Below, piece after piece: positions 1-64,000 of a stretch of DNA of 64,000 nt (within the stretch, counting starts at the first letter, position 1; the number at the start of each line of letters is the position of its first letter). The notes beneath the pieces are model-generated. The model was not told the origin of the DNA, made no database searches, and was given only the letters and a program-made list of their open reading frames with translations. The position numbers and the translations under genes were made by a program. The DNA comes from an uncultured Thermoleophilia bacterium (lineage in GTDB: Bacteria > Actinomycetota > Thermoleophilia > RBG-16-64-13). Location: contig CAVVNF010000014.1 of assembly GCA_963749535.1 (NCBI GenBank), forward strand, positions 2,335 through 66,334. The letters are read 5' to 3'.

Positions 1-234
1 GCAGCCAGTCAGACATCCGTCCCCAGCGGGCCAACCGGCTGCGCTTGCGCAGGGAATAGAGCATCTCGGTCATCAGCATCAGTAAAAAGCCAATGATGCC
101 AAGCAGGTGACCGAACAGCCCTGCCGCAGCCGGAATGGTTTTTGTCTGCCAAACAACAATGGCATAGACTGCCGCCAATGAGCAGCATTGCCAGAAGGGA
201 AAGCCAAATTTCCGGCGTTACTGGTTCTACGCAT
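1..234 (-). CDS. Membrane protein, partial (runs off window), frameshifted
   Basis: Manual translation gives hydrophobic ...GHLLGIIGFLLMLMTEMLYSLRKRSRLARWG...; ATG at 234 overlaps the end of the upstream oxidoreductase. Confidence 0.55.
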
Positions 235-1552
235 AATTTTTCCGATCCGCCGAAGAATTAAGCCAGAATTCCATCAGCACCTCGCCCAGCGGCGCGTCAG
301 GGTGAAGCAACTGCTCGCGGATGGGGGTAATATCCACCTGCCTGGAAACCAATTCCTGCAAGGGAAGCGAAAGAGTTCTGCTCCCCCATCAACAACGCCC
401 CGGCGAAGGTCCGTTCGCCGAGCACCAGGCGCAATTGATTGACTCCGCCTCCTTTGGCCACGGCGATCGTATTCGGCAGTTGCTGCCAGGTTTCGCTGGA
501 GCCGCGCATGATGCTCAGCGGGGAATCATCCTTCCCGCTGCCGATGGCGCCGATAATGGTGGTCATCACCCCGCCCAGCCGCAGTACGTTGACGGCCACC
601 GGGCGATGGTAAACTGCAGCGCTTCCGGCCATATTAAGCCCGGCGGCCTTGCCCTGTTCCCGGGCCGGATTCCAGAGCATATCGAGGGACTTCTTCCCGG
701 TCAGCGGATCGTAAACCTGCCCCACATCTCCCGCGGCGAACACGTCAGGAGTGGCTGGTCTGCATGGTTTCGTTGACCAGGATGCCGCGTTCCACCTCCA
801 GGCCGGCCGCCTGCGCCAGTTCGATGCGCGGCCGGGCGCCAATCGCAACCGCCACCATCCCGCAAGCGATCGTTTCACCATGCCTGGTGCGGACACCACT
901 GACATTGCCGTCGGCTGCCCAGGATTTCAGCGATCTCGGTATTCGGGTGGATGCGAACCCCTTCATGCTCCAGGCGGTCTTCCACCAGGTGCGATTCAAC
1001 CTCATCCAGCAGGCTGGGCCAGTACCGGTCGCCGCGCAAGAAGAAATGCACCTGGACCTTGTGCGCCGCCAGCCCCTCGACCAGTTCGAGAGCCAGCACG
1101 CCACCGCCGACCACCACCGCCGTGCGCGTATGGCGCACCTGATTTCAAGATGGCGCGGGTATCCTCAAGATGGTCGAGATACATCACATTCTTCAGGTCC
1201 GCCCCCGGAACGGTTAACGGAGCAGCCGTGGTGCCGGTGGCAAGCAGGAGCCGGTCGTAGGTCAAGGGCGAGGAATGGTCCAGCGTCCAGCTTGTGCTCC
1301 TTGGGCAGCAAGCCGGACGGCCTCTGCTTTCACCTGCTTCCCGTTCAACCGGCGCCAATCCTCTTTGGAATAAATAAACAGTTGTTCTTCGGGGAGTTCG
1401 CCGGTCAGGTAATAGGCCAGCCCGGGGCGCGAATAAAAGCCGTTTGGATCATTGCTCACGATGAGAATCTCGGCAGAGCGGTCCACGCTGCGGATCGCTT
1501 CGGCGGCAGAGACGCCCGCCACACCCATCCCAACGATCACATGCCGGGTCAT
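227..1552 (-). CDS. FAD/NAD(P)-dependent pyridine nucleotide-disulfide oxidoreductase (NirB/rubredoxin reductase-like), several frameshifts
   Basis: VIVGMGVAG, YDRLLLATG, VVVGGGVLALE and VFAAGDV motifs spread over ORFs 1262-1552, 1002-1358, 875-1138, 297-905. Confidence 0.85.
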
Positions 1553-1814
1553 TGTTCGCGCTCCCGGAATAGTTTGATCCGTTCGAACCGCAGCACCCCG
1601 CCGCGGACAGCGGTTGACACATTCGCCGCAGGTCAGGCAATACGAGATCGATCACGTGCTTTCCCAGCCAGACATACCGCCGGACGTCAATGCCGATGGG
1701 GCAATTAAATGTGCAAATACCGCATTGCACACAGCGGGATGGTTCGGGAACCACATGCCCGCTGGCAAGAATTTCGCTCCGGCTCGGAGCAAGGGTATTT
1801 TTTCTATCAGGCAT
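1549..1814 (-). CDS. Small 2x[4Fe-4S] ferredoxin-like protein (frameshifted)
   Basis: CVQCGICTFNCP, second CLTCGECVNRCP motif in an adjacent frame; ATGA overlap with next gene. Confidence 0.8.
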
Positions 1815-2034
1815 GAATTTTTATAACCTTCCGTCCATCCAATGATATATTCAAATCAAATTAAATAATGATTAGGGGACCACTTCGCCGTGGAAGGGGA
1901 ATTTGCACTTGAATTATAACGGAAGTTGCGCTTGTGCACAGATTTTTCAAGATTTAGCCGGGAAAACCGTTAATCAATATTCTGTGCGTTCATTTTCCAG
2001 CCAGCCAGCGTAAATACCCGCAGGAAAAAGGAGT

Positions 2035-2836
2035 TTATTCATTAGCGAGTTTCATTTCTGCGATCCGGTCCAGCCGGAAATAGCGGTCTTCGTTCGCGCA
2101 GATGGCAGTGGGCTGCCACGTAAATATAATCTTCAGTGCCAGGACTTCCTTGGGGGTGATCCAGCGTTCGGTTTCGTGGCCTTTCTGGTCCACGTAGCGG
2201 ATGAACAGGCGCTTGTTACTGGCAAAGGCCTCCTGGAGCTGCGGCGGCAGAGCAAAAGCAGCCGGGGCTGCCACGGGCGGTGTGTAGACAGAGACCAGCT
2301 CCTCCAGCGGCACCTGCTTCAAATTGACAAGAAAATGTCCCAACACCGCCCGGGTGGTCAGGACATCCGCCAGGGCGCGGTGGGCACCCGAGCGGTCGAT
2401 CTGCAAGGCGTCCGCAATGGCCTGCAGGCTGTTCGAGGGGAAGCTGAAATAGGCGCGCGCCAGCAGGAGCGTATCGATCACTTCGACCGGCGGAAATTCC
2501 TGGCCAAGACGGTGGAACTCGCTGCTGACGAAGCCCAGGTCGAAGGGGGCGTTGTGGCAGACGAGGATGGCGTCTTCCAGCCGCGGTTTAACCTGGCTGG
2601 CAATTTCGGCGAAGGCGGGCGCACTCGGCCAGTTCTGCATCCGTCAGCCCATTGACACGTGCCGCGCCGGGCGAGATGGGCCGGGCCGGGTTGACCAGCG
2701 TATCGAAGGAATCGAGGATTTCCTCCCCCCGGCAGCGCAGGATGGCGATCTCGCAGATGCGGTCGCCAAACCAGGCTGAGAGCCCGGTGGTTTCGACATC
2801 CAGGAAGGCGAGCGTGCGGGAATCCAGTATGCTCAT
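2035..2836 (-). CDS. DEDDh 3'-5' exonuclease (DnaQ-like) fused to C-terminal WYL domain (frameshifted)
   Basis: FLDVETTG, HNAPFD, AHRALADV; C-terminal IRYVDQKGHETERWITP...DRYFRLDRI. Confidence 0.85.
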
Positions 2837-2918
2837 CGAACGTATCTTATTGCCTTTTGCAGGCCCATGCAACTGCCTTAAATCCAATATGAAGACTTCG
2901 GAAGTCGATTGAAACTCC

Positions 2919-3430
2919 TCAATTCCCCCGGTCTTTTTGCGCCAGACGCTTTTCGATCTCTTTGGAGGTCCTGGTGATGGACAGGCCCCCATAAGCGGTG
3001 CAGCGCAAGGCGGAGGGAAGCAGCTTGCCGACCGCATCCATGCTTTCGATGACCTCATCCAGGGGGATGACCGGGTCGTAACCGGCCATGGCCATGTTGG
3101 CACACGCCAGGGCATTGCTGGCTGCCAGGACATTCTTACCCAGGCAGGGCACCTCCACGCGATTGGCAACCGGGTCGCAGACCATACCCAAGATGTTCTG
3201 AAGAGCCATGGAGGCCGCATTGACTGCCTGTCCGGTCGAACCGCCTGCCAGAGTAACCAGGGCGGCGGCTGCCATGCCTGAACCGGCGCCGCATTCGGCC
3301 TGGCAGCCGCCCACCTCCGCCGCAAAAGTGGCATGGGCGGCAATAAAAATGCCGATCAGCCCGCCAGCGAGCATGGCGCGCGTCATTTTCTCTTTGGAAA
3401 GGCCCAGCGCATCGGCTGCCCCGATGCACT
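2919..3430 (-). CDS. sdaAA: L-serine dehydratase alpha subunit, 3' part only (cut at junction)
   Basis: AEVGGCQAECG, LGMVCDPVANRVEVPC, IPLDEVIESM motifs. Confidence 0.85.
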
Positions 3431-4022
3431 TACGCGCGGCGGATCTCTGGAAGAGGCGGTGGCCGGGGTCGAGACGGCCTTGGCGTACAACCTGTGCCCG
3501 GTGAAGCTCAACGTAGTGATGATGCCGGATCTTCTCCAAGAACTGCCGGACTTTGTGGCCATCACCCGCGATCGCCCGCTGCACGTGCGCTTTATCGAAT
3601 GGATGCCGGTGGGTGGCTGCGGGCCTCGTTCCACCAACGACTCGTTGACCAAGGACCAGGTGATGGCGGCGCTCCAGGAGCTGGGCACCGCGGGCCCGGG
3701 CGAGCTTGTGGCCGTAGCCTCGCCGATGGGCTGGGGACCTGCTCGTTACTATCGTTTTCCTGGGTATGCGGGCACCATCGGTTTCATCGGCTCGGTTTCC
3801 GGCCATTTCTGCTCCGAGTGCAACCGTCTACGCATGACTGCCGACGGAAGGCTCAAGAATTGCCTCTTCTCGAGCGAGGAGATAGAGGTGAAGGACGCAA
3901 TACAGGCGCGCGAACGCGAACGGGTCGTCGCCCGCATCCTCGAGTCGCTGGAACGCAAGTCTTTCGACAAGGATGTCGAGACCGGTCGCGCCAGCCGGGG
4001 CATGTCGCAGGTAGGGGGCTGA
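3431..4022 (+). CDS. moaA: GTP 3',8-cyclase, 3' half only
   Basis: PVKLNVV, RFIEWMP, FCSECNRLRMTADGRLKNCL, C-terminal MSQVGG; radical-SAM N-terminus absent. Confidence 0.9.
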
Positions 4023-4023
4023 G

Positions 4024-4988
4024 ATGGAGGACAAGCCGGTGCTCACTCACGTCGACGCATCGGGTGAGGCCCGCATGGTGGATGTCGGCGGCAAGACGCC
4101 CACGCTACGCGCGGCCCGGGCTGGTGCAAAAGTGTGGATGGCGGTGGAGACCATGCGGTTGCTTAAAGAGCAGGCTCTCCCCAAAGGGGACGTGCTGGCG
4201 GTGGCCCGTGTCGCAGGCATCATGGCCGCGAAGCGCACGCCGGAACTAGTGCCTCTCTGCCATCCGCTCTCCCTCACCCACGTGGATATCTCGTTCGACG
4301 TGCGGGAAACGAGTCGCGGGTCGACATCGAGTGCGCGACGCGGACCGAAGATCGCACCGGCGTGGAGATGGAAGCGCTCACCGGGGCGGCGGTGGCCGCG
4401 ATAACGATCTATGACATGTGTAAGGCGGTGGATCGCGGCATGACCATCGGCGACATCCGTCTCTTGGAGAAGACCGGCGGGAAAGAAGACTATCTGCGTC
4501 CGCTGGAAGCCGGCTCCGCGGGATTCTCGCCCCTGTACCCTTCGGCTCGGGTGATCTCGGTGAACGTGAGCGATGCCAAAGGCGAGCGCAAGAAGCCGGT
4601 GGAGTCTGCGCGTCTCGAAGTCGAACACGGGATCGCCGGCGACGCGCACGCGGGTCCCTGGCACCGTCAGGTGAGTCTGCTCGCCCAAGAATCGATCGAG
4701 AAGATGGTTGCAAAGGGTCTCTCGGTGAAGGCGGGCGATTTTGCCGAGAACATAACCACCGAAGGCATCGAGGTGGCCGCCCTTCCCATAGGGACCACCC
4801 TCGAGATGGGCGAGTCGCTGGTCGAGGTCACGCAGATAGGCAAGGAGTGCCACAGTCACTGCGCCATCTACCAGCAGGCCGGTGACTGCGTCATGCCGCG
4901 CGAGGGCATCTTCGTACGGGTGCTGCGCGGTGGCCGAGTCGCCGCCGGCGATCACATCCGAGTCTTGGCGCTGGGGCCGACATCGTGA
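4024..4988 (+). CDS. moaC: cPMP synthase MoaC fused to MOSC domain (one frameshift ~4310-4330)
   Basis: [47 protein letters not shown] followed in frame by MOSC motifs [29 protein letters not shown]. Confidence 0.85.
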
Positions 4989-5560
4989 GCCTCGGGGACA
5001 ACGGCTTAGGCACCAGTGGGTCTCGCCCCATGCGGGCCGCGGTGGTGACCGCAAGCGACAAAGCGAGCGCCGGGCTGCGCGAGGACGCCTCAGGGCCTCT
5101 GTTGGTGCAGTTGCTGACGGAGTTGGGTGTCAACGTGCTGCCGGCTTACGTGGTGCCGGACGAGCAGGCGCAGATGGAAGCCCTCCTGTCGTCTCTCGCT
5201 GACGGCGGGGAATTGGATCTTGTTCTAACCACCGGCGGCACGGGGCTGGCTCCGCGAGATCACACGCCGGAGGCCACGCTGGCGGTGGCAGACAAGCTGG
5301 TGCCAGGAATCGCGGAAGCCATGCGGGCTGCCTCGCTCTTGGTGACGCCGCACGCGATGCTGAGCCGGGCGGTCGCCGCGGTGCGAAAGAAGACACTCAT
5401 CATCAACATGCCCGGCAGCCCCAAGGCTTGCCGCGAGCATTTCGCGGTTGTGGCGCCGGCGCTCAACCACGCCGTGGAGACGCTCCGAGGCGAAGCGTAC
5501 GAGTGTGCCACGCCGGCCATGGCGGACGCCGCAAGTGACGGAGATTGTCTGAAGGGCTGA
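4985..5560 (+). CDS. mogA: Molybdopterin adenylyltransferase MogA/MoaB family
   Basis: [35 protein letters not shown]. Confidence 0.88.
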
Positions 5561-5696
5561 TTTCGCCGGAAGCCGGGATGAGCCAGCAGCCGGCCGACCT
5601 GGCTTCGTGGGCGGTCGCGGCGCTGACTTCCCCGCCGGGAACGGGCTGACTTCGTCGGTAACGGGCTGACCTCGCAGTCGGCGGCTGACTTCGCCG
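5555..5696. repeat. Five degenerate copies of GGCTGA(C/T)(T/C)TCG, last four ~20 bp apart
   Basis: Copies near 5555, 5622, 5643, 5663 and 5683 between convergent mogA and GGDEF genes. Confidence 0.55.
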
Positions 5697-5701
5697 CAGT
5701 C

Positions 5702-6703
5702 TCAGGCCTCTCTCGTGGCCCGGTCTTTCTTCTGCTCTTTCGCCCGATAAAGGCTGGCATCCGCCTCTTGGAGCAGGGCTTCCGACTCCACCCCGTCCTC
5801 CGGGCAAGAGGAAGTGCCGAAGCTCACCTGGAGGCTTGCGAACGATCTGCCGATCTTGAACCGGGTCTTGGAGACGGATTCCGCTATCCTGCGTCCCACC
5901 TGCTGGATGGCGCCCTTCTCAGCTTCGGGCATGAGGATCATGAACTCGTCGCCGCCGAACCGGCAAGGCATGTCGACGTCGCGGACATTCATGCGCATGA
6001 GGTTGGCCAGATGCTGCAGCGCGGAGTCACCGGCAGCGTGGCCGAAGGTGTCGTTGACCCACTTGAGATTGTCGAAGTCGAGCATCAAGAGCGCGAACGG
6101 GTGCCGGTAGCGCTTATAGATCTCGATGTGGCGCTCCAATTCCTGATCGAGGTAGCGCCGGTTGTGCAGGCTGGTAAGGGTATCCGTGTGCGCCAGCCGG
6201 TCGAGTTCCGCGCTCGACTGCACATGGTACGATTCCGCGGCTGCCGCCATGATGCGGTGAAGACCGAGCCGCAGGATACGGACCAGCTCCAGGATGTCTT
6301 GATCCTGGTGCCGCATGCCGGCGGACAACCGCTCCCAAAGGGAGTCTTCCAGCGCGTCGAGGCTTTGGGCGAGGGAGACTATGCTCCCGCTGTCGTCCTG
6401 ACGAAGGAGCCCGAGGGTGCTGGCCTGCTTGTAATAGTGGCCGCCGGGCTCGAACTGATCGAGAACCTTCTCGTCCGCGAGACAGGCGCCCAAGCCCTCG
6501 ATGAGTTCGACCGAAGTGCGGATGCTTTCCTGTGTGGGAAAGTGCTCGAGGGTGCCGAGGTCGTCGATCTGAGTGATAAGGCGGCTGAGCCAGCTCTTGG
6601 TGATGTCGAGCTTGTGCTCCTCGAGGATGCGGCGAGCCTTCTCGAGGATCGCGCTCCGCGCCTCTCCATCAGCCGTGTTTCCTGCTGTGAAACCGTTCGG
6701 CAC
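5702..6703 (-). CDS. Diguanylate cyclase (GGDEF) with N-terminal helical domain
   Basis: DTLTSLHNRR, DFDNLKWVNDTFGHAAGD, RxxD I-site (RDVD) five residues before GGDEF. Confidence 0.9.
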   Translation of the reverse strand: MPNGFTAGNTADGEARSAILEKARRILEEHKLDITKSWLSRLITQIDDLGTLEHFPTQESIRTSVELIEGLGACLADEKVLDQFEPGGHYYKQASTLGLLRQDDSGSIVSLAQSLDALEDSLWERLSAGMRHQDQDILELVRILRLGLHRIMAAAAESYHVQSSAELDRLAHTDTLTSLHNRRYLDQELERHIEIYKRYRHPFALLMLDFDNLKWVNDTFGHAAGDSALQHLANLMRMNVRDVDMPCRFGGDEFMILMPEAEKGAIQQVGRRIAESVSKTRFKIGRSFASLQVSFGTSSCPEDGVESEALLQEADASLYRAKEQKKDRATREA

Positions 6704-6882
6704 GGGCTAACCTCTTCGCTCAGATGACAATTATGCACTCATAATATAATGTCGGAGAGTAAGCCTGCAAGGTTTAGATTCACCTTCTGTTAAAATCAGG
6801 CCCACGTCACATGTAAACCTTTGTCTCACATCGGCTTTTTGGGACCATCGAGCTCGCGGGTAACAGCCCACAGGAGGATGGA

Positions 6883-7995
6883 GTGAGGATAGGGTTCGAC
6901 GCCAGGGCAATCCACTACCGTGGTATTGGGACCTATTCACGGAACCTTCTTCGTCATTTCGCCACATGCGGTCACGAGTTCGTCATTTTCTGCCAGGACG
7001 AGGAAAAGGAAGGCCTACCGTCGGCTGACACTTTCACCTTCGTCTCTGCCAATCTGGATCCCTTTGCTCCGCGCTCTCGGGGCGCTTTCAAGAATCTGGT
7101 AGAACAATCGCGGGTGGACCTTCTTCACGTGCCCAGCGCCTGGGCGCCTACCGGGCTCGCGGTGCCGCTGGTGGCGACCATCCACGACGTGGTTCCGTTG
7201 ATATACCCACGCAGCCTCCATAACCCTTTTCTGCGCAGGCGGTACAAGCGCCAGCTCAACAGAACGCTGGCCGAAGCCCGCTACATCATCACGGTGTCGC
7301 AGATATCGCTCTCGGCCTTGAGTGCGTACGCGGGGGTCGATCCTGCGATGGTCCGTGTTATCCATAATGGGGTCTCGGAGCAGTTCCATCCTGTGCGGGA
7401 CGAGGCGGAGCTGGCCGCCGTTCGGCACCGCTACAGCCTGCCGGAGCGGTTCGCGTTCTGGGTGGGTGATTTTCGGCCGGAGAAGAATCTGGACCTCCTT
7501 GTGCAGGGATGGTCTCGGCTGCCCAAGCGCCTTCCGGAACCGCTACCTCTGGTGCTCGCCGGCAGCCAGACCGGCGATTTTCGTCAGATCAGGAAACTGG
7601 TGGAGCAGAAAGGGCTGAAAGATCAGGTCCACTTCCCCGGGTTCATTCGCGACAGCGACCTTGCAGCGGTGTACTCGGCGGCCACCGTTTTCGTGTTTCC
7701 CTCTCTGTACGAAGGGTTCGGCTTGCCGCCGCTGGAGGCAATGGCCTGTGGCACGCCTTGCGTGGTCTCCAATTCCTCGTCGCTCCCCGAAGTCACTGGA
7801 CGCGCCGCGATGCTCTTCAATCCCACATCGCCGGACCAGTTCGTGGAGGCCGTTTCTCGTGTACTCACCGACCCGCCGCTGTACGAGTCGCTCCGGGAGG
7901 AGGGTCTTGTTCAATCCGCCCTATTCCCGTGGGCCAAATCCGCCGAGGAGACCCTTCTCGTTTACGCAAACGCGCTGGAATCGCCTTCCGGTTAG
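6883..7995 (+). CDS. Glycosyltransferase family 4
   Basis: [34 protein letters not shown]. Confidence 0.92.
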
Positions 7996-8045
7996 GGCCG
8001 GCATCGGGGCTTTCTGAGCAGGCGAGCGCCTCCCTCCAGTCGACT

Positions 8046-8078
8046 TTGATTCATTTTTCACAACTCCTGTGCTAAACT
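8046..8078 (+). promoter_or_regulatory. Candidate Rex box and extended -10 upstream of rex
   Basis: TTGATTCATTTTTCACAA (8046-8063; right half matches TTGTGAAnnnnTTCACAA exactly), then TGcTAAACT (8070-8078). Confidence 0.5.
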
Positions 8079-8161
8079 CCCGCGTGAGTTCGCCCCCCTC
8101 ACGGGGAACAGTGTTTTGACGGACTGCCTGGGAGAGGAGTACACAGATCAGTCCTCGCCGT

Positions 8162-8806
8162 GTGAATACGAACAAGCCCCCCGAAAGGACGAGTGTGCCG
8201 CAGGTAGCGGTGCCTCGGCTCGCGCGGTACTTGAGACTGCTGCACCGCCTGGAGAAAGAGGGTGTGGCCAGGGTATCCTCTCGCGAGTTGGCCGACCGTC
8301 TCGGGGCTAACGCAGCCCAGATACGCAAGGACTTGAGCTACTTCGGCGAGTTCGGTGTGCGGGGCGTAGGCTACAACGTCCGCTTCCTCATCGGCGAGCT
8401 CTCGCGGTGCTTGGGCATCGACCGAGAATGGACGATGGTGATCGTGGGCGCCGGTCAGCTGGGAACGGCTCTGGCCCGATATCGCGGCTTTGCGGAAGAA
8501 GGCTTCAAGTGCGTGGGCGTGTTCGACCGGGCCGGTGGTTCGGTGGGCAAGAAGATCAACGGGATCACCGTCCTCCCGGTGGAAGAGCTGACCGAGTTCA
8601 TCCGCGACAACGGCGTGCCTATCGCGGTCATAGCAGTACCGGCCGAAGCCGCCGCGGAAGTCGCGGCGCTGGCCGTGGAGGCCGGGGTGAAGGGGATCCT
8701 CAACTTCGCTCCCGTCCGTCTTGCCTCGTTTCCCGGTGTGTTCGTCCATCAGCTCGACTTGTCTACCGAGCTCATGGTGATCAGCTTCTACCTGTCCTCG
8801 GAGTAG
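8162..8806 (+). CDS. rex: Redox-sensing transcriptional repressor Rex
   Basis: RLARYLR, QIRKDLSYFGEFGVRGVGY, IVGAGQLG, GILNFAP. Confidence 0.96.
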   Translation: MNTNKPPERTSVPQVAVPRLARYLRLLHRLEKEGVARVSSRELADRLGANAAQIRKDLSYFGEFGVRGVGYNVRFLIGELSRCLGIDREWTMVIVGAGQLGTALARYRGFAEEGFKCVGVFDRAGGSVGKKINGITVLPVEELTEFIRDNGVPIAVIAVPAEAAAEVAALAVEAGVKGILNFAPVRLASFPGVFVHQLDLSTELMVISFYLSSE

Positions 8807-8879
8807 GCGGCATCTCGGCCCTTTTCGGCGCCCGCGGATGCCCGGTCGCCAACCTCTTCCGACGAGAACGGATCTTTAG

Positions 8880-10487
8880 ATGAAGGACTTGCGCGATTTC
8901 ATAAAGCTTCTCCGGGACCGCGGGCAGCTCGCAATAATCGACACCCCTGTCGATCCTATCCTCGAGATCACGGAGATCGCCGATCGGGTGGGCAAGGCCG
9001 GTGGGCCGGCGCTGCTCTTCACTCGCCCCAAGGGTCATCGAGTACCTATCTTCATAAACCAGTTCGGCAGTCACGAGCGGGTGTGCCTGGCGCTTCGAGC
9101 CGACTCGTACGAGAGCCTCGCCGGTCGGGTGGAGCGGCTGGTGTCTCCAGATCTGCCGGACACGGCCTGGGAGAAGATCAAAGCGCTGTCCAAGCTTAAA
9201 GATCTGGCCGCGCTGCAACCGCGCATCGTGAAGGATGGGCCGTGTCAGGAGGTGGTACTGACCGGAGACCAGGTGGATCTTGGCGCGTTGCCGGTCTTGA
9301 AGTGCTGGCCGCTCGATGGCGGACCTTACATCACGCTGCCGCTCGTCTTCACCAAGCACCCGCTCACAGGCCGGCGGAACGTGGGCATGTACCGGCTGCA
9401 GATCTACGATGCACGCACCACCGGCATGCACTGGCATCTCCACAAGGACGCCGCCGAACACCTCCGCATCTCGCGTGGAAAACTCGAGGTGGCGGTGGCG
9501 ATCGGGACGGACCCGGCGATCACCTATGCCGCGACCGCTCCGGTGCCCGGCGCACTGGACGAGATGGCCTTCGCGGGCTTTCTCAGGGGAGACGCGGTGG
9601 ACATGGTCCGCTGCCTCACAGTCGATCTACAGGTGCCGGCCCACTCGGAGTTTGTGTTGGAAGGGTTCGTCGACCCGAGCGAACATCGCCTCGAGGGCCC
9701 GTTTGGCGACCACACCGGCTACTACTCGCTCGCCGACGAATACCCGGTGTTGCACGTCTCGGCCATCACGCATCGTAAGGAACCGGTCTATTCCACGACC
9801 ATCGTCGGCCAGCCGCCGATGGAGGACACCTACCTCGCAAAAGCCACCGAGCGGTTGTTCCTCCCGCTCCTGCGCCTCAGCCTGCCCGAGTTGGTGGACA
9901 TGGATCTCCCGAAGGAGGGCGCGTTCCACAACTGTGCGCTCGTGTCGATAAGGAAGCGATACCCCATGCATGCGCGGAAGGTGATGCACGCACTGTGGGG
10001 CGCCGGTCAGATGCAATTCTGCAAATGCATCGTGGTGGTGGACGAGGACGTCGACGTCCACGACTACGCCAAGGTGGCCTGGCGGGTGTTCAACAATGTT
10101 GACTGGAAGCGCGACGTGATGGTGACCGAGGGCTCGCTCGACGCGCTCGACCACTCCTCTCCTCAGCCGTTCTGGGGAGGCAAGGCAGGCATAGACGCCA
10201 CGCGGAAAGGTCCCGACGAAGGGCATACCCGGGAGTGGCCGCCGGACGTCGTCATGTCGGAGGACGTCAAGACCCGCATTGATCGCCTGTGGCCCGAATT
10301 GGGCTTGGCCGCCCTCCAGAGCGGGGGCACGTCGCTAAGCAGTGCTGCAGCGGGCAGGGCACCCGGGACTGTGGCGCTCACCGAGCCGGTCGCCGCCACA
10401 GAGCCTGTCGCCGGCACGGAGCCCGCGGCGCCGCTCGAGCCGGCTGAGTCCGTCGCGGCCAGCGAGCCTGCCGTGCGGCAGGACTGA
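8880..10487 (+). CDS. mqnL: UbiD-family menaquinone biosynthesis decarboxylase (futalosine pathway)
   Basis: NVGMYR, EGPFGDHTGYY, GIDATRK; located in mqn operon; Glu-Pro-Ala repeat tail. Confidence 0.85.
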   Translation: MKDLRDFIKLLRDRGQLAIIDTPVDPILEITEIADRVGKAGGPALLFTRPKGHRVPIFINQFGSHERVCLALRADSYESLAGRVERLVSPDLPDTAWEKIKALSKLKDLAALQPRIVKDGPCQEVVLTGDQVDLGALPVLKCWPLDGGPYITLPLVFTKHPLTGRRNVGMYRLQIYDARTTGMHWHLHKDAAEHLRISRGKLEVAVAIGTDPAITYAATAPVPGALDEMAFAGFLRGDAVDMVRCLTVDLQVPAHSEFVLEGFVDPSEHRLEGPFGDHTGYYSLADEYPVLHVSAITHRKEPVYSTTIVGQPPMEDTYLAKATERLFLPLLRLSLPELVDMDLPKEGAFHNCALVSIRKRYPMHARKVMHALWGAGQMQFCKCIVVVDEDVDVHDYAKVAWRVFNNVDWKRDVMVTEGSLDALDHSSPQPFWGGKAGIDATRKGPDEGHTREWPPDVVMSEDVKTRIDRLWPELGLAALQSGGTSLSSAAAGRAPGTVALTEPVAATEPVAGTEPAAPLEPAESVAASEPAVRQD

Positions 10488-10488
10488 C

Positions 10489-11409
10489 ATGCCGGAGGCG
10501 GACTTTAGCCCCAGCCGCGGGTTCGCGGCGGGCCCGCGCAGCGCGGCCCGCTCGGCAGGCGTTTACGGCATCCGTTTCCTGCGGCTCGTCAAATTCGAGC
10601 ACTCCGTGTTCGCGCTACCGTTCGCCTATGCCGCGGCATTCCTCGCTGGGATGCAGGTTCCCGGCTTCTGGCGGATGTTCTGGATCACCGTGGCCATGGT
10701 CTCGGCCCGTAGTCTGGGAATGGCGGTCAACCGTCTGATCGACGCCAGGATCGACGCGTTGAACCCGCGCACCGCCGGTCGCGAGATCCCCGCCGGACTG
10801 CTCAGTCGATGGCACGTGTGGCTTTTCACGCTGGCCAGCCTGGGCGTTCTGATCGTTGCCACCTTCAATCTGCCCGTGATCACGCGGTACCTGTGGCCGA
10901 TCGTAGTCATCCCGATGTTGATCTATCCGTTCACGAAGCGCTGGACATGGCTGTGCCACCTACTGCTTGGGGCAGCGGACGGTCTCGGACCAGTTGGAGC
11001 CTGGGTGGCCGTGACGGGGAAGGTCACCTGGGAGCCCTTCGTCTTGGGTGCCGCTGTTGCGCTGTGGATAGCCGGCTTCGACGTGATCTATGCATTTATG
11101 GACATCACTGTGGACCGGTCTCAGGGCCTGCACTCCATCCCGGCCGATCTCGGCCACAAGGCCGGCTTGTGGAGCACTCGCGGCTTCCACGCCGCAGCGG
11201 TGCTCCTGTTGGCCTGGGTGGGCTACATCCAGAGTGCCGGCCCGCTCTACTACGCCGGTGTTGCGATCTGCGCCATCCTCCTGTTCTACGAGAACTGGCT
11301 CATGAGAAAGGTAGACCTGACTAAGGTGGGTGTCGCCTTCATGACCATGAACGGCCTCTTGAGCGTCGTATTCCTGGCGTTCACGACGATGGCCCTTTTC
11401 GTGCGATGA
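10489..11409 (+). CDS. mqnP: UbiA-family polyprenyltransferase
   Basis: VKFEHSVFALPFAY, NRLIDARIDALNPRTAGREIP, GFDVIYA..D. Confidence 0.88.
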   Translation: MPEADFSPSRGFAAGPRSAARSAGVYGIRFLRLVKFEHSVFALPFAYAAAFLAGMQVPGFWRMFWITVAMVSARSLGMAVNRLIDARIDALNPRTAGREIPAGLLSRWHVWLFTLASLGVLIVATFNLPVITRYLWPIVVIPMLIYPFTKRWTWLCHLLLGAADGLGPVGAWVAVTGKVTWEPFVLGAAVALWIAGFDVIYAFMDITVDRSQGLHSIPADLGHKAGLWSTRGFHAAAVLLLAWVGYIQSAGPLYYAGVAICAILLFYENWLMRKVDLTKVGVAFMTMNGLLSVVFLAFTTMALFVR

Positions 11410-12116
11410 CCCCGGTCGACGCGACTCCTGAACCACGCAAGATACGGCAGATGTTCGACGAGATCGCTACGTCGTACGATCGTCTCAACGACCTGATGAC
11501 GGCGGGGCTGCACCATCGCTGGAGGGAGTTAGGAGTAATGCTCACGCAAGTGGGGCCGGGCTCCTCCGTCCTCGACGTGTGTTGCGGCACTGGCGACTTC
11601 GCGTTCGCCGCGCGCAAGGTGATCGGGCCGGAGGGTCGGGTGGTCGGCGTAGACGTGTCGGAGCGGATGTTGAGCGTCGCGCGCGAAAAGAGCGGACGGA
11701 ACCAACTATACGTCGACTTCCGGACGGCCGATGTGTTGGAACTGCCCTTCGCGGACGGCGAATTCGACGCCTGCACGGTCGGTTTTGGCATTCGGAATGT
11801 GTCTGAGATAGTGCGGGCCTTCGGCGAGATGCGCCGGGTGTGCCGCCCTGGAGGCAGGGTGGTCTGCCTGGAGATAACCCAGCCGCAGATCCCGGTGTTC
11901 AAGCAGTTCTACAGCATGTGGTTCACTCACACTGTGCCGTGGCTGGGGCGGCTGGCGGCGCACGATGCGTCCGCGTACAGCTATCTACCGGCCTCGGTTC
12001 GGCGCTTCCCCGATCCCGATACCCTGCGGGGTCTGATGGAACAAGCCGGGCTGAGGAACGTGCGCTACGAGATCTTGGCGGGGGGCATCATCGCCCTGCA
12101 CCACGCGACCGTGTAG
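11406..12116 (+). CDS. menG: Demethylmenaquinone methyltransferase
   Basis: YDRLND, LDVCCGTGD, GFGIRNV, AYSYLPASV. Confidence 0.92.
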   Translation: MTPVDATPEPRKIRQMFDEIATSYDRLNDLMTAGLHHRWRELGVMLTQVGPGSSVLDVCCGTGDFAFAARKVIGPEGRVVGVDVSERMLSVAREKSGRNQLYVDFRTADVLELPFADGEFDACTVGFGIRNVSEIVRAFGEMRRVCRPGGRVVCLEITQPQIPVFKQFYSMWFTHTVPWLGRLAAHDASAYSYLPASVRRFPDPDTLRGLMEQAGLRNVRYEILAGGIIALHHATV

Positions 12117-12273
12117 GCGCGGCGGCGGATAGACCACCGTTGGGGTCGCGGCGCCGTCGTCAGGCATGAATCGGGACATCCTGCGCGCGGGGCCCGTCGC
12201 GGCCGCTCCGGTGGGGTGCTTGTTGCGACGCCATGCGTGTGGCGCAGTGGGCCCAGGTGCTAGACTCCGCTGC

Positions 12274-13425
12274 ATGTCTGCTGCAATGGCTCTCGAACCC
12301 CTCGCCCTCGTTGAAGAAAAGGTCGCTCGCGGCGAACGCCTGGATCTTCGCGACGGCATAACGCTCTTCGAGTCCGACGACCTGATGCGGGTCGGCCGGC
12401 TCGCGGACGGGGCGCCGGCGGGCGAAGGTGGGCGACGAAGCCTACTTCGTGGTGAACCGCCACATCAACTACACCAACATGTGCCGCAACCACTGCCGGT
12501 TCTGCGCTTTCTCGCGCGACGCAGGACGAAGCTGGTGCCTACACGTTGACCGTGGACGAGGTGGTTGACAAGGCGCGCGAGGCTGCCGCCAGGGAGCGAC
12601 GGAGATCCACATCGTGGGCGGAGAGCATCCCGACCATGCCGTACGCTGCCGTTCGGGCGATGATCACGGGGATCCACCGGGTAGCCCCAGAGGTCCACAT
12701 CAAAGGCTTTCACTGCGTCGGAGATCGCCCATTTCGCGCAGCCGAGAAAGGGTCTCTGTGCGAGAGAGTTGCTCCGCGACCTCAAGACCGCGGGAGTCGC
12801 AGCCTGCCGGGGGCGGAGCCGAGATATTCGCCGCGGAAGTGCGCGAAGCGGTGTGCCCAACAAAGATCTCGGGCGAACAGTGGCTCGAGGTGCATCAGAT
12901 GGCGCATCGGGTGGGGCTCAAGACCACGGCCACCATGCTCTACGGCCACGTGGAGACGGTCGGCGCAACGGGTCGACCACCTGCTCAGGCTGCGGCCGCC
13001 CAGGACCAGACCGGGGGGTTCCTGGCTTTCATCCCGCTCGCTTTTCAGCCTAAGAACACGCGTCTCTCGCACCTGCCCGGCCCCACCGGCACGGATGATC
13101 TCAAGGTGCTCGCGGTCGCCCGCCTGCTGCTCGACAACATCGCCCATATCAAAACGTACTGGGTGATGACCGGCCTGAAGCTCGCCCAGGTGGGCCTGTT
13201 CTTCGGCGCCGACGATCTGGACGGGACCGTGGTGGAGGAGGTCATCTCCCTGATGTCTGGGGCGGACCACGGCCAGGTGGTTCCCAAAAGCGAACTGGTC
13301 CGGGTGATCCAAGACGCGGGCCGCGTGCCGGTTGAACGCGACGCCCTGTACAACGTCGTCGAGCGTTTCGGCTCGAGGCGCGACACGCGCCTGAAGCGGT
13401 CGAGGCGGGGAGAAGGCCGGCATGA
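12274..13425 (+). CDS. mqnE: Aminofutalosine synthase (radical SAM), frameshifted
   Basis: [51 protein letters not shown] across frames. Confidence 0.85.
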
Positions 13426-14396
13426 CGGTCAGGGTGGGCCACATCGAGTTCCTGAACTGCTACCCGCTGTATTACGGGCTGCAGCAGCGCGGCACCCTGG
13501 ACCGGCGGGAGATCGAATTCGTGCGGGGCGTGCCCACCGATCTCAACCGCATGCTGCTGGACGGATCCGATCGATTTCGGGCCCATCAGCTCTATCGCCT
13601 ACGCTCGAGATCACCGGCAGTCTGGTCCTTTCCCGTCGTTTGAGCATCTCGTCCTTCGGCGCGGTCGACAGTATCCAGCTCGTCACCCGACGGCCCCTGA
13701 GCGAGGTGCGGACGCGTGGCCCTCACGTCGCAGAGCGCCACGTCGGTCGCCTTGCTCAAGACGATGCTCAAGCTGCGCTTCGGCCAGGAGATCGAATATG
13801 GTCCCTTGGAGGGGTCGCCCGCGGCAGCCCTGAAGCAGTACGATGCGGCCCTGGTGATCGGCGACGAAGGGCTCACGGCCCTCTATTTCCCGGCGGCCGG
13901 TACCACCTGCTACGACCTGGGCGAGATGTGGCAGGCCTGGACCGGCCTGCCCATGGTGTATGCGGTGTGGGCCACTCGCGACGAATTCGCGACCGAGGAA
14001 AGCACCGGATTGGCCGCGGTCGAAGAAGAGCTCGTGCGGTCGATGGACTTCGGCCGGGAACATCTGCCCCAGGTCGTAGCCTCGGCCGCCGGACGCTTCC
14101 GCTTCGGCGAGGACTGTCTCACGCGGTACTTTCAGGTGCTGTTGTACGACTTCCCAGAGGAATACCAGCGGGGCCTCCACCGCTTCTTCGAGCTGGCCTG
14201 CGAGGCAGGAGAATTGCCTGAAGTCCCGCCGTTCCGTTTTCTCGACGACCTTCCGGACCTTCGCGGAGGGCCATCCCGCTTGGCGGCCGGTCGCGGAGGG
14301 TCATCACGGTCGGGGGCCGAGCCGGCGGCCGGAGGCGCAGGTGCGCAGGCTTCGACGGCCGCGTCTCCTCCCGCCGGACGAGCAGAAGACCGCTGA
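13422..14396 (+). CDS. mqnA: Chorismate dehydratase, frameshifted
   Basis: VGHIEFLNCYPLYYGL, QSATSVALLK, LVIGDEGL, DLGEMWQAWTGLPMVYAVW. Confidence 0.88.
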
Positions 14397-14435
14397 CCTT
14401 GGACGTTTCGGACGGCATCGGCCGACGCGAGTCCC

Positions 14436-15474
14436 ATGGCCGGGCGCATGACCGATGAGGAGGCTCTCTCGCTCCTGCGTCCCGCGACCTGCTGGAGCTG
14501 GGGCGCCGGGCGGACGAGATGCGCAGGCGCAAGATCCCCGGCGGTCAAGTCACGTTCATCGTGGACCGCAACATCAACTACACCAACGTCTGCGTCTCGG
14601 GCTGCGCGTTCTGCGCCTTCTACTGCAAGCCGGGCTCCCCGGAAGCATACCTCCTGTCTCGCGAGGCCATCTTCACGAAGATCCAGGAGACGATGGATCT
14701 GGGCGGCACAGCGATCATGCTGCAGGGGGGCTGCACCCCGACCTGGACGTGACGTATTTCGAGGAGCTCTTCCGCGCCATCAAGGAGCGGTTCGACATCA
14801 CCATCCACTCGCTCTCACCCCCTGAGATCGCCCACATCTCCAGGATCAGCGACCTTTCCATACGCGACACGCTCGAACGGCTGCAGGCCGCGGGACTGGA
14901 TTCGCTACCGGGCGGCGGCGCGGAGATCCTCGTGGATCGTGTGCGGCAAGAGGTGGCCCCCGGCAAAGCGAGCGCCAAGGTGTGGCTGGAGGTGATGCGG
15001 GAAGCGCACCGCCTGGGCATCCCCGGCACCGCGACCATGATGTTCGGCAGCGTCGAGACTCTCGAAGAGAGCGTGGCGCACCTGCGTGCTATCCGCGATC
15101 TGCAAGACGAGACCGGCGGCTTTCGGGCGTTCATTCCCTGGACCTTCCAGTCCGGGCACACGGGGCTGGAGGGCCTCACCGAGCAGGCGACGGGCGTGGA
15201 GTATCTGACCATGTTGGCGGTCTCGCGCCTCTATCTTGACAACGTCCGCAATATCCAGGCGTCCTGGGTCACGCAGGGACTGAAGATGGGTCAGGTGGCC
15301 CTCCGGTTCGGCGCGAACGATCTCGGGAGCACGATGATCGAGGAGAACGTGGTGGCGGCCACCGGGTTGCGGGTGAGCGCGAACCGCGAGGACTTGGTCC
15401 ACGCCATCCGGCGCGCCGGTTACACGCCGGTGCAGCGGCGGACGGACTACTCTGTCGTGCGCGTGTTCGACTGA
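14436..15474 (+). CDS. mqnC: Cyclic dehypoxanthine futalosine synthase (radical SAM), frameshifted
   Basis: DRNINYTNVCVSGCAFCAF, HSLSPPE, PGGGAEIL, NIQASWVTQG, MIEENVV. Confidence 0.9.
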
Positions 15475-15565
15475 CTCTGGCGTCGTCGCCGCGGCGGCCG
15501 CCTTGGGCCGCTCCGGCTCCGCCGGACTCGGCGCGGCTCAGCTGCTGCCGGCAGCGCGCCCGAGG

Positions 15566-16378
15566 TCAGGAGTAGAAACCAGGCGCCCTTGTGTATTGTG
15601 CGAAGCTCTCGGCCTCGTGAGAGAAGAAGAGCTCGCATCCTTCCTCTGTGGCGAGCGAAGCGAGCCGCTCCATCGACTTGACGGAGGCCACGGGGTCGAA
15701 GTGGAAGCTCGCGATGCACCCGGTCTCGAGACTGCGGCTGCCGTACGCTGCGTCCGCCGTGAACAGCATCTTGCGTCCCGAGTCCAGCTCGACCAGAAGG
15801 CTGCAATGGCCGGCCGAGTGCCCGGGAGTCTCGATCAGCCGCACTCCATCCAGGATCTCCGTGTCGCCGGACAGCAGTTCGAACCGGGGCCGGAAAGTGC
15901 CCGCGCCCTGTGCCTCCGCGTCCGGTCTTCCACCAACCGGAATCCTTTCGATCTGGGGGGCGAAGCTCAGGTCGGAATAGCCGAGGGCCTCAAAGCTCTG
16001 GGGATGCTCGGCAGCCTCATATTCCAGCCGGTGGCACAAGAAGGAGGCGTTGTGCATCAGATTGTTGGCGCCGCAGTGGTCGAAATGGAAGTGTGAGTTG
16101 ACGACGTGGGTGACTTCGTCCACCCGGTATCCGGCTAGAGCGAGTTGCCCAGGCACGCTCTGCTCTGGGCTCTGCTCAGGCTTCTCGAAAGGCAGGACTC
16201 TCTGAGTGTGCTCGAGCCCGAACCCCGTATCGAACAAGATCTTGCCCTCTGGATGGTCTATCAGGACTGAGTAGCACGGGATCCGTACCGGGCCGCCGGG
16301 ACCGCGATTCCAGAAGATGTGGAACCCGTCCATCTCCAAAGTTCCTCCATCCAACAAGAAGACCCTTGATGCCTTCAT
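15566..16378 (-). CDS. pldA: 4-pyridoxolactonase homologue (MBL fold, AHL-lactonase family)
   Basis: HFHFDH metal motif; segments LLDGG..DG.H.FWNRGPGG, VLPFEKP, LGYSDLSF, FH.DPVA match my recollection of Mesorhizobium loti Mlr6805. Confidence 0.85.
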   Translation of the reverse strand: MKASRVFLLDGGTLEMDGFHIFWNRGPGGPVRIPCYSVLIDHPEGKILFDTGFGLEHTQRVLPFEKPEQSPEQSVPGQLALAGYRVDEVTHVVNSHFHFDHCGANNLMHNASFLCHRLEYEAAEHPQSFEALGYSDLSFAPQIERIPVGGRPDAEAQGAGTFRPRFELLSGDTEILDGVRLIETPGHSAGHCSLLVELDSGRKMLFTADAAYGSRSLETGCIASFHFDPVASVKSMERLASLATEEGCELFFSHEAESFAQYTRAPGFYS

Positions 16379-16486
16379 CCGCGCACCTCCCGCTGTGGAG
16401 CATCGAAATGGCTATTTCATGGCCGTGTGGTCATATCGGCGACTACTGAGCCGGAGCTAGTCTGACTGCCAGATGTGAGTATTGAG

Positions 16487-16515
16487 TTGCCATTAACTAC
16501 CTGACTTGATATAAG
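16487..16515 (+). promoter_or_regulatory. Candidate sigma70 promoter of the B6 operon
   Basis: TTGCCA-17 bp-TATAAG with extended TG; ACTACCTG in the spacer. Confidence 0.45.
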
Positions 16516-16597
16516 GACATTTAGGAAGCACAATCATTGCTGATTTGGTCCGGCAGGGCAAGAGGCCGGGCCTTCCGGGCCAAAGTCACTGCAGCAG

Positions 16598-17395
16598 TTG
16601 GGGGACTCCAAGTTGACTTCGAGCGTGGGTGATTCCTTGCCGGGTAGCGTCCCGACGCCTGATGTTTCGCGGCGGCCGTTGGTCTTCGACGCCCATATGC
16701 ATATTGGCGATTTCCCTCTCTTTGGCGTCTCGCTCGACCAAGCCGGCCTCGCCTCGACCATGCGTGCCAGCGGCATCGGCAAAGGCGTCATCTTCAGCCC
16801 TGACAACGCCGAAACGCTCCGTATCGTCGACAGCGATCCGGACGTGTACGGCATGGTGTGGGTCAATCCGCGCCAACCAGGCTACGTTGAAGACGCGGCA
16901 CGGTACCTGGACCACCCGAAGTTCCTCGGTGTCAAACTGCACCCGTTGATGGACGGCTATCTGCCCGCCGACCCAGCGATACATCCCATCATGAGACTTC
17001 TGGGGGAGCGGGGTCTGTCGGTACTCATTCACAGCGGTCACCCCATCTTTTCGCTACCGTGGAGCATCGAAGAACTGGCGGTGGCTTTCCCCGAGATCAA
17101 GATCATCATGGGGCACATGGGCCACAGCAACGTGGTCTACATCAATGCCTCCATCGACATCGCACTGCGCCGGCCGAACGTGTATCTGGAGACTTCCGGG
17201 ATGCCGATGCACACGAAGATACGCGAAGCCGTGGAGCGCGTCGGGCCCGATCGAGTCCTTTACGGGTCGGACGCGCCTTTCCACCATCCAGATGTGGAGA
17301 TGCTCAAGGTGAGGCTGAGTGGACTTTCCGACGACCTCGTCGAGAGGGTTTTGCGAACGAACGCCGAGCAGCTCTTCGGCGTTGCGTGCTGTTGA
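16598..17395 (+). CDS. Amidohydrolase_2 family metallohydrolase (start uncertain)
   Basis: DAHMH, GVKLHP, IHSG, GHMG, YGSDAPF. Confidence 0.88.
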   Translation: MGDSKLTSSVGDSLPGSVPTPDVSRRPLVFDAHMHIGDFPLFGVSLDQAGLASTMRASGIGKGVIFSPDNAETLRIVDSDPDVYGMVWVNPRQPGYVEDAARYLDHPKFLGVKLHPLMDGYLPADPAIHPIMRLLGERGLSVLIHSGHPIFSLPWSIEELAVAFPEIKIIMGHMGHSNVVYINASIDIALRRPNVYLETSGMPMHTKIREAVERVGPDRVLYGSDAPFHHPDVEMLKVRLSGLSDDLVERVLRTNAEQLFGVACC

Positions 17396-17566
17396 GAGAC
17401 CATCGCGAGGCTGCTTTGCGGCCGCGTGGGTTGGCGCGCTCTCGCCGTGTCATCAAAGGGAAAAGAGGCACAAGGGGGTGAGAACAAGGAGATAGGAAGC
17501 CTTGGGGGGAGGCGAGAGTATGCCCCCTTGCTCCGTAACGAAAGAAAGGGGAAGGGCATCGTGAGG

Positions 17567-18758
17567 ATGACAAGAAAACACGGTTTGCTACTGGTTCTTG
17601 CTTTGGTAGCAGTGCTCGCGATCGTGGGGGGCATCATGGCGGGCTGCGGCTCGTCCACCACGACCACCACCGCGGTAACGACTGCCACCACCGTCGCGCC
17701 TGGGACCACCACCACGGCCTCCGGGCCGACGACCACGGCCTCTGGGCCGACCACCACGGCCGCGCAAACGACGACGACCGTCGCCGCGGTCCCGAACACG
17801 AAGATCCACAAGATCGGTATCATCACGCCTGAGGTCGCCAAGGACTACGGTTGGAACCAGCAGGGCGTCCAATCCGCCAAGAACGTGGCCACCGCCCTTG
17901 GCGTTCCGATCGTCGTCAATGACGGCGCCGGCTACGGCGACATCTCTCCCATCCTGCGTCAGCTGCATCAATCCGGAGCGGACTTCATGATTGCCTTTGC
18001 GAGCGGCTACAACACCGTTGGTCCGACGGTGGCCCAGGAGCTAAAGATCCCGACGCTCGTGATCGGTGCCAATGAGGCAGGGCGACGTGCCCGGCCTGGT
18101 CCAGGACATCGAGACCAACGCGCAGGACGGTGCCTACCTGGCCGGCGTACTCGCGGCCAAGACCACGAAGAGCAAGACTGTCGGTATCGTCATCTCCGCA
18201 GACGACGAGAACTGGACCAAGATGGCGGCTGGTTTCGCCACCGGTGTCCGTGCCACCGACCCCAGCGTCAAGATGCTCATGGCTCAGGTAGGTCAAGCCG
18301 CCTACGCTGATGCCGCGGCAGCCAAACGGACCACGCAGAGCGTGATAGCGGGCGGAGCCGACATCATCTTCGGTATGGGCGACGGCGCCAGCTTCGGCGA
18401 GATGCAGGCCGTCGAGACTGCGACCCCACCCGCCGGCGCGACAAAAGTCTGGTTCATCGACGTGATCGGCGACAAGACCAGCATCGATACCAAGCATGTC
18501 CTCCTGTCGTCTCAGATCTGGGACTACACCCCAGCCTTCCAGGCCGCCGCTGACGCTCTGAACAGCGGGACCTTCGGTACCAAGGTCCTCTACATCAACC
18601 TTGAGAACAACGGCATCGGCCTCCTGAAGACCCCGTACATTCCCGATGATCTGTGGGCCACCATCCAGCAGGCCAAAGCCGACATCATCTCCGGCAAGAT
18701 CTCGGTTCCGGTCATCACGGACAAATCTCAGGTAACGAAGTTAGTCAACGGCCAATAA
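17567..18758 (+). CDS. BMP-family ABC substrate-binding lipoprotein (frameshift ~18080)
   Basis: Lipobox MAGC, TTTASGP linker repeats, DYGWNQQG, GAYLAGVLAA, GADIIFG. Confidence 0.9.
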
Positions 18759-18814
18759 CTCTCGACTAACCGGGGTTCGTGACCACCCCGGGCGACAACG
18801 ATTGGGCGGTGAAA

Positions 18815-20431
18815 ATGGCACCTTTAGGTGTGGTGGATAATGCCGCGGCGCCCGACGTAAAGTCTGTGGCGCCATCGGCAATCGAATTGATCGGAATCAC
18901 CAAACGATTTCCCGGGGTGGTCGCGAACGACGACGTGAGTCTCAAGCTCACCTGCGGAGAGGTCCATTGCCTCCTGGGTGAGAACGGGGCGGGCAAGTCG
19001 ACACTTATGAACATCCTATCGGGCATGTATCACGCCGATTCGGGCGAGATATTGCTCGACGGCAAGGCAGTAGAGATCGATTCACCAAAGAAGGCGCTGG
19101 AGCTGGGGATCGGGACGGTCTATCAGCACAGCACCTTGATTCCGGTGTTGACCGTGCTGGAGAACCTCATGTTGGGGATGGGAAAAGGGGTCCAGCTTCC
19201 CGTTAAGGCCTCGTTGACCGCTCTCAAGGAACTGGCCAGCAGCCTGGACATCGAGGTGGACCCGTACGCGGTGACCGGCCGCCTTTCTCTGGGACAGCAA
19301 CAGCAGATCGAGATAATCAAGGCCCTGTGGCAAGGTTCTCAGTTCCTCATCCTCGATGAGCCTACGTCGATGCTCACTCCCCAGGGCATCGCCGAATTGG
19401 AGAAGCTGATACGGCGGCTGACGGACCAAGGGTTGGCGATTGTCTTCATCACCCACAAGCTGCGCGAAGCGCTCGACGTAGGTGACCGCATCTCGATCCT
19501 GCGCCGCGGCCGCATGATCGCCGGGCTCGAGCCCGCCGAGCTCCATGGCGCTTCTCGAGAAGAGACTCAGGCAAAGATCATCAGCTTGATGTTCGGCCAG
19601 GAAAAAGCCCAACTCGCGGACGTGGCTGAGATCCGCGACGATATCTCCGGCAGGCATGGGCGACAGATCACCACGGCACCCATCCTGGAGATTGAGGACA
19701 TGAGCGTGGAACCACGGCGAGGCGAAGTAGGCGCTCACAACATCTCGCTCACGGTCAGGGCGGGAGAGATCATGGGGGTCGCCGGTGTCGACGGCAACGG
19801 GCAGAGGGAGCTGGCGGAAGCCATCGCCGGTCAGCGGCATGTTCACTCAGGCCACATCAAGTTCCTCGGGCACCCGATAACACACCTCAGCGTGGCCAAG
19901 CGTCAGCAAATGGGGTTGCGGTATGTGACCGACGACCGCTTGGGGGAGGGGATCGTCTCCTCCATCGACGTGGCTACCAACCTGGTGCTGAAGAGAATCG
20001 GCCAACCGCCGTTCTGGCGTTCCGCAGGCAGGGTCTGCACGCCGGTGATACACCAGACCGCCAGGGAGTTGGTGGAGGAGTTCGATATCCGGACGCCTTC
20101 GGTGACAACCGACTGCGGCACCCTCTCCGGAGGCAACCTCCAGAAGGTAGTGCTGGCCAGAGAGCTGTCTTTCGATCCGAAGTTCGTCGTGTACAACAAG
20201 CCCACATACGGTCTCGACGTCAAGACCACCTTGGCAGTCCGCGAACGCATCCGCAAGCTGGCCGAGAAAGATCAGGTAGCAGCTCTTCTTATCTCCACCG
20301 ACCTCGAGGAGCTACTTGATGTGTGCGACCGGATCGCGGTGCTCTTCAGAGGCAGGATCACCGGGATCGTCGAAAACCAGCCGGGCGCAGCAGAGGATAT
20401 CGGGCGTCTAATGATCGGCGGAGGCGAATAG
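18815..20431 (+). CDS. ABC transporter double ATPase (nucleoside/CUT2 type)
   Basis: GENGAGKST, ILDEPT, GVDGNGQ, LSGGNLQKVVLAREL. Confidence 0.93.
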   Translation: MAPLGVVDNAAAPDVKSVAPSAIELIGITKRFPGVVANDDVSLKLTCGEVHCLLGENGAGKSTLMNILSGMYHADSGEILLDGKAVEIDSPKKALELGIGTVYQHSTLIPVLTVLENLMLGMGKGVQLPVKASLTALKELASSLDIEVDPYAVTGRLSLGQQQQIEIIKALWQGSQFLILDEPTSMLTPQGIAELEKLIRRLTDQGLAIVFITHKLREALDVGDRISILRRGRMIAGLEPAELHGASREETQAKIISLMFGQEKAQLADVAEIRDDISGRHGRQITTAPILEIEDMSVEPRRGEVGAHNISLTVRAGEIMGVAGVDGNGQRELAEAIAGQRHVHSGHIKFLGHPITHLSVAKRQQMGLRYVTDDRLGEGIVSSIDVATNLVLKRIGQPPFWRSAGRVCTPVIHQTARELVEEFDIRTPSVTTDCGTLSGGNLQKVVLARELSFDPKFVVYNKPTYGLDVKTTLAVRERIRKLAEKDQVAALLISTDLEELLDVCDRIAVLFRGRITGIVENQPGAAEDIGRLMIGGGE

Positions 20432-21589
20432 TGGCTGAAGTCTTGGACAAAAGCAAGCCTGGGGTCGCGCAAAGCGAACCCAGCGCGAAACGCGGGTTTG
20501 GGGCGCGGGCGCGCAGAGCGGGCGTCGTCTTCGGCCAGGCATTGATCCCGATCATCCTTGCCATGATCGTCAACGGGATAATCCTGGCCATCATGGGCCG
20601 TAACCCGCTTGACGTTCTACGACCAGATGTTTTCATCCGCTCTGTTCAACACGCAAGGATTTGAACAGACCATAATCAGGATGGCTCCTTTGCTGCTGAT
20701 GGCGGCCGGTCTGATCGTGGCCTTCACCGCGGGCATCTGGAACATCGGAGGTGACGGTCAGTTCCTCATGGCAGTAGCGATCGTTTGTGGCTTGGGCCCA
20801 TGGCTGATGGGGGTCGTCCCGAGGGCTCTCGGTCTGATCATCCTGCTGATCGTTTCTTTTGTTGTAGGTGGAGCGTGGACCGTGGTGCCTGCGTTCCTAA
20901 AGGCCCGGTATGCGCTGAACGAGATCATCACCTCATTGATGATGGCTTTCATCGGTATCGATCTGGCCGACATGCTCATCAAAGGGCCCTTCCGAACCCA
21001 TCTGAACACGGTACCCCAGACGAACGTGATCCCGTTTCAGAAGCTGCTTCCGAATATTCCCGGCACGACTATCCACATAGGGATCATCCTTGCCCTTGTG
21101 GTTGCCGTAGTCGTTCACTGGGCGCTGACCCGGACGGGGTTCGGCCTGAGACTGAGAATACTGGGGGCGAATCCGAGAGCGGCCGTCCACTCCGGGATAT
21201 CCGTGTTCAAGATGACCATGATCGGCTTCTTCCTGAGCGGCGCCTTCATCGGCTTGGCGGGAGGCACGGAGATCCTTGGCGTGTGGGGGTACGTCCGGGC
21301 CGACTGGAACCCGGGCTGGGGCTTCATGATGTTCGCTATCGTGTTCCTCGCCCGGCTTAACATGCTGGCCACCATTCCCATCGTTGGCTTCCTGGCAGTC
21401 GTGCAGTTGGGCGGTCACATGGCGGCTCAAAACGTCAACGTGCCCGACAACTTCATACTGCTGTTCGTGGCTCTCATCCTTCTGTTCATGGCCGTCACCG
21501 ACCTGCTGACGGGCCGCTTGTTCGGTCGCAAGCCAAAAGAGATCGTCGCGGTGACGACGACGGGGACGCTGGAGGCTATCGATGAGTGA
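20431..21589 (+). CDS. ABC permease (frameshift ~20610)
   Basis: WNIGGDGQ, NEIITSLM, GANPRAAVHSGI. Confidence 0.9.
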
Positions 21590-22517
21590 GTTTTCCTCAG
21601 CTACTTTCTGGACCGCCCTCGTATCCGGCGCCATTCTGGCCGGCATGCCGCTGCTGCTTGGCGGCCTAGGCGAGACCATCGCAGAACGGGCGGGCCTTCT
21701 GACCATCGGCCTGGAAGGCTACATGTTATTCGGTGGTTACGTAGGGTTTGTCGCGGCCCTGTACTCACATTCCTCCGCGGCCGGGCTCCTGGCGGGTCTG
21801 GTAGCGGGAGTAGCAGGATCTTTGATCATGATGTTCCTGTGCGTTCACTGGGGTCTGGATCAGATCGTGGTGGGTATCGGTATCTTGTTCCTTTTCGAAG
21901 GACTGACGAGTGTCGCGCAGCGAGCGCAATTCGGCACCACCTATCCCCGTTTGGGAAACGTCCCGGAGGTGAAGATCCCGCTCCTCGACAGGATTCCCGC
22001 GGTGGGAGCCAGCCTGTTCAGTCAGCCGCTCGTCGTATATCTGAGCTTCATCCTGGTGGTCGTGATCTGGTGGGTGCTCAAGCACACCAACGCGGGGCTG
22101 AGCCTGCGGGCTGCGGGTGAAAAGCCGAAGGCTCTCGATGTTTCCGGGGTCAGCGTCTTGAAAGTCAGGTCCATAGCCGCACTGCTCACGGGAGCTCTCG
22201 GCGGCCTGGCCGGCGCCTATATGGCCATCATCGGGGCCGGTATCTTCGTCCCCTTCATGACCAAGGGTGCCGGTTTCATCTCGATAGTCGTCGCGATGCT
22301 CGGCCGAGGGAAGCCCGGCTTAGTGGTGGTGGGTGCGTTCATCTTCGGCCTGACGGTCTCTGTGGGCACCGCTCTTCAGATCGTGGGCGTGACTATCTCC
22401 ACAGACTTCATCAACATGCTGCCCTTCCTGATCGTCATGGCGGCGCTGATCTTGCTTGCTCGCCGGTCCGTTCTCCCGGCGGCGTTGGCTATCCCATACA
22501 AAAGAGAGGGTCATTAA
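21582..22517 (+). CDS. ABC permease
   Basis: ERAGLLTIGLEG, DQIVVG, RAAGEKPKAL, GFISIVVAMLG. Confidence 0.92.
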   Translation: MSEFSSATFWTALVSGAILAGMPLLLGGLGETIAERAGLLTIGLEGYMLFGGYVGFVAALYSHSSAAGLLAGLVAGVAGSLIMMFLCVHWGLDQIVVGIGILFLFEGLTSVAQRAQFGTTYPRLGNVPEVKIPLLDRIPAVGASLFSQPLVVYLSFILVVVIWWVLKHTNAGLSLRAAGEKPKALDVSGVSVLKVRSIAALLTGALGGLAGAYMAIIGAGIFVPFMTKGAGFISIVVAMLGRGKPGLVVVGAFIFGLTVSVGTALQIVGVTISTDFINMLPFLIVMAALILLARRSVLPAALAIPYKREGH

Positions 22518-22594
22518 TCAGGCTGGACGTTTCCGGTTTTCGCGGACCGCCTCGGAGCTGTCCTTGAAATAGGCCCTGAGAGGAGTCTAAAGAG

Positions 22595-23755
22595 ATGAAA
22601 CCTGCAGATTTCACGCTGAGTGCCGGTCCCACGACCGTTTCGGCCGAGGTCATGGCCGCCATGGGGCGGCCGATCATCTATCACTACGACCCGTCGTTCC
22701 TGGAGACGTTCAAGCGGACCTGCGAGAAGGCGGCTCAGGTCTTTCAAACCAAGGAAGACGTCATCCTCATGCAGGGTGAAGCAGTGGTGGGCCTCGAAGC
22801 TGCAGGCCGAGCCTGTGTAAGACCGGGAATGCCGGTCCTGAATCTGGTGTCGGGCGTCTTCGGCAAGGGGATGGGCGACTGGCTCCGCCAGTGGGGCGCC
22901 ACCGTCTATGAGATCACCGTGCCGTTCGACGAGGCCATCGATGCGGGGCAAGTGGAGAAGGCTCTCAAAGAGCATCCGGACGTGGAACTTGTCACCGTGG
23001 TCCATTCGGAGACCCCCTCGGGCACTCTGAACCCGGTGAAGGAGATAGGGCCGCTCTGCAAGGCGCACGGCGCGGTTACGCTGGTGGACTGCGTGTCCTC
23101 GCTCGCGGGGATGCCCTTCCTGCCGGACGACTGGCAACTGGACATCTGCGTGGCCGGGGCGCAGAAGTGCCTCTCCGGTCCTCCAGGGATCACCCCCATG
23201 ACCGTGAGCAAAGACGCGTGGGCCCTCGTCGACAAGAACCCGGACGCGCTACGGTGGTCGTTCGTGGCTCTGCTCGACTGGCGGGAGATCTACCTCAAGG
23301 GCGGGCGCTTCCCGTTCACGCCGTCTGTGTCCGACGTCTTCGGCCTCGAGGCCTCGCTCGACTGGGTGTTGGAGCAAGGGTTGGACGCGTGCATCGCCCA
23401 GCACAGCCTGGCGGCCGCGGCCTGCCGCGCCGGCATCAAGGCCATGGGTCTGAAGCTGTGGCCGAAGAGCGAAGCGATCATGTCCACCTGCACCACCGCC
23501 ATCGCGGTTCCGGACGGGCTCACCGACATCCAGGTGCGCAACCACGTTCGCCAGCATTACGGCGTGATGATCTCGGCCGGGCAGAATGCCGGCAACCTGG
23601 TCCGCATTGGCCACATGGGAGTGACCGCCCGGTCGATGTATCCGGTGGCCGGTCTGTCGGCCCTTGGCCAGAGCCTGCGCGACCTGGGCGTGAAAGTGGA
23701 TATCGGCGCCGGGCTTGAGGCTGCGCTGGAGGTGATCAGCAAGGGCAACGCGTAG
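22595..23755 (+). CDS. ppaT: Pyridoxamine--pyruvate aminotransferase homologue (class V fold)
   Basis: TL.AGP, YHYDP.F, QGEAVVGLEAA (PPAT-type Glu), LNLVSGVFGKG, QKCL, FPFTPSVS, RIGHMG, resembling M. loti Mlr6806 as recalled. Confidence 0.8.
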   Translation: MKPADFTLSAGPTTVSAEVMAAMGRPIIYHYDPSFLETFKRTCEKAAQVFQTKEDVILMQGEAVVGLEAAGRACVRPGMPVLNLVSGVFGKGMGDWLRQWGATVYEITVPFDEAIDAGQVEKALKEHPDVELVTVVHSETPSGTLNPVKEIGPLCKAHGAVTLVDCVSSLAGMPFLPDDWQLDICVAGAQKCLSGPPGITPMTVSKDAWALVDKNPDALRWSFVALLDWREIYLKGGRFPFTPSVSDVFGLEASLDWVLEQGLDACIAQHSLAAAACRAGIKAMGLKLWPKSEAIMSTCTTAIAVPDGLTDIQVRNHVRQHYGVMISAGQNAGNLVRIGHMGVTARSMYPVAGLSALGQSLRDLGVKVDIGAGLEAALEVISKGNA

Positions 23756-23797
23756 GGAGAGGAAGCTTAGTCCAGGGTGCATTGGAGGAGGTTTGAT

Positions 23798-24208
23798 TTG
23801 AGCCACGTGGTGTTTCACAAGGAGTTGTGCACGGATTGCCGGATGTGCTCCCAGATCTGTTCGATGAACAAACTTGGCAGCGTCACGCCGGCGAGCTCGT
23901 GCATACAGATAGATAGGGACCGCTCGATCTACTACGGGGACATGTCGTGCCGGGTGTGTGACATGACCCACGATCGCGCCTGCGTGGAGGCCTGCCCGGT
24001 GGAGGCGCTCACGTACGACGCCGACCTCGACGTGGTGCGGTTCGACGCGGACCTTTGCACCGAGTGTCTGGCCTGCATGGACGAGTGTCCCAATGTGGGC
24101 CATGACGCCAAATCGGGCCGCATAATGATCTGCGATCTCTGCGACGGCGATCCCATGTGCGTGAAATGGTGTCCGGAAGGCGCCCTGACGTGGGAGGCGC
24201 AGGCATGA
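23798..24208 (+). CDS. 4Fe-4S ferredoxin-like small subunit of AOR
   Basis: CTDCRMCSQIC, CRVC, CVEACP, CTECLACMDECP, CDLCDGDPMCVKWCP. Confidence 0.9.
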   Translation: MSHVVFHKELCTDCRMCSQICSMNKLGSVTPASSCIQIDRDRSIYYGDMSCRVCDMTHDRACVEACPVEALTYDADLDVVRFDADLCTECLACMDECPNVGHDAKSGRIMICDLCDGDPMCVKWCPEGALTWEAQA

Positions 24209-26010
24209 AATACGGTGGATATACCGGCAAGTTCCTCACTGTCGACCTGTCCACCGGGACGTTCGGCACGTGGGACACCCCGGACGAGATGGCCGAGGAG
24301 TACCTTGGCGGCCGGGGCTTCATCGCGAAGATCCTCTACGATCGGTTGGCGCCGAAGATCGATCCGCTGGGCCCCGACAACATCATCGTCTTCGCCACAG
24401 GCCCGGCCACAGGCACGCTCGTCCCCACCGCGGGCCGGATAGCGGTCGGCGCGAAGAGCCCGCTCACCAACACGATCTCGGCCAGCTACATGGGGGGCCA
24501 TTTCGGTGGCACCCTCAAATACGCCGGTTACGACGGCATTATCATCACTGGCGTCTCTCCCAAGCCGGTCACCCTGGTCATCGACGACGCCAAGGTGAGC
24601 CTGCGCGACGCTTCCAATCTGTGGGGCAAAGAGACCAAGGAGTCCCAGGACATCCTTCGTGAAGAATTGGGCGAAGGCTTCGAGCTCGGTTCCATCGGAC
24701 CGGCGGGCGAGAATCTCTCGCCGATCAGCACGTTCATGCACGTGCAGCGCGCGGCCGGCAGGGGCGGCATAGGCGCGGTTTTCGGATCCAAGAACCTGAA
24801 AGCGGTGGCGGTGCGCGGCACGGGCGGTATCACTGTTGGCACGCCTGTCGCTGAGTTCATACAGGGCTGCCGGGAGATGCACGACATCATCATGGCCAAC
24901 CCAGTGCGCCCGGCATTCCGGTTTGCCGGCACCACGGGAATGCTCCCGGTGGTCAACAGCATCATCGGGCTGCCGTACATGAACCACCAGGACGACCAGG
25001 TGCCGGACGTGCAACCCATCCACAACGAGACCATCTATCAGTACGTGAACAAGATCGAGTCCTGCGCGGGGTGCAATGTGTTCTGTGGCGCAGTGGTCGA
25101 GTTCGACCGCAACGGCCAGCACTATCGCACTGAGAGGCTTGACCACGAGTCCACCTGGGCTTTGGGGCCCAACTGCGGCACCGTCGACCTGCCGGCCATC
25201 ATGGAAGCCAACATGCTCTGCGACTACTTGGGGCTGGACACGATGAGCACCGGCGGCGCGATCTCCTGGGCCATGGAGATGACGCAACGCGGTCTGCTCA
25301 CCAAAGAAGAGACCGACGGTCTCGACTTCAGCTTCGGCAACGCGGACGTGCTTGCTCCGGCAATCAAGAAGATGGCGGCGCGCGAGGGCTTCGGCGACAC
25401 TCTGGCGCTGGGCAGCCGCGGGGCAGCGCGCAAGGTGGGTAAAGGCGAAGAATACGCCATGCAGGTGAAAGGCCTGGAGATGTCGGCCTACGCCGTGCGG
25501 GCATTCACCGGGATGGGCCTTAGCTTCGCCACCACAAGCCGCGGCGCCGACCACAATAAGGCGTTCACTGTCGCCGCCGAGTTCCTGGGCGTGCTCGGCA
25601 ATTACGACCGCTACTCGATGGAGGGCAAGCCGCATCTGGTCAAGAGCATGCAGGACAGCACCGCCATCATCGATTCGCTCATCATGTGCATGTTCACCGT
25701 GGACTTGGGCATCGGCATCGACCTGTACGCGAAGTGCGCGTCGCTGCCGACCGGCATGAAGTTCACGGAGGAAGACGTGTACACCGTGGGTGAGCGCATC
25801 AACACCGTGGAGCGCCTTTTCAACATGAACGAGGGCATGGGCCGGGCAGACGACAACCTTCCCCCGCGCTTCGCCAAGGAGGCGGCCCCTTCAGACCCAG
25901 ACGGCCACACCATCGACGTGCTCGCGGTGATGGACGAGTACTACGCGGAGCGTGAGTACGACGAGAACGGTGCGCCGACCCCGGCCTTGCTGGCCAGGCT
26001 CGGGCTTTAG
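24205..26010 (+). CDS. aor: Aldehyde:ferredoxin oxidoreductase family (W-pterin), copy 1
   Basis: YLGGRG, KSPLT, AAGRGGIGAVFGSKNLKA, CAGCNVFC, LGLDTMS, RGADH. Confidence 0.93.
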   Translation: MKYGGYTGKFLTVDLSTGTFGTWDTPDEMAEEYLGGRGFIAKILYDRLAPKIDPLGPDNIIVFATGPATGTLVPTAGRIAVGAKSPLTNTISASYMGGHFGGTLKYAGYDGIIITGVSPKPVTLVIDDAKVSLRDASNLWGKETKESQDILREELGEGFELGSIGPAGENLSPISTFMHVQRAAGRGGIGAVFGSKNLKAVAVRGTGGITVGTPVAEFIQGCREMHDIIMANPVRPAFRFAGTTGMLPVVNSIIGLPYMNHQDDQVPDVQPIHNETIYQYVNKIESCAGCNVFCGAVVEFDRNGQHYRTERLDHESTWALGPNCGTVDLPAIMEANMLCDYLGLDTMSTGGAISWAMEMTQRGLLTKEETDGLDFSFGNADVLAPAIKKMAAREGFGDTLALGSRGAARKVGKGEEYAMQVKGLEMSAYAVRAFTGMGLSFATTSRGADHNKAFTVAAEFLGVLGNYDRYSMEGKPHLVKSMQDSTAIIDSLIMCMFTVDLGIGIDLYAKCASLPTGMKFTEEDVYTVGERINTVERLFNMNEGMGRADDNLPPRFAKEAAPSDPDGHTIDVLAVMDEYYAEREYDENGAPTPALLARLGL

Positions 26011-26037
26011 GCGGATCTGCGCAAGACGGGGAGCAGC

Positions 26038-26277
26038 ATGCGGCTGGGGGTCACTTTGTTCGGGCCTTACGCGAAGCTGCTCCCCCCTGGCAGTGAGGGG
26101 GGCCGGACTTCTGTTGAGCTGCGGGAGCCGGCCACTCTGGAGCAGGTGCTCGATCACCTGGGCGTCCCGGAGGGGGGGCGCACGTACGTGACGGTGAACG
26201 GTCGACGGGTCGAGTTGGCCAGCGCGGTGGCCGAGGGAGACGAGATACGCGTGATCGTCCCTTTGGGCGGCGGATGA
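26038..26277 (+). CDS. MoaD/ThiS sulfur carrier
   Basis: 79 aa, C-terminal GG, follows AOR. Confidence 0.85.
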   Translation: MRLGVTLFGPYAKLLPPGSEGGRTSVELREPATLEQVLDHLGVPEGGRTYVTVNGRRVELASAVAEGDEIRVIVPLGGG

Positions 26278-26309
26278 GGGGCAAGTGAGCGGATGGCGAG
26301 GAGTCGGGG

Positions 26310-27101
26310 ATGATCAGACAGGCGCGTAGCAGGGGCATACCTCTTTACTATCAGGTGATGCGGTCATTGAAAGAGGATATCGTCGCCGGTCGGTTCGCGC
26401 CCGAAGAGCGGCTCCCATCGGAATTGGAGCTCACCGAGATGTTCAAGGTGAGCCGGGTGGTGGTTCGCCAGGCGCTTCAGATCCTTGAGGACGAAGGCCT
26501 TATCGACAGGCTCAAGGGAAGGGGAACTTTCGTCAACAAGGATGCGACGGCGGAGGAAGTGCCCGTCCTCTCCGGCTATATCGAGGACTTCTTGCGGGTG
26601 GGTCTTTCGACCAAGGCGAAAGTGCTGCAGTTCGGCATCGTAAAGGCCACGCCGGACCTCGCCACTGTTTTTCATGCCGACGAGGGCACCGAGCTCTTCT
26701 ACGTCAAACGCTTGCGGACTGTGGAAGGGCGGCCCTTCTCGGTGGTGGAGAACTATCTACCGTACGACGTTGGCATGCGCATCCCGCTGGTGCGCGTCGA
26801 GGATGAACCGCTCATGAGTCTCATCGAGGAGTACACGGGGATACCCATCGACTGGGCTACCCAGGTCTTCCAGGCCATTTCCGCGGACGCGGAGCTTGCC
26901 GGGCTCCTGGAGATCGACCCCATGGCTCCCATCCTGAAGATGAACCTTACCGCGTACACGGTCAAGGGACAGGTCGTGAACAACGCCAGTGTCTTCTACC
27001 GTTCCGACCGCTACAACCATCACGGCTATCTCCGCCGCCGCCGGGGAGAGGATGCCTTTGGGTGGACTCCGGTAGAGAGGATCGTCCCGGAGACGCATTG
27101 A
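26310..27101 (+). CDS. GntR/HutC-family regulator with UTRA domain
   Basis: PLYYQV, LPSELEL, VSRVVVRQAL, GRGTFV. Confidence 0.92.
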   Translation: MIRQARSRGIPLYYQVMRSLKEDIVAGRFAPEERLPSELELTEMFKVSRVVVRQALQILEDEGLIDRLKGRGTFVNKDATAEEVPVLSGYIEDFLRVGLSTKAKVLQFGIVKATPDLATVFHADEGTELFYVKRLRTVEGRPFSVVENYLPYDVGMRIPLVRVEDEPLMSLIEEYTGIPIDWATQVFQAISADAELAGLLEIDPMAPILKMNLTAYTVKGQVVNNASVFYRSDRYNHHGYLRRRRGEDAFGWTPVERIVPETH

Positions 27102-27185
27102 TAAGCCGGTTCTGCCGCACGTGTTGGAGGCGTCAGCGCCGGCGGTCAACTTCAAGATCGATCATCGACGGATGAGGAGGTTTGG

Positions 27186-28223
27186 ATGCGCGCACTACGT
27201 TTGATGGGTCCCCGTGAGCTGAAAATAGACGAGGTGCCCGAGCCCAAGATCACGGATGCCAAGAGCGCGGTCCTTCAAGTGACCAAGACCGCCATCTGCG
27301 GCGCCGATCTCATACCCTATTGGGGCTACGTGCCCGGATGGGAATGGGGCACCACGATGGGTCACGAGTTCGTGGGCGTGATCAAGGAGACCGGTCCCGG
27401 CGTCAGCCTCGTCAAGCCGGGAGACCGGGTGGTCTGCTCGTCGATGACCGCGTGCGGCGTGTGCTGGGCGTGCCGCCACGGGATGCAGCCGCAATGCGAG
27501 AAGAGGGCTTTGTTCGGCTTTTCGGGCGCATATCCGCGCCTGGACGGCGGGCAAGCGGAGCTGGTGCTCATCCCGAACGCGGACCGGGACCTTTGGATAC
27601 TGCCGGCAGAGATATCCGACGAAGCCGGCGTCTTTGTGGCCGACATCCTCTCAACCGCTTATCGCGGCGTGCAGCGTGCCGACGTGAAGCTGGGCGACTC
27701 CGTGGTGGTGGTCGGCTGTGGACCGGTAGGCCTCATGTCGATCCTCACCGCGCGGCTCACGGCCGGCCAGGTGATCGCGGTGGACACCGTCCCGGCACGT
27801 CTGGAGCAGGCCAAGGCCATGGGCGCCATCCCAGTAGACGCGTCATCCCAAGACGCCGTCGCCGCGGTGATGGAGCTGACCGGAGGCCGCGGGGCTGAGG
27901 TGGTCATGGAATGCGCCGGCGGCGTCCCCGCGCTCACATCAGCGATGCAGATGGCGCGGGTGAGAGGCACAGTGAGCGTTATCGGCGCTCATTTCGAGCC
28001 CGATTTCCCGCTGGATGCCGGGGCTATGTTCGCGAAGGAGACCAACCTGGTCTTCTCCATCGGCGCCCCCACGGACGACAGGGAGAAGGTCCTCGACCTC
28101 ATCCGGCTGGGCCGGATAGACCCAGTTCCGACGGTCTCGCACCGCATGTCTCTGAACGACGCTCCCGAAGCCTACAGGATGTTCGAGGCACGCGAAGCCA
28201 CGAAGATCGTCCTGACCCCGTAG
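27186..28223 (+). CDS. Zn-dependent alcohol dehydrogenase (MDR)
   Basis: ICGAD, GHEFVG, CGVCWAC...C, ADILSTAY, GCGPVG. Confidence 0.92.
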   Translation: MRALRLMGPRELKIDEVPEPKITDAKSAVLQVTKTAICGADLIPYWGYVPGWEWGTTMGHEFVGVIKETGPGVSLVKPGDRVVCSSMTACGVCWACRHGMQPQCEKRALFGFSGAYPRLDGGQAELVLIPNADRDLWILPAEISDEAGVFVADILSTAYRGVQRADVKLGDSVVVVGCGPVGLMSILTARLTAGQVIAVDTVPARLEQAKAMGAIPVDASSQDAVAAVMELTGGRGAEVVMECAGGVPALTSAMQMARVRGTVSVIGAHFEPDFPLDAGAMFAKETNLVFSIGAPTDDREKVLDLIRLGRIDPVPTVSHRMSLNDAPEAYRMFEAREATKIVLTP

Positions 28224-28247
28224 GCGATCAGTGTACCTGTAGGGGTG

Positions 28248-28298
28248 TTGACTTCACTACCTGTGTACTATATTTATATTAAAGTTAATACAAGTAGG
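28248..28298 (+). promoter_or_regulatory. AT-rich internal promoter/operator region
   Basis: TTGACT followed by ACTACCTG, an AT-rich tract and inverted CAAGTAG; -10 spacing ambiguous. Confidence 0.45.
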
Positions 28299-28358
28299 TC
28301 TCTGAGCGTTATGTCACCCAAGCTTCTGTCTAAATCGCCCATACCTGAGGAGTAGCAG

Positions 28359-29511
28359 ATGGCCGCGAACGCAAAGTCCTTTTTCCTGGGAACCAGGCTC
28401 GTACATGGTCTTGGCGCTATCTCTGGGCTGGCCGGCCATGTCAAAGCTCTCGGTGGTACGAAAGCTTTCGTATGCACCGACAAAGGTCTCACCGGCGCCG
28501 GGGTCACCGAGCGGGTCACCGGCATTCTTGATGCGGGTGGCGTGCCGTACGTGGTCTTCGACGATGTCCCTGAGGATCCCGGTGTAGCCGTCGTGGCCAC
28601 CGGAGTCGAGCTTTTCCTCGCGGAGAAGTGCGACGTGATGGTCGCCCTCGGTGGCGGAAGCCCGATGTGCGCGGGCAAGGGCATCGCGCTGGTGGCTGCC
28701 AACGGGGGCACGCTTACCGACTACGAGGGATTCAACAAGGCTGCCAAACCGCCGTACCCGGTGATCGCCATTCCCACCACGGCGGGGTCGGGCACCGAAG
28801 TCTCCAAGGTCAACATCCTCACGGACGAGGCGCGCAACTTCAAGATGTCATTTCTCGATGAGCGCACCTTCCCGAAGATCGCGCTCCTCGACGGCGAGCT
28901 GATGGAAAAGCTGCCCGCATGGCCCGCGCTCGTGGCCGGGATCGACGCTCTGGCCCATGCCCTCGATGCCGTCTGGTCCGTGGGCGCCACCCAGATGTCA
29001 GATGGTCTTGCCATCACCTCGGCGGCGACCATCTTCGAGGCGCTGCCGAAGGCCGCGCTTACCGGCGACCTGGCGGCCAAGCAGACCATGCTCGAGGCCA
29101 GCTCGATAGCGAACATCGCCACGGGCACGTCGCTGCCGGGTCTGGCTCACGTCCTGTCTCAGCCCCTGGGCCGGCTATCACATGGCCCATGGCTTGGCCA
29201 CCGGGATCATGCTCCCGTACACCATGGAGTTCAACCTGCCCGTAGCTTCGCAGAAGCTGGCCCCCATCGCCCGTCTGCTCGGTGAGAGCGGCAGCGACCG
29301 GGAGCTGGCGGAGAGCTTGCTGGGCAGACTTTGGGACATGATGGACGAGGTGGGCCTACCGACTTCCCTCGATCCCACGGTAGTCAAAGAAGAAGACCTC
29401 CCCGTGCTGGTGGAGCAATGCACGAAAGTCGTCAACTACCGGCTGAACCTGAGGTTCGCCTCCCCAGCCGATCTCACGTCGCTGTATATGAAGGCGCTGG
29501 GAAAGGAGTAA
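28359..29511 (+). CDS. Iron-containing alcohol dehydrogenase family (frameshift ~29180)
   Basis: GGGSPM, IPTTAGSGTEVS, DALAHALD, GLAHVLS, HGLA. Confidence 0.9.
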
Positions 29512-29514
29512 TTT

Positions 29515-31395
29515 ATGGAGGCACAACCCGGCGGAGCCTGGTGGGGCAAAGTCTTGTTTGTCGATGTTGGGACCGGAGAGACTCGCGAGGAAGCACTCGA
29601 TCGCGACGCGGCCCGCGACTTCGTCGGCGGGCGCGGTCTCGGAGCCTTCTATCTGTTCAAGCATCTGAAAGCAGGCACCGATCCACTGAGCCCCGAGAAC
29701 CCGCTGATCTTCGCGAGCGGCCCACTCTCTGGCACTTCCTGCCCTGGCTCGGCCCGCGCAGCCGTGGTCACCAAATCGCCTCAGAGCGGCCTGTACACGT
29801 TCGCCGTCACCGGCGGCGATCTGGGTCCGGCACTGAAGAAGTGCGGCTATGACGTGATCATCATCACCGGCAAAGCGGAAAACCCGGTGTATTTGGAAGT
29901 AGGACCCAACGGCGCGCGCATCCGGGATGCGGCGCACCTGTGGGGGCTGGACACGCAGGTAGCTCAGCAGATGATCAAGGAAGAGCGGCGGAACGACGAC
30001 ATCGCCATTACCTGCATCGGGCAGGGCGGCGAGAGACTGGTGCCGTATGCCTGTCTGATAAATGAGCGCCGCGCCCTCGGCCGGGGCGGCGCCGGTGCCG
30101 TCATGGGCTCGAAGAATATGAAGGCATTGGTGGTCAAGAAGGGCCCCAGCTCGCCGCCACTCGCCGATCCCCAGGCTTTCCGGGAGGCATCGCGCAGCGC
30201 GACGGCTCAGTGCCGCAAGCACCCCTTCACGTCCGGGCCTCTTTCTTCGTTCGGCTCGGTGAGCACGGTGGCCGTGACAGTGAACAGCTCCATCATGCCC
30301 GCGGACAACTGGCAGCGCTCGACGCCGGTGGAGTTGGGCAAGCAGCTGTTCGGCAACGTCCTTCGGGAGAAATACCTTCTCAAGGATGTAGCGAGCGGGG
30401 ATCCCTGCACCTCGAAGTGCTCCAAGCTCACTGTGGTCAGGGAGGGTCCCTATGCGGGCTCCTTCACGGAGGGGCCGGAGTACGAGACGGTCTACGCAGT
30501 CGGTACCGCTTGCGGCATCTTCGACCTCGGCGTGATAATCCACGCCGACATGCTGTGCGACCTCTACGGGATCGACACGATGTCCGTGGGTGGCACCATC
30601 GCCTTCGCCATGGAGTGCTACGAGAAGGGCCTGCTGACCAAGGAAGACACCGGCGGCATCGACCTCCGCTTCGGCAACGCTGAAGCGATGGTGCAACTGG
30701 TACACGACGCTGCTTTCCGGCAAGGCTTTGGCGAGAAGATCGCCATCGGCAGCCGGGCGCTGGCGGCGGAGATAGGACACGGCTCCGAAGTCTTCGCCAT
30801 GCATACCAAAGGCGTTGAGGTGGGGGGTTACGACCCACGCGGCGCCAAGGGCATGGCGCTGGTCTACGGTTGCGGACCCCGCGGGGGCTGCCACCATGCC
30901 GGTGGCTACACCGTCACGGCGGAACTCACGAACCCAGCCATGGACCGCTATGCGGACTCGGGCAAGGTGCCCATCGTGACCTTCACCCGCAACCGTCGCG
31001 CCGCGGCCGCCGATTCCGGCGGCACCTGCGCGTTCCTGACCGTCGGCATGGACGACGCCGTGCTTGCGGGCATGATAGCCGCCGCGAGTGGCAACCCCAT
31101 GACCGCCCCGGAGATGATCCTGGCCGGTGAAAGGATCAGCATGCTCGAGCGGGTGCTCAACGTTCGTGAGGGACTGCGCGCGGAAGGCGACGCGATTCCA
31201 CCGCGGATGATCACGGAGAGCGTCCCGGAAGGGGTCACGGCGGGACACACCGTGGATTGGGACCTCATGCGTTCAGAGTTCTATCAGATTTCCGAACTGG
31301 ACCCGGTGACGTCGATGCCCACCAGAGAAAAGCTGGCCAAGGTGAGCATGGAGTGGGTGCTCGAAGACCCCATCGTCGCCGGCCTGGTGAAATAG
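29515..31395 (+). CDS. aor: Aldehyde:ferredoxin oxidoreductase family (W-pterin), copy 2
   Basis: VGGRGLG, KSPQSG, GRGGAGAVMGSKNMKA, GPEYET, YGIDTMS, RGGCH. Confidence 0.92.
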   Translation: MEAQPGGAWWGKVLFVDVGTGETREEALDRDAARDFVGGRGLGAFYLFKHLKAGTDPLSPENPLIFASGPLSGTSCPGSARAAVVTKSPQSGLYTFAVTGGDLGPALKKCGYDVIIITGKAENPVYLEVGPNGARIRDAAHLWGLDTQVAQQMIKEERRNDDIAITCIGQGGERLVPYACLINERRALGRGGAGAVMGSKNMKALVVKKGPSSPPLADPQAFREASRSATAQCRKHPFTSGPLSSFGSVSTVAVTVNSSIMPADNWQRSTPVELGKQLFGNVLREKYLLKDVASGDPCTSKCSKLTVVREGPYAGSFTEGPEYETVYAVGTACGIFDLGVIIHADMLCDLYGIDTMSVGGTIAFAMECYEKGLLTKEDTGGIDLRFGNAEAMVQLVHDAAFRQGFGEKIAIGSRALAAEIGHGSEVFAMHTKGVEVGGYDPRGAKGMALVYGCGPRGGCHHAGGYTVTAELTNPAMDRYADSGKVPIVTFTRNRRAAAADSGGTCAFLTVGMDDAVLAGMIAAASGNPMTAPEMILAGERISMLERVLNVREGLRAEGDAIPPRMITESVPEGVTAGHTVDWDLMRSEFYQISELDPVTSMPTREKLAKVSMEWVLEDPIVAGLVK

Positions 31396-31406
31396 GAAGG
31401 AGAGCA

Positions 31407-33003
31407 GTGGCCTACTACCGCGATTTTAGGGAGTACATCGCCAAACTCGATTCGATGGGCTTGGTGCGCCACATCTCCACTCCCATCAACAAGGACACCG
31501 AGCTCATGCCGCTGGTGCGCCTGCAGTTCCGCGGGCTTCCCATCGAGCAGCGCACGGCATTCGTCTTCGACAACATCCACGATGTGCTCGGCAAGCAGTA
31601 CAACGGCTCACTTGCCGTCTGCGTGCTGGGCGGCAGCCGGCAGATCTACGCCGCCGCTTTGGGGTGCGAGCCGGCCGACATCACCAAACGCTGGGCCGAG
31701 GTGCACCAGAACTACATCGAGCCCAAGATGGTGAGCGACGGCCCCTGCAAAGAGGAGATCCACGTCGGCGACAATCTTCTTGAGCACGACGGCATCCTCG
31801 AGTTCCCGCATCCCATCTCCACCCCGGGCTTCGACCCGGCGCCCTACTTCACATCGCCTTACTGGGTGACCAAGGACCCGGAGACCGGGGAGCGCAACGT
31901 GGGCACCTACCGGGCCATGGTGAAGGGTCCCGCCCGCACGGGCGTGATGGCTCACCAGTCGCAGCACATCGGCATCCACTTTCAGAAGATCCAGCGGATG
32001 GGCAAGAACTGGCTGGAGGCCGCGGTCGTTATCGGCTGCACGCCCGCAGTGGGACTTTGCAGCGTCTCCAAGGTGCCGTATTCGGTGGACGAGTACGCCG
32101 TGGCCGGCGGGATCGCGGGCGAGCCGATCGAGCTGGTGAAGTGCGAGACCGTGGACCTCGAAGTGCCGGCGACCGCGGAGATCGTAATCGAAGGCTGGGT
32201 GGACACCACCTTCCGCGAGAAGGAAGCGCCTTTCGGCGAGTACACCGGCTACATGGGCGGACGGGTGATAAACCCGGTCTTCAACGTGACCGCCATCACC
32301 CACCGCAAGAGACCCGTGTACCAGGCGTTCCTCAGCCAGTTCCCGCCCTCGGAGAGCAGCCTCCTCCGCAAGCTTGGCTACGACGCGGCTTATCTGAAGT
32401 TCCTGCAGCACGACTGCAACATCCCCGGGGTCCTCGACGTGCAGCTCCACGAGGCCACCGGCAGCTACGGTCTCATGGTCATCCAGCTCAAGAAGACTCA
32501 CCCTGCGCAGGCCTGGCAGGCGCTGAACGCGGCGGTGGGTTTCGACCCCACCATCGGCAAGGTGATCGTGGCGGTGGACGACGACATCGATCCCGCCGAT
32601 CCGGACGCCGTCAACTGGGCGCTCGCCTTCCGCATGCAGCCGCACACGGATTCCCGCGTGGTGACCCACAAAGCCTCGATCCTCGACCCGTCTTCGGCGC
32701 CTCCGGAAGCCTCGGTGGACGTCCAACGCTTCCCGCCCCCGGTGGGGACCTCGGGGCTGCTGATCGACGCCACGCGCAAGTGGGGCTATCCGCCCACTTC
32801 GCTGCCGGCCAAGGAGTTCATGGAGAAGCGCCATCGAGCGTTGGAAGGCGGAAGGGCTGCCCGCGCTGACTCTCAAGAAGCCGTGGTTCGGCTACGAGCT
32901 GGGCCATTGGACCGACGAGGAACGAGAAGACGCAGCCAAGGCTATCAGGGGCGAGTACCTGGATACCGGCGTGCGGCTGCAGCAGCATAGAGAGGATCTT
33001 TAG
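31407..33003 (+). CDS. UbiD-family (prFMN) decarboxylase, frameshift near C-terminus
   Basis: NVGTYR, EAPFGEYTGY, PPSESS, VDDDIDP, LIDATRK. Confidence 0.9.
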
Positions 33004-33099
33004 GCAAAGAGGATATGTAGGCAGCGAGGATTGTAGGCGTGGCCTCCGCCGCACTCGGCCGGCGGGCGCTACCGAATCGGGCTAGTTAAGGAGAGTTTG

Positions 33100-34326
33100 A
33101 TGGCTGACATTTCCGTCGACTTCGCGGGTCTTAAGCTCAAGAACCCGTTCATCATCGCTTCGTCGGAGCTGACGAACAAGGTGGAGAAGATCAAGATCGC
33201 CGAAGAGCACGGCGCAGCAGCGGTCAGCCTGAAGCTGACCTTCCTCCAGATCCCTCTGTACGCCCGGCCGTATCACATCATCGAGAAAGAGGGCGCGTTC
33301 TACTCGCCGTCTGGTGAGCGCATGCGGGTGGACAAGACTCAGAAGCTCATCCAGGAATGCAAGGAGCAGACCGACCTCAAGATCATCGCCAACATGATGG
33401 GCCCCGGCGAGGACCTGGAAGGTTGGGCGAAGCTCGCCCGCATGCTGGAGGAAGCCGGAGCGGACATGCTCGAGCTGAACATGTCGTGCCCGAACCTCGG
33501 TCTGATGGCCAAGCAGTTAGGCGTGGACGAGGAGCCGGAACTTGGCGCCACCCTAGGCAAAGACCCGACCATGGCCGGCAAAGTGACGAAGGCCGTCACC
33601 GACGCGGTGAAGATCCCGGTGATGCCGAAGATGACGCCGGAAGCCAATACCATGATGGTGGCCAAGTCGGTCGAGAAGAACGGCGCCTCCGCCTGTTCCG
33701 CGATCAACTGCCCGCAGTCTCTTCCGCCGCTGGATATCGATCACGGGGGCAAGCCGTTCTACCCGTCCACGGGGAACCAGTCCTTCGCGGGTCTTTGCGG
33801 CCCGTGGATCCGCCCGCTGGCCTACCGGCACGTAGCGCAGATGCGCACCGTCTGCCCGGATCTTCCTATAGCCGGCGGCGGTGGGCTCATGAACTGGCGC
33901 CACTCGGTGGAGATGATCATGTACGGCGCCACCGTCCTCACCTACTGCTCGCTGCTTTACCTCAAGGGCTACAAGGCCTTCGCCAAGATCGAGCCGGGCA
34001 TGCACAAGTTCATGGATGAGCACGGCTACGCCACTCTGGCCGACATGCGCGGGATCGCGCTGAAGTACATCGTGACCCCCAAAGAGGTCGACTACATCCC
34101 GATGCTGCCGGACTTCGACCTGGAAAAATGCAACGGCTGCGGCCTCTGCGCTGCGCCCGGCCACTGCGAGTGCATCGAGATCGTAGACAAGAAGGCCGTC
34201 ATGGTCGCGCCGAGAGAATGCTATTCCTGCGGGGTGTGCTACTTCCTGTGCCCGAAAGATGCCATCCACATGAAGGAAGTGCCCATGGAAATGACCCGGG
34301 CCGGCGCGGCTCTCGAAGAGGACTGA
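33100..34326 (+). CDS. PreA/DHODH-like FMN TIM-barrel reductase with C-terminal ferredoxin domain
   Basis: LKLKNPFIIASS, ELNMSCPN, KMTP, IAGGGG, CNGCGLC, CYSCGVCYFLCP. Confidence 0.88.
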   Translation: MADISVDFAGLKLKNPFIIASSELTNKVEKIKIAEEHGAAAVSLKLTFLQIPLYARPYHIIEKEGAFYSPSGERMRVDKTQKLIQECKEQTDLKIIANMMGPGEDLEGWAKLARMLEEAGADMLELNMSCPNLGLMAKQLGVDEEPELGATLGKDPTMAGKVTKAVTDAVKIPVMPKMTPEANTMMVAKSVEKNGASACSAINCPQSLPPLDIDHGGKPFYPSTGNQSFAGLCGPWIRPLAYRHVAQMRTVCPDLPIAGGGGLMNWRHSVEMIMYGATVLTYCSLLYLKGYKAFAKIEPGMHKFMDEHGYATLADMRGIALKYIVTPKEVDYIPMLPDFDLEKCNGCGLCAAPGHCECIEIVDKKAVMVAPRECYSCGVCYFLCPKDAIHMKEVPMEMTRAGAALEED

Positions 34327-34480
34327 CGTCAGGATCTTTTGCTTGAAAGTGACCGCCGGACACCTCGGTATGGCTTGCGGATCATGCGGGCCACGCGGCG
34401 CGAGATCGGAGCGCGCAATGTCCCGGTGGCCGAGCGCGCCTTGGCATCGTTAGAGACCGGCTGAACTAAGGAGGCTTGGT

Positions 34481-35482
34481 ATGAAGTCATACACATCACT
34501 GATCAAGGGAGCCCGGCTGGTCGTTGAGACCTGCTTTGCTGTGAAGAAGGGCGATGCCGTCCTCATCATCGCCGACGAAGATCACATGCGCGAAGCCACC
34601 GCCATGGCGGGCGTGGCCGTGTCGCTCGGGGCCTACCCGGTCATCGCGGATATTTCCCATCACGTGGCGGCGGGCCTGGCTTCGATGAAGGTCTCCATGG
34701 AGCCGGCCAAGAACCTGGCGGCCGCCATGAAGGCCTCCGACGTCATCATCATCACCACTCAGTTGGAGTGGGCCAATCGGTTCGCGCACGTCAACCCAGT
34801 GGCGGAGAGCGTCAACCTCGGGGCCAAGATCGGCTCGGTGGAAGAAGGCATGGCCGATTGGGACCTCACGCTGGAAGACATCAATGAGACTGTCGGCAGA
34901 GCCGAGAAGCTCATGGCTGCCTTGGAAGGGGTGGAGTGGGTGCGGGTGACCAACCCCGCGGGCACCGACGTCCGTGTGTGCATCAAGGGCCGCCCGCCGC
35001 TGAAGGTCGTCCCCATCAAGGGCGCCGGCGAGATGATGGGGCCGGTACCACTGTGGGGCGAAGTGGCCTACGCCGCGGTGGAGGACAAGACCGAAGGCAT
35101 CATCGTGGTGGATGGCATCATGCTGGGCGTGGGCGTCTACGGGTCATTGAAAGAGCCCATAACCTGGGAGATCAAGGACGGCAGGGCCGTGAGCATCACC
35201 GGTGGCCCGGACGCCGAGAAACTGCGTAACGTGGTGGCGGGTTCGGATGCGAACGCCAATGTCGTGGCCGAGTTTGCCATGGGCACGAGCACGAAGTCTC
35301 CGATGGGTTCCGCCTCGGAGAAAGGGCTGCTCGGGACCGTTCACTTCGCCCTCGGAGACAACTCGCATTGCTATCCGGGCGGCTGCAGCCACAGTAGTCT
35401 CCACTTGGACGGCAACCTGCGGAATGTCACCGTGGAAGCGAACGGCCGCGTGCTCATCAAAGACGGTCAGATGGCCTTCTGA
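34481..35482 (+). CDS. M29 aminopeptidase-T/NicX-like metallo-enzyme
   Basis: GTD, GEV, AEFAMG, EK...GTVHFALGDN, HLDG. Confidence 0.8.
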   Translation: MKSYTSLIKGARLVVETCFAVKKGDAVLIIADEDHMREATAMAGVAVSLGAYPVIADISHHVAAGLASMKVSMEPAKNLAAAMKASDVIIITTQLEWANRFAHVNPVAESVNLGAKIGSVEEGMADWDLTLEDINETVGRAEKLMAALEGVEWVRVTNPAGTDVRVCIKGRPPLKVVPIKGAGEMMGPVPLWGEVAYAAVEDKTEGIIVVDGIMLGVGVYGSLKEPITWEIKDGRAVSITGGPDAEKLRNVVAGSDANANVVAEFAMGTSTKSPMGSASEKGLLGTVHFALGDNSHCYPGGCSHSSLHLDGNLRNVTVEANGRVLIKDGQMAF

Positions 35483-35862
35483 TGGCCGCCGACGGCATGG
35501 ACAAGCAAGTCAGGGTCGTAGACCTGAGCGAAGGTAAGCGCACCGATCTTTCGGATGGAAGTTGGGTCTGCGAGCTCGTTTCGGGGCCTCTGAACGGCGC
35601 CGAAGCGACCACCATGGGCTTCTCCACTTGGAAACCCGGCGCTGCAACGTCGCAGATGATCCACGAGACCGACGAGCTCGCCTTTATCGTCTCCGGACAA
35701 GGCAAGCTTTCCGTCGGCGCCGATTTCGTCTCCTATCGGGCCGGCCAGGGGCTTCTCATCCCGGCTGGCGTGCCGCATGGCGTGGTCAACGACAGCGACC
35801 AAGATATGACCATGGTGTACATCTTTTCCCACCCGGAGTACCCGCCGACAAGACCGGCGTAA
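35482..35862 (+). CDS. Cupin-domain protein
   Basis: HETDELAFIVSGQG, IPAGVPHGVVN. Confidence 0.85.
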   Translation: MAADGMDKQVRVVDLSEGKRTDLSDGSWVCELVSGPLNGAEATTMGFSTWKPGAATSQMIHETDELAFIVSGQGKLSVGADFVSYRAGQGLLIPAGVPHGVVNDSDQDMTMVYIFSHPEYPPTRPA

Positions 35863-35956
35863 GTCGAAAGGGGAGTCGCGTTCGGGCTCACGCGTGAGGA
35901 GAGCTTAGGTGACGGGGCGCCGCGCGGGGCGCTGAAGACAGAAACGGAGGCGGGCA

Positions 35957-37069
35957 GTGATCGTAGGTTGTCCCAAAGAGATCAAGAACAACGAGAGCCG
36001 TGTGGGCATCACTCCCGCGGGGGTTTGGGCATTGACGCAAGCGGGCCACGAGTGCCTCATCGAGAAGTCCGCGGGTGTGGGAAGCGGGTTTCCGGACGAG
36101 GAGTACGTGACTCGCGGCGCTAAGCTGGTGGACGAGGCCGCGGATGTCTGGGCGCGGTCCCAGTTGGTGGTGAAGGTCAAGGAGCCTCTCCCCTCTGAGT
36201 ACCAGTACTTCCGTGACGACCTCACGCTCTTCACCTACCTGCACCTGGCTCCGGTTCCTGAGCTCACAAAGGCGCTTCTTACGAGCGGGATAGTGGGCAT
36301 AGCCTATGAGACCGTGCAGCTCGAAGACGGCAGTCTGCCGCTGCTGATTCCCATGAGCGAGGTGGCGGGCAGGATGGCCATCACGGTGGGTTCCTACTAC
36401 CTGGGCTATCCGCATGGCGGGCTGGGACGGCTGATCGGCGGAGTACCCGGAGTGGCCCCGGCCGAGGTGCTGATCATCGGGGGCGGCATAGTCGGCATCA
36501 ATGCCGCGAAGATGGCCGCGGGTATGGGCGCGCGCGTCACCATCCTCGACCTCGACGCCGACCGCATGAAGTATCTGGATGATGTCCTGCCTCCCAACTG
36601 CGTCACCGTGCACTCCGACCGCAGTGCCGTCGAGCGGTATCTGGCTTCGGCGGATCTCGTGGTGGGGGCGGTTCTGGTGGCCGGGACGGTGGCTCCGAAA
36701 CTGGTGACCCGCGACATGCTCCACCTTATGAAGCCCCGTGCGGTGGCGGTGGACGTGGCCGTGGACCAAGGGGGCTGTTTCGAAACGACCCGAGCAACCA
36801 CCCATCAGGATCCCGTTTACAGCGAAGAAGGCGTTCTGCACTATGCGGTGGCCAACATGCCTGGTGCCTACCCGCAGACCTCCACGATGGCCCTGACCAA
36901 CGTGACCCTGCCGTACGTGCTGGCGCTTGCCAACAAAGGCGTGACGAAAGCCATCCAGGAAGACGATTCCCTTAGGCTGGGCGTGAACGTCTGGCACGGT
37001 CATCTGACCTGCTCCGGCGTCGCGTCTTCTCAAGGGTTGACCTGCGATCTACTGGAGGCACTGCTCTAG
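35957..37069 (+). CDS. ald: Alanine dehydrogenase
   Basis: PKEIKNNESRV, FTYLHLA, PMSEVAGR, DVAVDQGGCFET, VANMPGA. Confidence 0.96.
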   Translation: MIVGCPKEIKNNESRVGITPAGVWALTQAGHECLIEKSAGVGSGFPDEEYVTRGAKLVDEAADVWARSQLVVKVKEPLPSEYQYFRDDLTLFTYLHLAPVPELTKALLTSGIVGIAYETVQLEDGSLPLLIPMSEVAGRMAITVGSYYLGYPHGGLGRLIGGVPGVAPAEVLIIGGGIVGINAAKMAAGMGARVTILDLDADRMKYLDDVLPPNCVTVHSDRSAVERYLASADLVVGAVLVAGTVAPKLVTRDMLHLMKPRAVAVDVAVDQGGCFETTRATTHQDPVYSEEGVLHYAVANMPGAYPQTSTMALTNVTLPYVLALANKGVTKAIQEDDSLRLGVNVWHGHLTCSGVASSQGLTCDLLEALL

Positions 37070-37102
37070 CCCTCTTGGGCGAGTGAGCCGCTGGATCACA
37101 AT

Positions 37103-37139
37103 CGGGGCCCCGGGCCGCTTGAGACGGCCCGGGGCCCCG
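37103..37139. terminator. Perfect 15-bp GC hairpin between convergent ald and M20 genes
   Basis: CGGGGCCCCGGGCCG-cttgaga-CGGCCCGGGGCCCCG followed by TGTTCGTT. Confidence 0.75.
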
Positions 37140-37151
37140 TGTTCGTTCTGC

Positions 37152-38672
37152 CTAGCGGCTACTGCACAGGAGGAGGATCAGTTCCCGGTATATCTCGATC
37201 GCTGCCATCAAGTCGGCGACCGGTACATGCTCGTTGGGCTTGTGGATATTCCCGGAGGCGGGCCCGGGGCCGAAGATGATGGCGTCCATGCCGGCCTCGG
37301 AGTAGACCGCCGGCTTCCGTCGTGCCACTCTTTATCTCCCGCTCAACGGGCAGGCCCTTTTCGCGAAGAACGGTTTCGAGCGCCGCTAGCAGCTCGGAGT
37401 CTCTCTTTGCCACGAACGGCGCGCTGTCCAGCACGCGCTCGCTCTGCATGCGGATCCCTTCCGCGTGAGGGGCGCCCACTCCTTCCATCGCCCGCAGCGC
37501 GGCCTCGTGCTGGTCCAGGATCGTGGCAAGTGCATCTCCGGGTACGCACCGGATGTCTACGGCATAGGAGAGGTGGCCTCCACTCAGGCGGACGATGCCG
37601 TCGTTGACGGTGGTGTACGGCGGGTCGAAGCCCGGCACCTGGTAGGGCGACGACTTTCGTTGCAGCCGTTGCGTGAGTTCATCGAGGGCGAGCAGCCGGT
37701 CGGCCAGCTCCGGTGACCACAGCCCGTCTGCCGGGCGCTCGACCGGCGTCATGAGGCAGTCCGCTCCCCTTGCCAAGGCGCCAGACTTCAGCAGGTTAGC
37801 CACATCTGGCGGCTCCGCTGCCGCGACTACCGCTTCGCAGCGTGCGGAGACTTTGTTGACCACTTCGCCGCCGTTGACCGAGATCAGAGCGATCTGGCCC
37901 CGGGCGGTTTCGCCGGCGGCGCGTGCCCCGTGGGTGGCGCTCCGCGCGAGCGGCGCCCACGCCGAGGTACGACAGTCCGGCAAGGCACGCCGAGTTCGCT
38001 GAGGTGCCATGCTGCGGTTGTGACGAGTGGGCCGCCACCCCGCTGAAGACCAGCTTCCAGTAAGGCAGGTCCGGTGCGGACCGGGGTGCGGGGTCCACCG
38101 CGGTGGTGCGGAACTCCAGATAACCTTTATGGGCGGCGCACGGCCGCAGACGAGTGGGCTCGCCGACGATGATGCGTCTCGGCGGTCTCTCCGAGCCGGC
38201 GGCCGTCAGCTCTTTCACCAGCAGTTTGGCTCCGTAGCGGCCGGTCTCCTCGCCGTAGGTGGCAACCGAGTGCGACGTTGCGCCCCAGCGGCACCCCTTT
38301 CAGTGAGTCGAGTGCCAGGAGTTTGCACAGAAGGTCGAGCTTCACGTCCGCCACCCCGAGTCCGTAGAGCGCGCCATCCTTCTCGGTGAGCGCGAACGGA
38401 TCGCCGCCGGTGGCCGTCCACAGGGACGCGTCGCCCGGGGGCACGGTGTCGGAGTGGGTGGCCAGCAGGAGCGTTTCCCCGTCGAGCGGCCCGCGGCTTG
38501 CGATGAGGTTGAACTGTTTGACTCCGTCGCGGTCTTCCTCTTGGAGACTGGTCTGAAGGCCGGCCTCCAGGCACAAGGGGATGAGGAACGCCAGCAATTC
38601 CAGATTGGAGCGCTGGGAGCGCGAGTCTATGGCGATCATCCGCCGGGCAAGCGGCATGAGGTCGAACGTCAT
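37152..38672 (-). CDS. M20 peptidase/ArgE-like deacetylase, frameshifted
   Basis: [45 protein letters not shown]. Confidence 0.82.
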
Positions 38673-38864
38673 GGTCGGCGCGGTCCTTTGGCTTTGGCTG
38701 GACAGAGGCTCCGTAGTGGTCGGCAGCTTCCGACCGTGCTTGAATGTATGTCTGAAGGGAGGCATTTGCAAGTGATAGAGCAGGTTCGGGAGCCGGTTGC
38801 CGAACATACGCCCGGGGCCGAGCGGGATGATGGGGCGGTGGGGGCGCGGACGGTCGCCCGAGAC

Positions 38865-39513
38865 TTGACGGCAAAGCGCACCTTCGCCACCGGCCGCGCG
38901 GTCGCGCGGCGCCGTGTACTCTGGACGTTTGCTCTCCTGACAGTGCTCGCGGTCGCCGCGGCGACCGCCGGGTGTGGTTCTCAAGCTTCGAGCGCTCGGT
39001 CGACCTCCACGACGCTCAGCGCGGTCATGCAGGCCTACTACCTGGAGCACCCGAGTCCACTCACCGTGCCCATGCACCCCACCGGGGCTACCACCGACCA
39101 GATCATCGCCGCGATACGCAAGGATCACGCCACGGGCGAGCAGATCGTTCTTCCGGACTATCTCCCCGCCGGGTTCTCGTTGGCCGCTCCCTACTATGGT
39201 GACGGAAGCGGAAACGCCTTCCCCAATCCCAACGTCTGGCCGGCCGGCTACAGCGTGACGTACACCGACGGTACCGCGTACGCGGTGGTCGTGGTGAACT
39301 CGGATGACGATCTGAACGAGGGGGACTGGGACTCCTCTCAAGGAAACGGCGCTCGGCCGGGCTCTGAAGGTCCAGGAGGAGCCCACCATGGTCCGTGTGG
39401 CCACCGTCGTGGAAGCCGGCAAGCCTTCGGTGTTCGTCGCCGGAGGCGGCTTCGCGAAAAACGACACGAGACAAGAATTGATCAAAATCGCGGTTAGCCT
39501 GAGCATTCGCTAA
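38865..39513 (+). CDS. Hypothetical lipoprotein (frameshift near 3' end)
   Basis: Basic N-region, hydrophobic stretch, TAGC lipobox. Confidence 0.55.
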
Positions 39514-39625
39514 CGCGTCCGGCGCCCGCAACAGGGACTCCGGACGCCTCTAGCGTGGCCGGGTCAGCCGCGGAAAGCGCCTGCAAAACACCATATAATG
39601 CCAGTTTTCACAGGCCGAATTCTGC

Positions 39626-39654
39626 TTGTGACAGCTTTCTCTAGGTGCTATACT
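39626..39654 (+). promoter_or_regulatory. Promoter of hdr-flx with overlapping Rex-like box
   Basis: TTGTGA-17 bp-TATACT with extended TG; TTGTGACAGCTTTCTCTA matches 11 of 14 informative Rex-consensus positions. Confidence 0.6.
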
Positions 39655-39763
39655 CGCTCGCTGGTGCGCCTATACGGCCGTCCACCTACATCTCACCGAT
39701 GACTTGGAGCCGCCGGCTTCCACCGCGCCGACGAGTCGCTCTTGTCCCAAGAGGAGGATTGGT

Positions 39764-40373
39764 TTGATCCGATATGACGCAGAAAAGGCAGCGTTCTATC
39801 GGGAGAAGTTGAGCGAGAGGGTCCAGACAGACGTCCGAGACTGTTACCAATGCGGCAACTGCTCTGCGGGCTGCCCGGCCGCTTTCACCTTCGACTACAC
39901 TCCCAATCAGGTGATGCGGATGCTCCAAATCGGGCTTGTGGATGAGGTGCTCAAGTCCAAGGCGGTCCAACTGTGCGTCCAGTGCCTCACCTGCACGGCC
40001 CGGTGCCCGCGCGACGTCGATATCGCCGGCATCTTCGAAGATCTGAAGACCGTCGCCACGGCACAGGAACTCGACGTGCCCGAATACGCGAAGACTTTCA
40101 ACGAGGCCTTTATGGGCAGCGTCGCCAGGTACGGCCAACTGCCCGAGTTCTACATGATGGGCATGTTCTTCATGGGCACCCGCAAGCCCACCATGGCGAT
40201 GGGCGATGCCGGGCTGGCCATCCCGATGGTCATCAAAGGGAAGATGAAGTTCATCCCGCACAAGGCCAAGGGCGCCGACGAGGTAGGGCGCATCTACAAG
40301 AAGACCATGGACCAAAGCTCGCGCCCGGGGGAAAGCTGAGGCCAAGGCGGCCAAGAGCGGGGTGGCGAAATGA
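39764..40373 (+). CDS. hdrC: Heterodisulfide reductase-like subunit C
   Basis: CYQCGNCSAGCP, CVQCLTCTARCP; RBS GAGGAGG. Confidence 0.9.
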
Positions 40374-41374
40374 CCCTCACGTACTTTCCCGGCTGCTCCC
40401 TGCGCCACTCTTCCGCGGAGTTCGACGTCTCCACCCGCAAGGTGCTCGAGGTCCTCGGAGTGCAGTTCACAGAGGTTCCCGAATGGACCTGCTGCGGGTC
40501 TACGCCGGCGCACATGATGGACCACCTGCTCGCGCAGTCGCTGGCGGCGCGCAACCTGCGCCAGGCGGCGCTTGTCGGCAACGAGATGCTCGCTCCCTGT
40601 CCGTCCTGCTACCAGCGGGAGAAGAACGCCGAGGTCGAGATCCACAAGAGCGACGCCTTCCGGGCCGAGGTGAACGAGGTCTTGGACAAACCCTATGAAG
40701 CGGACGTTAAGGTCTTTTCGCTTCCTGAATACCTGATCAAGTTCGTGGGCGAAGAGAAAGTCGCCGCCGCTCGTCAAGACCGACCTGTCCCAGCTCAAGG
40801 TGGTGCCCTACTACGGGTGCCTGTTGGGCCGGCCGAGCGAGCTCACCGGCGAGATGCGACAACGAGCAGCCCATGATGATGGACCTGCTCCTGCAGGCCG
40901 CCGGCGCGGACGTCAAGTGGTGGAACTACAAGACCGAGTGCTGCGGCGCCAGTGTGGGCATGCCCAAGCTGGAGATCCAGCGCCAGCTGTCCGGCAAGGT
41001 GCTCGCAGCAGGCCCTCGCCGCCGGCGCCGACGCGATGGTGGTGTGCTGCCCGCTGTGCCACGTCAACCTGGACCTCAAGCAAGCCCAGATCAACAGCTA
41101 CTGCGGCACCGACTACGAAGTGCCCATCCTGTACCTGTCCCAGGTGCTGGGTCTCGCCTTCGGCCTTAGCGCCAGACGACGTGATGCTGAACAAGAACGT
41201 GGTCGATCCTGAGCCTTTGGTGAAGAAGGCGATCGCTGAGGGCGTGCGGGTCAAGGCCGAGGAAGAGCAGAAGGCGGCCGACAAGGCGGCCAAGGCACGC
41301 GGCCAAGGAGCGCGCAAGGCCGCGGCGCCGCAGCCGGCGCCAAGGAAGAAGAGACCGCGGAGGCCGTGTCATGA
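40370..41374 (+). CDS. hdrB: Heterodisulfide reductase-like subunit B, frameshifted
   Basis: YFPGCSL, WTCCG, CPSC, YYGCLL, ECCG, CPLCHVNLD. Confidence 0.9.
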
Positions 41375-43340
41375 GGATAGGAGTCTTCGTCTGCCACTGC
41401 GGCAGCAACATCGCGGCCACCGTGGATGTGGAACCCATCGCCAAGAAGGCGCTGGAGTTGAAGGATGTCGTCCACGCGGAAGACATCATGTACACGTGTG
41501 CGGAACCCGGCCAGGCCGCCATCCAGCAGGCCATCAGGGACAAGAAGCTCGACCGCGTGGTCGTGGCGGCATGCTCGCCGCACATGCACGAGGTGACCTT
41601 CCGCGCGCTGCGTGGACAAGGCGCGGCCTCAACCCCTACCTGTTCGAGATGGCCAACATCCGCGAGCACTGCTCCTGGATCCACACCGACATCGCCGTCG
41701 GCCACCGACAAGGCCTGGGACATCATCAAGATGGCCGTGGCCAAGGCCCGCCAGCTCGAGCCGCTCTACGCCAACGAGGTGGAGGTCAACAAGAGCGTGC
41801 TGGTCATCGGCGGAGGCGTCGCCGGCATCCAGGCCGCACTCGACCTGGCCGACGCCGGCCTCAAGGTCGACCATCGTCGAGAAGCAGACCACCATCGGTG
41901 GGGACATGGCCAAGCTCGACAAGACTTTCCCCACTATCGACTGCTCCGCGTGCATCCTCACGCCGCGCATGGTCGACTGCGCCCAGCACGAGAACATCGA
42001 GCTCATGGCCTACTGCGAGGTGGACAAGGTCCAGGGCTACGTGGGCAACTTCACCGTGGACATCCGCAAGAAGGCCTCCATGGTCGACTGGACCAAGTGC
42101 ATCGGCTGCGAGATCTGCGTGCAGAAATGCCCGGCCAAAGCCCCCGACGAGTTCAACGTGGGGCTGGAGCCGACCAAGGCCATCTACATCCCGTTCCCGC
42201 AGGCGGTGCCCAAGCGGGCTGCCATCCAGGTCGACTACTGCCGCTGGTTCACCCAGGGCAAGTGCCGGGTGTGCGAGCGGGTCTGCCCCGCCGACGCCAT
42301 CGACTACGAGCAGAAGGAAGAGATCGTCCAGAAGGAGTTCGGCGCCGTGGTGGTCGCCACCGGGCTCGACGTCTTCGCCTGGGAAGAGCGCTATCACGAG
42401 TACGGTTCCGGCAAGATCAAGGACGTCATCTCCGGGCTGCAGTACGAGCGGATGCTCAATGCCTCCGGCCCCTACGGCGGCCACGTGCACCGGCTCTCCA
42501 ACGGCGAGGATCCCAAGACGGTGGTCTTCATCCAGTGCGTGGGCTCCCGCGACGAGTCCGTCGGCCGGCCGTACTGCTCCAGCGTGTGCTGCATGTACAC
42601 GGCGAAGCAGGCGCTGCTACCAAAGACCACTGCGGCATGGACACCGAGGTCTACGTCTTCTATATCGACATCCGCGCCACGGGCAAGGGCTACGAGGAGT
42701 TCATCAAGCGCGTGCAGACCGAGTTCGGCGTCAAGTACGTCCGGGGCCGCGTCTCGCAAGATCGTACGAGGAGAACGGCAAGGTCATGGTGCGGGGCTCC
42801 GACACCCTGCTGGGCCAGCAGGTGGAGATCGCCGCCGACCTGGTGGTTCTCGCGAGCGGCATCACCGGCTCCGCCGGCGCGGTCGAGCTGGCCCAGATGC
42901 TGAACATCTCCTACGACGAGTTCGGCTTCTTCAAGGAAGGCCATCCGAAGCTGCGCCCGGTAGAGACCAACACCGCCGGCGTGTTCCTGGCCGGCGCGTG
43001 CCAGGCTCCCAAGGACATCCCGGCCACGGTGGCGCAGGCCTCCGGCACCGCGTCCAAGGTCATCGGTCTGCTGGCGAAGGACAAGCTCAAGACCAGTCCC
43101 ATGATCGCGGTGGTGACTCAGAAGAACTGCGTGTCCTGTTGGAAGTGCATCGACGTCTGCCCGTTCAGCGCACCCGAGCGGCAAGAGCTGCGCAACGGTG
43201 ACACGAAGAGCCACGTCATCGAGACCGTGTGCCAGGGCTGCGGCGTCTGCGTGGCTACCTGCCCGGTCAACTGCATCTCGCTGAAGGGCTTCACTACCGA
43301 CGCCCTCCTCGACCAGATGGAAGAAGTCCTCCAATCATAG
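41371..43340 (+). CDS. hdrA: Heterodisulfide reductase-like flavoprotein subunit A, frameshifted
   Basis: IGVFVCHCGSNIA, ACSP, NIREHCSW, IGGGVAG, DKTFPTIDCSACILTP, IQCVGSRD, CSSVCCMY. Confidence 0.93.
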
Positions 43341-43353
43341 AAAGGCGGTGAAG

Positions 43354-43866
43354 ATGGCCGAAGCAACGACATCAAACTAGCGACCGGCACCGCCCCTGGC
43401 GCCGGCTCGAGCGCCGCCCCAGGCGACCGCCCGAGCTGCCGCGGCCGAGCCGGCCGCCGCCCGCGAAGTCAAGATCATCGGCATAGTCTGCAACTGGTGC
43501 AGCTACGCCGGTGCCGACACAGCCGGCGTGGGGCGGTTCCGCCAACCGGTCAATCTGCGCCTGCTGCGGGTTCCATGCACCGGGCGCATCGACCCGCTCT
43601 TCGCCCTCAAGGCGTTCGAGAAGGGTGCGGACGGCGTGCTCATCAGCGGCTGCCACCCCGGCGACTGCCACTACTCCGAAGGCAACTACTACGCCCGGCG
43701 CAAGTTCGAGCTGCTCGAGCGGATGGTCCACTACCTGGGCATCCCCAAAGAGCGCTTCAAGTGGACCTGGGTCTCGGCTTCCGAGGGCCAGCGCTGGCAA
43801 AAAGTGGTCACCGAATTCGTGAACGGCGTGCAGGCGCTCGGTCCCCGCGAAGGGAGGGCCCTGTGA
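43354..43866 (+). CDS. flxD: MvhD-like [2Fe-2S] subunit FlxD, frameshifted
   Basis: CNWCSYAGAD, RVPCTGRID, GCHPGDCHY, WVSASEG. Confidence 0.88.
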
Positions 43867-44834
43867 GCCGGCAAGACCATATCCAGGAGCTGGCGAAGGC
43901 CGCCCTCGCCGACGGGCCGGGTGGACTACGTGATCGGCTGGAAGAGCGGCTTCAACAACTTCGAGGTGGTGCCGGCGTTCGTCAAGGACCCGGCGGAGGT
44001 CGGACCAACTGCTCTGGAACCCGCTCTGCGCCCACAACCTCACCACCTTCCTCAAGCGCAAGATGCCCGACCCGCCGGATGCCAAGATCGGCATCTGCGT
44101 GAAGGGCTGCGATAGCCGCACGCTGGTGGCTCTGCTCCAGGAAGAGCTGGTGGACAAAAGCAAGCTGTACGTGATCGGCGTGCCCTGCGACGGCATCGTC
44201 GACCGGCGCAAGCTGGAGAAGGAGTTCGCGGACGAGATCGTGGACGCGGTCTTCTCGCGACGGCACGGTGAAGCTCACCACCCGGAAAGGCGAGAGCAAG
44301 GATTTAGCGAAAGAATCCGTCCTGCTCGACGTCTGCAAGACGTGCCGCTACCCCAACCCGGTGTACGCGGACGACATGGCCGGCGACAAGGTCGCCGAGC
44401 CCGACTACAAGCACAGCGTGCCCGACTGGAGCGACATCGCCGACTACGAGGCCCTCTCCGACGACGAGCGCCAGGCTTTGCTCGAGAAGATCTACGCCAC
44501 GTGCATCCGCTGCTTCGCGTGCATCAACGTATGCCCGGTGTGCTACTGCTGGGACCAGTGCGTGAACCGCGCGCGGCAGCCGGAACTGGTCACGCAGAAG
44601 GTGGGCGCCAAAGAGAACCTCATGTTCCAGATGGTGCACATGTTCCACGTCGCCGGCCGTTGCCCGTCGTGCGGTGCGTGCGACCGGGCCTGTCCGGTGG
44701 AGATACCGCTGGCCATGCTCCATCGCAAGATGAACAAGGAGATCTACGAGATGTTCGGCTTCGAGCCCGGCACCAAGCTCGACGAGAAGCCCGTGTTCCA
44801 GGTGTTCAAGATCGAAGACCATTTCGGCGACTAG
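43863..44834 (+). CDS. flxC: 4Fe-4S subunit FlxC, frameshifted
   Basis: KGCDSR, CIRCFACINVCPVCYC, HVAGRCPSCGACDRACP. Confidence 0.85.
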
Positions 44835-44846
44835 GGAGGAGGGACG

Positions 44847-46052
44847 ATGGCGATCAAATTCTTGGAGCAAGATCAGCTGGCGGCCTTCCTGGGCTATCTG
44901 GCCGAGAAGGCTCGCGTCGTGGTGCCGGTCAAGGAGCAGGGCGTCGTGGCGTTCACGCCGTGGACGCCGGGTATGGATGTGGAATTGGACGTGCTGCTGG
45001 CAAAGCAGTCGCCCAAGGAGTTCGTGTTCCGGCAGACCGAGACCTACCTCAAGTTCGACTATCACATGGAGGCTCCGGGACCGGCCAGCCGGCGGTGAGC
45101 GAGGCCGCCGGCGCCGAAGGCGTGACGACCGGCACCGAGGGCGCGACGGCTGGTACCCGCGACGGCCGAGCCGGCAATCCCCTACGAGACGGTGGATGTA
45201 GAGCCCGTCGTCGAAGCGGTGGACCAGGTGATCTTCGGCCTGCGGCCGTGCGACGCCCGCGGCTTCGTCCAGATGGACAACGTGTTCGGGGGTTACGGAG
45301 GGTTCTACTTCGATCCGCTGTACAACGCCAAGCGCGAGGCCACGACGCTGCTCGCCGTGACGTGCCGCGACCCGCGCTCTACCTGCTTCTGCACGGCCAT
45401 CGGCGGCAGCCCGGCCGGCACCGAAGGCGTGGACGCGCTGTTCACCCAGGTGGAAGGCGGTTTCACCGCCGAGGCACTGACGCCCAAAGGCGAGGAAGTC
45501 CTGGCCTATCCGGGCTTCACAAGCGCGTCCGACGCGCAGGAAGCGGAGGACGCGAAGGTCAAGGAGTCGGCGCTGGCCCGGATGGACATGCCGTTCACCC
45601 TCGCCGGCATCCGCGACAACCTCAAGGCCAACTTCGAGGGCCAAGGCTGGCACGACCTGTGCATGCGTTGCATCTCCTGCGGCACCTGCACGTATGTCTG
45701 CCCCAACTGCTACTGCTTCAGCGTCAACGACGAGCTGGTCGAGAGCCGGGGCGAGCGCTACCGGGTGTGGGACAACTGCTTCAATCCGCTCTACACCGAG
45801 GAGACCTCCGGCCACAACCCGCGGATGGCCAAGTCCAACCGCTTCCGCAACCGCTTCAGCCACAAGTTCTGGTACTACCCGGACAAATACGACAGCCTGC
45901 TGTGCTCCGGCTGCGGACGCTGCGTCTCTCATTGCCCCACGCGGATCGACATCCGTGAGGTGCTCCGGGTGATGGGCTCGCCGGCGCGCGGCCCGAGCGG
46001 CCGCTCCACGGACGCGGCCGTGCCTCAGACCGCGGAAGGGAAGGAGGCGTAG
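44847..46052 (+). CDS. flxB: AsrA-like 4Fe-4S subunit FlxB, frameshifted
   Basis: GLRPCD, TCFC, CISCGTCTYVCPNCYCF, CSGCGRCVSHCP. Confidence 0.87.
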
Positions 46053-46960
46053 ATGGCTGACAACGGCAAGACCCGTCTCACCTCCGCCGACGTCGTCGCC
46101 GGGCGCGAGCACCGCGCGGGCCGGCAAGCTCGGCGGCAACCCGTACCTGCCCGAAGTGGCCACGGTCGTCCGGATCATCCAGGAGACGCCCAACATCAAG
46201 ACCTTCCGCATGCGCTTCGCCGATCCCCAGGTGCAGGAGAGCTTCACCTTCCTGCCCGGGCAGGTGGGGCAGTTCGGCGTCTTCGGCGTGGGCGAGGCGA
46301 CCTTCGCCATCACCTCCAAACCGTCAGAGAAGGAGTTCATCCAGTTCTCGGTGATGAAGGCCGGCGAGGTCACCTCCGCCATCCACAACCTCTCCGAGGG
46401 CGACAAGGTGGGCATCCGCGCCCCCATGGGCTGCGGCTTCCCGGTGGAGGCGTGGAAGGGCAAGAAGATCCTCTACGTCATGGGCGGCATCGGCTCGGCG
46501 GCCCTCAAGGCCACCATCGAGTACACGCTGGAGCATCGCGCCGACTACGCGGGCATCTCCATCCTCTACGGCGCGACGGCGCCGGATAACTTCACCTACC
46601 AGTACGACATCGACGAGTGGCAGAAGCGCAGCGACATCGACCTCACGCTCACCATCGACCGCGAGTGCGACGGCTGGCAGTGCGACGTGGGCCTGGTGCC
46701 GCACGTGCTCGAGCGCATGAACCCGAATCCCGACAACACCATCGCCATCACCTGCGGTCCGCCGATCATGATCAAGTTCGCGCTGGCGAGCTTCAGGAAG
46801 CTGGGCTTCACGCGACGAGCAGACCTACACGACGCTGGAGAAACGCATGAAATGCGGCATCGGCATCTGCGGCCGCTGCAACGTCGGGCCGAAGTACGTC
46901 TGTGTGGACGGGCCGGTGTTCTCGCTGGCCGAGCTGGGGGAGCTGCCGGACGAGCTGTAG
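46053..46960 (+). CDS. flxA: FAD/NAD(P)-binding [2Fe-2S] subunit FlxA, frameshifted
   Basis: FLPGQ, RAPMGCGF, GGIG, CGPPIM, MKCGIGICGRC, CVDGPVF. Confidence 0.9.
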
Positions 46961-47015
46961 CGAGACGGCCGAACCAGACCTGAGGGGCGCGAAGCGCCCG
47001 ACAAAACCTGGAAAC

Positions 47016-47068
47016 GCTTTGGACAAGATCTTGTGTTGTTTCTTCTGGGGGCGCCGAAAGGCGCCCCC
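47016..47068. repeat. Repeated element copy 1: GCTTTGGACAA...TTCTGGGGGCGCCGAAAGGCGCCCCC
   Basis: Perfect 9-bp stem with GAAA loop; similar to copy at 49481-49524. Confidence 0.6.
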
Positions 47069-47122
47069 TCCCCATCTTGATCCGCCAACTCCGAGGTGCA
47101 TCAATTATGATACACCTCGCCC

Positions 47123-47355
47123 ATGAGCAGACGGCCCAGTACGGGTGGCCTCTCGGAATGCCGCTCGTCCGCAAGATCGAGCCCGGGTTGTGGGAGGTTC
47201 GGTCTGATTTGGCAAGCGGGATCCCGCGGGTGTTATTCACGGTCGAGGGTGGAACGTTAGTTCTGTTGCACGGATTCACAAAGAAATCGCAGAAGATGCC
47301 AGCGGTCGAGCTGAAGACGGCCCGGCAAAGGCTCGCTGGCCTGCGAGAGGAGTGA
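47123..47355 (+). pseudogene. RelE/HigB-like (Gp49-type) toxin, apparently 5'-truncated
   Basis: QYGWPLGMPLVRK, LWEVR, LLHGFTKKSQK; usual N-terminal segment not seen. Confidence 0.65.
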
Positions 47356-47645
47356 TTGGGATGAAGAAAGCACGCATCGGAGGCGACTTCGACGACTTCT
47401 TGAGTGACGAGGGCCTTCTTGACGACGCGGAGGCAGTTGCCGCCAAGCGCGTGATCGCCTTCCAGATCTCGCAAGAAATGGAGCGGTGCAATCTCAGCAA
47501 GTCGGAGATGGCCCACCGGATGCGAACTAGCAGACCAGCCCTTGATCGTCTTCTTGACCCCACGAATCCGTCGGTTACGCTCTCTACTCTGGAGCGCGCA
47601 GCAACAGCGGTGGGCAAGCGACTCAAGATCGAACTCTCGGCTTAG
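47352..47645 (+). CDS. XRE-family HTH antitoxin
   Basis: IGGDFDDFL, SKSEMAHRMRTSRPALDRLLDP, TLSTLERAA. Confidence 0.85.
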   Translation: MIGMKKARIGGDFDDFLSDEGLLDDAEAVAAKRVIAFQISQEMERCNLSKSEMAHRMRTSRPALDRLLDPTNPSVTLSTLERAATAVGKRLKIELSA

Positions 47646-47789
47646 CGGGGACTCACCTCTGCGGGAGTCGCGTGCGGATCCACGCAAAGACGGGGGCCAT
47701 CTTGGTCGCCAGTCTCCAGCCGAAGCCGCATCTCGTCCGAACGCGCTTCCGCGAGAATCGGCCAAGCCCCATCCCTTCCACCATAACGC

Positions 47790-47818
47790 TTGACGTATAA
47801 CGCTACACGTTATAGGAT
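47790..47818 (+). promoter_or_regulatory. higBA promoter with palindromic operator; probable leaderless start
   Basis: TTGACG-17-TAGGAT; palindrome TATAACG-ctaca-CGTTATA between the two hexamers; GTG start 7 nt after the -10. Confidence 0.7.
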
Positions 47819-47824
47819 CACTGC

Positions 47825-48106
47825 GTGATCAAGTCGGTCGCCGACGCCGAGACCGAAAAGGTGTTCCGGCGGGAGTTCTCGCAGAGGCTAGCGGGCGACA
47901 TCCAATCGATCGCATTGCGCAAGCTGCGAATGTTGAACAGCGCGCAGACGGTCAACGACCTTCGCAGTCCTCCTGCCAACCGGCTTGAGAAGTTGAGCTG
48001 ACGGCGCGAAGGCCACTACAGCATCCGTATCAACGACCAATGGCGGGTATGTTTCGCGTGGCGCGACGGCGACGCATACGACGTCGAGATCGTCGACTAC
48101 CACTGA
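47825..48106 (+). pseudogene. higB: HigB toxin with in-frame TGA at codon 59
   Basis: VIKSVAD...[34 protein letters not shown]...IVDYH; TGA at 47999-48001. Confidence 0.85.
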
Positions 48107-48119
48107 AAGCATGGTGATC

Positions 48120-48425
48120 ATGGCCACAAACAAACTCGCGCCGGTCCACCCGGGCGAAGTGCTCTTGGAGGAGTTCCTCAAACCGTTCGAGCTCAGCCAG
48201 AACCGGCTCGCGATCAGCATCGGCGTACCCCCGCGTCGCATCAACGAGATCGTTCTGGGCAAGCGTCGTGTGACGGCCGACACTGCGCTTCGGCTCGGGC
48301 GCTATTTCGACACTAAGCCGCAGTTCTGGCTTGGGCTCCAGGCGGACTACGATCTCGACGTGGCGGCGGACGCGCTCGGGGAACGCTTGGACCTTGAGGT
48401 CCGGACACGGGCCGTAGCGAACTAG
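48120..48425 (+). CDS. higA: HigA antitoxin
   Basis: PVHPGEVLLEEFLKP, RINEIVLGKRRVTADTALRL, FWLGLQADYDL. Confidence 0.93.
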   Translation: MATNKLAPVHPGEVLLEEFLKPFELSQNRLAISIGVPPRRINEIVLGKRRVTADTALRLGRYFDTKPQFWLGLQADYDLDVAADALGERLDLEVRTRAVAN

Positions 48426-48581
48426 CTCTCGTCTCTACCACGGTCCGAGAGGACTCGCGGCGCCTGCTTTGGGGTAGAACGCACGAAAGCGCTCTTGGTC
48501 AATCGCAGCTCCAGGCAGAATCGGCACGGTGGCGGTGACCCCCACTTATCAAAGCCTCGTGACTAAGGAAGAGAAACGGAC

Positions 48582-48980
48582 ATGGAGAAGAGCGGGTCGC
48601 AGGAAAGCAAGTCTCCTTCTCAGCTGATAGACGCGAGAATCGAGGAGTTAGGCGACTGGCGGGGCAATATGCTCAGCCGGCTCCGTGCCTTAGTCAAGGA
48701 AGCCGATCCGGAATTCGTCGAGGAGTGGAAGTGGAGAGGGGTTCCGGCGTGGTATCACGACGGATTGGTCTGCACAGGCGAGACATACAAGAACGTCGTG
48801 AAGATGACCTTCGCCAAAGGGGCGGCTCTGAAGGATCCTTCGGGCCTCTTCAACTCCAGTCTTGACGGGAACACGAGGCGTGCCATCGACTTCCACGAGG
48901 GCGAGAAGATAGACGAGGAGGCGTTGAAGATTCTCGTTCGCGCCGCCGTGGCTCTGAACAAGTCCACAGCCCAGAGCTAA
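48582..48980 (+). CDS. DUF1801/YdhG-like protein
   Basis: LGDWRG, EEWKW, KMTFAKGAALKDPSGLFNSSLDGNTRRAID. Confidence 0.85.
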   Translation: MEKSGSQESKSPSQLIDARIEELGDWRGNMLSRLRALVKEADPEFVEEWKWRGVPAWYHDGLVCTGETYKNVVKMTFAKGAALKDPSGLFNSSLDGNTRRAIDFHEGEKIDEEALKILVRAAVALNKSTAQS

Positions 48981-49062
48981 TCCACGGGATGGGGATAGGT
49001 CGCATGGCCGGCCTTTCGACGCCTAACAGGCGCATCTAGCGGGTGGCCGGAGGTCGATCAGT

Positions 49063-49362
49063 GCGACGACCGTCACTACGATCCACTACCTCGCCTCAAA
49101 AGCGGTAGGTACCGCGGCGGCTGCGGACCACGTGCGCGTGCTCCTGGCGATATTCGACGTGGCGGGCGTCGACCGGGAAGTCTTGCCTGGTGCCCTCGAC
49201 ACAGGCTTTCCCGACTACGAAGACGCCGCCTTGCACGAGGCGGCGTGCGCGGCTGGCGCGGCCGCCATAGTCACCCACAACGGCAAGGACTTCTCACGCT
49301 CGCTGCTTCCGGTATCCGATCCGCCAGAGCTGCTGGCGGCCGTGCGGGCTGGCTCAGAATGA
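49063..49362 (+). pseudogene. PIN-domain toxin remnant lacking N-terminus
   Basis: TTVTTIHYL...DYEDAALHEAA...IVTHNGKDF; first catalytic Asp segment absent. Confidence 0.7.
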
Positions 49363-49480
49363 TCGGCGGCATTCCTGGCCAAGCGGATCAAGCAGGCTCC
49401 GAGCCTCGCAGGATAGACTGATCCTGTCATTCTGAAACGAGCTCTAGGCCGTGCCCGAGCGCGGCGTGAACCACGCGAAG

Positions 49481-49524
49481 GCTTTGGGCAAATCCTTGTC
49501 CTTTCTGGAGGCGCCGAAAGGCGC
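49481..49524. repeat. Repeated element copy 2: GCTTTGGGCAA...TTCTGGAGGCGCCGAAAGGCGC
   Basis: Similar to 47016-47068. Confidence 0.6.
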
Positions 49525-49584
49525 TACCGTTGTCTCTTCCGGCGCCGATGCCGTGTCCGGCGGAACCTGTGTTACATTCCGTCA

Positions 49585-49926
49585 ATGAAGATCATCGACA
49601 GGCCCTTTTCTCTAGAGGAACTGGAACGCATGGCCGAGAGTGGGTTCGGGAACCTGGTCAAGGCTGTCGTGGACATCGAACGGGGCATTATGGCAGTCGA
49701 CGGCGAGCTTCACGCCGACGAAGAGGCACTTCTCCTCGAGCACGGTTCCGAGCAGCGGCATCTGTGGGGGATCAACATCTACCCCGGCCTACCAAAGGGC
49801 GAACGGATCGAGTTTGATTCCATGATCAACATCCGACCTTCCCAGGGCAATCGCTCGCGGGGGGTCGATGATCCCGTCGTCCGGGACATCATCATCCGCG
49901 TGGTGGATGGGCTGATCGGTCCGTGA
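49585..49926 (+). CDS. DUF5674-like protein
   Basis: VKAVVDIERGIMAVDGELHADEE, LWGINIYP, IEFDSMINIRPSQGNRSR. Confidence 0.75.
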   Translation: MKIIDRPFSLEELERMAESGFGNLVKAVVDIERGIMAVDGELHADEEALLLEHGSEQRHLWGINIYPGLPKGERIEFDSMINIRPSQGNRSRGVDDPVVRDIIIRVVDGLIGP

Positions 49927-50288
49927 GTTGCCACCATCCAGAATTGGCTGCCGGCCGGTGGCAGTCCTTTTCGCTTTCCGAGCAATTGGCGAATGTGGGC
50001 AGCGAGGCGGAACGGGCGCTTAGCTGGGCTTCGAAGGGCAACCCCAAATACAGCACCATGGCCCTTGAGCGCGGGCTCGAACTGCTGGATCTGACTATTG
50101 CGGACCCCAAGCATCGCTGCCGTCTGAAGGAACTGACGCGGTTGCGCGAGGTCCTCTTGGACTATTTCGTGGGAGAGAACCGATACGGCTCCTCGGAGGA
50201 GACTTGGCGAAGTTACTTCGGCGCCTATGGCACGGCCGTGGCTCTCAAGAAGCAGGCGGCAGCTTTGTCAGCTGACTCGGCTCGCTGA
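49923..50288 (+). CDS. Helical hypothetical protein coupled to the DUF5674-like gene
   Basis: GTGA overlap; EQLANVGSEAERA, ELTRLREVLLDYF. Confidence 0.7.
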   Translation: MSCHHPELAAGRWQSFSLSEQLANVGSEAERALSWASKGNPKYSTMALERGLELLDLTIADPKHRCRLKELTRLREVLLDYFVGENRYGSSEETWRSYFGAYGTAVALKKQAAALSADSAR

Positions 50289-50422
50289 CCGTGGCGAGCC
50301 CCGGCGCGGCGCGCGGCCGCCGCGCCATAAACGCGGACCAGAATTTCGCCTGGTGTTTGAGCGGGTCGCCCGCGCCCCCTCTGTTACCATGAACGCGTCG
50401 TTTCCACGAGGAGGGACCCATC

Positions 50423-51316
50423 ATGCCGCTCAGCTACAAAGTCTTTCTGCACAGCCATTCCGGCTTCAACAGCACCTCCACCCTGTTCTACGGGGAGAAG
50501 GATGCCGTCCTCATCGACGCGTGCCAGCTCCTGAGCGACGCCCATCGGCTGGCCGCCGAGCTGCTGCTCACGGGTAAGAATCTCACCCATATCTACGTCT
50601 CGCATTTCCACCCCGACCATCACTTCGGCCTGGGAGTGTTGCAGTACGCGTACCCCAACGCCCGGATCGTCGCCTTGCCCAGCGTGGTCAAGGACATCGT
50701 CTTCACCACCAACGACAAGATCTTCATGTGGGGCGGCTTCTTCGGCAAGAACGAGCCCGATAAGGTGGTCTTCCCCATGCCGCTCGTCGATGCCCGCCTC
50801 GAGCTGGAAGGCCACGAGCTGCAGTTCTCCGACAATTGGGAGGGAGACAGCGCGAACAACAGCGTGGTATGGGTGCCTTCGTTGGGCGTCGCCTGTGCCA
50901 CCGACGTCGCCTTCATCGACTGCCATCTGTGGACCGCCGAAAGCGACGCCACCCGGCGCGTGAAGTGGAGGGAATCCATCCGCAAGCTGGGCGATTTCGG
51001 CGCCCGAGTCGTCGTCCCCGGCCACTGCAGCCCCGAGACTTTGCACCTGGAAGGCACGGGGTGCATCGACTTCTCGCTCAAGTACCTCGATGTGTACGAG
51101 GACGTGCTCTCCAAAGCCAAGACCGGTGAAGAACTGGTAGCGGGCATGGAGCGGCACTATCCGGGGATGAAGGCCGAAGACTTCGGCGTGCAGTGGCAGG
51201 CCCGACTGCTGTTTCCCAGGAGTTGCCCCGATTGGTTCGCCAAGCTGCCGGGCAAGCCTGGAGAGATCTTCCTCGACCCGAGCGGAAAATACATCGGCGA
51301 GCCTCCAAGGGAGTAA
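50423..51316 (+). CDS. MBL-fold metallo-hydrolase
   Basis: VLID, SHFHPDH, VVPGH; RBS GAGGAGG. Confidence 0.88.
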   Translation: MPLSYKVFLHSHSGFNSTSTLFYGEKDAVLIDACQLLSDAHRLAAELLLTGKNLTHIYVSHFHPDHHFGLGVLQYAYPNARIVALPSVVKDIVFTTNDKIFMWGGFFGKNEPDKVVFPMPLVDARLELEGHELQFSDNWEGDSANNSVVWVPSLGVACATDVAFIDCHLWTAESDATRRVKWRESIRKLGDFGARVVVPGHCSPETLHLEGTGCIDFSLKYLDVYEDVLSKAKTGEELVAGMERHYPGMKAEDFGVQWQARLLFPRSCPDWFAKLPGKPGEIFLDPSGKYIGEPPRE

Positions 51317-51499
51317 GGTGCGGGACTGGCCAGGCGCCCTCGACCTCGAGCCCGACCTCGCCCCGGGGTGCGCCGCCACGAGAGGGTCGAATTCCGGCTT
51401 TGGTGCCATCTGTCGCTGCGAGACCGGGTGGGGTCGCCAGATGCCGGAGCTTCGCGCGGGTGGCGCGGCGTTGGGCTCTCCGCCCGGGCAGCCGAGTGA

Positions 51500-51930
51500 C
51501 GCGGGTCTTGCCGGCGGAGATGATCGTGGGCATGTTCTCCGACCGCATCGGCCGGGGGCGTGCGATCGCCGTGGCCTGCCTGCTCGATGCTCTCGCCGCC
51601 TTCCTGCTCACCTTCTGGCCCAGCCTGCCCGTGTTGGTCATCGCCTCGGCGATCTTCGGCGTGAGCGCCTTCGGCATACCGGGCTTGGTGGGGGCGGCCT
51701 GTGGGGATGAGTTTGGAGCTATGCTTGCCACTGCGTCGCTCGGTTTCGTGACGATCTTCATCGGCGTGGGCCAGGGCGTAGGCCCGTACGTGGGTGGGAG
51801 GATGGAGGACGCCTTTTCCTCTCTGGGACCGTCCTACCTGCTCTCTGCCGGACTGTTCGTCGCGGCGGCCTTGTCGGCGTTGTTCCTTCGCCGAGGGAGC
51901 CCGGCGCAAAGCGTCGCCGAATGCGATTGA
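51500..51930 (+). pseudogene. MFS transporter C-terminal remnant
   Basis: GMFSDRIGRGR, GVGQGVGPYVGG; only about four TM helices, N-terminal part missing. Confidence 0.65.
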
Positions 51931-52023
51931 CTCCGTCACGCAAGTGGTCTAGGGTACGGGCCACCCGGAGCAGACCCGGCGGTCGGCTGGGCGCCGGTCT
52001 GGGTGGGCCCGGCGGTTCGAGGG

Positions 52024-52055
52024 TTGACTCCCGTTTTTGGTTAGTGTACGCTAAC
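52024..52055 (+). promoter_or_regulatory. Promoter of acp operon with operator palindrome over the -10
   Basis: TTGACT-17-TACGCT; GTTAGTGTACGCTAAC (52040-52055, 14/16 palindromic). Confidence 0.65.
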
Positions 52056-52080
52056 TAGCAATCGCACGAAGGGAGACCTG

Positions 52081-52332
52081 ATGGCTAGTCTCAGAGATAA
52101 TGTCAGTTCGACGATGTACGCAGCGATCTCGGCCACCATGAACAAGCCGGTGGCGGAGTTGAGCGACAGCACCGAGATCATTGCCGATTTGGGCGCGAAG
52201 TCGGTCAACTTCGTCAGGATCATCAGCGCTCTCGAGGACGAGTTCGAGCTCGAGATCCCATTCATGGAGTTTCGTCGCAAGAAGACCATCGGCGAAGCGA
52301 TCGACTACATTGTCCAGTTGCACGAATCCTAA
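52081..52332 (+). CDS. Acyl carrier protein with DLGAKSV motif
   Basis: 83 aa; DLGAKSVNFVRIISALEDEFELEIP, TIGEAIDYI. Confidence 0.85.
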   Translation: MASLRDNVSSTMYAAISATMNKPVAELSDSTEIIADLGAKSVNFVRIISALEDEFELEIPFMEFRRKKTIGEAIDYIVQLHES

Positions 52333-52367
52333 CTCTGGCCGACGAAAGGCACATAAGGGGAACGCTC

Positions 52368-54095
52368 ATGACTGACGATGGACGGATCAAGATCAGAGAG
52401 AAGTTCGGAGACGAGGAGATCGAGGTCATTTACAGACCTTCGCCACCGCCGGTGGATCCGATGAACCAGAACCTGGACGGGCTGGGCTTCCACCCGCCAC
52501 TGAACCAGCGCACCTACATTGAAGACGGCATCCGCGTCGACCAAGATGTCCCGGTGAAACTGCGCGACGGCGTCACTATCTATGTCGATATCTACCGCCC
52601 CGACGGCCCGGAGGGATTGACCAACCTTCCCACCATCCTCGCGTGGTGCTTCTTCGGCAAACGCCCGGGTGACAGCCCCAAGACCTGGCAGGCCTTCGGC
52701 GTGCCCCCGGACACCGTCTCGCGCATGGCCCGCTTCGAAGGCCCGGACCCAGCCTATTGGTGCCGCCAGGGCTATGCTGTCGTAAACGCGGACTCTCGCG
52801 GCGCGGGCCACTCGGAGGGCAATCTTGTGGTCTGGGGTGAGCAAGACGGGCGGGATGGAGCGGATACGATAGACTGGATCGGCAGCCAGGTCTGGTCCAA
52901 CGGCAAGGTGGGCATGTTCGGCAACTCGGGGCTGGCCATGTGCCAGTGGTGGATCGCGGCGGAGCAGCCCTCGCATCTGGCCTGCATCGCGCCTTGGGAA
53001 GGCACGGCCGACCTCTATCGCGAGTTCTTGACCGAGAACGGCATTCCCTGTCCGGGCTTCGTCAATTTCGTCATGGGCAACCAGAGCGGGCCCGCCTACA
53101 TCGAGGACTTCGTCGAGATGCTGGCGAAGCACCCGGAGTGGAACGCCTATTGGGAGTCTAAGATCCCCCGTTTTGAGAAGATCCGCATCCCGGCTTACGT
53201 GACAGGGAGCTGGAGCCATCTGCATCTGCGCGGCGCCGTGACCGGCTTCCGCAAGATCCGTTCCCCGAAGAAATGGCTGCGCATCCACCGCGACTTCGAA
53301 TGGCCGGACACCTACGCCTGGTGGAACCAGGAAGACCTCAAGCGTTTCTTCGACCGCTATCTGAAAGGGGTGCGCAACGGGTGGGAGCTCACTCCGCGGG
53401 TGCGCCTGGAGATCATGGACGCCTATGAGTACGACCTCCAGGTGAATCGCCCCGAGAAGGAGTTTCCTCTGGCCCGCACCGTATATGAGAAGCTCTACCT
53501 GGACGCCAGCCGGGGGGCTCTAACAGCCGAGCCGGTCGCCACCGTCGCCAAAGCCGCCTACGATGCAAACGAAGGACTCACTACCTTCGACATCACGTTC
53601 CAGGAGGACATCGAGCTCACCGGCTTCATGAAGGCCCATCTGTGGGTGGAGGCCGAGGGCCACGACGAGATGGACCTGTTCCTTACCGTGATGAAGCTTG
53701 ATGAGAACGGAGAATGGCTGCCCACCATCGTGTTGGGCGAACCTCACCCCGGTGCCTGGGGCAGGCTGCGTGTATCCCACCGGCAACTCGACCCCGACCA
53801 GTCCACCGACTACCAACCGGTGCAGTCGCACCGCGTATCCGAGAAGTTGAGGCCCGGCGAGGTCGTCCTCGTTGAAGTTCCCTTCTATCCCCTGGGCAGG
53901 ATCTGGCACAAGGGCCAGCAGCTACGCCTCCAGATCGCCGGCCACTACATCCGCGAGGGCTGGTTCGAGCCGTTCTCCTGGGACACGGACAACAAGGGCA
54001 ATCACGTGGTCCACACCGGCGGCCAGTACGACTCGTATCTGCAGATCCCGACCGTTCCGCCCAAGTATCGGGCCGGGGACTACATCTACCGGTAG
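52368..54095 (+). CDS. CocE/NonD-family serine hydrolase/acyltransferase
   Basis: LRDGVTIYVDIYRP, DSRGAGHSEG, WSNGKVGMFGNSG, PWEG, GRLRVSHR. Confidence 0.9.
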   Translation: MTDDGRIKIREKFGDEEIEVIYRPSPPPVDPMNQNLDGLGFHPPLNQRTYIEDGIRVDQDVPVKLRDGVTIYVDIYRPDGPEGLTNLPTILAWCFFGKRPGDSPKTWQAFGVPPDTVSRMARFEGPDPAYWCRQGYAVVNADSRGAGHSEGNLVVWGEQDGRDGADTIDWIGSQVWSNGKVGMFGNSGLAMCQWWIAAEQPSHLACIAPWEGTADLYREFLTENGIPCPGFVNFVMGNQSGPAYIEDFVEMLAKHPEWNAYWESKIPRFEKIRIPAYVTGSWSHLHLRGAVTGFRKIRSPKKWLRIHRDFEWPDTYAWWNQEDLKRFFDRYLKGVRNGWELTPRVRLEIMDAYEYDLQVNRPEKEFPLARTVYEKLYLDASRGALTAEPVATVAKAAYDANEGLTTFDITFQEDIELTGFMKAHLWVEAEGHDEMDLFLTVMKLDENGEWLPTIVLGEPHPGAWGRLRVSHRQLDPDQSTDYQPVQSHRVSEKLRPGEVVLVEVPFYPLGRIWHKGQQLRLQIAGHYIREGWFEPFSWDTDNKGNHVVHTGGQYDSYLQIPTVPPKYRAGDYIYR

Positions 54096-54117
54096 GCGCG
54101 GGAAGCTTCGAATATGC

Positions 54118-54150
54118 CGGGCCAAGCCGCCTGGGAGACGGCTTGGCCCG
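54118..54150. terminator. 12-bp hairpin between cocE and acpS
   Basis: CGGGCCAAGCCG-cctgggaga-CGGCTTGGCCCG. Confidence 0.55.
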
Positions 54151-54216
54151 AAAAGCGCGTGAGGGCTGCCAGACTTTGGCCGGCCGGTCCTAGTGTCATG
54201 GGGGGAGGAGTCGCGA

Positions 54217-54612
54217 ATGGCCATGCTCCTAGGGGTAGGAGCCGATATTATACGGGTGGAACGGATCCGCTCCTGCCTCGACTCAGAGCCCTTCATGAAA
54301 GCGACCTTCACCGAAACTGAGATACACCTGGCGAGATCACGGCCTGACCCGGGCGCCTACTACGCCAAGCTGTTCGCCGGCAAGGAGGCGGTCTTCAAGT
54401 GCTTCGGGATGCCGGCGGACTCTCTCGAGTCCTGGCTGGACATCGAGATCGTCGACGGTGAGCACGGCCAGCCGGAGGTGGGCATCCGCGGCTCCCTGGC
54501 CACAGTGGCGGAATCCCGCCGCGTGAAGCGGGTGCTTCTGTCACTCTCGTACGATACTGAATACGCAATGGCGGTCGCCGCCTTGACCGAGGGGGTCGAT
54601 GATGACGGGTGA
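54217..54612 (+). CDS. acpS: Holo-ACP synthase
   Basis: GVGADII, FTETE, FAGKEAVFKC, LSLSYD. Confidence 0.9.
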   Translation: MAMLLGVGADIIRVERIRSCLDSEPFMKATFTETEIHLARSRPDPGAYYAKLFAGKEAVFKCFGMPADSLESWLDIEIVDGEHGQPEVGIRGSLATVAESRRVKRVLLSLSYDTEYAMAVAALTEGVDDDG

Positions 54613-55636
54613 TTTCATGGCTATGCTCGAGAAAAGGGCCCGTGCCAACGTCCAAAAGGTCGTCTTGCCGGAGTCCGAGGAAGAGAACATCCTGAAGGCT
54701 GCTCGCCTGGCCGTGGATGATGGGCTGGCGCTGCCCATCCTTCTGGGCGACCCGGAGCAGCTCGCGGCTCGAGCGGCGGAGTTCGGTCTCACCCTCGACG
54801 GGATGGAGATCATCAATCTGGGGGACCCCGTTGCGCTGGCCGAGCTTGCCGAGCAGTGCACGGCTTTGCATCCTGAGATCTCCGCAAAGGGGGCGGAGCG
54901 GAAGATGCGCACCCCGCTGAACGCAGCGGCGATGCTGGTCGCCGCCGGCCGGGCCGATGCGTTGGTCGTGGGGTTGCAGCACGCCACTCAGGACGTGATC
55001 CTCGCGAGCATGACCTTCATCGGCATGGAAGAGGGCATCTCGGTGCCGTCGAGCCTGTTCCTCATGCGGGTCCCCGGCTACGAGGGCCCAGAGGGCGAGC
55101 TCATCGTCTTCGCCGATTGCGCGGTGGCGGTGGCTCCGGATGCGGCCGAGCTTGCCGACATCGCCATAGCCACGGCCCATACTGTGCGGGCCTTGCTGGG
55201 CTGGGAGCCCCGGGTAGCGATGCTTTCCTTCTCTACCAAAGGCAGCGGAGACCACGAGTCGGTGGATCGAGTGCTCGAAGCCCTCAAGATGGTCCGGGAG
55301 CGCGAACCCGACCTGGTCATCGACGGGGAGCTACAGGTGGACGCGGCCATCGTCCCGGCGGTGGCGGCGCGCAAGGTCCCTGAGGGCAGTGCTGTGGCCG
55401 GCCGCGCGAACGTCCTCATCTTTCCCGACCTCAACTCCGGCAACATCGCCTACAAATGCGTGCAGCGGTTCGCCAAGGCCGATGCCTTCGGTCCGCTCCT
55501 GCAGGGGTTCGCCAAGACGGCGAGCGATCTCTCCCGAGGCTCGTCGGTGGCCGACATCCTGGGCGCGGTTACCATGGCCGCCGCTCGCGCTCAAGGCCTG
55601 AAAGCTGAGGCTGGTGGGAGAGAAAAAGGGAAGTGA
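54599..55636 (+). CDS. pta: Phosphate acyltransferase (PTA/PTB family)
   Basis: VLPESEE, FADCAV, VAMLSFSTKGS, DGELQVDAA, FPDLNSGNIAYK, DLSRG. Confidence 0.92.
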   Translation: MMTGDFMAMLEKRARANVQKVVLPESEEENILKAARLAVDDGLALPILLGDPEQLAARAAEFGLTLDGMEIINLGDPVALAELAEQCTALHPEISAKGAERKMRTPLNAAAMLVAAGRADALVVGLQHATQDVILASMTFIGMEEGISVPSSLFLMRVPGYEGPEGELIVFADCAVAVAPDAAELADIAIATAHTVRALLGWEPRVAMLSFSTKGSGDHESVDRVLEALKMVREREPDLVIDGELQVDAAIVPAVAARKVPEGSAVAGRANVLIFPDLNSGNIAYKCVQRFAKADAFGPLLQGFAKTASDLSRGSSVADILGAVTMAAARAQGLKAEAGGREKGK

Positions 55637-56855
55637 AAGTCCTTGTTCTGAACTGCGGCAGCTCCTCCATCAAGTATCAGCTCAATGACGCCGCCGCGCG
55701 CGTGGTGCTGGCGCGGGGCATCGTCAGCCGCATCGGCGAGAAGAGCGGGCGGATGGACTTCGAAGCCAGGGGGGCGTCGTCCAGCCGAGAGGTGGTCGTG
55801 CCGGACCATGGGCGCGGACTCGAGCTCATCCTGGAGGCGCTGGTGGGCCCGGGGACCGGAGTACTGACGGACGTTTCGGAGGTCTCTGCGGTGGGTCACC
55901 GCGTCGTGCATGGCGGTAGCTTCTTCAGCAGCCCGGCTCTCATCACTTCAGACGTCATCGACAAGATCCAAGAGTGTGTGCCATTGGCCCCCTTGCACAA
56001 TCCGCCCATCCTGGTGGGGATCCGCGAGGCCATGCGGATACTGCCCGAACACCCCCCAGGTCGCGGTCTTCGACACGGCCTTCCACGCCAACATGCCGCC
56101 CCGGGCCTACACGTACGCCCTGCCAGTTGCGTACCGGGGCGAATACGGCGTGCGTCGCTACGGCTTTCACGGCAGCTCCTTCGAATACGTGAGCCGTCGG
56201 GCGGAGGTCTTGCTCGGCCGGCCTCTGCTCCGAGATGAAGATGATCATCGCCCATCTCGGCAACGGCGCCAGCATCACTGCCGTCGACGGCGGGCACTCC
56301 GTCGACACCAGCATGGGCATGACCCCGCTCGAAGGACTGGTAATGGGCACGCGCTCGGGCGATGTCGACCCTGGCATCGTGCTTTACATGATGCAGCAAC
56401 TCGGCTTCTCGGCGAGCGACGTGGACCGGGTCCTCAACCGGGAGAGCGGCCTCCGTGGCCTTTCCGGGGTGAGCAACGACATGCGCGACGTGCTGCGCGG
56501 CGCCGCGGCCGGCGATGAGCACTGCCGGCTTGCTCTGGACGTCTACGGTTACCGTCTGAAGAAATACATCGGGGCCTTCGCCGCCGCCATGGGAGGGCTC
56601 GACGCTCTGATCTTCACGGCCGGCGTCGGAGAGAACGGGGCGCAGATCCGGGCCGCGGCCTGCGAGGCTTTGTCGTTTCTGGGCATCGAGATCGACATCG
56701 CCGCCAATACCGCGGTGATCGGGGTGGAGGGCGATATAGGCGCCCCTGGCTCGAAAGTGCGTGTGCTGGTCGTGCCCACGGACGAAGAGCAATTGATCGC
56801 CGAGGAGACGATGGCAGTCGTGGTCGCGCAGGTCCCGGAGACTTCCGGCGGATGA
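55633..56855 (+). CDS. ackA: Acetate kinase, frameshifted
   Basis: [54 protein letters not shown]. Confidence 0.93.
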
Positions 56856-56895
56856 CGGCCAGGGACAGGGGTTCGATAGCGGATCCAGGGGGTCG

Positions 56896-57397
56896 GTGGT
56901 GAATCGAAAAGTGATCGGCGCGCAGAATGTGAGCCGCATGTGCATCGTCTGCGGCGTCGAGAACGCGGCTGGTCTCAAGGGCCGTTTCTACGAGCTCGAA
57001 GGCGACGAGCTGCTCGGCATCTTCACTCCCCAGGTGGAACACCAGGGCTATCCCGGCCGGTTGCATGGCGGCGTAGCCTCGATGGTGCTGGACGAGACAA
57101 TGGGAAGAGCCGTTAACCTCGAGGACCGGGACGCCTGGGGAGTCACGTTACAGCTCTCGGTGAAGTACCGGAAACCTGTACCGCTGGACCAGGACATCCG
57201 CGTCATTGCCCGCATCACTAAAGATTCGGGTCGGATGTTCGAAGGGAACCGGGGAGATCGTCCTCGAAGACGGCACCGTTGCCGTTGAAGCTCACGGCAA
57301 GTACCTCCGACTGCCCATCGACCGCATCGTCGAAGGCGGCTTCAGCTCCGACTGGTTCGCGGACGCGCGGGAAGCGCCCGACGAGGTGGAGCTGTAA
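56896..57397 (+). CDS. PaaI/hotdog thioesterase (frameshift ~57245)
   Basis: CIVCGVEN, HQGYPGRLHGGVASMVLDETMG. Confidence 0.85.
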
Positions 57398-57975
57398 TGA
57401 CCCGCTGCGCGTGGGCGGGGGACGAACCCTTGTATGTCGATTACCACGACACCGAGTGGGGCGTGCCGGTCCACGACGACCGCCTGCTCTTCGAGTTCCT
57501 TGTGCTGGAAGGAGCGCAGGCCGGCTTGAGTTGGCTGACGATCCTGCGCAAACGCGAGGGTTACAGGAAGGCCTTCGCTGGGTTCGAGCCGGAGCGGGTC
57601 GCCGCGTTCGGTGCGCACGATGTCGAACGTCTGCTCGCGGATCCGGGCATCATCCGTAACCGGCTCAAGGTGGAGTCGGCGGTATCCAACGCTCGCGCCC
57701 TGCTCTTAGTGCAAGAGGAGTTCGGCAGCTTCGATGCATACAGCTGGCAGTTCGTGGGAGGCCGGACCATCCACAACGAATGGCGGACGATGGAGCAGAT
57801 CCCCGCGAAGACGCCTGAGGCCGAGGCCATGAGCCGGGATCTCAAGCGGCGGGGCTTCCGCTTCGTGGGGCCCACGATCTGCTACGCGCACATGCAGGCG
57901 ACAGGCATGGTGAACGACCATACCGTCGATTGCTTCCGGTGGGCGGAACTGAAAGGAGAAGCCGGTAGCCGGTAG
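57397..57975 (+). CDS. tag: DNA-3-methyladenine glycosylase I
   Basis: RCAW, YHDTEWG, LEGAQAGLSW, GFRFVGPTICY, VNDH. Confidence 0.95.
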   Translation: MTRCAWAGDEPLYVDYHDTEWGVPVHDDRLLFEFLVLEGAQAGLSWLTILRKREGYRKAFAGFEPERVAAFGAHDVERLLADPGIIRNRLKVESAVSNARALLLVQEEFGSFDAYSWQFVGGRTIHNEWRTMEQIPAKTPEAEAMSRDLKRRGFRFVGPTICYAHMQATGMVNDHTVDCFRWAELKGEAGSR

Positions 57976-58109
57976 CCGAGCCGCCCGGAGGCGGGCGACC
58001 CGAAGTCGGTGGTTCGAGGCCGCCGACCAAGAGGCAGGCGACCGGCAGCCGACCGACCGGGCTGGGGCGCGTCGGAGCCGAACGATGACGACAGCGGAAA
58101 GGGGCGTCG

Positions 58110-58694
58110 ATGACCAAGACGGCTGAAGAGCTCTACCAGGAACGTATGCGCCGACTCCAGACGGCCGTGCACCTGGGCACGCCGGACCGGGTTCCGCTCT
58201 CCCTTGTCATGGACGCGTTCGCTGCTCGCGTCACGGGCGTGAAGCTGTCCGATTTCGTGAACGACATGGATGTAGCCGGCTAGGCCATGCTGGACGCGAT
58301 GGAGCTGCTGGGCGACGTCGACTCCATCCAATTTGCCACTTATCAGCCGGCCGTTTTGGGAGTGCAAGCCGCCCTGGGCGCGATCATGGTCGAGAAGCGA
58401 GAGCAAGCGCGTCAACTTGTGCGCGCTGTCGGACCCACGGGCTACTGGGTGGGAGGCTGGCGTACGGCGCCGGAATTCCTTGCTCCTAAATTCTGGGACC
58501 GCTTCGTCTGGCCGTATCTAAAGGAACTCGTGGAGATCGTTGCCGAAGAAGGGGGCACGCCGGATGAGGTCCATGCCTACTTCAAGCGGCTTATCAACGA
58601 GGTCGGCGCCGGCGCCCTCCTCGCCCAGGGCTGCGCCATCCCGCCCGACGCCAAGCTCGAGAATGTCCGCTCCATGGTCGACGCGGTGCAGTGA
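58110..58694 (+). pseudogene. Uroporphyrinogen decarboxylase/MtaA-family protein with in-frame TAG and internal deletions
   Basis: PDRVP, TAG at 58281-58283, FWDRFVWPYLKELV, GTPDEV, GCAIPPDAKLENV; only ~195 codons. Confidence 0.7.
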
Positions 58695-58917
58695 TCGTGC
58701 CGGAAGTGCCGCTGAGCAGATGCCCACCAAGGAGACAACGCCAATGAACCGCGCATTTGATAACGTCGCCCCTTACGGTTCGTTTCAAAATGAAGCTTTG
58801 GCAGCCGACTCAGCGCCACCAGCTACGCGGCCGACCGGTCATCGACGGCAGCCGACCGACCATCGCCGAACGTGCCGCTTCCGGGCGCGTCGTTCGTATG
58901 GCTCCGTCAGATGACCA

Positions 58918-59837
58918 TCACGACCGAGTGAGCACGGCTTTGCCGCGCACCCGGCGCTCGCGCAACGCGTCGAGGACCTCGAGCGTGTCCTTCCAATTGC
59001 GTACCAGGCCTAGCAGCGGCTTGACCCGACCGTCGGCCACCAAGTCCACCAGAACAGCCAGGTCCTCCCCGCGGGTCTCCTCCGGATAACCATGGAAGAG
59101 CGGGACGACCTTGCAGGAGGGTCCTCGCGGGAAATCCAGCAGCCCCAACGGCGCCGATCCGCCCAGCGTGCCGTAGGTGACCGCCGTGCCTCCCGGATTC
59201 AGATGATGCACCGAGTCGGCGAGCACCTGGCCGCCGATCCCGTCGAGGATCAGGTCGAACTTGCCCAGCCCACGTCATCGAGCGAGGTGGCTACTTTGTG
59301 TGCGCCATATGCTCGGGCTTCCGCCTCCCTCTCCGGCCCTACCACCAGAGCCGTGACGTGCGCGCCGGCCGCCGCGGCGAGCTGCATCGCGAACTGGCCC
59401 ACCCCGCCGGTTGCGCCGGTCACGAGCACCCGCTTGCCCAGGAGTGACTCGCCCAGGCGGATGGCCCGCACCGCCGTGATCCCGGCGATGGGCAATGAGG
59501 CTGCCTCCTCGAAAGACACGTTCTCCGGCAAGGCGACCGCAAGATGTGACGGCACCGCCACCCGTTCCGCCCAGCATTCCCAATCCACCACGCCAACCAC
59601 ACGGGTTCCGACAGCCGGCCCGGTGCCGTCTTCCGCGCCACGGACGACGACGCCTGCCAGATCTTGACCCGGCCTCCAGCCGTCCGGCCGCATCTTCAGA
59701 AGGAACAGCTCGCCGCGATTGATCGAGTACGCCCGCACCTCCACCAGCAGTTCGTTCGCCGCCGGCTTGGGTTCGGGCAGGTCGTCGGCAAGGCGCAACC
59801 CGCCGGGCACTGCAGGGTCGGTGATGTATCCCTTCAT
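58918..59837 (-). CDS. MDR-family quinone oxidoreductase-like protein, frameshifted
   Basis: SINRGE, PGQDLAG, LPIAGITA, VTGATGGVG, GKAVL. Confidence 0.85.
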
Positions 59838-60124
59838 CGGTCCTCCCTTTCTTGGTATCAGCTATAGGATGTCGTCGGGTCGGTCACGAACTCCTCGAGT
59901 CCATCCAGGATGGCGAAGTTCTCGATCCAGCTAAGTCCCATCAGGCTCCTTGCTCAGAGACGTGGTCCATCATACCGCCCGGCCGAGCGACCTTCATCCG
60001 TGCGAGCCGTGGCTCAGGCTCAAGCTTGACGGTGTTCCCCTTCCCAGCTATGAGTTAATCAATGCTGACTAATTCTTGTGTTGTTCCCTTAATGCACCGA
60101 GAACTTGGAATGGAGTGTGAGGCC

Positions 60125-60793
60125 ATGTCTGCGAGCGAGACCGCGGGAGTCAACGCGGGAAACGAGCACATGAACGTTATTGACGACGACGATCTGCCTA
60201 TTATTGTCCTGCCCGGGCCGACGACTTCCGGCGGCATGCCGCTACTGGACGCGCTCCGCACTCGTAGGTCCTCGAGGAAGTTCGGCACGACGGACGTGCC
60301 ACTCCAAGAGCTTGCCAACCTGCTGTGGGCGGCATTCGGTCTGAGCCGGCCCGACCAGGGGCGCGGGATCCAAGCGCCTGGCAGCCACACCGCCCCGGTG
60401 GCGCACAACTGGCAGGAGATCGACATCTATGTCGCCATCCGCGACGGGCTTTATCTGTACGAGCCAGAACCGCACCTTCTCCGACCAGTCCTCGCGGCCG
60501 ACATCAGGCCTTTCACCGCTCACGCGGTTCAACCCTTCGTGCTGGACGCTCCCCTCGACCTCATCTATGTGGCCGACCTGGCTCGAATGGAGGACGCCTC
60601 TGAGTGGGACAAGAGCGTCTTTCCGTGGGCCGACACCTCGTTCATTTCCGAGAACGTCTATCTGTACTGCGCGAGTGCCGGCCTAGCGACGATAGTGCGC
60701 GCCCTATTCGATCGTCCGGGGCTTTCGCGGGCCATGCGGCTGAGGCCGACCCAGTTGGTGACCTTCTCCCAACCGATCGGGTACGCAGGCTAG
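60125..60793 (+). CDS. Nitroreductase/SagB-ThcOx family oxidoreductase
   Basis: RRSSRKF, LANLLWAAFG, TAP.AHNWQE, ENVYLYCASAGL. Confidence 0.85.
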   Translation: MSASETAGVNAGNEHMNVIDDDDLPIIVLPGPTTSGGMPLLDALRTRRSSRKFGTTDVPLQELANLLWAAFGLSRPDQGRGIQAPGSHTAPVAHNWQEIDIYVAIRDGLYLYEPEPHLLRPVLAADIRPFTAHAVQPFVLDAPLDLIYVADLARMEDASEWDKSVFPWADTSFISENVYLYCASAGLATIVRALFDRPGLSRAMRLRPTQLVTFSQPIGYAG

Positions 60794-60994
60794 TGTGGCA
60801 GCGCGTGGCATTTCGCCGACCTCGGAGGCGGAGAAGCCGGTGGTCACTTCATTTCACCCGAGGTATCTCCATGTGCCCCAGAAGCTCAAGCGCCCGGCTG
60901 AGCAACCGGCAAAGACGCGGACCCGGCATGTGCGCTCATGATGCCGCGTGCGCGGGGCTCACCTGACAGTCTGGGCTGGTATCTGCCTTGGCCT

Positions 60995-61933
60995 CTACTC
61001 GTCTAGCGCCGGAGGAGTCTCCGGCTTGCGCGTCGCCACTTCCTGGATCAGTTCCTCATATGGGGCGATTCGGGAGTCGATATCGACCTCTCCACTCATG
61101 GCTGCCAGCGCGGCCAACCATAGCCACAGATGAAGTCTCACCGTGTCTGCCCTGGTGATTCGCTCATCCCAGGATGCTCTCATGCTGGCGGCGTGGTGCG
61201 CCCCGATCAAGCTGTAGCACAAAAGGTCGAGAGAAATAGGAGGAGGGGGAGACCCAGGCGGCCTGACGCTTTCAAATTCTATCTTGATCCGGGCGACGAC
61301 GTCTTCCCACGCCTGCTCCGAGAGTCTGTGCTTTTCAGCCTCGCTCAGCGAATGGTCGGAATCGATCTGCGCCAAGACCTGCGAGCCGAATTCGTTAGCT
61401 CGATGGTCGGCCAAGAGACGCCACAATAGCCTCTCACCCAGGTCCTCGGTCTCGGTCAACTTGGGTTCCACAAAGGCAAGGTTCCACGAAAGGAACGTCT
61501 CGAAGGACTCCACGAATAGTTGCAGCTTGCTCGGAAAGTGGCTGTAGAAGACCTGCGAGGTAATACCGAGCCTCCGGATTATCGTCGCGATGTGGGTCTC
61601 CTTGTACCCCTTGGCGGCGAACTCTTCGGTGGCGACCCGCAGTATGGCTCGGCGCATCCGCTCGTTTTCCTGACCGGCGAGATCCACGTCGTTCGTGCTT
61701 GCCCTGGCCAAGTCCGGCGCCAACTCGGCCTTGATCTCCGCCAGGGAGCGGCCGGCCTTCTTGAGTTTCGCAGTCCGCTTCAGAAGCCGCACATGGTCTT
61801 CTGTGTACAGGGAGCGGCCGGCCGCAGTCTTTTGGGGTGCGGGGAGCAGACCTTCTCGGACGTAGAAGTGGACGGTGCTGCGAGAGACTCCCGTCTCCTT
61901 CTCAAGCGTGGATATTGTCAGCGCTTCGGCGAT
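60995..61933 (-). CDS. MerR-HTH fused to TetR-family regulator; apparent ATC start
   Basis: LTISTLEKETGVSRSTVHFYVREGLLP (MerR) in frame with ILRVATEEFAAKGY...FYSHFPSK (TetR); GGAGGG 7 nt before ATC. Confidence 0.8.
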   Translation of the reverse strand: MAEALTISTLEKETGVSRSTVHFYVREGLLPAPQKTAAGRSLYTEDHVRLLKRTAKLKKAGRSLAEIKAELAPDLARASTNDVDLAGQENERMRRAILRVATEEFAAKGYKETHIATIIRRLGITSQVFYSHFPSKLQLFVESFETFLSWNLAFVEPKLTETEDLGERLLWRLLADHRANEFGSQVLAQIDSDHSLSEAEKHRLSEQAWEDVVARIKIEFESVRPPGSPPPPISLDLLCYSLIGAHHAASMRASWDERITRADTVRLHLWLWLAALAAMSGEVDIDSRIAPYEELIQEVATRKPETPPALDE

Positions 61934-62078
61934 GGTCGTTCCCTCCGCGGGTCTCGGATTCTTCCGGGCTGGCCCCGCACATCATGGTCTGCAGAAGGGC
62001 AGCCTGCTTGACCAGTCTGCGGGTTGTTCCAGCTCGAGATCAGCCGCTCTTCACAACTTACTATAACAACAAAGGTCG

Positions 62079-62108
62079 TTGACAAGAATGGTCACAGTCT
62101 TATAGCAT
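62079..62108 (+). promoter_or_regulatory. Candidate promoter of the liv-type operon
   Basis: TTGACA followed by TATAGC (16 bp spacer) or TAGCAT (18 bp spacer). Confidence 0.45.
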
Positions 62109-62165
62109 GGCCGATACTGTCCCCGCCCACCGCCGGGGCCTAGAGCTGTCCGCAAGGGGGAATCA

Positions 62166-63045
62166 GTGGTCAAGTGGATCCAGCTGCTTGTGACCGGCGT
62201 CACCCTGGGCAGCATCTACTCGCTGATCGCTCTCGGCTACGTCACCATCTACCGGACTTCTCGCATCGTGAACATGTCCCAGGGCGCGTTCGTCATGTTC
62301 GGAGCTTTCTTCACCTATTCGTTCTTGAGCGAGATCGGTCTTCCCTATTGGCTGTCCGCGATCTTCGGCATCGTTGTCGTCGTGATAATCGCGGTGGTGA
62401 TGTACCTGCTGGTGCTCCGACCTCTCATCAAGATCTCCCTGGTATCGATCATCCTCGCCACCATGGCGCTGAGCATACTGTTCGAGAACGTCTCGCTCCT
62501 CCGCTGGGGGGGGTTACGGGAAGAGCGTCCCGGCCTTCACGGGTGACAAGGCGCTCTTCTTCGGGAAGGTCGCGGTCTTTCCCCAGAGCCTGTGGGTGAT
62601 CGGTCTGATGGTCCTGGTACTCGTCGGCTTGTATGCGCTGACCAATCGCACCCGGGTCGGCAAGCAGATGACCGCCACTGCCAACGATCCAGGAGCGGCG
62701 AGCCTCTCCGGGGTGAGTACCGGGCGGATGATCATTCTGGCGTTTGCCATCTCGGCGGCGATCGGAGCCCTTGGGGGTATCGCCATTACCCCCATCAACT
62801 CGACCAACTACCTGTCGGGGGGTATCTACGCCTTGAGCGGTTTCGTGGCCGCCATCCTGGGCGGTTGGGGATCGAGTTCCGGGGCGGTCGTGGGCGGTCT
62901 CGCGCTCGGCATCATCGAGTCACTCGTCACCGGTGTCCTGCCGACCGGCTACCAGGATGCGGTCGCCTACGCCCTCCTTATCCTCCTCCTTTACTTCAGG
63001 CCCAGCGGTCTGCTCGGCGTTCCCTCGAGCGAAGGGGAGGCGTGA
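62166..63045 (+). CDS. Branched-chain amino acid-type ABC permease (LivH-like), frameshifted
   Basis: GSIYSLIALG, VNMSQG, AAILGGWGS, FRPSGLLG. Confidence 0.88.
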
Positions 63046-64000
63046 TGGGGCCATCACGAGCGGCCGCCGCCCCATCCCGTCGCATGTCCTGGAGTCGGAA
63101 CAGAGGCCTCTTTTTCAAGGCGCTCCTAGTCGTCATCCTGCTTGTCTGGCCGCTTCTCTACCAAAGCGCCTACACCATGCGGATCATGACCACGGGCGGC
63201 CTGTGGGCGATCATCACGATTGCAGTGGTCGTCATCCTGGGACAGGCCGGCCAACTCTCGTTCGGGCACTCGGCCTTCTACGGGATAGGTGCCTACACGG
63301 CCGCGTTGCTCGTCATCAAGGTCTCGTTGCCCTCGTTCCCGGCCCTTATCGTCGGGGCGCTCGTCCCGGGCGTTATCGCCCTAATCGTGGGCAGGCCGGT
63401 GCTCAAACTTCGTTACTTCTACCTGGCCCTGGCCACGATAGGCCTGGGGCAGATCTTCCTGGTCCTGGTGACTCAGCTCCGCACGATCACCGGCTCGACT
63501 ACAGGACTGGCTCCGATCCCGACCCTCTCCATCTTCGGCTTCAACTTCAACAGCAACCTGCGTCAGTACTATCTCATCTGGGTCGTGGCGGTCGTCGTCA
63601 TCCTATTCATCGACCGTGCCGTCAAGTACCGCGTGGGACGGGCGCTCCGTGGCTTGGCGACCAGCGAGATCGCCTCCTCGACCCTCGGCGTGCGGACCGC
63701 CAACTGGAAACTCCTCGCGTTCGTCACTAGCGCGGTCATCTGCGGGTTGGCCGGTGGTCTCTTCGCCTTCGTCAGCATGGCGATCACTCCGAACTCCTTC
63801 ACCTTCACGGCCGCGATCCTCCCCATCGTCATGATGCTCATCGGAGGCGGGTCGGTATGGGGCGCGGTTATCGGAGCGATCCTGATGACCTGGGTCATCA
63901 ACGGGTTCACAGCCGTTGAGCAGTACAGCGGGGTGATCTACTCGGTCATCATGATCCTGCTCCTCATCTTCCTTCCCGCGGGGCTTGCCCTCCAGCCCCA
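63045..64000 (+). CDS. LivM-like ABC permease, partial
   Basis: GQAGQLSFGHSAFYGIGAY, YLALATIG, GRALRG, MMLIGG. Confidence 0.85.
   Translation, partial: MGPSRAAAAPSRRMSWSRNRGLFFKALLVVILLVWPLLYQSAYTMRIMTTGGLWAIITIAVVVILGQAGQLSFGHSAFYGIGAYTAALLVIKVSLPSFPALIVGALVPGVIALIVGRPVLKLRYFYLALATIGLGQIFLVLVTQLRTITGSTTGLAPIPTLSIFGFNFNSNLRQYYLIWVVAVVVILFIDRAVKYRVGRALRGLATSEIASSTLGVRTANWKLLAFVTSAVICGLAGGLFAFVSMAITPNSFTFTAAILPIVMMLIGGGSVWGAVIGAILMTWVINGFTAVEQYSGVIYSVIMILLLIFLPAGLALQP

What the first reader, a model, noticed from the sequence alone, without database searches (positions are those of the whole stretch)
15566..37069. Candidate O2-independent (anaerobic) vitamin B6 catabolic pathway
Seen: homologues of two diagnostic enzymes of the Mesorhizobium B6 degradation route, 4-pyridoxolactonase (15566-16378) and pyridoxamine-pyruvate aminotransferase (22595-23755). 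They cluster with a BMP ABC importer, two W-AORs plus ferredoxin and MoaD, Zn- and Fe-ADHs, a UbiD decarboxylase, a PreA-like reductase, an amidohydrolase, an M29-like enzyme, a cupin, alanine dehydrogenase and a GntR regulator. Established: the aerobic route needs pyridoxine 4-oxidase and the flavin oxygenase MHPCO; neither family is seen here. Inference: pyridoxine/pyridoxamine go to pyridoxal, then 4-pyridoxate, the 5-formyl and 4,5-dicarboxylate forms (ADHs plus AORs), are decarboxylated (UbiD), reductively dearomatised (PreA-like) and ring-opened by hydrolysis. Novelty against recent literature on anaerobic pyridoxal catabolism must be checked.
Basis: partly seen in the sequence, partly recalled or inferred. 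Interest (0 to 1): 0.92.

Follow-up and report, generated by a model that had tools for sequence, protein, structure and literature searches.

The report
Vitamin B6 breakdown cluster without known oxygenases
A peat-soil actinobacterium carries a gene cluster that very probably imports and breaks down vitamin B6 using tungsten-type aldehyde oxidoreductases, a UbiD decarboxylase and a ring reductase in place of the oxygen-dependent enzymes of the textbook route, which would be a new way to degrade this vitamin, though oxygen-independence is not yet shown.

Summary
The two anchors are specific. The lactonase passes NCBI's equivalog cut-off for 4-pyridoxolactonase. The aminotransferase is far closer to the solved chain 2z9u and to the pyridoxamine-pyruvate transaminase model than to any other class-V enzyme. 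The binding protein matches NCBI's "putative B6 ABC transporter" model.

The gene set recurs, partly rearranged, in 8 further genomes of one Thermoleophilia family (9 of 61, six genera). It was not found with the reductase as probe in a 400-genome phylum sample.

No enzyme family of the aerobic lower route lies in the cluster. Oxygen-independence is still unproven:
- The "M29-like" protein's closest solved fold is NicX, an Fe(II) pyridine-ring dioxygenase. However, it keeps aminopeptidase-type metal ligands and only 2 of NicX's 4 iron ligands.
- The cupin keeps a His/Glu/His site.
- 4 of 5 relatives with the cluster encode heme-copper oxidase-family genes.

New points:
- A xanthine-dehydrogenase-family Mo enzyme, or a third AOR, belongs to the cluster in relatives.
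- Zn-ADH and lactonase co-vary.
- Importer plus aminotransferase tracks absence of PdxS.
- Three single-base frameshifts in this window look like assembly errors.

The best reading is a B6 catabolic route with a nicotinate-fermentation-like lower half.

The parts
15566..16378 (-). 4-pyridoxolactonase (metallo-beta-lactamase fold)
   Evidence: NF047925 equivalog scores 373.1 bits (cut-off 325). PDB 3aj3 scores 296 bits against 106 for AiiA. 551 homologues at E<=1e-30, many named 4-pyridoxolactonase by their source.
16598..17395 (+). Amidohydro_2-family metal enzyme; candidate decarboxylase or hydrolase
   Evidence: PF04909 scores 108.8 bits. Weak PDB hits include 5-carboxyvanillate, salicylate and gamma-resorcylate decarboxylases. 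Orthologues at 51-92% identity occur in 8 relatives with the AOR-type cluster, and in only 3 of the 80 lactonase loci.
17426..18758 (+). BMP-type substrate-binding lipoprotein of the B6-type ABC importer, split by a 1-base insertion near 18076 (likely start near 17567)
   Evidence: Two overlapping frames. The C-terminal part matches PF02608 Bmp. The intact 399-aa orthologue at L054:7819-9018 scores 356.1 bits on NF047927 'putative B6 ABC transporter substrate-binding protein' (cut-off 400). Extra base relative to G002.
18779..20431 (+). ABC transporter ATPase (two ABC_tran domains)
   Evidence: PF00005, two stretches. Found next to the lactonase in 61 of 80 loci.
20609..22517 (+). two ABC permeases (20609-21589, 21582-22517)
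   Evidence: PF02653. Found next to the lactonase in 67 and 69 of 80 loci.
22595..23755 (+). pyridoxamine-pyruvate-type aminotransferase
   Evidence: PDB 2z9u scores 360.6 bits against 156.2 for the next chain. NF046070 is the best family at 438.6 bits, below its cut-off of 600. Orthologues at 66-98% identity in 11 relatives.
23777..24208 (+). Cys-rich ferredoxin-like electron carrier in front of AOR1
   Evidence: Several CxxCxxCxxxC-type motifs read directly from the translation. Conserved in front of AOR1 in relatives. No HMM was run on it.
24157..26010 (+). aldehyde:ferredoxin oxidoreductase 1 (tungsten-type AOR family)
   Evidence: AFOR_N and AFOR_C. PDB 8c0z scores 434.9 and 1aor 431.2; the BamB chain 4z3w scores 208.6.
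26038..26277 (+). MoaD/ThiS-like small protein
   Evidence: 79-aa ORF ending in GGG. Conserved after AOR1 in G033, G014, G007 and G448. No HMM was run on it.
26310..27101 (+). GntR/UTRA (HutC-type) regulator
   Evidence: PF00392 and PF07702. Conserved within the cluster.
27186..28223 (+). Zn-dependent alcohol dehydrogenase; candidate pyridoxal 4-dehydrogenase
   Evidence: ADH_N and ADH_zinc_N. Present with the lactonase in G002, G033, G014, G007 and G448, and absent with it in G022 and G450. A 53% homologue lies near the lactonase and aminotransferase in 3 of 80 loci.
28359..29511 (+). Fe-dependent alcohol dehydrogenase, frame broken by a 1-base insertion at 29173
   Evidence: Fe-ADH plus a truncated C-terminal domain; two frames. 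The intact 382-aa orthologue is L119:2314-3462. The extra base is absent in G002 and in a DNA contig of run X1.
29515..31395 (+). aldehyde:ferredoxin oxidoreductase 2
   Evidence: AFOR_N and AFOR_C. PDB 9mqx scores 434.6 and 1aor 408.8.
31407..32990 (+). UbiD-family (prFMN) decarboxylase; C-terminus out of frame after a 1-base insertion at about 32829
   Evidence: TIGR00148 scores 256.7 bits (cut-off 244.85). The best PDB chains are 6h6x/6h6v at 202 bits; 6H6V is HmfF of Pelotomaculum, which acts on furan dicarboxylic acid (passages of PMC8988006). Orthologues align only up to residue 524. The base is absent in runs X1, X2 and X16.
33097..34326 (+). PreA-like (dihydropyrimidine dehydrogenase type) flavin/Fe-S reductase
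   Evidence: DHO_dh and Fer4. NF006183 PreA scores 231.4 bits, below its cut-off of 335. Orthologues in 8 of 61 family genomes, counting this one, and in 0 of 400 genomes of a phylum sample.
34481..35482 (+). NicX/M29-fold metalloenzyme; probably a hydrolase
   Evidence: PF02073 scores 39.9 bits. Family profile against PDB: NicX 7cn3 E 3.8e-28, PepS 1.6e-15. AlphaFold2 pLDDT 95.4; Foldseek NicX TM 0.80, aminopeptidases 0.64-0.72. H288, H308 and D310 are invariant; E194 and E264 are at least 90% conserved.
35482..35862 (+). small cupin, start overlapping the stop of the NicX/M29-like gene
   Evidence: Cupin_2. H61, E62, E65, H99 and N103 are invariant in 5 orthologues. It is paired with the M29-like gene in 4 Acidimicrobiia-type B6 loci as well.
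35957..37069 (+). L-alanine dehydrogenase
   Evidence: TIGR00518 scores 498 bits (cut-off 391.85). At this position only in G002, G022 and G450.

Best explanation
This is a vitamin B6 (pyridoxamine/pyridoxal) uptake and catabolic cluster. It belongs to an uncultured Thermoleophilia lineage whose DNA is held in runs labelled peat, permafrost and wetland metagenomes.

Entry steps use the canonical proteins:
- A BMP-type ABC importer brings the vitamer in.
- The aminotransferase converts pyridoxamine plus pyruvate to pyridoxal plus alanine. Alanine dehydrogenase recycles the alanine.
- The Zn-ADH oxidises pyridoxal to 4-pyridoxolactone.
- The lactonase opens the lactone to 4-pyridoxate.

The rest of the route is built from families that need no O2:
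- The Fe-ADH and the two AOR-family enzymes, with their ferredoxin, oxidise the side-chain alcohol and aldehydes to carboxylates.
- The UbiD decarboxylase, and perhaps the Amidohydro_2 enzyme, remove a carboxyl group. This gives 3-hydroxy-2-methylpyridine-5-carboxylate, which is 5-hydroxy-6-methylnicotinate.
- The ring is then handled as in nicotinate fermentation. A xanthine-dehydrogenase-family Mo enzyme acts on it; this enzyme is in-cluster in relatives and at another locus here. The PreA-like reductase partly saturates the ring. The NicX/M29-fold metallohydrolase, with the cupin, opens or deacylates it.

Shown by homology and context: the importer, aminotransferase and lactonase assignments, and the conservation of the set. 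Inferred: every step after 4-pyridoxate, the order of steps, the direction of the AORs, and O2-independence.
For: Anchors and importer:
- The lactonase is above the NCBIfam equivalog cut-off and 190 bits closer to 3aj3 than to AiiA.
- The aminotransferase's best family and best solved chain are the pyridoxamine-pyruvate enzyme.
- The binding-protein orthologue hits only NF047927, 'putative B6 ABC transporter'.
- In the 80 lactonase loci examined, out of 460 found, homologues of this importer's permeases, ATPase and binding protein lie nearby in 60-69, and of the aminotransferase in 48.

Conservation:
- AOR-type clusters occur in G002, G033, G014, G007, G036 (partial), G448, G022 and G450. With the window that is 9 of 61 family genomes in six genera. 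G007 has a different gene order.
- Zn-ADH and lactonase are present together or absent together.
- Alanine dehydrogenase closes the cluster in two genera. This fits bulk flux through the aminotransferase.

Enzyme identities:
- The AORs are true AOR-subfamily members, not BamB-like.
- The UbiD is closest to HmfF. A UbiX-type flavoprotein is encoded at C13.
- The M29-like and cupin genes also sit in Acidimicrobiia-type B6 clusters that hold the canonical upper-route families: SDR, 3HCDH, class II aldolase. This places them downstream of the decarboxylation.
- The M29-like family keeps the aminopeptidase-type residues E194, E264, H288, H308 and D310. It has E and A where NicX has its essential ligands His265 and Ser302 (NicX ligands from passages of PMC7910607).
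- A Mo hydroxylase lies between the PreA-like and M29-like genes in G448, G033 and G014. Its orthologue (82% identity, reciprocal best) is at C26 of this genome.

Genome content (84% complete): about 8 AOR paralogues, no COX1, and no full MHPC-oxygenase-type gene.

Precedent: nicotinate fermentation proceeds by ring saturation and hydrolytic C-N opening (passages of PMC9304392).
Against: - No step has been assayed. All assignments after the lactonase rest on family membership and position.
- The M29-like protein's closest solved structure is an O2-dependent pyridine-ring dioxygenase. The nearest Atlas clusters carry Pfam 'NicX'.
- The cupin keeps a His/Glu/His site that could bind Fe(II).
- 4 of 5 cluster-bearing relatives encode COX1-family genes, and this genome encodes cytochrome bd. 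The hosts therefore need not be strict anaerobes.
- The aminotransferase is below the NCBIfam cut-off.
- In this genome the binding protein, Fe-ADH and UbiD are frameshifted, and the Mo enzyme is not in the cluster.
- The cluster was seen only in one family: 0 of 400 genomes in the phylum sample with the PreA-like query, and 3 of 80 lactonase loci.
- All 7 orthologue-bearing genomes checked lack PdxS. This also fits a salvage role for part of the cluster.
Confidence: 0.6

Rival explanations
1. The route is B6 catabolism but is not oxygen-independent. The ring would be cleaved by an Fe(II) dioxygenase, either the NicX-fold protein or the cupin, after hydroxylation by the Mo enzyme, as in aerobic nicotinate degradation. 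The PreA-like reductase would then act on the opened product. The cluster would be a hybrid for micro-oxic soil.
For: - NicX is the closest solved relative by profile (E 3.8e-28) and by fold (TM 0.80).
- The nearest Atlas clusters carry Pfam 'NicX'.
- H103 aligns with the substrate-positioning His105 of NicX.
- The cupin's H61/E65/H99 are invariant.
- The same pair occurs in Acidimicrobiia-type clusters beside a luciferase-like monooxygenase-family gene.
- COX1-family genes are present in 4 of 5 relatives with the cluster. Cytochrome bd is present here.
Against: - Two of NicX's four Fe ligands, each essential by alanine mutation (passages of PMC7910607), are replaced by Glu and Ala. The aminopeptidase-type metal residues are all kept.
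- NicX's Glu177 and His189 are not conserved in the alignment.
- Three to four AOR-family enzymes, an enzyme family I recall as usually O2-sensitive, sit in the same operon.
- No COX1 was found in this genome or in G448.
Confidence: 0.3
2. The cluster, or at least its importer-aminotransferase core, serves vitamin salvage in B6 auxotrophs rather than catabolism. Pyridoxamine would be converted to pyridoxal without the O2-dependent PdxH. The lactonase and AORs, run in the reductive direction, would recover pyridoxal from 4-pyridoxolactone and 4-pyridoxate.
For: - PdxS was not found in any of the 7 genomes with the aminotransferase orthologue that were checked (G000, G001, G002, G006, G007, G014, G020). 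All 11 family genomes with PdxS lack the orthologue.
- PdxJ was found in 0 of 37 genomes.
- Five genomes (G006, G035, G029, G030, G020) carry only binding protein, ABC genes and aminotransferase at the same chromosomal site.
- AOR enzymes can reduce acids; this is recalled, not tested here.
Against: - UbiD, the PreA-like reductase, the M29-like protein, the cupin and the Mo enzyme have no role in salvage.
- The M29-like and cupin genes co-occur with canonical catabolic genes elsewhere.
- Alanine dehydrogenase in the cluster suggests bulk flux.
- No PdxK-family kinase above cut-off was found in this 84%-complete genome.
- Related genomes are not independent samples, and several are incomplete.
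Confidence: 0.15
3. The cluster degrades another substituted pyridine or hydroxymethyl-aromatic compound found in peat. The B6-like entry enzymes would be recruited paralogues.
For: - The aminotransferase is below the equivalog cut-off.
- The G022/G450 variant has only a 35%-identical aminotransferase and no lactonase.
- Many family genomes hold several lactonase paralogues, including a second one in this genome at C32.
- The Mo enzyme at C26 lies beside pyrogallol-hydroxytransferase-like genes.
Against: - The lactonase passes the equivalog cut-off.
- Importer, lactonase and aminotransferase form the same trio as in many Alphaproteobacteria and Acidimicrobiia B6 loci.
- The divergent aminotransferase of G022 still has the pyridoxamine-pyruvate transaminase model as its best family, at 358 bits.
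Confidence: 0.1
4. In this particular genome the cluster is decaying. The binding protein, Fe-ADH and UbiD would be true pseudogenes, and the hydroxylase module would have been lost from the locus.
For: - Three single-base insertions relative to relatives, at about 18076, 29173 and 32829.
- An RNA-library contig of run X15 covers 29173 without the deletion seen in X1.
- No gene lies between the PreA-like and M29-like genes here or in G002.
Against: - Split genes occur throughout this assembly: cytochrome bd, two AORs, an aminotransferase on C34, and the Mo enzyme in three pieces.
- The sister assembly G002 differs from the window by dozens of 1-base indels inside genes that are intact here, which is typical of uncorrected long-read assemblies.
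- The extra bases are absent in G002 or in short-read contigs of other runs.
- The Mo enzyme's orthologue is kept at C26.
Confidence: 0.15

Closest known systems
Vitamin B6 degradation pathway I of Mesorhizobium loti / Pseudomonas MA-1 (the enzyme list is recalled from the literature)
   Same: The entry enzymes match: pyridoxamine-pyruvate aminotransferase and 4-pyridoxolactonase. The BMP-type importer is found beside the lactonase in many genomes. The inferred intermediates are the same: pyridoxal, 4-pyridoxolactone, 4-pyridoxate, the dicarboxylate and the 5-carboxylate.
   Different: The cluster has no SDR pyridoxal dehydrogenase, no GMC 4-pyridoxate dehydrogenase, no 3HCDH-type aldehyde dehydrogenase, no class II aldolase-type decarboxylase, no flavin MHPC oxygenase and no alpha/beta amidohydrolase. 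In their place it has Zn-ADH, Fe-ADH, two AORs with a ferredoxin, UbiD, Amidohydro_2, a PreA-like reductase, a NicX/M29-fold enzyme and a cupin.
Nicotinate fermentation of Eubacterium barkeri (hydroxylation, ring saturation, hydrolytic opening by enamidase; passages of PMC9304392)
   Same: The logic proposed for the lower half matches. A Mo hydroxylase of the xanthine dehydrogenase family is present (in-cluster in relatives), as are a ring reductase and metal hydrolases. The presumed substrate is a substituted nicotinate.
   Different: Homology to the E. barkeri enzymes was not tested. The reductase here is PreA-like, and the hydrolase candidates are of NicX/M29 fold and Amidohydro_2 type. The likeness is in mechanism only.
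NicX, 2,5-dihydroxypyridine 5,6-dioxygenase (PDB 7cn3)
   Same: It is the best solved match of the M29-like protein by profile and by fold. H308/D310 align with His318/Asp320, and H103 aligns with His105. Both sit in pyridine catabolic clusters.
   Different: His265 is replaced by Glu and Ser302 by Ala. Glu177 and His189 are not conserved. The family keeps residues that align with conserved Glu/His positions of aminopeptidase PepS.
Reductive pyrimidine catabolism, PreT/PreA dihydropyrimidine dehydrogenase
   Same: The protein has a DHO_dh-type flavin domain plus a C-terminal 2x[4Fe-4S] domain. PreA is the best NCBIfam match. It would reduce a ring C=C next to a lactam before hydrolysis.
   Different: It scores 231 bits, below the cut-off of 335. 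No PreT-like partner lies in the cluster. The electron donor is presumably ferredoxin.
Tungsten aldehyde:ferredoxin oxidoreductases (Pyrococcus furiosus AOR 1aor; AOR entry 8c0z, recalled as Aromatoleum aromaticum)
   Same: Full-length matches of 409-435 bits. A ferredoxin-like gene and a MoaD-like gene flank AOR1.
   Different: The setting in a vitamin catabolic operon is new. The substrates and the metal (W or Mo) are untested. No FAD/NAD subunit lies nearby.
HmfF, prFMN-dependent 2,5-furandicarboxylate decarboxylase (6H6V; passages of PMC8988006)
   Same: It is the closest solved UbiD, at 202 bits. It decarboxylates a heteroaromatic dicarboxylate, as proposed here.
   Different: The match is to a distant relative only. 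The substrate here would be a pyridine dicarboxylate or 4-pyridoxate. This is untested.

Membership tests
4-pyridoxolactonase (NF047925) | Score above the curated equivalog cut-off, and closer to the solved 4-pyridoxolactonase than to AHL lactonases | tested here: met
   373.1 bits against a cut-off of 325; the AiiA model scores 123.5 against 375. 3aj3 scores 296 bits against 106 for AiiA.
4-pyridoxolactonase (NF047925) | Hydrolysis of 4-pyridoxolactone to 4-pyridoxate | not testable with these tools
   Needs an enzyme assay.
Pyridoxamine-pyruvate transaminase (NF046070) | Score above the curated equivalog cut-off | tested here: not met
   438.6 bits against a cut-off of 600. It is still the best family, with the next (BhcA) at 205.6.
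Pyridoxamine-pyruvate transaminase (NF046070) | Closest solved structure is the pyridoxamine-pyruvate aminotransferase, and the gene lies next to other B6 genes | tested here: met
   2z9u scores 360.6 bits over residues 6-382; the next chain scores 156.2. That 2z9u is the M. loti enzyme is recalled; the PDB listing calls it 'aspartate aminotransferase'. Homologues lie near the lactonase in 48 of 80 loci.
B6-type BMP ABC transporter binding protein (NF047927) | Match to the curated model, and adjacency to B6 catabolic genes | tested here: inconclusive
   The intact orthologue scores 356.1 bits against a cut-off of 400, and this is its only NCBIfam hit. It is adjacent to the lactonase in 60 of 80 loci. 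The window's own copy is frameshifted.
Canonical aerobic B6 pathway I | Flavin MHPC oxygenase (FAD_binding_3 family) and GMC oxidase/dehydrogenase | tested here: not met
   None in the cluster. Genome-wide there are only partial matches: FAD_binding_3 at 41.5 bits over positions 2-177, and GMC at 45.9 bits over positions 63-204 on C29. The genome is 84% complete.
Canonical aerobic B6 pathway I | 3HCDH-type aldehyde dehydrogenase and class II aldolase-type decarboxylase in the cluster | tested here: not met
   Absent from the window cluster. Both are present in the Acidimicrobiia-type loci. In this genome 3HCDH homologues lie only at other loci, and the class II aldolase query gave no hit.
NicX-type Fe(II) ring-cleaving dioxygenase | NicX fold | tested here: met
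   Foldseek TM 0.80, rmsd 3.4 A, on a model with pLDDT 95.4. Profile E 3.8e-28.
NicX-type Fe(II) ring-cleaving dioxygenase | The four Fe(II) ligands His265, Ser302, His318 and Asp320, each essential (passages of PMC7910607) | tested here: not met
   Only the His318 and Asp320 equivalents (H308, D310) are kept. His265 aligns with E264 and Ser302 with Ala.
M29 aminopeptidase (PF02073) | Pfam match above the gathering score, and conserved Glu/Glu/His/His/Asp metal residues | tested here: met
   39.9 bits against a cut-off of 27, over the C-terminal half only. E194, E264, H288, H308 and D310 align with conserved Glu/His/Asp positions of PepS. That these are the metal ligands of M29 enzymes is recalled.
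Aldehyde:ferredoxin oxidoreductase family | Both AFOR domains at full length, with AOR-subfamily enzymes as nearest solved relatives | tested here: met
   The metal (W or Mo) and the substrates cannot be tested here.
UbiD family (TIGR00148) | Score above the cut-off, and a prFMN supply (UbiX) in the genome | tested here: met
   256.7 bits against a cut-off of 244.85. A 198-aa Flavoprotein-family ORF lies at C13:38995-39486. In the window assembly the C-terminus is out of frame.
Nicotinate-fermentation-type lower pathway | Mo hydroxylase plus ring reductase plus ring-opening hydrolase encoded together | tested here: inconclusive
   They lie together in G448, G033 and G014. In this genome the Mo enzyme is at C26. 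In G007, G022 and G450 a third AOR sits at that position, followed in G007 by a GlpC/HdrD-like protein. The functions are untested.

The most novel reading that the evidence does not exclude
This would be a complete, oxygen-independent mineralisation route for vitamin B6. Side chains would be oxidised by tungsten-type AORs with ferredoxin as acceptor. Decarboxylation would use a prFMN UbiD enzyme. The 5-hydroxy-6-methylnicotinate ring would then be hydroxylated with water by a Mo enzyme (or, in some genera, by an AOR-family enzyme with a GlpC/HdrD-like partner), reduced by a PreA-like enzyme, and opened hydrolytically by a NicX-fold protein that has kept a hydrolase metal site. It would be the first anaerobic catabolic pathway for B6. 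It would also give the broad 'NicX' Pfam family a hydrolytic, non-oxygenase function.
Probability: 0.35. Interest if true: 0.85.

Novelty: new variant of a known kind. Interest (0 to 1): 0.72.

Why it matters
As far as I recall, bacterial B6 catabolism has been described only as two aerobic routes that depend on oxidases and ring-opening oxygenases. My six searches of the paper library found no description of an anaerobic or AOR-based route.

If this cluster works as proposed, it would matter in four ways:
- It would show how vitamins are turned over in anoxic, waterlogged soils.
- It would give new substrates to three enzyme families of biotechnological interest: W-AOR, UbiD and NicX-fold.
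- It would give a function to a widespread, uncharacterised branch of the NicX/M29 family.
- It would link B6 auxotrophy, uptake and degradation in one uncultured actinobacterial lineage.

It also provides concrete, expressible candidate genes for each step.

Tried and rejected
- BamB idea. I tested whether any AOR is a BamB-like dearomatising reductase. All three types (AOR1, AOR2, and AOR3 of G007) are closest to classical AORs; BamB scores 162-209 bits. Rejected.

- G053 locus. A 46%-identical aminotransferase lies near an AOR and ferredoxin in another family. Its neighbours are unrelated: PylD-like, ATP-grasp, a B12 radical SAM enzyme and glycine cleavage genes. It is not an independent instance.

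- The radical SAM genes upstream belong to a menaquinone operon, not to the cluster.

- Phylum-wide search with the PreA-like protein: 0 of 400 sampled genomes outside this one at E<=1e-90. This is one query on a sample, so it shows 'not found', not 'absent'.

- Complex prediction of the M29-like protein with the cupin gave no verdict. It is not used as evidence either way.

- Parts of the stretch without contig cover in read laying, and small word shares of RNA runs, are not used as evidence. The binding-protein frameshift site had too little cover to judge.

- RNA-library contigs of runs X15 and X16 lie on pieces of most genes. The tool warns that this does not show transcription, so I treat it as a weak hint only.

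- The second lactonase paralogue at C32 has no other cluster homologues within 10 kb, apart from an unrelated Amidohydro_2 gene and an MFS transporter.

- Not done: only the best 80 of 460 lactonase loci were examined. Metagenome contigs was not scanned. No HMM was run on the ferredoxin or the MoaD-like ORF. Tungstate transport genes were not sought. No phylogenetic tree was built. Paper supplements were closed and none was consulted.

Full report
**What is there**

The window is G000:C14:2335-66334. The assembly is a 2.75-Mb, 41-contig metagenome-assembled genome, 84% complete. Titles of its nearest public relatives name Thermoleophilia.

Between 15566 and 37069 lie 20 genes. These are the Cys-rich ferredoxin at 23777-24208 and the MoaD-like ORF at 26038-26277.

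Upstream lie Rex, a second UbiD, UbiA, UbiE and two CofH/MqnC-type radical SAM genes. Together they form a menaquinone operon, so the cluster begins at the lactonase.

**The anchors are specific**

- The lactonase scores 373.1 bits on the NCBIfam equivalog for 4-pyridoxolactonase (cut-off 325). It scores only 123.5 on the AiiA model.
- Against solved structures it scores 296 bits to 3aj3 (4-pyridoxolactonase) and 106 to the best AHL lactonase.
- The aminotransferase scores 360.6 bits to 2z9u. I recall that entry as the M. loti pyridoxamine-pyruvate aminotransferase. The next chain scores 156.
- Its best NCBIfam family is pyridoxamine-pyruvate transaminase at 438.6 bits. That is below the cut-off of 600, with the next family at 205.6.

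**The importer is a B6-type importer**

A scan of one genome per species found 460 stretches encoding a lactonase relative, and the best 80 were fetched. tblastn at E<=1e-15 over those 80 loci gave these counts of homologues of the window's proteins:

| Protein | Loci out of 80 |
|---|---|
| Permeases | 69 and 67 |
| ATPase | 61 |
| Binding protein | 60 |
| Aminotransferase | 48 |

Most of these loci are from Alphaproteobacteria and Acidimicrobiia. An intact orthologue of the binding protein matches Pfam Bmp. Its only NCBIfam hit is 'putative B6 ABC transporter substrate-binding protein', at 356.1 bits against a cut-off of 400.

**Conservation of the unusual part**

AOR1, the ferredoxin, the MoaD-like ORF and the Amidohydro_2 gene occur in only 3 of the 80 loci. 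All three come from the window's own family.

Within that family of 61 genomes, PreA-like orthologues occur in 8, counting this one. Fetching the neighbourhoods shows the AOR-type cluster in:
- G002 (same genus).
- G448 and G033.
- G014 (split over two contigs).
- G007, where the gene order is rearranged and the binding protein, Fe-ADH and AOR2 lie on the other side.
- G036 (partial; the contig ends).
- G022 and G450.

With the window, that is nine genomes in six genera. Five other genomes (G006, G035, G029, G030, G020) carry only the binding protein, ABC genes and aminotransferase at the same chromosomal site. An even sample of 400 genomes of the phylum gave no PreA-like orthologue. The set is therefore conserved, but as far as I looked only in one lineage.

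**Variants that inform function**

- In G022 and G450 the lactonase and the Zn-ADH are both absent. The aminotransferase there is only 35% identical, yet the pyridoxamine-pyruvate model is still its best family at 358 bits.
- Zn-ADH and lactonase thus co-vary. A 53% Zn-ADH homologue lies near the lactonase and aminotransferase in three Acidimicrobiia-type loci. I infer that the Zn-ADH is the pyridoxal 4-dehydrogenase, and that where the pair is missing an AOR oxidises pyridoxal directly.
- The stretch between the PreA-like and M29-like genes differs by genus:
  - G007, G022 and G450 carry a third AOR. In G007 it is followed by a 679-aa CCG/GlpC-like Fe-S protein.
  - G448, G033 and G014 carry a xanthine-dehydrogenase-family Mo enzyme with its FAD subunit. 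In G448 it is followed by cofactor maturation genes for YqeC-MocA and XdhC. Its best NCBIfam models are 4-hydroxybenzoyl-CoA reductase alpha (669.6 bits) and XdhA (619.1 bits), both below their cut-offs.
  - The window and G002 have nothing at that position. The reciprocal-best orthologue of the Mo enzyme (82% identity) lies at G000:C26, beside pyrogallol-hydroxytransferase-like genes.
- Alanine dehydrogenase ends the cluster in two genera. This fits recycling of the alanine made by the aminotransferase.

**Where the M29-like and cupin genes act**

The pair also occurs at 51-52% and 36-39% identity in four Acidimicrobiia-type lactonase loci. Those loci hold families matching the canonical upper route, which I recall as follows: SDR, 3-hydroxyacyl-CoA-dehydrogenase type, and class II aldolase type. 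They also hold a Mo hydroxylase and a luciferase-like gene, and no flavin MHPC-oxygenase family was seen among the genes I annotated there. The pair therefore belongs to the lower half of the route, after the 5-carboxylate is formed.

**Is the M29-like protein an oxygenase?**

This is the crux for the claim of oxygen-independence.

Evidence pointing towards NicX:
- A single-sequence search found only NicX, weakly (E 0.13).
- A profile of 42 family members matches NicX at E 3.8e-28 over its full length. The aminopeptidases PepS, AmpS and AmpT match at 1.6e-15 to 1e-8.
- An AlphaFold2 model (pLDDT 95.4) matches NicX best (TM 0.80). The aminopeptidases follow at 0.64-0.72.
- The nearest Atlas clusters carry Pfam 'NicX'.

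Evidence pointing towards a hydrolase:
- NicX binds Fe(II) through His265, Ser302, His318 and Asp320. Each alanine mutant is inactive (passages of PMC7910607).
- In the alignment the family has Glu at the His265 position (E264, at least 90% conserved) and Ala at the Ser302 position.
- It keeps H308/D310, together with H288 and E194. These align with conserved His/Glu positions of PepS where NicX has Leu and Phe.
- This is the aminopeptidase-type pattern; the ligand roles in M29 enzymes are recalled.

I read the protein as a metallohydrolase on a NicX-like scaffold, with roughly 60:40 odds.

The cupin keeps H61, E65 and H99 in all five orthologues aligned. Its function is open.

**Host physiology**

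- The genome has about eight AOR paralogues, cytochrome bd, no COX1, a UbiX-type gene and no full MHPC-oxygenase-type gene.
- COX1-family genes occur in 4 of 5 relatives that carry the cluster. The lineage is therefore not uniformly strictly anaerobic.
- Public runs that hold parts of the stretch are labelled peat, permafrost or wetland metagenomes. There are 20 such rows from 17 studies, with word shares of 0.07-0.46.

**Frameshifts**

Relative to G002 and to contigs of other runs, the window has one extra base at about 18076 (binding protein), at 29173 (Fe-ADH) and at 32829 (UbiD).
- The 29173 base is absent in G002 and in a DNA contig of run X1. An RNA-library contig of run X15 covers the place without that deletion.
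- The 32829 base is absent in runs X1, X2 and X16.
- Split genes are common elsewhere in this assembly.
- G002 differs from the window by dozens of 1-base indels inside genes that are intact here.

I therefore regard the breaks as assembly errors, though decay is not excluded.

**Salvage link**

In the family, PdxS was not found in any of the 7 genomes with the aminotransferase orthologue that were checked. All 11 genomes with PdxS lack the orthologue. PdxJ was found in 0 of 37 genomes.

The importer-aminotransferase pair may therefore also serve B6 acquisition in auxotrophs. It would convert pyridoxamine to pyridoxal without the O2-dependent PdxH. Related genomes are not independent samples, and no PdxK-family kinase above cut-off was seen in this incomplete genome.

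**Mechanism proposed**

| Step | Enzyme | Basis |
|---|---|---|
| Import of the vitamer | BMP-type ABC importer | Inferred from homology and context |
| Pyridoxamine to pyridoxal | Aminotransferase | Strong homology |
| Pyridoxal to 4-pyridoxolactone | Zn-ADH | Inferred from co-variation with the lactonase |
| 4-Pyridoxolactone to 4-pyridoxate | Lactonase | Equivalog-level homology |
| Oxidation of the 5-hydroxymethyl group to carboxylate | Fe-ADH and AOR | Inferred from chemistry |
| Decarboxylation to 5-hydroxy-6-methylnicotinate | UbiD and/or Amidohydro_2 | Inferred; nearest solved UbiD is HmfF |
| Ring modification | Mo enzyme or third AOR | Inferred by analogy |
| Ring reduction | PreA-like reductase | Inferred by analogy |
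| Hydrolytic opening or deacylation | NicX/M29-fold enzyme with the cupin | Inferred by analogy |

The analogy in the last three rows is to nicotinate fermentation (passages of PMC9304392) and to reductive pyrimidine catabolism.

**Novelty**

Six library searches found no paper on an anaerobic or AOR-linked B6 route. Subscription journals and supplements were not visible to me. I class the finding as a new variant of a known kind: a B6 catabolic cluster with replaced enzymology. The bolder reading is a fully anoxic route.

Noticed in passing
family-wide (G000-G022); window 17426-23755: Within the family, the importer-aminotransferase module and the de novo B6 synthase PdxS exclude each other. 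All 7 orthologue-bearing genomes checked lack PdxS, and all 11 genomes with PdxS lack the orthologue. PdxJ was found in 0 of 37 genomes. This suggests B6 auxotrophy rescued by uptake.
   Followed up: partly
window 18076, 29173, 32829; also 38127-39506 and 12614-14221: Single-base insertions break the binding protein, Fe-ADH and UbiD. The M20 peptidase and the first radical SAM gene also look truncated or mis-framed. Split genes occur across the assembly, so the MAG probably carries uncorrected long-read indel errors.
   Followed up: yes
G000:C32:12382-13191 (L120:10380-11405): A second 4-pyridoxolactonase-type gene (351.9 bits, above the cut-off; 47% identical to the cluster copy) lies next to a 344-aa Amidohydro_2 gene and an MFS transporter. 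Lactonase paralogues are common in the family, with matches in 23 of 61 genomes, 16 of them above the cut-off.
   Followed up: partly
G000:C26:206794-210429 (L123:8774-12433): The orthologue of the in-cluster Mo hydroxylase of relatives lies here, split into three frames. It is flanked by pyrogallol-hydroxytransferase-like molybdoenzyme genes and an IclR regulator. This hints at anaerobic metabolism of polyphenols.
   Followed up: partly
window 8162-15474: A menaquinone (futalosine-type) operon sits here: Rex-like regulator, UbiD-family decarboxylase, UbiA prenyltransferase, UbiE methyltransferase and two CofH/MqnC-type radical SAM genes. It is conserved next to the importer in all relatives examined.
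   Followed up: no
L059:729-8544, L064, L052, L060: Acidimicrobiia-type B6 clusters combine canonical upper-route families with a CoxSML-type Mo hydroxylase, a luciferase-like gene, the NicX/M29-like gene and the cupin. No flavin MHPC-oxygenase family was seen among the genes annotated. This looks like a second undescribed lower route in presumably aerobic bacteria.
   Followed up: partly
L026:6561-10660; G022 and G450 loci: In three genomes a third AOR sits between the PreA-like and M29-like genes. In G007 it is followed by a 679-aa protein with a GlpC/HdrD-like CCG domain. Other genera have a Mo hydroxylase at the same position, a possible non-orthologous replacement.
   Followed up: partly
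window 39704-43340: Fe-S protein genes follow the cluster: a 211-aa Fer4 ORF, then an 846-aa ORF with a C-terminal 4Fe-4S dicluster domain and an N-terminus that matches no family. The minus-strand ORF 39686-40798 that I first used as a marker is probably an antisense artefact.
   Followed up: no

Follow-up and report, generated by a model that had tools for sequence, protein, structure and literature searches.

A private acyl carrier protein encoded with phosphotransacylase, acetate kinase and a CocE/NonD hydrolase in an uncultured Thermoleophilia bacterium: a possible carrier-protein route to ATP

The window analysed here is a stretch of 64,000 nt from an uncultured Thermoleophilia bacterium (GCA_963749535.1, contig CAVVNF010000014.1, positions 2,335-66,334 of the forward strand). 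The source is described as a peat-soil actinobacterium and the genome assembly is 84% complete. Towards one end of the window lies a compact run of genes drawn from six families, encoding an acyl carrier protein (ACP), a CocE/NonD-family hydrolase, a holo-ACP synthase (AcpS), a phosphotransacylase (Pta), an acetate kinase (AckA) and a hotdog-fold thioesterase (Table 1). Pfam and NCBIfam profiles confirm all six assignments, first made in a preliminary description of the DNA. The families and their order therefore stand, but that description overlooked the fact that ackA is spread over three reading frames and the thioesterase gene over two. The packing is operon-like: the AcpS and Pta genes overlap by 14 nt and the Pta and Ack genes by 4 nt, with the remaining gaps measuring 35-97 nt. 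No ketosynthase or adenylation gene accompanies them, as had been claimed, there being no Pfam match to either among the 55 window ORFs scanned (18-64 kb).

Table 1. Genes and upstream features of the module, in window coordinates
Feature	Position	Strand	Details
-35-like hexamer TTGACT	52024-52029	+	Upstream of ACP gene, read directly
Inverted repeat GTTAG-N6-CTAAC, possible operator	52040-52055	.	Overlaps weak -10-like TACGCT
Dedicated ACP, 83 aa	52081-52332	+	Distinct ACP family; PF00550 (PP-binding) 35.4 bits vs cut-off 20.8
CocE/NonD-family serine hydrolase or acyltransferase, 575 aa	52368-54095	+	TIGR00976 213.6 vs 66.3; Peptidase_S15 and PepX_C
Second, cluster-specific holo-ACP synthase (AcpS), a 4'-phosphopantetheinyl transferase	54193-54612	+	PF01648 51.9 bits vs 25; TIGR00556 67.9 vs 45.35
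Pta-family phosphotransacylase, 345 aa	54599-55636	+	PF01515 340 bits; NF007233 323.6 vs 310
Acetate/propionate kinase (ackA), three frames	55633-56855	+	Breaks near 56044 (run of six C) and 56228
Hotdog-fold (4HBT) thioesterase, two frames	56896-57397	+	PF03061 33.5 bits; break near 57242-57247

The run was initially thought to lie behind a promoter with an operator palindrome. The hexamer and the inverted repeat are readable, but the stretch that holds them is shared by just the two closest sequences, those of the related genome G001 (where the repeat arms are 6 bp, GGTTAG/CTAACC) and the metagenome contig L107, and is not conserved in four further upstream regions of the alignment. A consensus scanner found no sigma-70-type promoters in 51700-58200. 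The same interval holds one terminator-like site, located inside ackA, which is fewer than in shuffled controls. Downstream of the module a TetR-family gene is found on the - strand (60995-61792), and several neighbouring genes appear broken: a zinc alcohol dehydrogenase gene is split (58918-59837), a URO-D gene is present as a fragment and an MFS gene is truncated.

The ACP is not the housekeeping AcpP of fatty-acid synthesis. It carries the motifs DLGAKS and IPFMEFRRKKTIGEAID, with Ser41 (in DLGAKS) forming the sole invariant column across 45 members of its family, and it scores below every NCBIfam AcpP cut-off (TIGR00517, NF002148-51), reaching at best 46 bits against 66. Scores on the ACP profile are bimodal, at 117 bits or more for the module ACP family and 61 bits or fewer for AcpP. 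The housekeeping AcpP of this genome (53 bits on PF00550) is encoded on a different contig, C19, beside plsX, rnc and smc. A similar picture emerges for AcpS, whose translation probably begins a few codons into the ORF and which falls just below the cut-off of the acpS equivalog TIGR00516 (55.1 versus 59.8). The other ACPS domain of the genome is fused to YjeF_N and Carb_kinase domains (C14:218148-220211). The related genomes with the module ACP family all (7/7) have a second ACPS gene beside that ACP, and a YjeF-fused or long-frame AcpS is encoded elsewhere in all of the family genomes except G024 (64% complete). The proposal of an ACP and an AcpS dedicated to this cluster, over and above the copies elsewhere in the genome, is thus upheld.

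Among solved structures, the closest to the 575 amino acid CocE/NonD protein is 3ib3 (E 1e-91), a CocE/NonD hydrolase whose title gives no function. The match to cocaine esterase is limited to residues 55-219, plus a weak stretch at 324-394 (E about 1e-21), and the part of cocaine esterase that we take to carry the catalytic Asp lies outside the alignment. Ser187, in the sequence GNSG, falls opposite the serine of GVSY in cocaine esterase, and both Ser187 and His307 are invariant across 43 homologues. No signal peptide is obvious by eye. Membership of a two-domain family and the position of the nucleophile serine are common to the window protein, cocaine esterase, the alpha-amino-acid ester hydrolases and 3ib3; to our knowledge, none of these relatives acts with a carrier protein. 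The ACP-linked CocE proteins form two clades, with CocE proteins lacking an ACP partner between them. Only P114, F220, P300 and E458 are common to both clades and rare in 34 other homologues, and these form no obvious docking patch.

Pta passes the NF007233 profile but scores just below the cut-off of TIGR00651 (309.1 versus 311.2). It matches PTA_PTB only, and not PF02504 (PlsX). The catalytic Ser-Arg pair (Ser309/Arg310 in MtPta numbering) is retained and the surrounding DLSRG is present in 130/130 aligned sequences. The CoA site is different: Arg87 and Arg133 of MtPta (Arg89 and Arg135 in PgPta) correspond to His91 and Leu135 in the window protein, and the column equivalent to Arg133 contains arginine in 0/130 close homologues (leucine, valine, methionine or phenylalanine being found instead) versus 4/4 printed PDB Ptas. 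The placement of these residues on PgPta comes from a count along the 6iow alignment, verified at Ser311/Arg312. Passages of a study of the Methanosarcina enzyme MtPta indicate that Arg87 and Arg133 chiefly affect the Km for CoA (PMC6461089). The arginine-less subfamily is also found, however, in two genomes without the module ACP family: in G003 this Pta is encoded with a PhlG-like hydrolase and Ack, and in G008 it accompanies E1 alpha and beta and a lipoyl protein. Absence of the arginines thus does not by itself mark a Pta as an ACP user, and the window enzyme, despite its altered site, may still take CoA. Prediction of a Pta-ACP complex, in runs without controls, yielded 0.10 for both scores (mark: 0.32) and constitutes no evidence either way.

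It had been recognised from the outset that the carrier-protein interpretation would suffer if this Pta were simply the sole housekeeping enzyme of its genome. It is indeed the only pta found, being the sole PTA_PTB match in the assembly, but within the family it is accessory, accompanying the ACP, and not a general housekeeping gene: Pta was found in 9/25 family genomes, in seven of them beside the module ACP, and none was seen in the other 16.

The arrangement as a whole is far beyond chance, recurring in 7/41 related genomes and in dozens of metagenome contigs, with the same genes in shuffled orders in distant lineages. Since it recurs across genomes and gene orders, the objection that its synteny might not be conserved fails. 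Of 63 metagenome loci with the module ACP family, 20 are well flanked (at least 4 kb on each side), three of these being near-identical. Within 6 kb of the ACP gene, these 20 loci encode Pta in 20/20 cases, CocE in 18/20, an Ack or Buk kinase in 14/20 and AcpS in 12/20. At least six gene orders are seen: ACP-CocE-AcpS-Pta-Ack (as in the window), ACP-CocE-Pta-Ack-AcpS, ACP-AcpS-Pta-Ack (without CocE), Pta-Buk-ACP-CocE, AcpS-ACP-CocE-Pta-Buk and one in which 2 kb separate ACP from CocE-Pta. The linkage of ACP to Pta is strict across all of these. The thioesterase, by contrast, which had been taken as part of the set, is present in 0/20 well-flanked loci and, among related genomes, only in this one, G001 and G002; it is a genus-specific add-on.

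Butyrate kinase replaces acetate kinase in many sister modules, and in two contigs (L031 and L032) minimal five-gene units are found amid unrelated genes. CoA transferase and thiolase are outside the conserved set, although thiolase-linked ACP-AcpS-Pta-Ack cores are seen in L114, L115 and L155, the only annotated loci in which a thiolase appears. These have the four-gene core in common with the window, where the partner is instead the CocE/NonD serine hydrolase. One database protein (P0100) consists of an ACPS domain fused to PTA_PTB. No member of the module ACP family turned up (E <= 1e-22) in 400 further genomes sampled evenly from across the phylum, so the module is rare there and not phylum-typical. 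Its metagenome occurrences are from peat, permafrost and sediment, and it is self-contained, patchily distributed and widely shared.

Further clues come from the neighbours of the module in related loci. In G006 and G023, it immediately follows a gene orthologous over its full length to that of the pyrogallol-phloroglucinol transhydroxylase of Pelobacter (E = 0, 1164 bits), with an SDR gene also present; an SDR and a 'cyclase' gene are alongside it in L154, and a 3-hydroxyacyl-CoA dehydrogenase (3HCDH) gene in L132 and G018. According to passages in PMC10470551, dihydrophloroglucinol cyclohydrolase belongs to the 'cyclase' family and TfD of the phloroglucinol pathway resembles the 3-hydroxyacyl-CoA dehydrogenase family, whilst the legend to Fig. 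8 of the same paper indicates that published phloroglucinol clusters often include acetate kinase and phosphate acetyltransferase. A FolE2-like gene after the kinases, considered as a candidate cyclohydrolase, was dropped because of this 'cyclase' assignment (PMC10470551).

The related loci nevertheless contain only partial sets of the published phloroglucinol genes (PGR, DPGC, TfD and TAL), with no TAL/BKACE lyase seen in those that were annotated, and the best 60 PDB matches of the G006 SDR are generic SDRs, none named as a phloroglucinol reductase. In the window, neither the published set nor any other polyphenol-pathway gene adjoins the module. Compared with the phloroglucinol and pyrogallol pathways of Pelobacter acidigallici and Clostridium scatologenes (PGR-DPGC-TfD-TAL), the related loci share the transhydroxylase, SDRs, 'cyclase' and 3HCDH-like genes, but ACP and CocE occupy the place of the CoA-dependent steps.

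How might the module work? The reading that we favour, to which we would give a little under an even chance, is that the private ACP, activated by its own AcpS, replaces CoA ahead of Pta and the kinase in a catabolic module. As we infer the direction of flow, the CocE/NonD enzyme would load the ACP rather than unload it: its serine would accept a short acyl group from a donor rich in energy, and the group would then move to the phosphopantetheine thiol of the carrier. Pta would then phosphorolyse the acyl-ACP, releasing acyl-phosphate and holo-ACP in PlsX-type chemistry, and an acetate kinase, or in many sister modules a butyrate kinase, would transfer the phosphate to make ATP. In this genus, the hotdog thioesterase might serve to free mis-acylated ACP.

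The preliminary description had ester and amide bonds as the donors. Plain esters or amides are unlikely in this role on general energetic grounds: their group-transfer energy is below that of a thioester, and moving the acyl group of an oxygen ester to a thiol is uphill. The most likely donors would arise in the anaerobic degradation of polyphenols, along phloroglucinol- or pyrogallol-type routes, with beta-dicarbonyl C-C bonds or activated esters (or other activated acyl groups) supplying the energy. The original observation is confirmed in part, and the interpretation placed on it receives partial support.

Several considerations count against our preferred reading. The familiar carrier partners among alpha/beta-hydrolases (thioesterase domains and type II thioesterases) unload acyl groups rather than load them. 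To this can be added the uphill step from ester to thiol, the lack of a polyphenol gene at the module in the window, the division of the ACP-linked CocE proteins into two clades, the G003 and G008 Ptas that lack an ACP, and the out-of-frame state of ackA and the thioesterase gene.

Three known systems offer points of comparison. PlsX catalyses the conversion of acyl-ACP and phosphate to acyl-phosphate and ACP, which is the chemistry proposed for the module Pta, and its fold is distantly related to the Pta fold. The window enzyme, however, is a PTA_PTB protein, the real PlsX being encoded on C19 beside AcpP, and PlsX supplies lipid synthesis rather than a kinase. With the Pta-AckA pathway the module has in common two enzyme families, gene adjacency and the Pta catalytic Ser-Arg; it differs in always having a private ACP and usually its own AcpS, in lacking equivalents of Arg87 and Arg133, in being accessory rather than housekeeping in its family and in the use of butyrate kinase by many sisters. 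The third, the phloroglucinol/pyrogallol pathways, is discussed above. No description of a carrier protein combined with Pta/Ack and CocE was found in the literature searched.

The strongest of the alternatives, although unlikely, is that flow runs the other way: ATP would be spent by the kinase and Pta to convert a free short acid to acyl-phosphate and then acyl-ACP, and CocE would unload the carrier. This would amount to a one-ATP, CoA-free activation in which CocE acylates an acceptor, or cleaves or cyclises an ACP-bound beta-keto chain. Pta and Ack are both reversible, serine alpha/beta-hydrolases normally take acyl groups from carrier thioesters and the alpha-amino-acid ester hydrolases of the CocE family carry out acyl transfer, all of which would suit such a scheme. 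The G006 module is followed by three Ack paralogues in a row, one of which could activate while another harvests. However, the module terminates a trihydroxybenzene fermentation-type cluster in G006 and G023 and, as Brune and Schink are said to have described in 1992, the trihydroxybenzene pathway gains ATP in known organisms solely via Pta-Ack. Holders of the module are also without another Pta for making ATP from acyl thioesters, and it has no conserved association with genes for biosynthesis or for forming an acceptor.

Less probable still, in our estimation, is that Pta and Ack are ordinary CoA-dependent enzymes in islands ending in acetyl-CoA, with ACP, AcpS and CocE performing a separate job and the linkage reflecting shared regulation only. 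The frequency of acetate kinase and phosphate acetyltransferase in published phloroglucinol clusters (PMC10470551, Fig. 8 legend), the presence of the same Pta subfamily in G003 and G008 and the score of the window protein as a normal phosphotransacetylase on NF007233 are all consistent with this. It fits poorly with the five-gene units of L031, L032 and L144, which are without any acyl-CoA-making enzyme, with the 20/20 ACP-Pta linkage over shuffled orders (including ACP-AcpS-Pta-Ack without CocE), with the existence of an AcpS-Pta fusion and with the loss of both CoA-site arginines.

There remains the state of the last two genes. The ackA pieces cover Pfam profile positions 1-139, 136-197 and 201-392, and once two extra bases (at 56044 and 56228) are left out they join into a single open frame of 406 codons. 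G001, G014 and G006 each have the orthologue in one frame, that of G001 scoring 480.9 against a cut-off of 293.4 in the PF00871/TIGR00016 acetate/propionate kinase test. Removing one base from the thioesterase gene gives a read-through of 166 codons, and the intact G001 orthologue is 166 aa. Related peat contigs (~95% identical) are one base shorter at 56044, at 56228 and at either 57242 or 57247, so the frame breaks are probably assembly errors. That they are instead real, with ackA and the thioesterase gene as pseudogenes in a decaying relic, is very unlikely: three +1 shifts within 1.3 kb and the broken-looking neighbours might suggest decay, but the first break falls in a run of six C and that of the thioesterase beside short G runs, full-length frames return on omission of the bases missing from the peat relatives, many split genes nearby suit an indel-prone assembly better than selective decay, and CocE, Pta, ACP and AcpS are intact.

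Returning to the module as a carrier-protein route to ATP, the broader form of this idea, about which we are somewhat more hesitant, is of CoA-independent substrate-level phosphorylation in which the ACP is charged by interchangeable loaders (CocE-type here, thiolase or 2-oxoacid-dehydrogenase E2 elsewhere) and delivers the acyl groups to a specialised Pta and an acetate or butyrate kinase, so that the energy of C-C or acyl-bond cleavage during polyphenol degradation is converted to ATP. If so, cleavage energy otherwise lost by plain hydrolysis would be banked. Acceptance of acyl-ACP by Pta-family enzymes would be an exception to the textbook rule that fermentative ATP from acyl groups is made via CoA thioesters, and the common annotation 'phosphate acetyltransferase' would conceal a second activity. 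It would also provide a small five-gene cassette for shuttling acyl groups between carrier proteins and ATP. Given its occurrence in peat, permafrost and sediment and the pyrogallol/phloroglucinol enzymes upstream of it in relatives, the module may bear on how anaerobes obtain energy from polyphenols, a process relevant to carbon storage in peat.

All six gene families that the preliminary description named for this run of genes are present in the window and all lie on the plus strand, as judged from the ORF listing and family scans. Spacing is operon-like: AcpS runs 14 nt into Pta, the overlap between Pta and Ack is 4 nt, and the next gene after the hotdog thioesterase encodes DNA-3-methyladenine glycosylase (tag). 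Of the proposed promoter with an operator palindrome, a TTGACT element (52024–52029) and a GTTAG-N6-CTAAC inverted repeat (52040–52055) both exist. Among the aligned sequences they are kept in no others than the two closest, from the related genome G001 and locus L107, and the promoter scanner made no call at the stretch upstream of the ACP gene.

Genes of the module in the window, with strand and basis of assignment
Gene product	Position	Strand	Basis
ACP, 83 aa	52081–52332	+	ORF listing and family scans
CocE/NonD-family protein, 575 aa	52368–54095	+	TIGR00976, 213.6 bits against a cut-off of 66.3
AcpS-type phosphopantetheinyl transferase	54193–54612	+	ORF listing and family scans
Pta	54599–55636	+	PF01515, 340 bits
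Acetate kinase (ackA)	55633–56855	+	ORF listing and family scans; three reading frames
4HBT hotdog protein (thioesterase)	56896–57397	+	ORF listing and family scans; two reading frames

The window lies on contig C14 of its genome (G000; assembly of 2.75 Mb, 84% complete), the close relatives of which carry labels of Thermoleophilia or Actinomycetes MAGs. The ordinary AcpP of G000 is encoded on contig C19 (PF00550, 53 bits), adjoining plsX, rnc, smc and ftsY, and the other ACPS domain, on C14, is fused to YjeF_N and Carb_kinase domains. The cluster ACP, which falls under every AcpP equivalog cut-off, and the cluster AcpS are therefore extra, dedicated copies, as had been proposed.

When an ACP-family profile was run over 41 related genomes, the scores were distributed in two peaks: the special ACP reaches at least 117 bits in G000, G001, G006, G014, G018 and G023 and is present as fragments in G002, and every other match is AcpP-like and scores 61 bits or less. 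A second ACPS gene lies beside the ACP in all seven holders. G001, G006 and G014 have the window's order, ACP-CocE-AcpS-Pta-Ack; G018 has three tandem CocE copies between ACP and AcpS, G023 has ACP-CocE-Pta at a contig end, and G002 has the cluster in broken form. A further 400 genomes sampled evenly from the phylum gave no match to the special ACP family at E ≤ 1e-22. PTA_PTB was found in 11 of the 41 genomes and in nine of the 25 belonging to the family: all seven ACP holders and, in addition, G003 and G008. Pta is therefore an accessory gene travelling with the module and not the family's housekeeping gene, although no other pta was found in G000. This bears on the preliminary description's own refuting condition, which included a Pta that is the sole housekeeping pta of its genome.

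Several of these genomes show further peculiarities. The tandem CocEs of G018 (locus L023, contig C24, 6706–15725), the third of which is broken, are interspersed with a MerR/TetR-fusion regulator and a solute-binding protein. G023 carries three copies of the special ACP, with CocE directly after it on contigs C164 and C194 and nearby on C130; of the two loci examined (C164 and C194), only C194 continues into Pta. A triad made up of two more acetate-kinase paralogues and a FolE2-like (GCHY-1) gene, seen at L024 (11411–14507) and L104 (G000:C26, 5759–8891), lies directly after the module in G006 and on a separate contig in G000.

The special ACP is also found beyond the family. Among the best 80 genome loci encoding CocE relatives it is present in eight, five in the family (one truncated) and three outside, namely L031 (labelled Dehalococcoidia) and L032 and L034 (labelled Actinomycetota), which share the order ACP-CocE-Pta-Ack-AcpS in surroundings of unrelated genes. 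In a tree of 45 CocEs, the ACP-linked rows fall into two well-supported clades, of eight and three, with ACP-less CocEs standing between them. Glu458 of the window CocE is found in 9/9 ACP-linked CocEs, from both clades, and in 0/34 other homologues.

Scanning metagenome contigs with the ACP alignment yielded 63 loci, and partners within 6 kb of the ACP were counted in the 20 that have 4 kb or more of flanking sequence on either side (three of the 20 being near-identical). Pta was near the ACP in all 20, CocE in 18, an Ack- or Buk-type kinase in 14, AcpS in 12 and a thioesterase in none. The synteny is conserved in the linkage of ACP to Pta, with gene order varied: there are at least six orders, including a CocE-less ACP-AcpS-Pta-Ack (L112–L115 and L117) that is flanked by thiolases in L114 and L115 and by an E2 and E3 pair in L117. 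It follows from the partner counts and the CocE-less order that the constant core is ACP, Pta and kinase, with CocE the commonest of several partner enzymes; the hotdog thioesterase, originally counted in the set, is an addition confined to a single genus. Five sister loci were tested for the kinase type, and each has a clear butyrate kinase (NF002834, 413–458 bits versus 222). Four of these five hold the ACP; at the fifth, L049, Pta-Buk-CocE stands at the contig start and the ACP is not in view.

The window Pta is similar to class-I Ptas of solved structure (E 1e-72 to 1e-56), and its DLSRG motif is intact. Positions were counted along the printed alignment to map residues onto the Porphyromonas enzyme (PgPta; 6iow), with a four-residue offset that reproduces Ser311 and Arg312. 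Leu135 of the window Pta thereby corresponds to Arg135 of PgPta (Arg133 of the Methanosarcina enzyme, MtPta) and His91 to Arg89 (Arg87 of MtPta). Excerpts from work on MtPta place Arg87 and Arg133 in CoA site 2, with an effect mainly on Km (PMC6461089). Across 130 Ptas (10 from loci examined here and the best 120 database matches, with 57% identity or more throughout), the Arg133 column holds L in 94, V in 21, M in 11, F in 4 and R in none; R occupies it in 4/4 PDB Ptas of the printed alignment. Loss of the CoA-site arginines fits a substrate without the nucleotide part of CoA. The loss is not specific to ACP modules, since it is common to the Ptas of G003 and G008, genomes without the special ACP (the ACP-family profile found it nowhere in G003).

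At L102 in G008 (contig C84, 6194–9595), E1 alpha, E1 beta and a stand-alone lipoyl protein of 83 aa are followed by an arginine-less Pta, all behind a transhydroxylase-like molybdenum enzyme and with no E2 catalytic domain in view at the locus. The lipoyl protein may offer another instance in which a small carrier protein precedes an arginine-less Pta. Database protein P0100 (492 aa) unites ACPS and PTA_PTB in a single chain, its N-terminal part being 37% identical to the cluster AcpS.

The division of ackA over three reading frames and of the thioesterase over two escaped the preliminary description. The orthologues of ackA in G001, G014 and G006 are single frames and the thioesterase orthologue of G001 is an intact 166 aa. 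Contigs from four peat-metagenome runs were aligned to window positions 55600–57400. One contig from run X1 covers the whole interval with 78 differing letters and 3 gaps and is one base short at each of 56044, 56228 and 57247; run X4 is missing a single base at both 56044 and 57242, and run X2 at 57247. Dropping one base per break gives open frames of 406 (ackA) and 166 (thioesterase) codons with the existing stops kept, and the first ackA break falls within a six-C run. Several neighbouring genes are likewise split or truncated (the zinc alcohol dehydrogenase at 58918–59837, a URO-D fragment and an MFS gene), which, together with a distance from the MBL gene to the MFS fragment that is about 1 kb longer in G002, fits an indel-prone assembly. 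We read the three breaks as probable assembly errors, with recent true decay of both genes in this one strain keeping some standing as an alternative. Fragmented genes are seen at 58287–59837, 51193–51930, 62166–63995 and 18066–18758, the types including the zinc alcohol dehydrogenase and a permease, each divided between two ORFs, the C-terminal piece of a URO-D gene, the C-terminal half of an MFS gene and a partial Bmp.

The window's own neighbourhood gives little hint of a pathway, with toxin-antitoxin genes, a Vmh-type MBL hydrolase and the MFS fragment upstream of the module and tag, a dehydrogenase, a nitroreductase and a TetR gene downstream. The small toxin-antitoxin-like genes (47077–49362, just upstream) include a Gp49-like gene with HTH and a PIN fragment; the module of L032 is flanked by a PIN and nucleotidyltransferase pair. 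Elsewhere, at 23777–33000, two aldehyde:ferredoxin oxidoreductases, a ThiS-like protein, a UbiD-family decarboxylase and alcohol dehydrogenases occur together, a set that points to anaerobic metabolism of acids and aromatics.

Related loci are more informative. In G006 and G023 the module comes after a molybdenum enzyme with a full-length match (E = 0, 1164 bits) to the large subunit of the Pelobacter pyrogallol hydroxytransferase. The small subunit of the molybdenum enzyme is present as well, along with a SnoaL-like protein and an SDR. At L154 the module adjoins an SDR, a 'cyclase' and an HMGL-like gene, a 3-hydroxyacyl-CoA dehydrogenase is present in L132 and G018, and in G003 the Pta-Ack pair lies downstream of a PhlG-type DAPG hydrolase, the three forming a row with a nitroreductase (L101, contig C118, 2326–6149). 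The anaerobic phloroglucinol pathway, as set out in extracts of its description, comprises an SDR reductase, a ring-opening hydrolase of the 'cyclase' family, a 3-hydroxyacyl-CoA-dehydrogenase-like dehydrogenase and a BKACE lyase, and its clusters often include acetate kinase, phosphate acetyltransferase and a DAPG-hydrolase-like phloretin hydrolase (PMC10470551). The module loci differ in having ACP and CocE where the BKACE lyase or thiolase would be: no BKACE lyase was seen in the annotated loci, and among these a thiolase is found in L114, L115 and L155 only.

All components of the module belong to known families. For five genes that travel together, the most straightforward interpretation makes the ACP an acyl shuttle: it would carry an acyl thioester from CocE to Pta, Pta would convert the acyl group to an acyl-phosphate and the kinase would make ATP from this. 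Phosphorolysis of acyl-ACP is ordinary chemistry, being that of PlsX. The ester or amide first put forward as acyl donor is an unlikely one, as the group-transfer potential of a plain oxygen ester or amide is below that of a thioester. Thiol cleavage of a beta-dicarbonyl C–C bond is favourable, as in thiolase reactions, and the contexts of the related loci (transhydroxylase, SDR, 'cyclase', 3-hydroxyacyl-CoA dehydrogenase and PhlG-type hydrolase) point to triketide-like intermediates as the probable donors. Flow in the reverse direction is a serious rival: the ACP would be loaded at the expense of ATP and CocE would then act as a thioesterase or transferase, and serine hydrolases do normally unload carriers.

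A full-text literature search returned no description of this gene arrangement. The present analysis adds the CocE-linked form and its association with trihydroxybenzene clusters, the variants with a butyrate kinase, and the finding that the CoA-site arginines are lost. If acyl groups do pass from CocE through the ACP to Pta and the kinase, the bolder reading is that the module would represent carrier-protein-based substrate-level phosphorylation.
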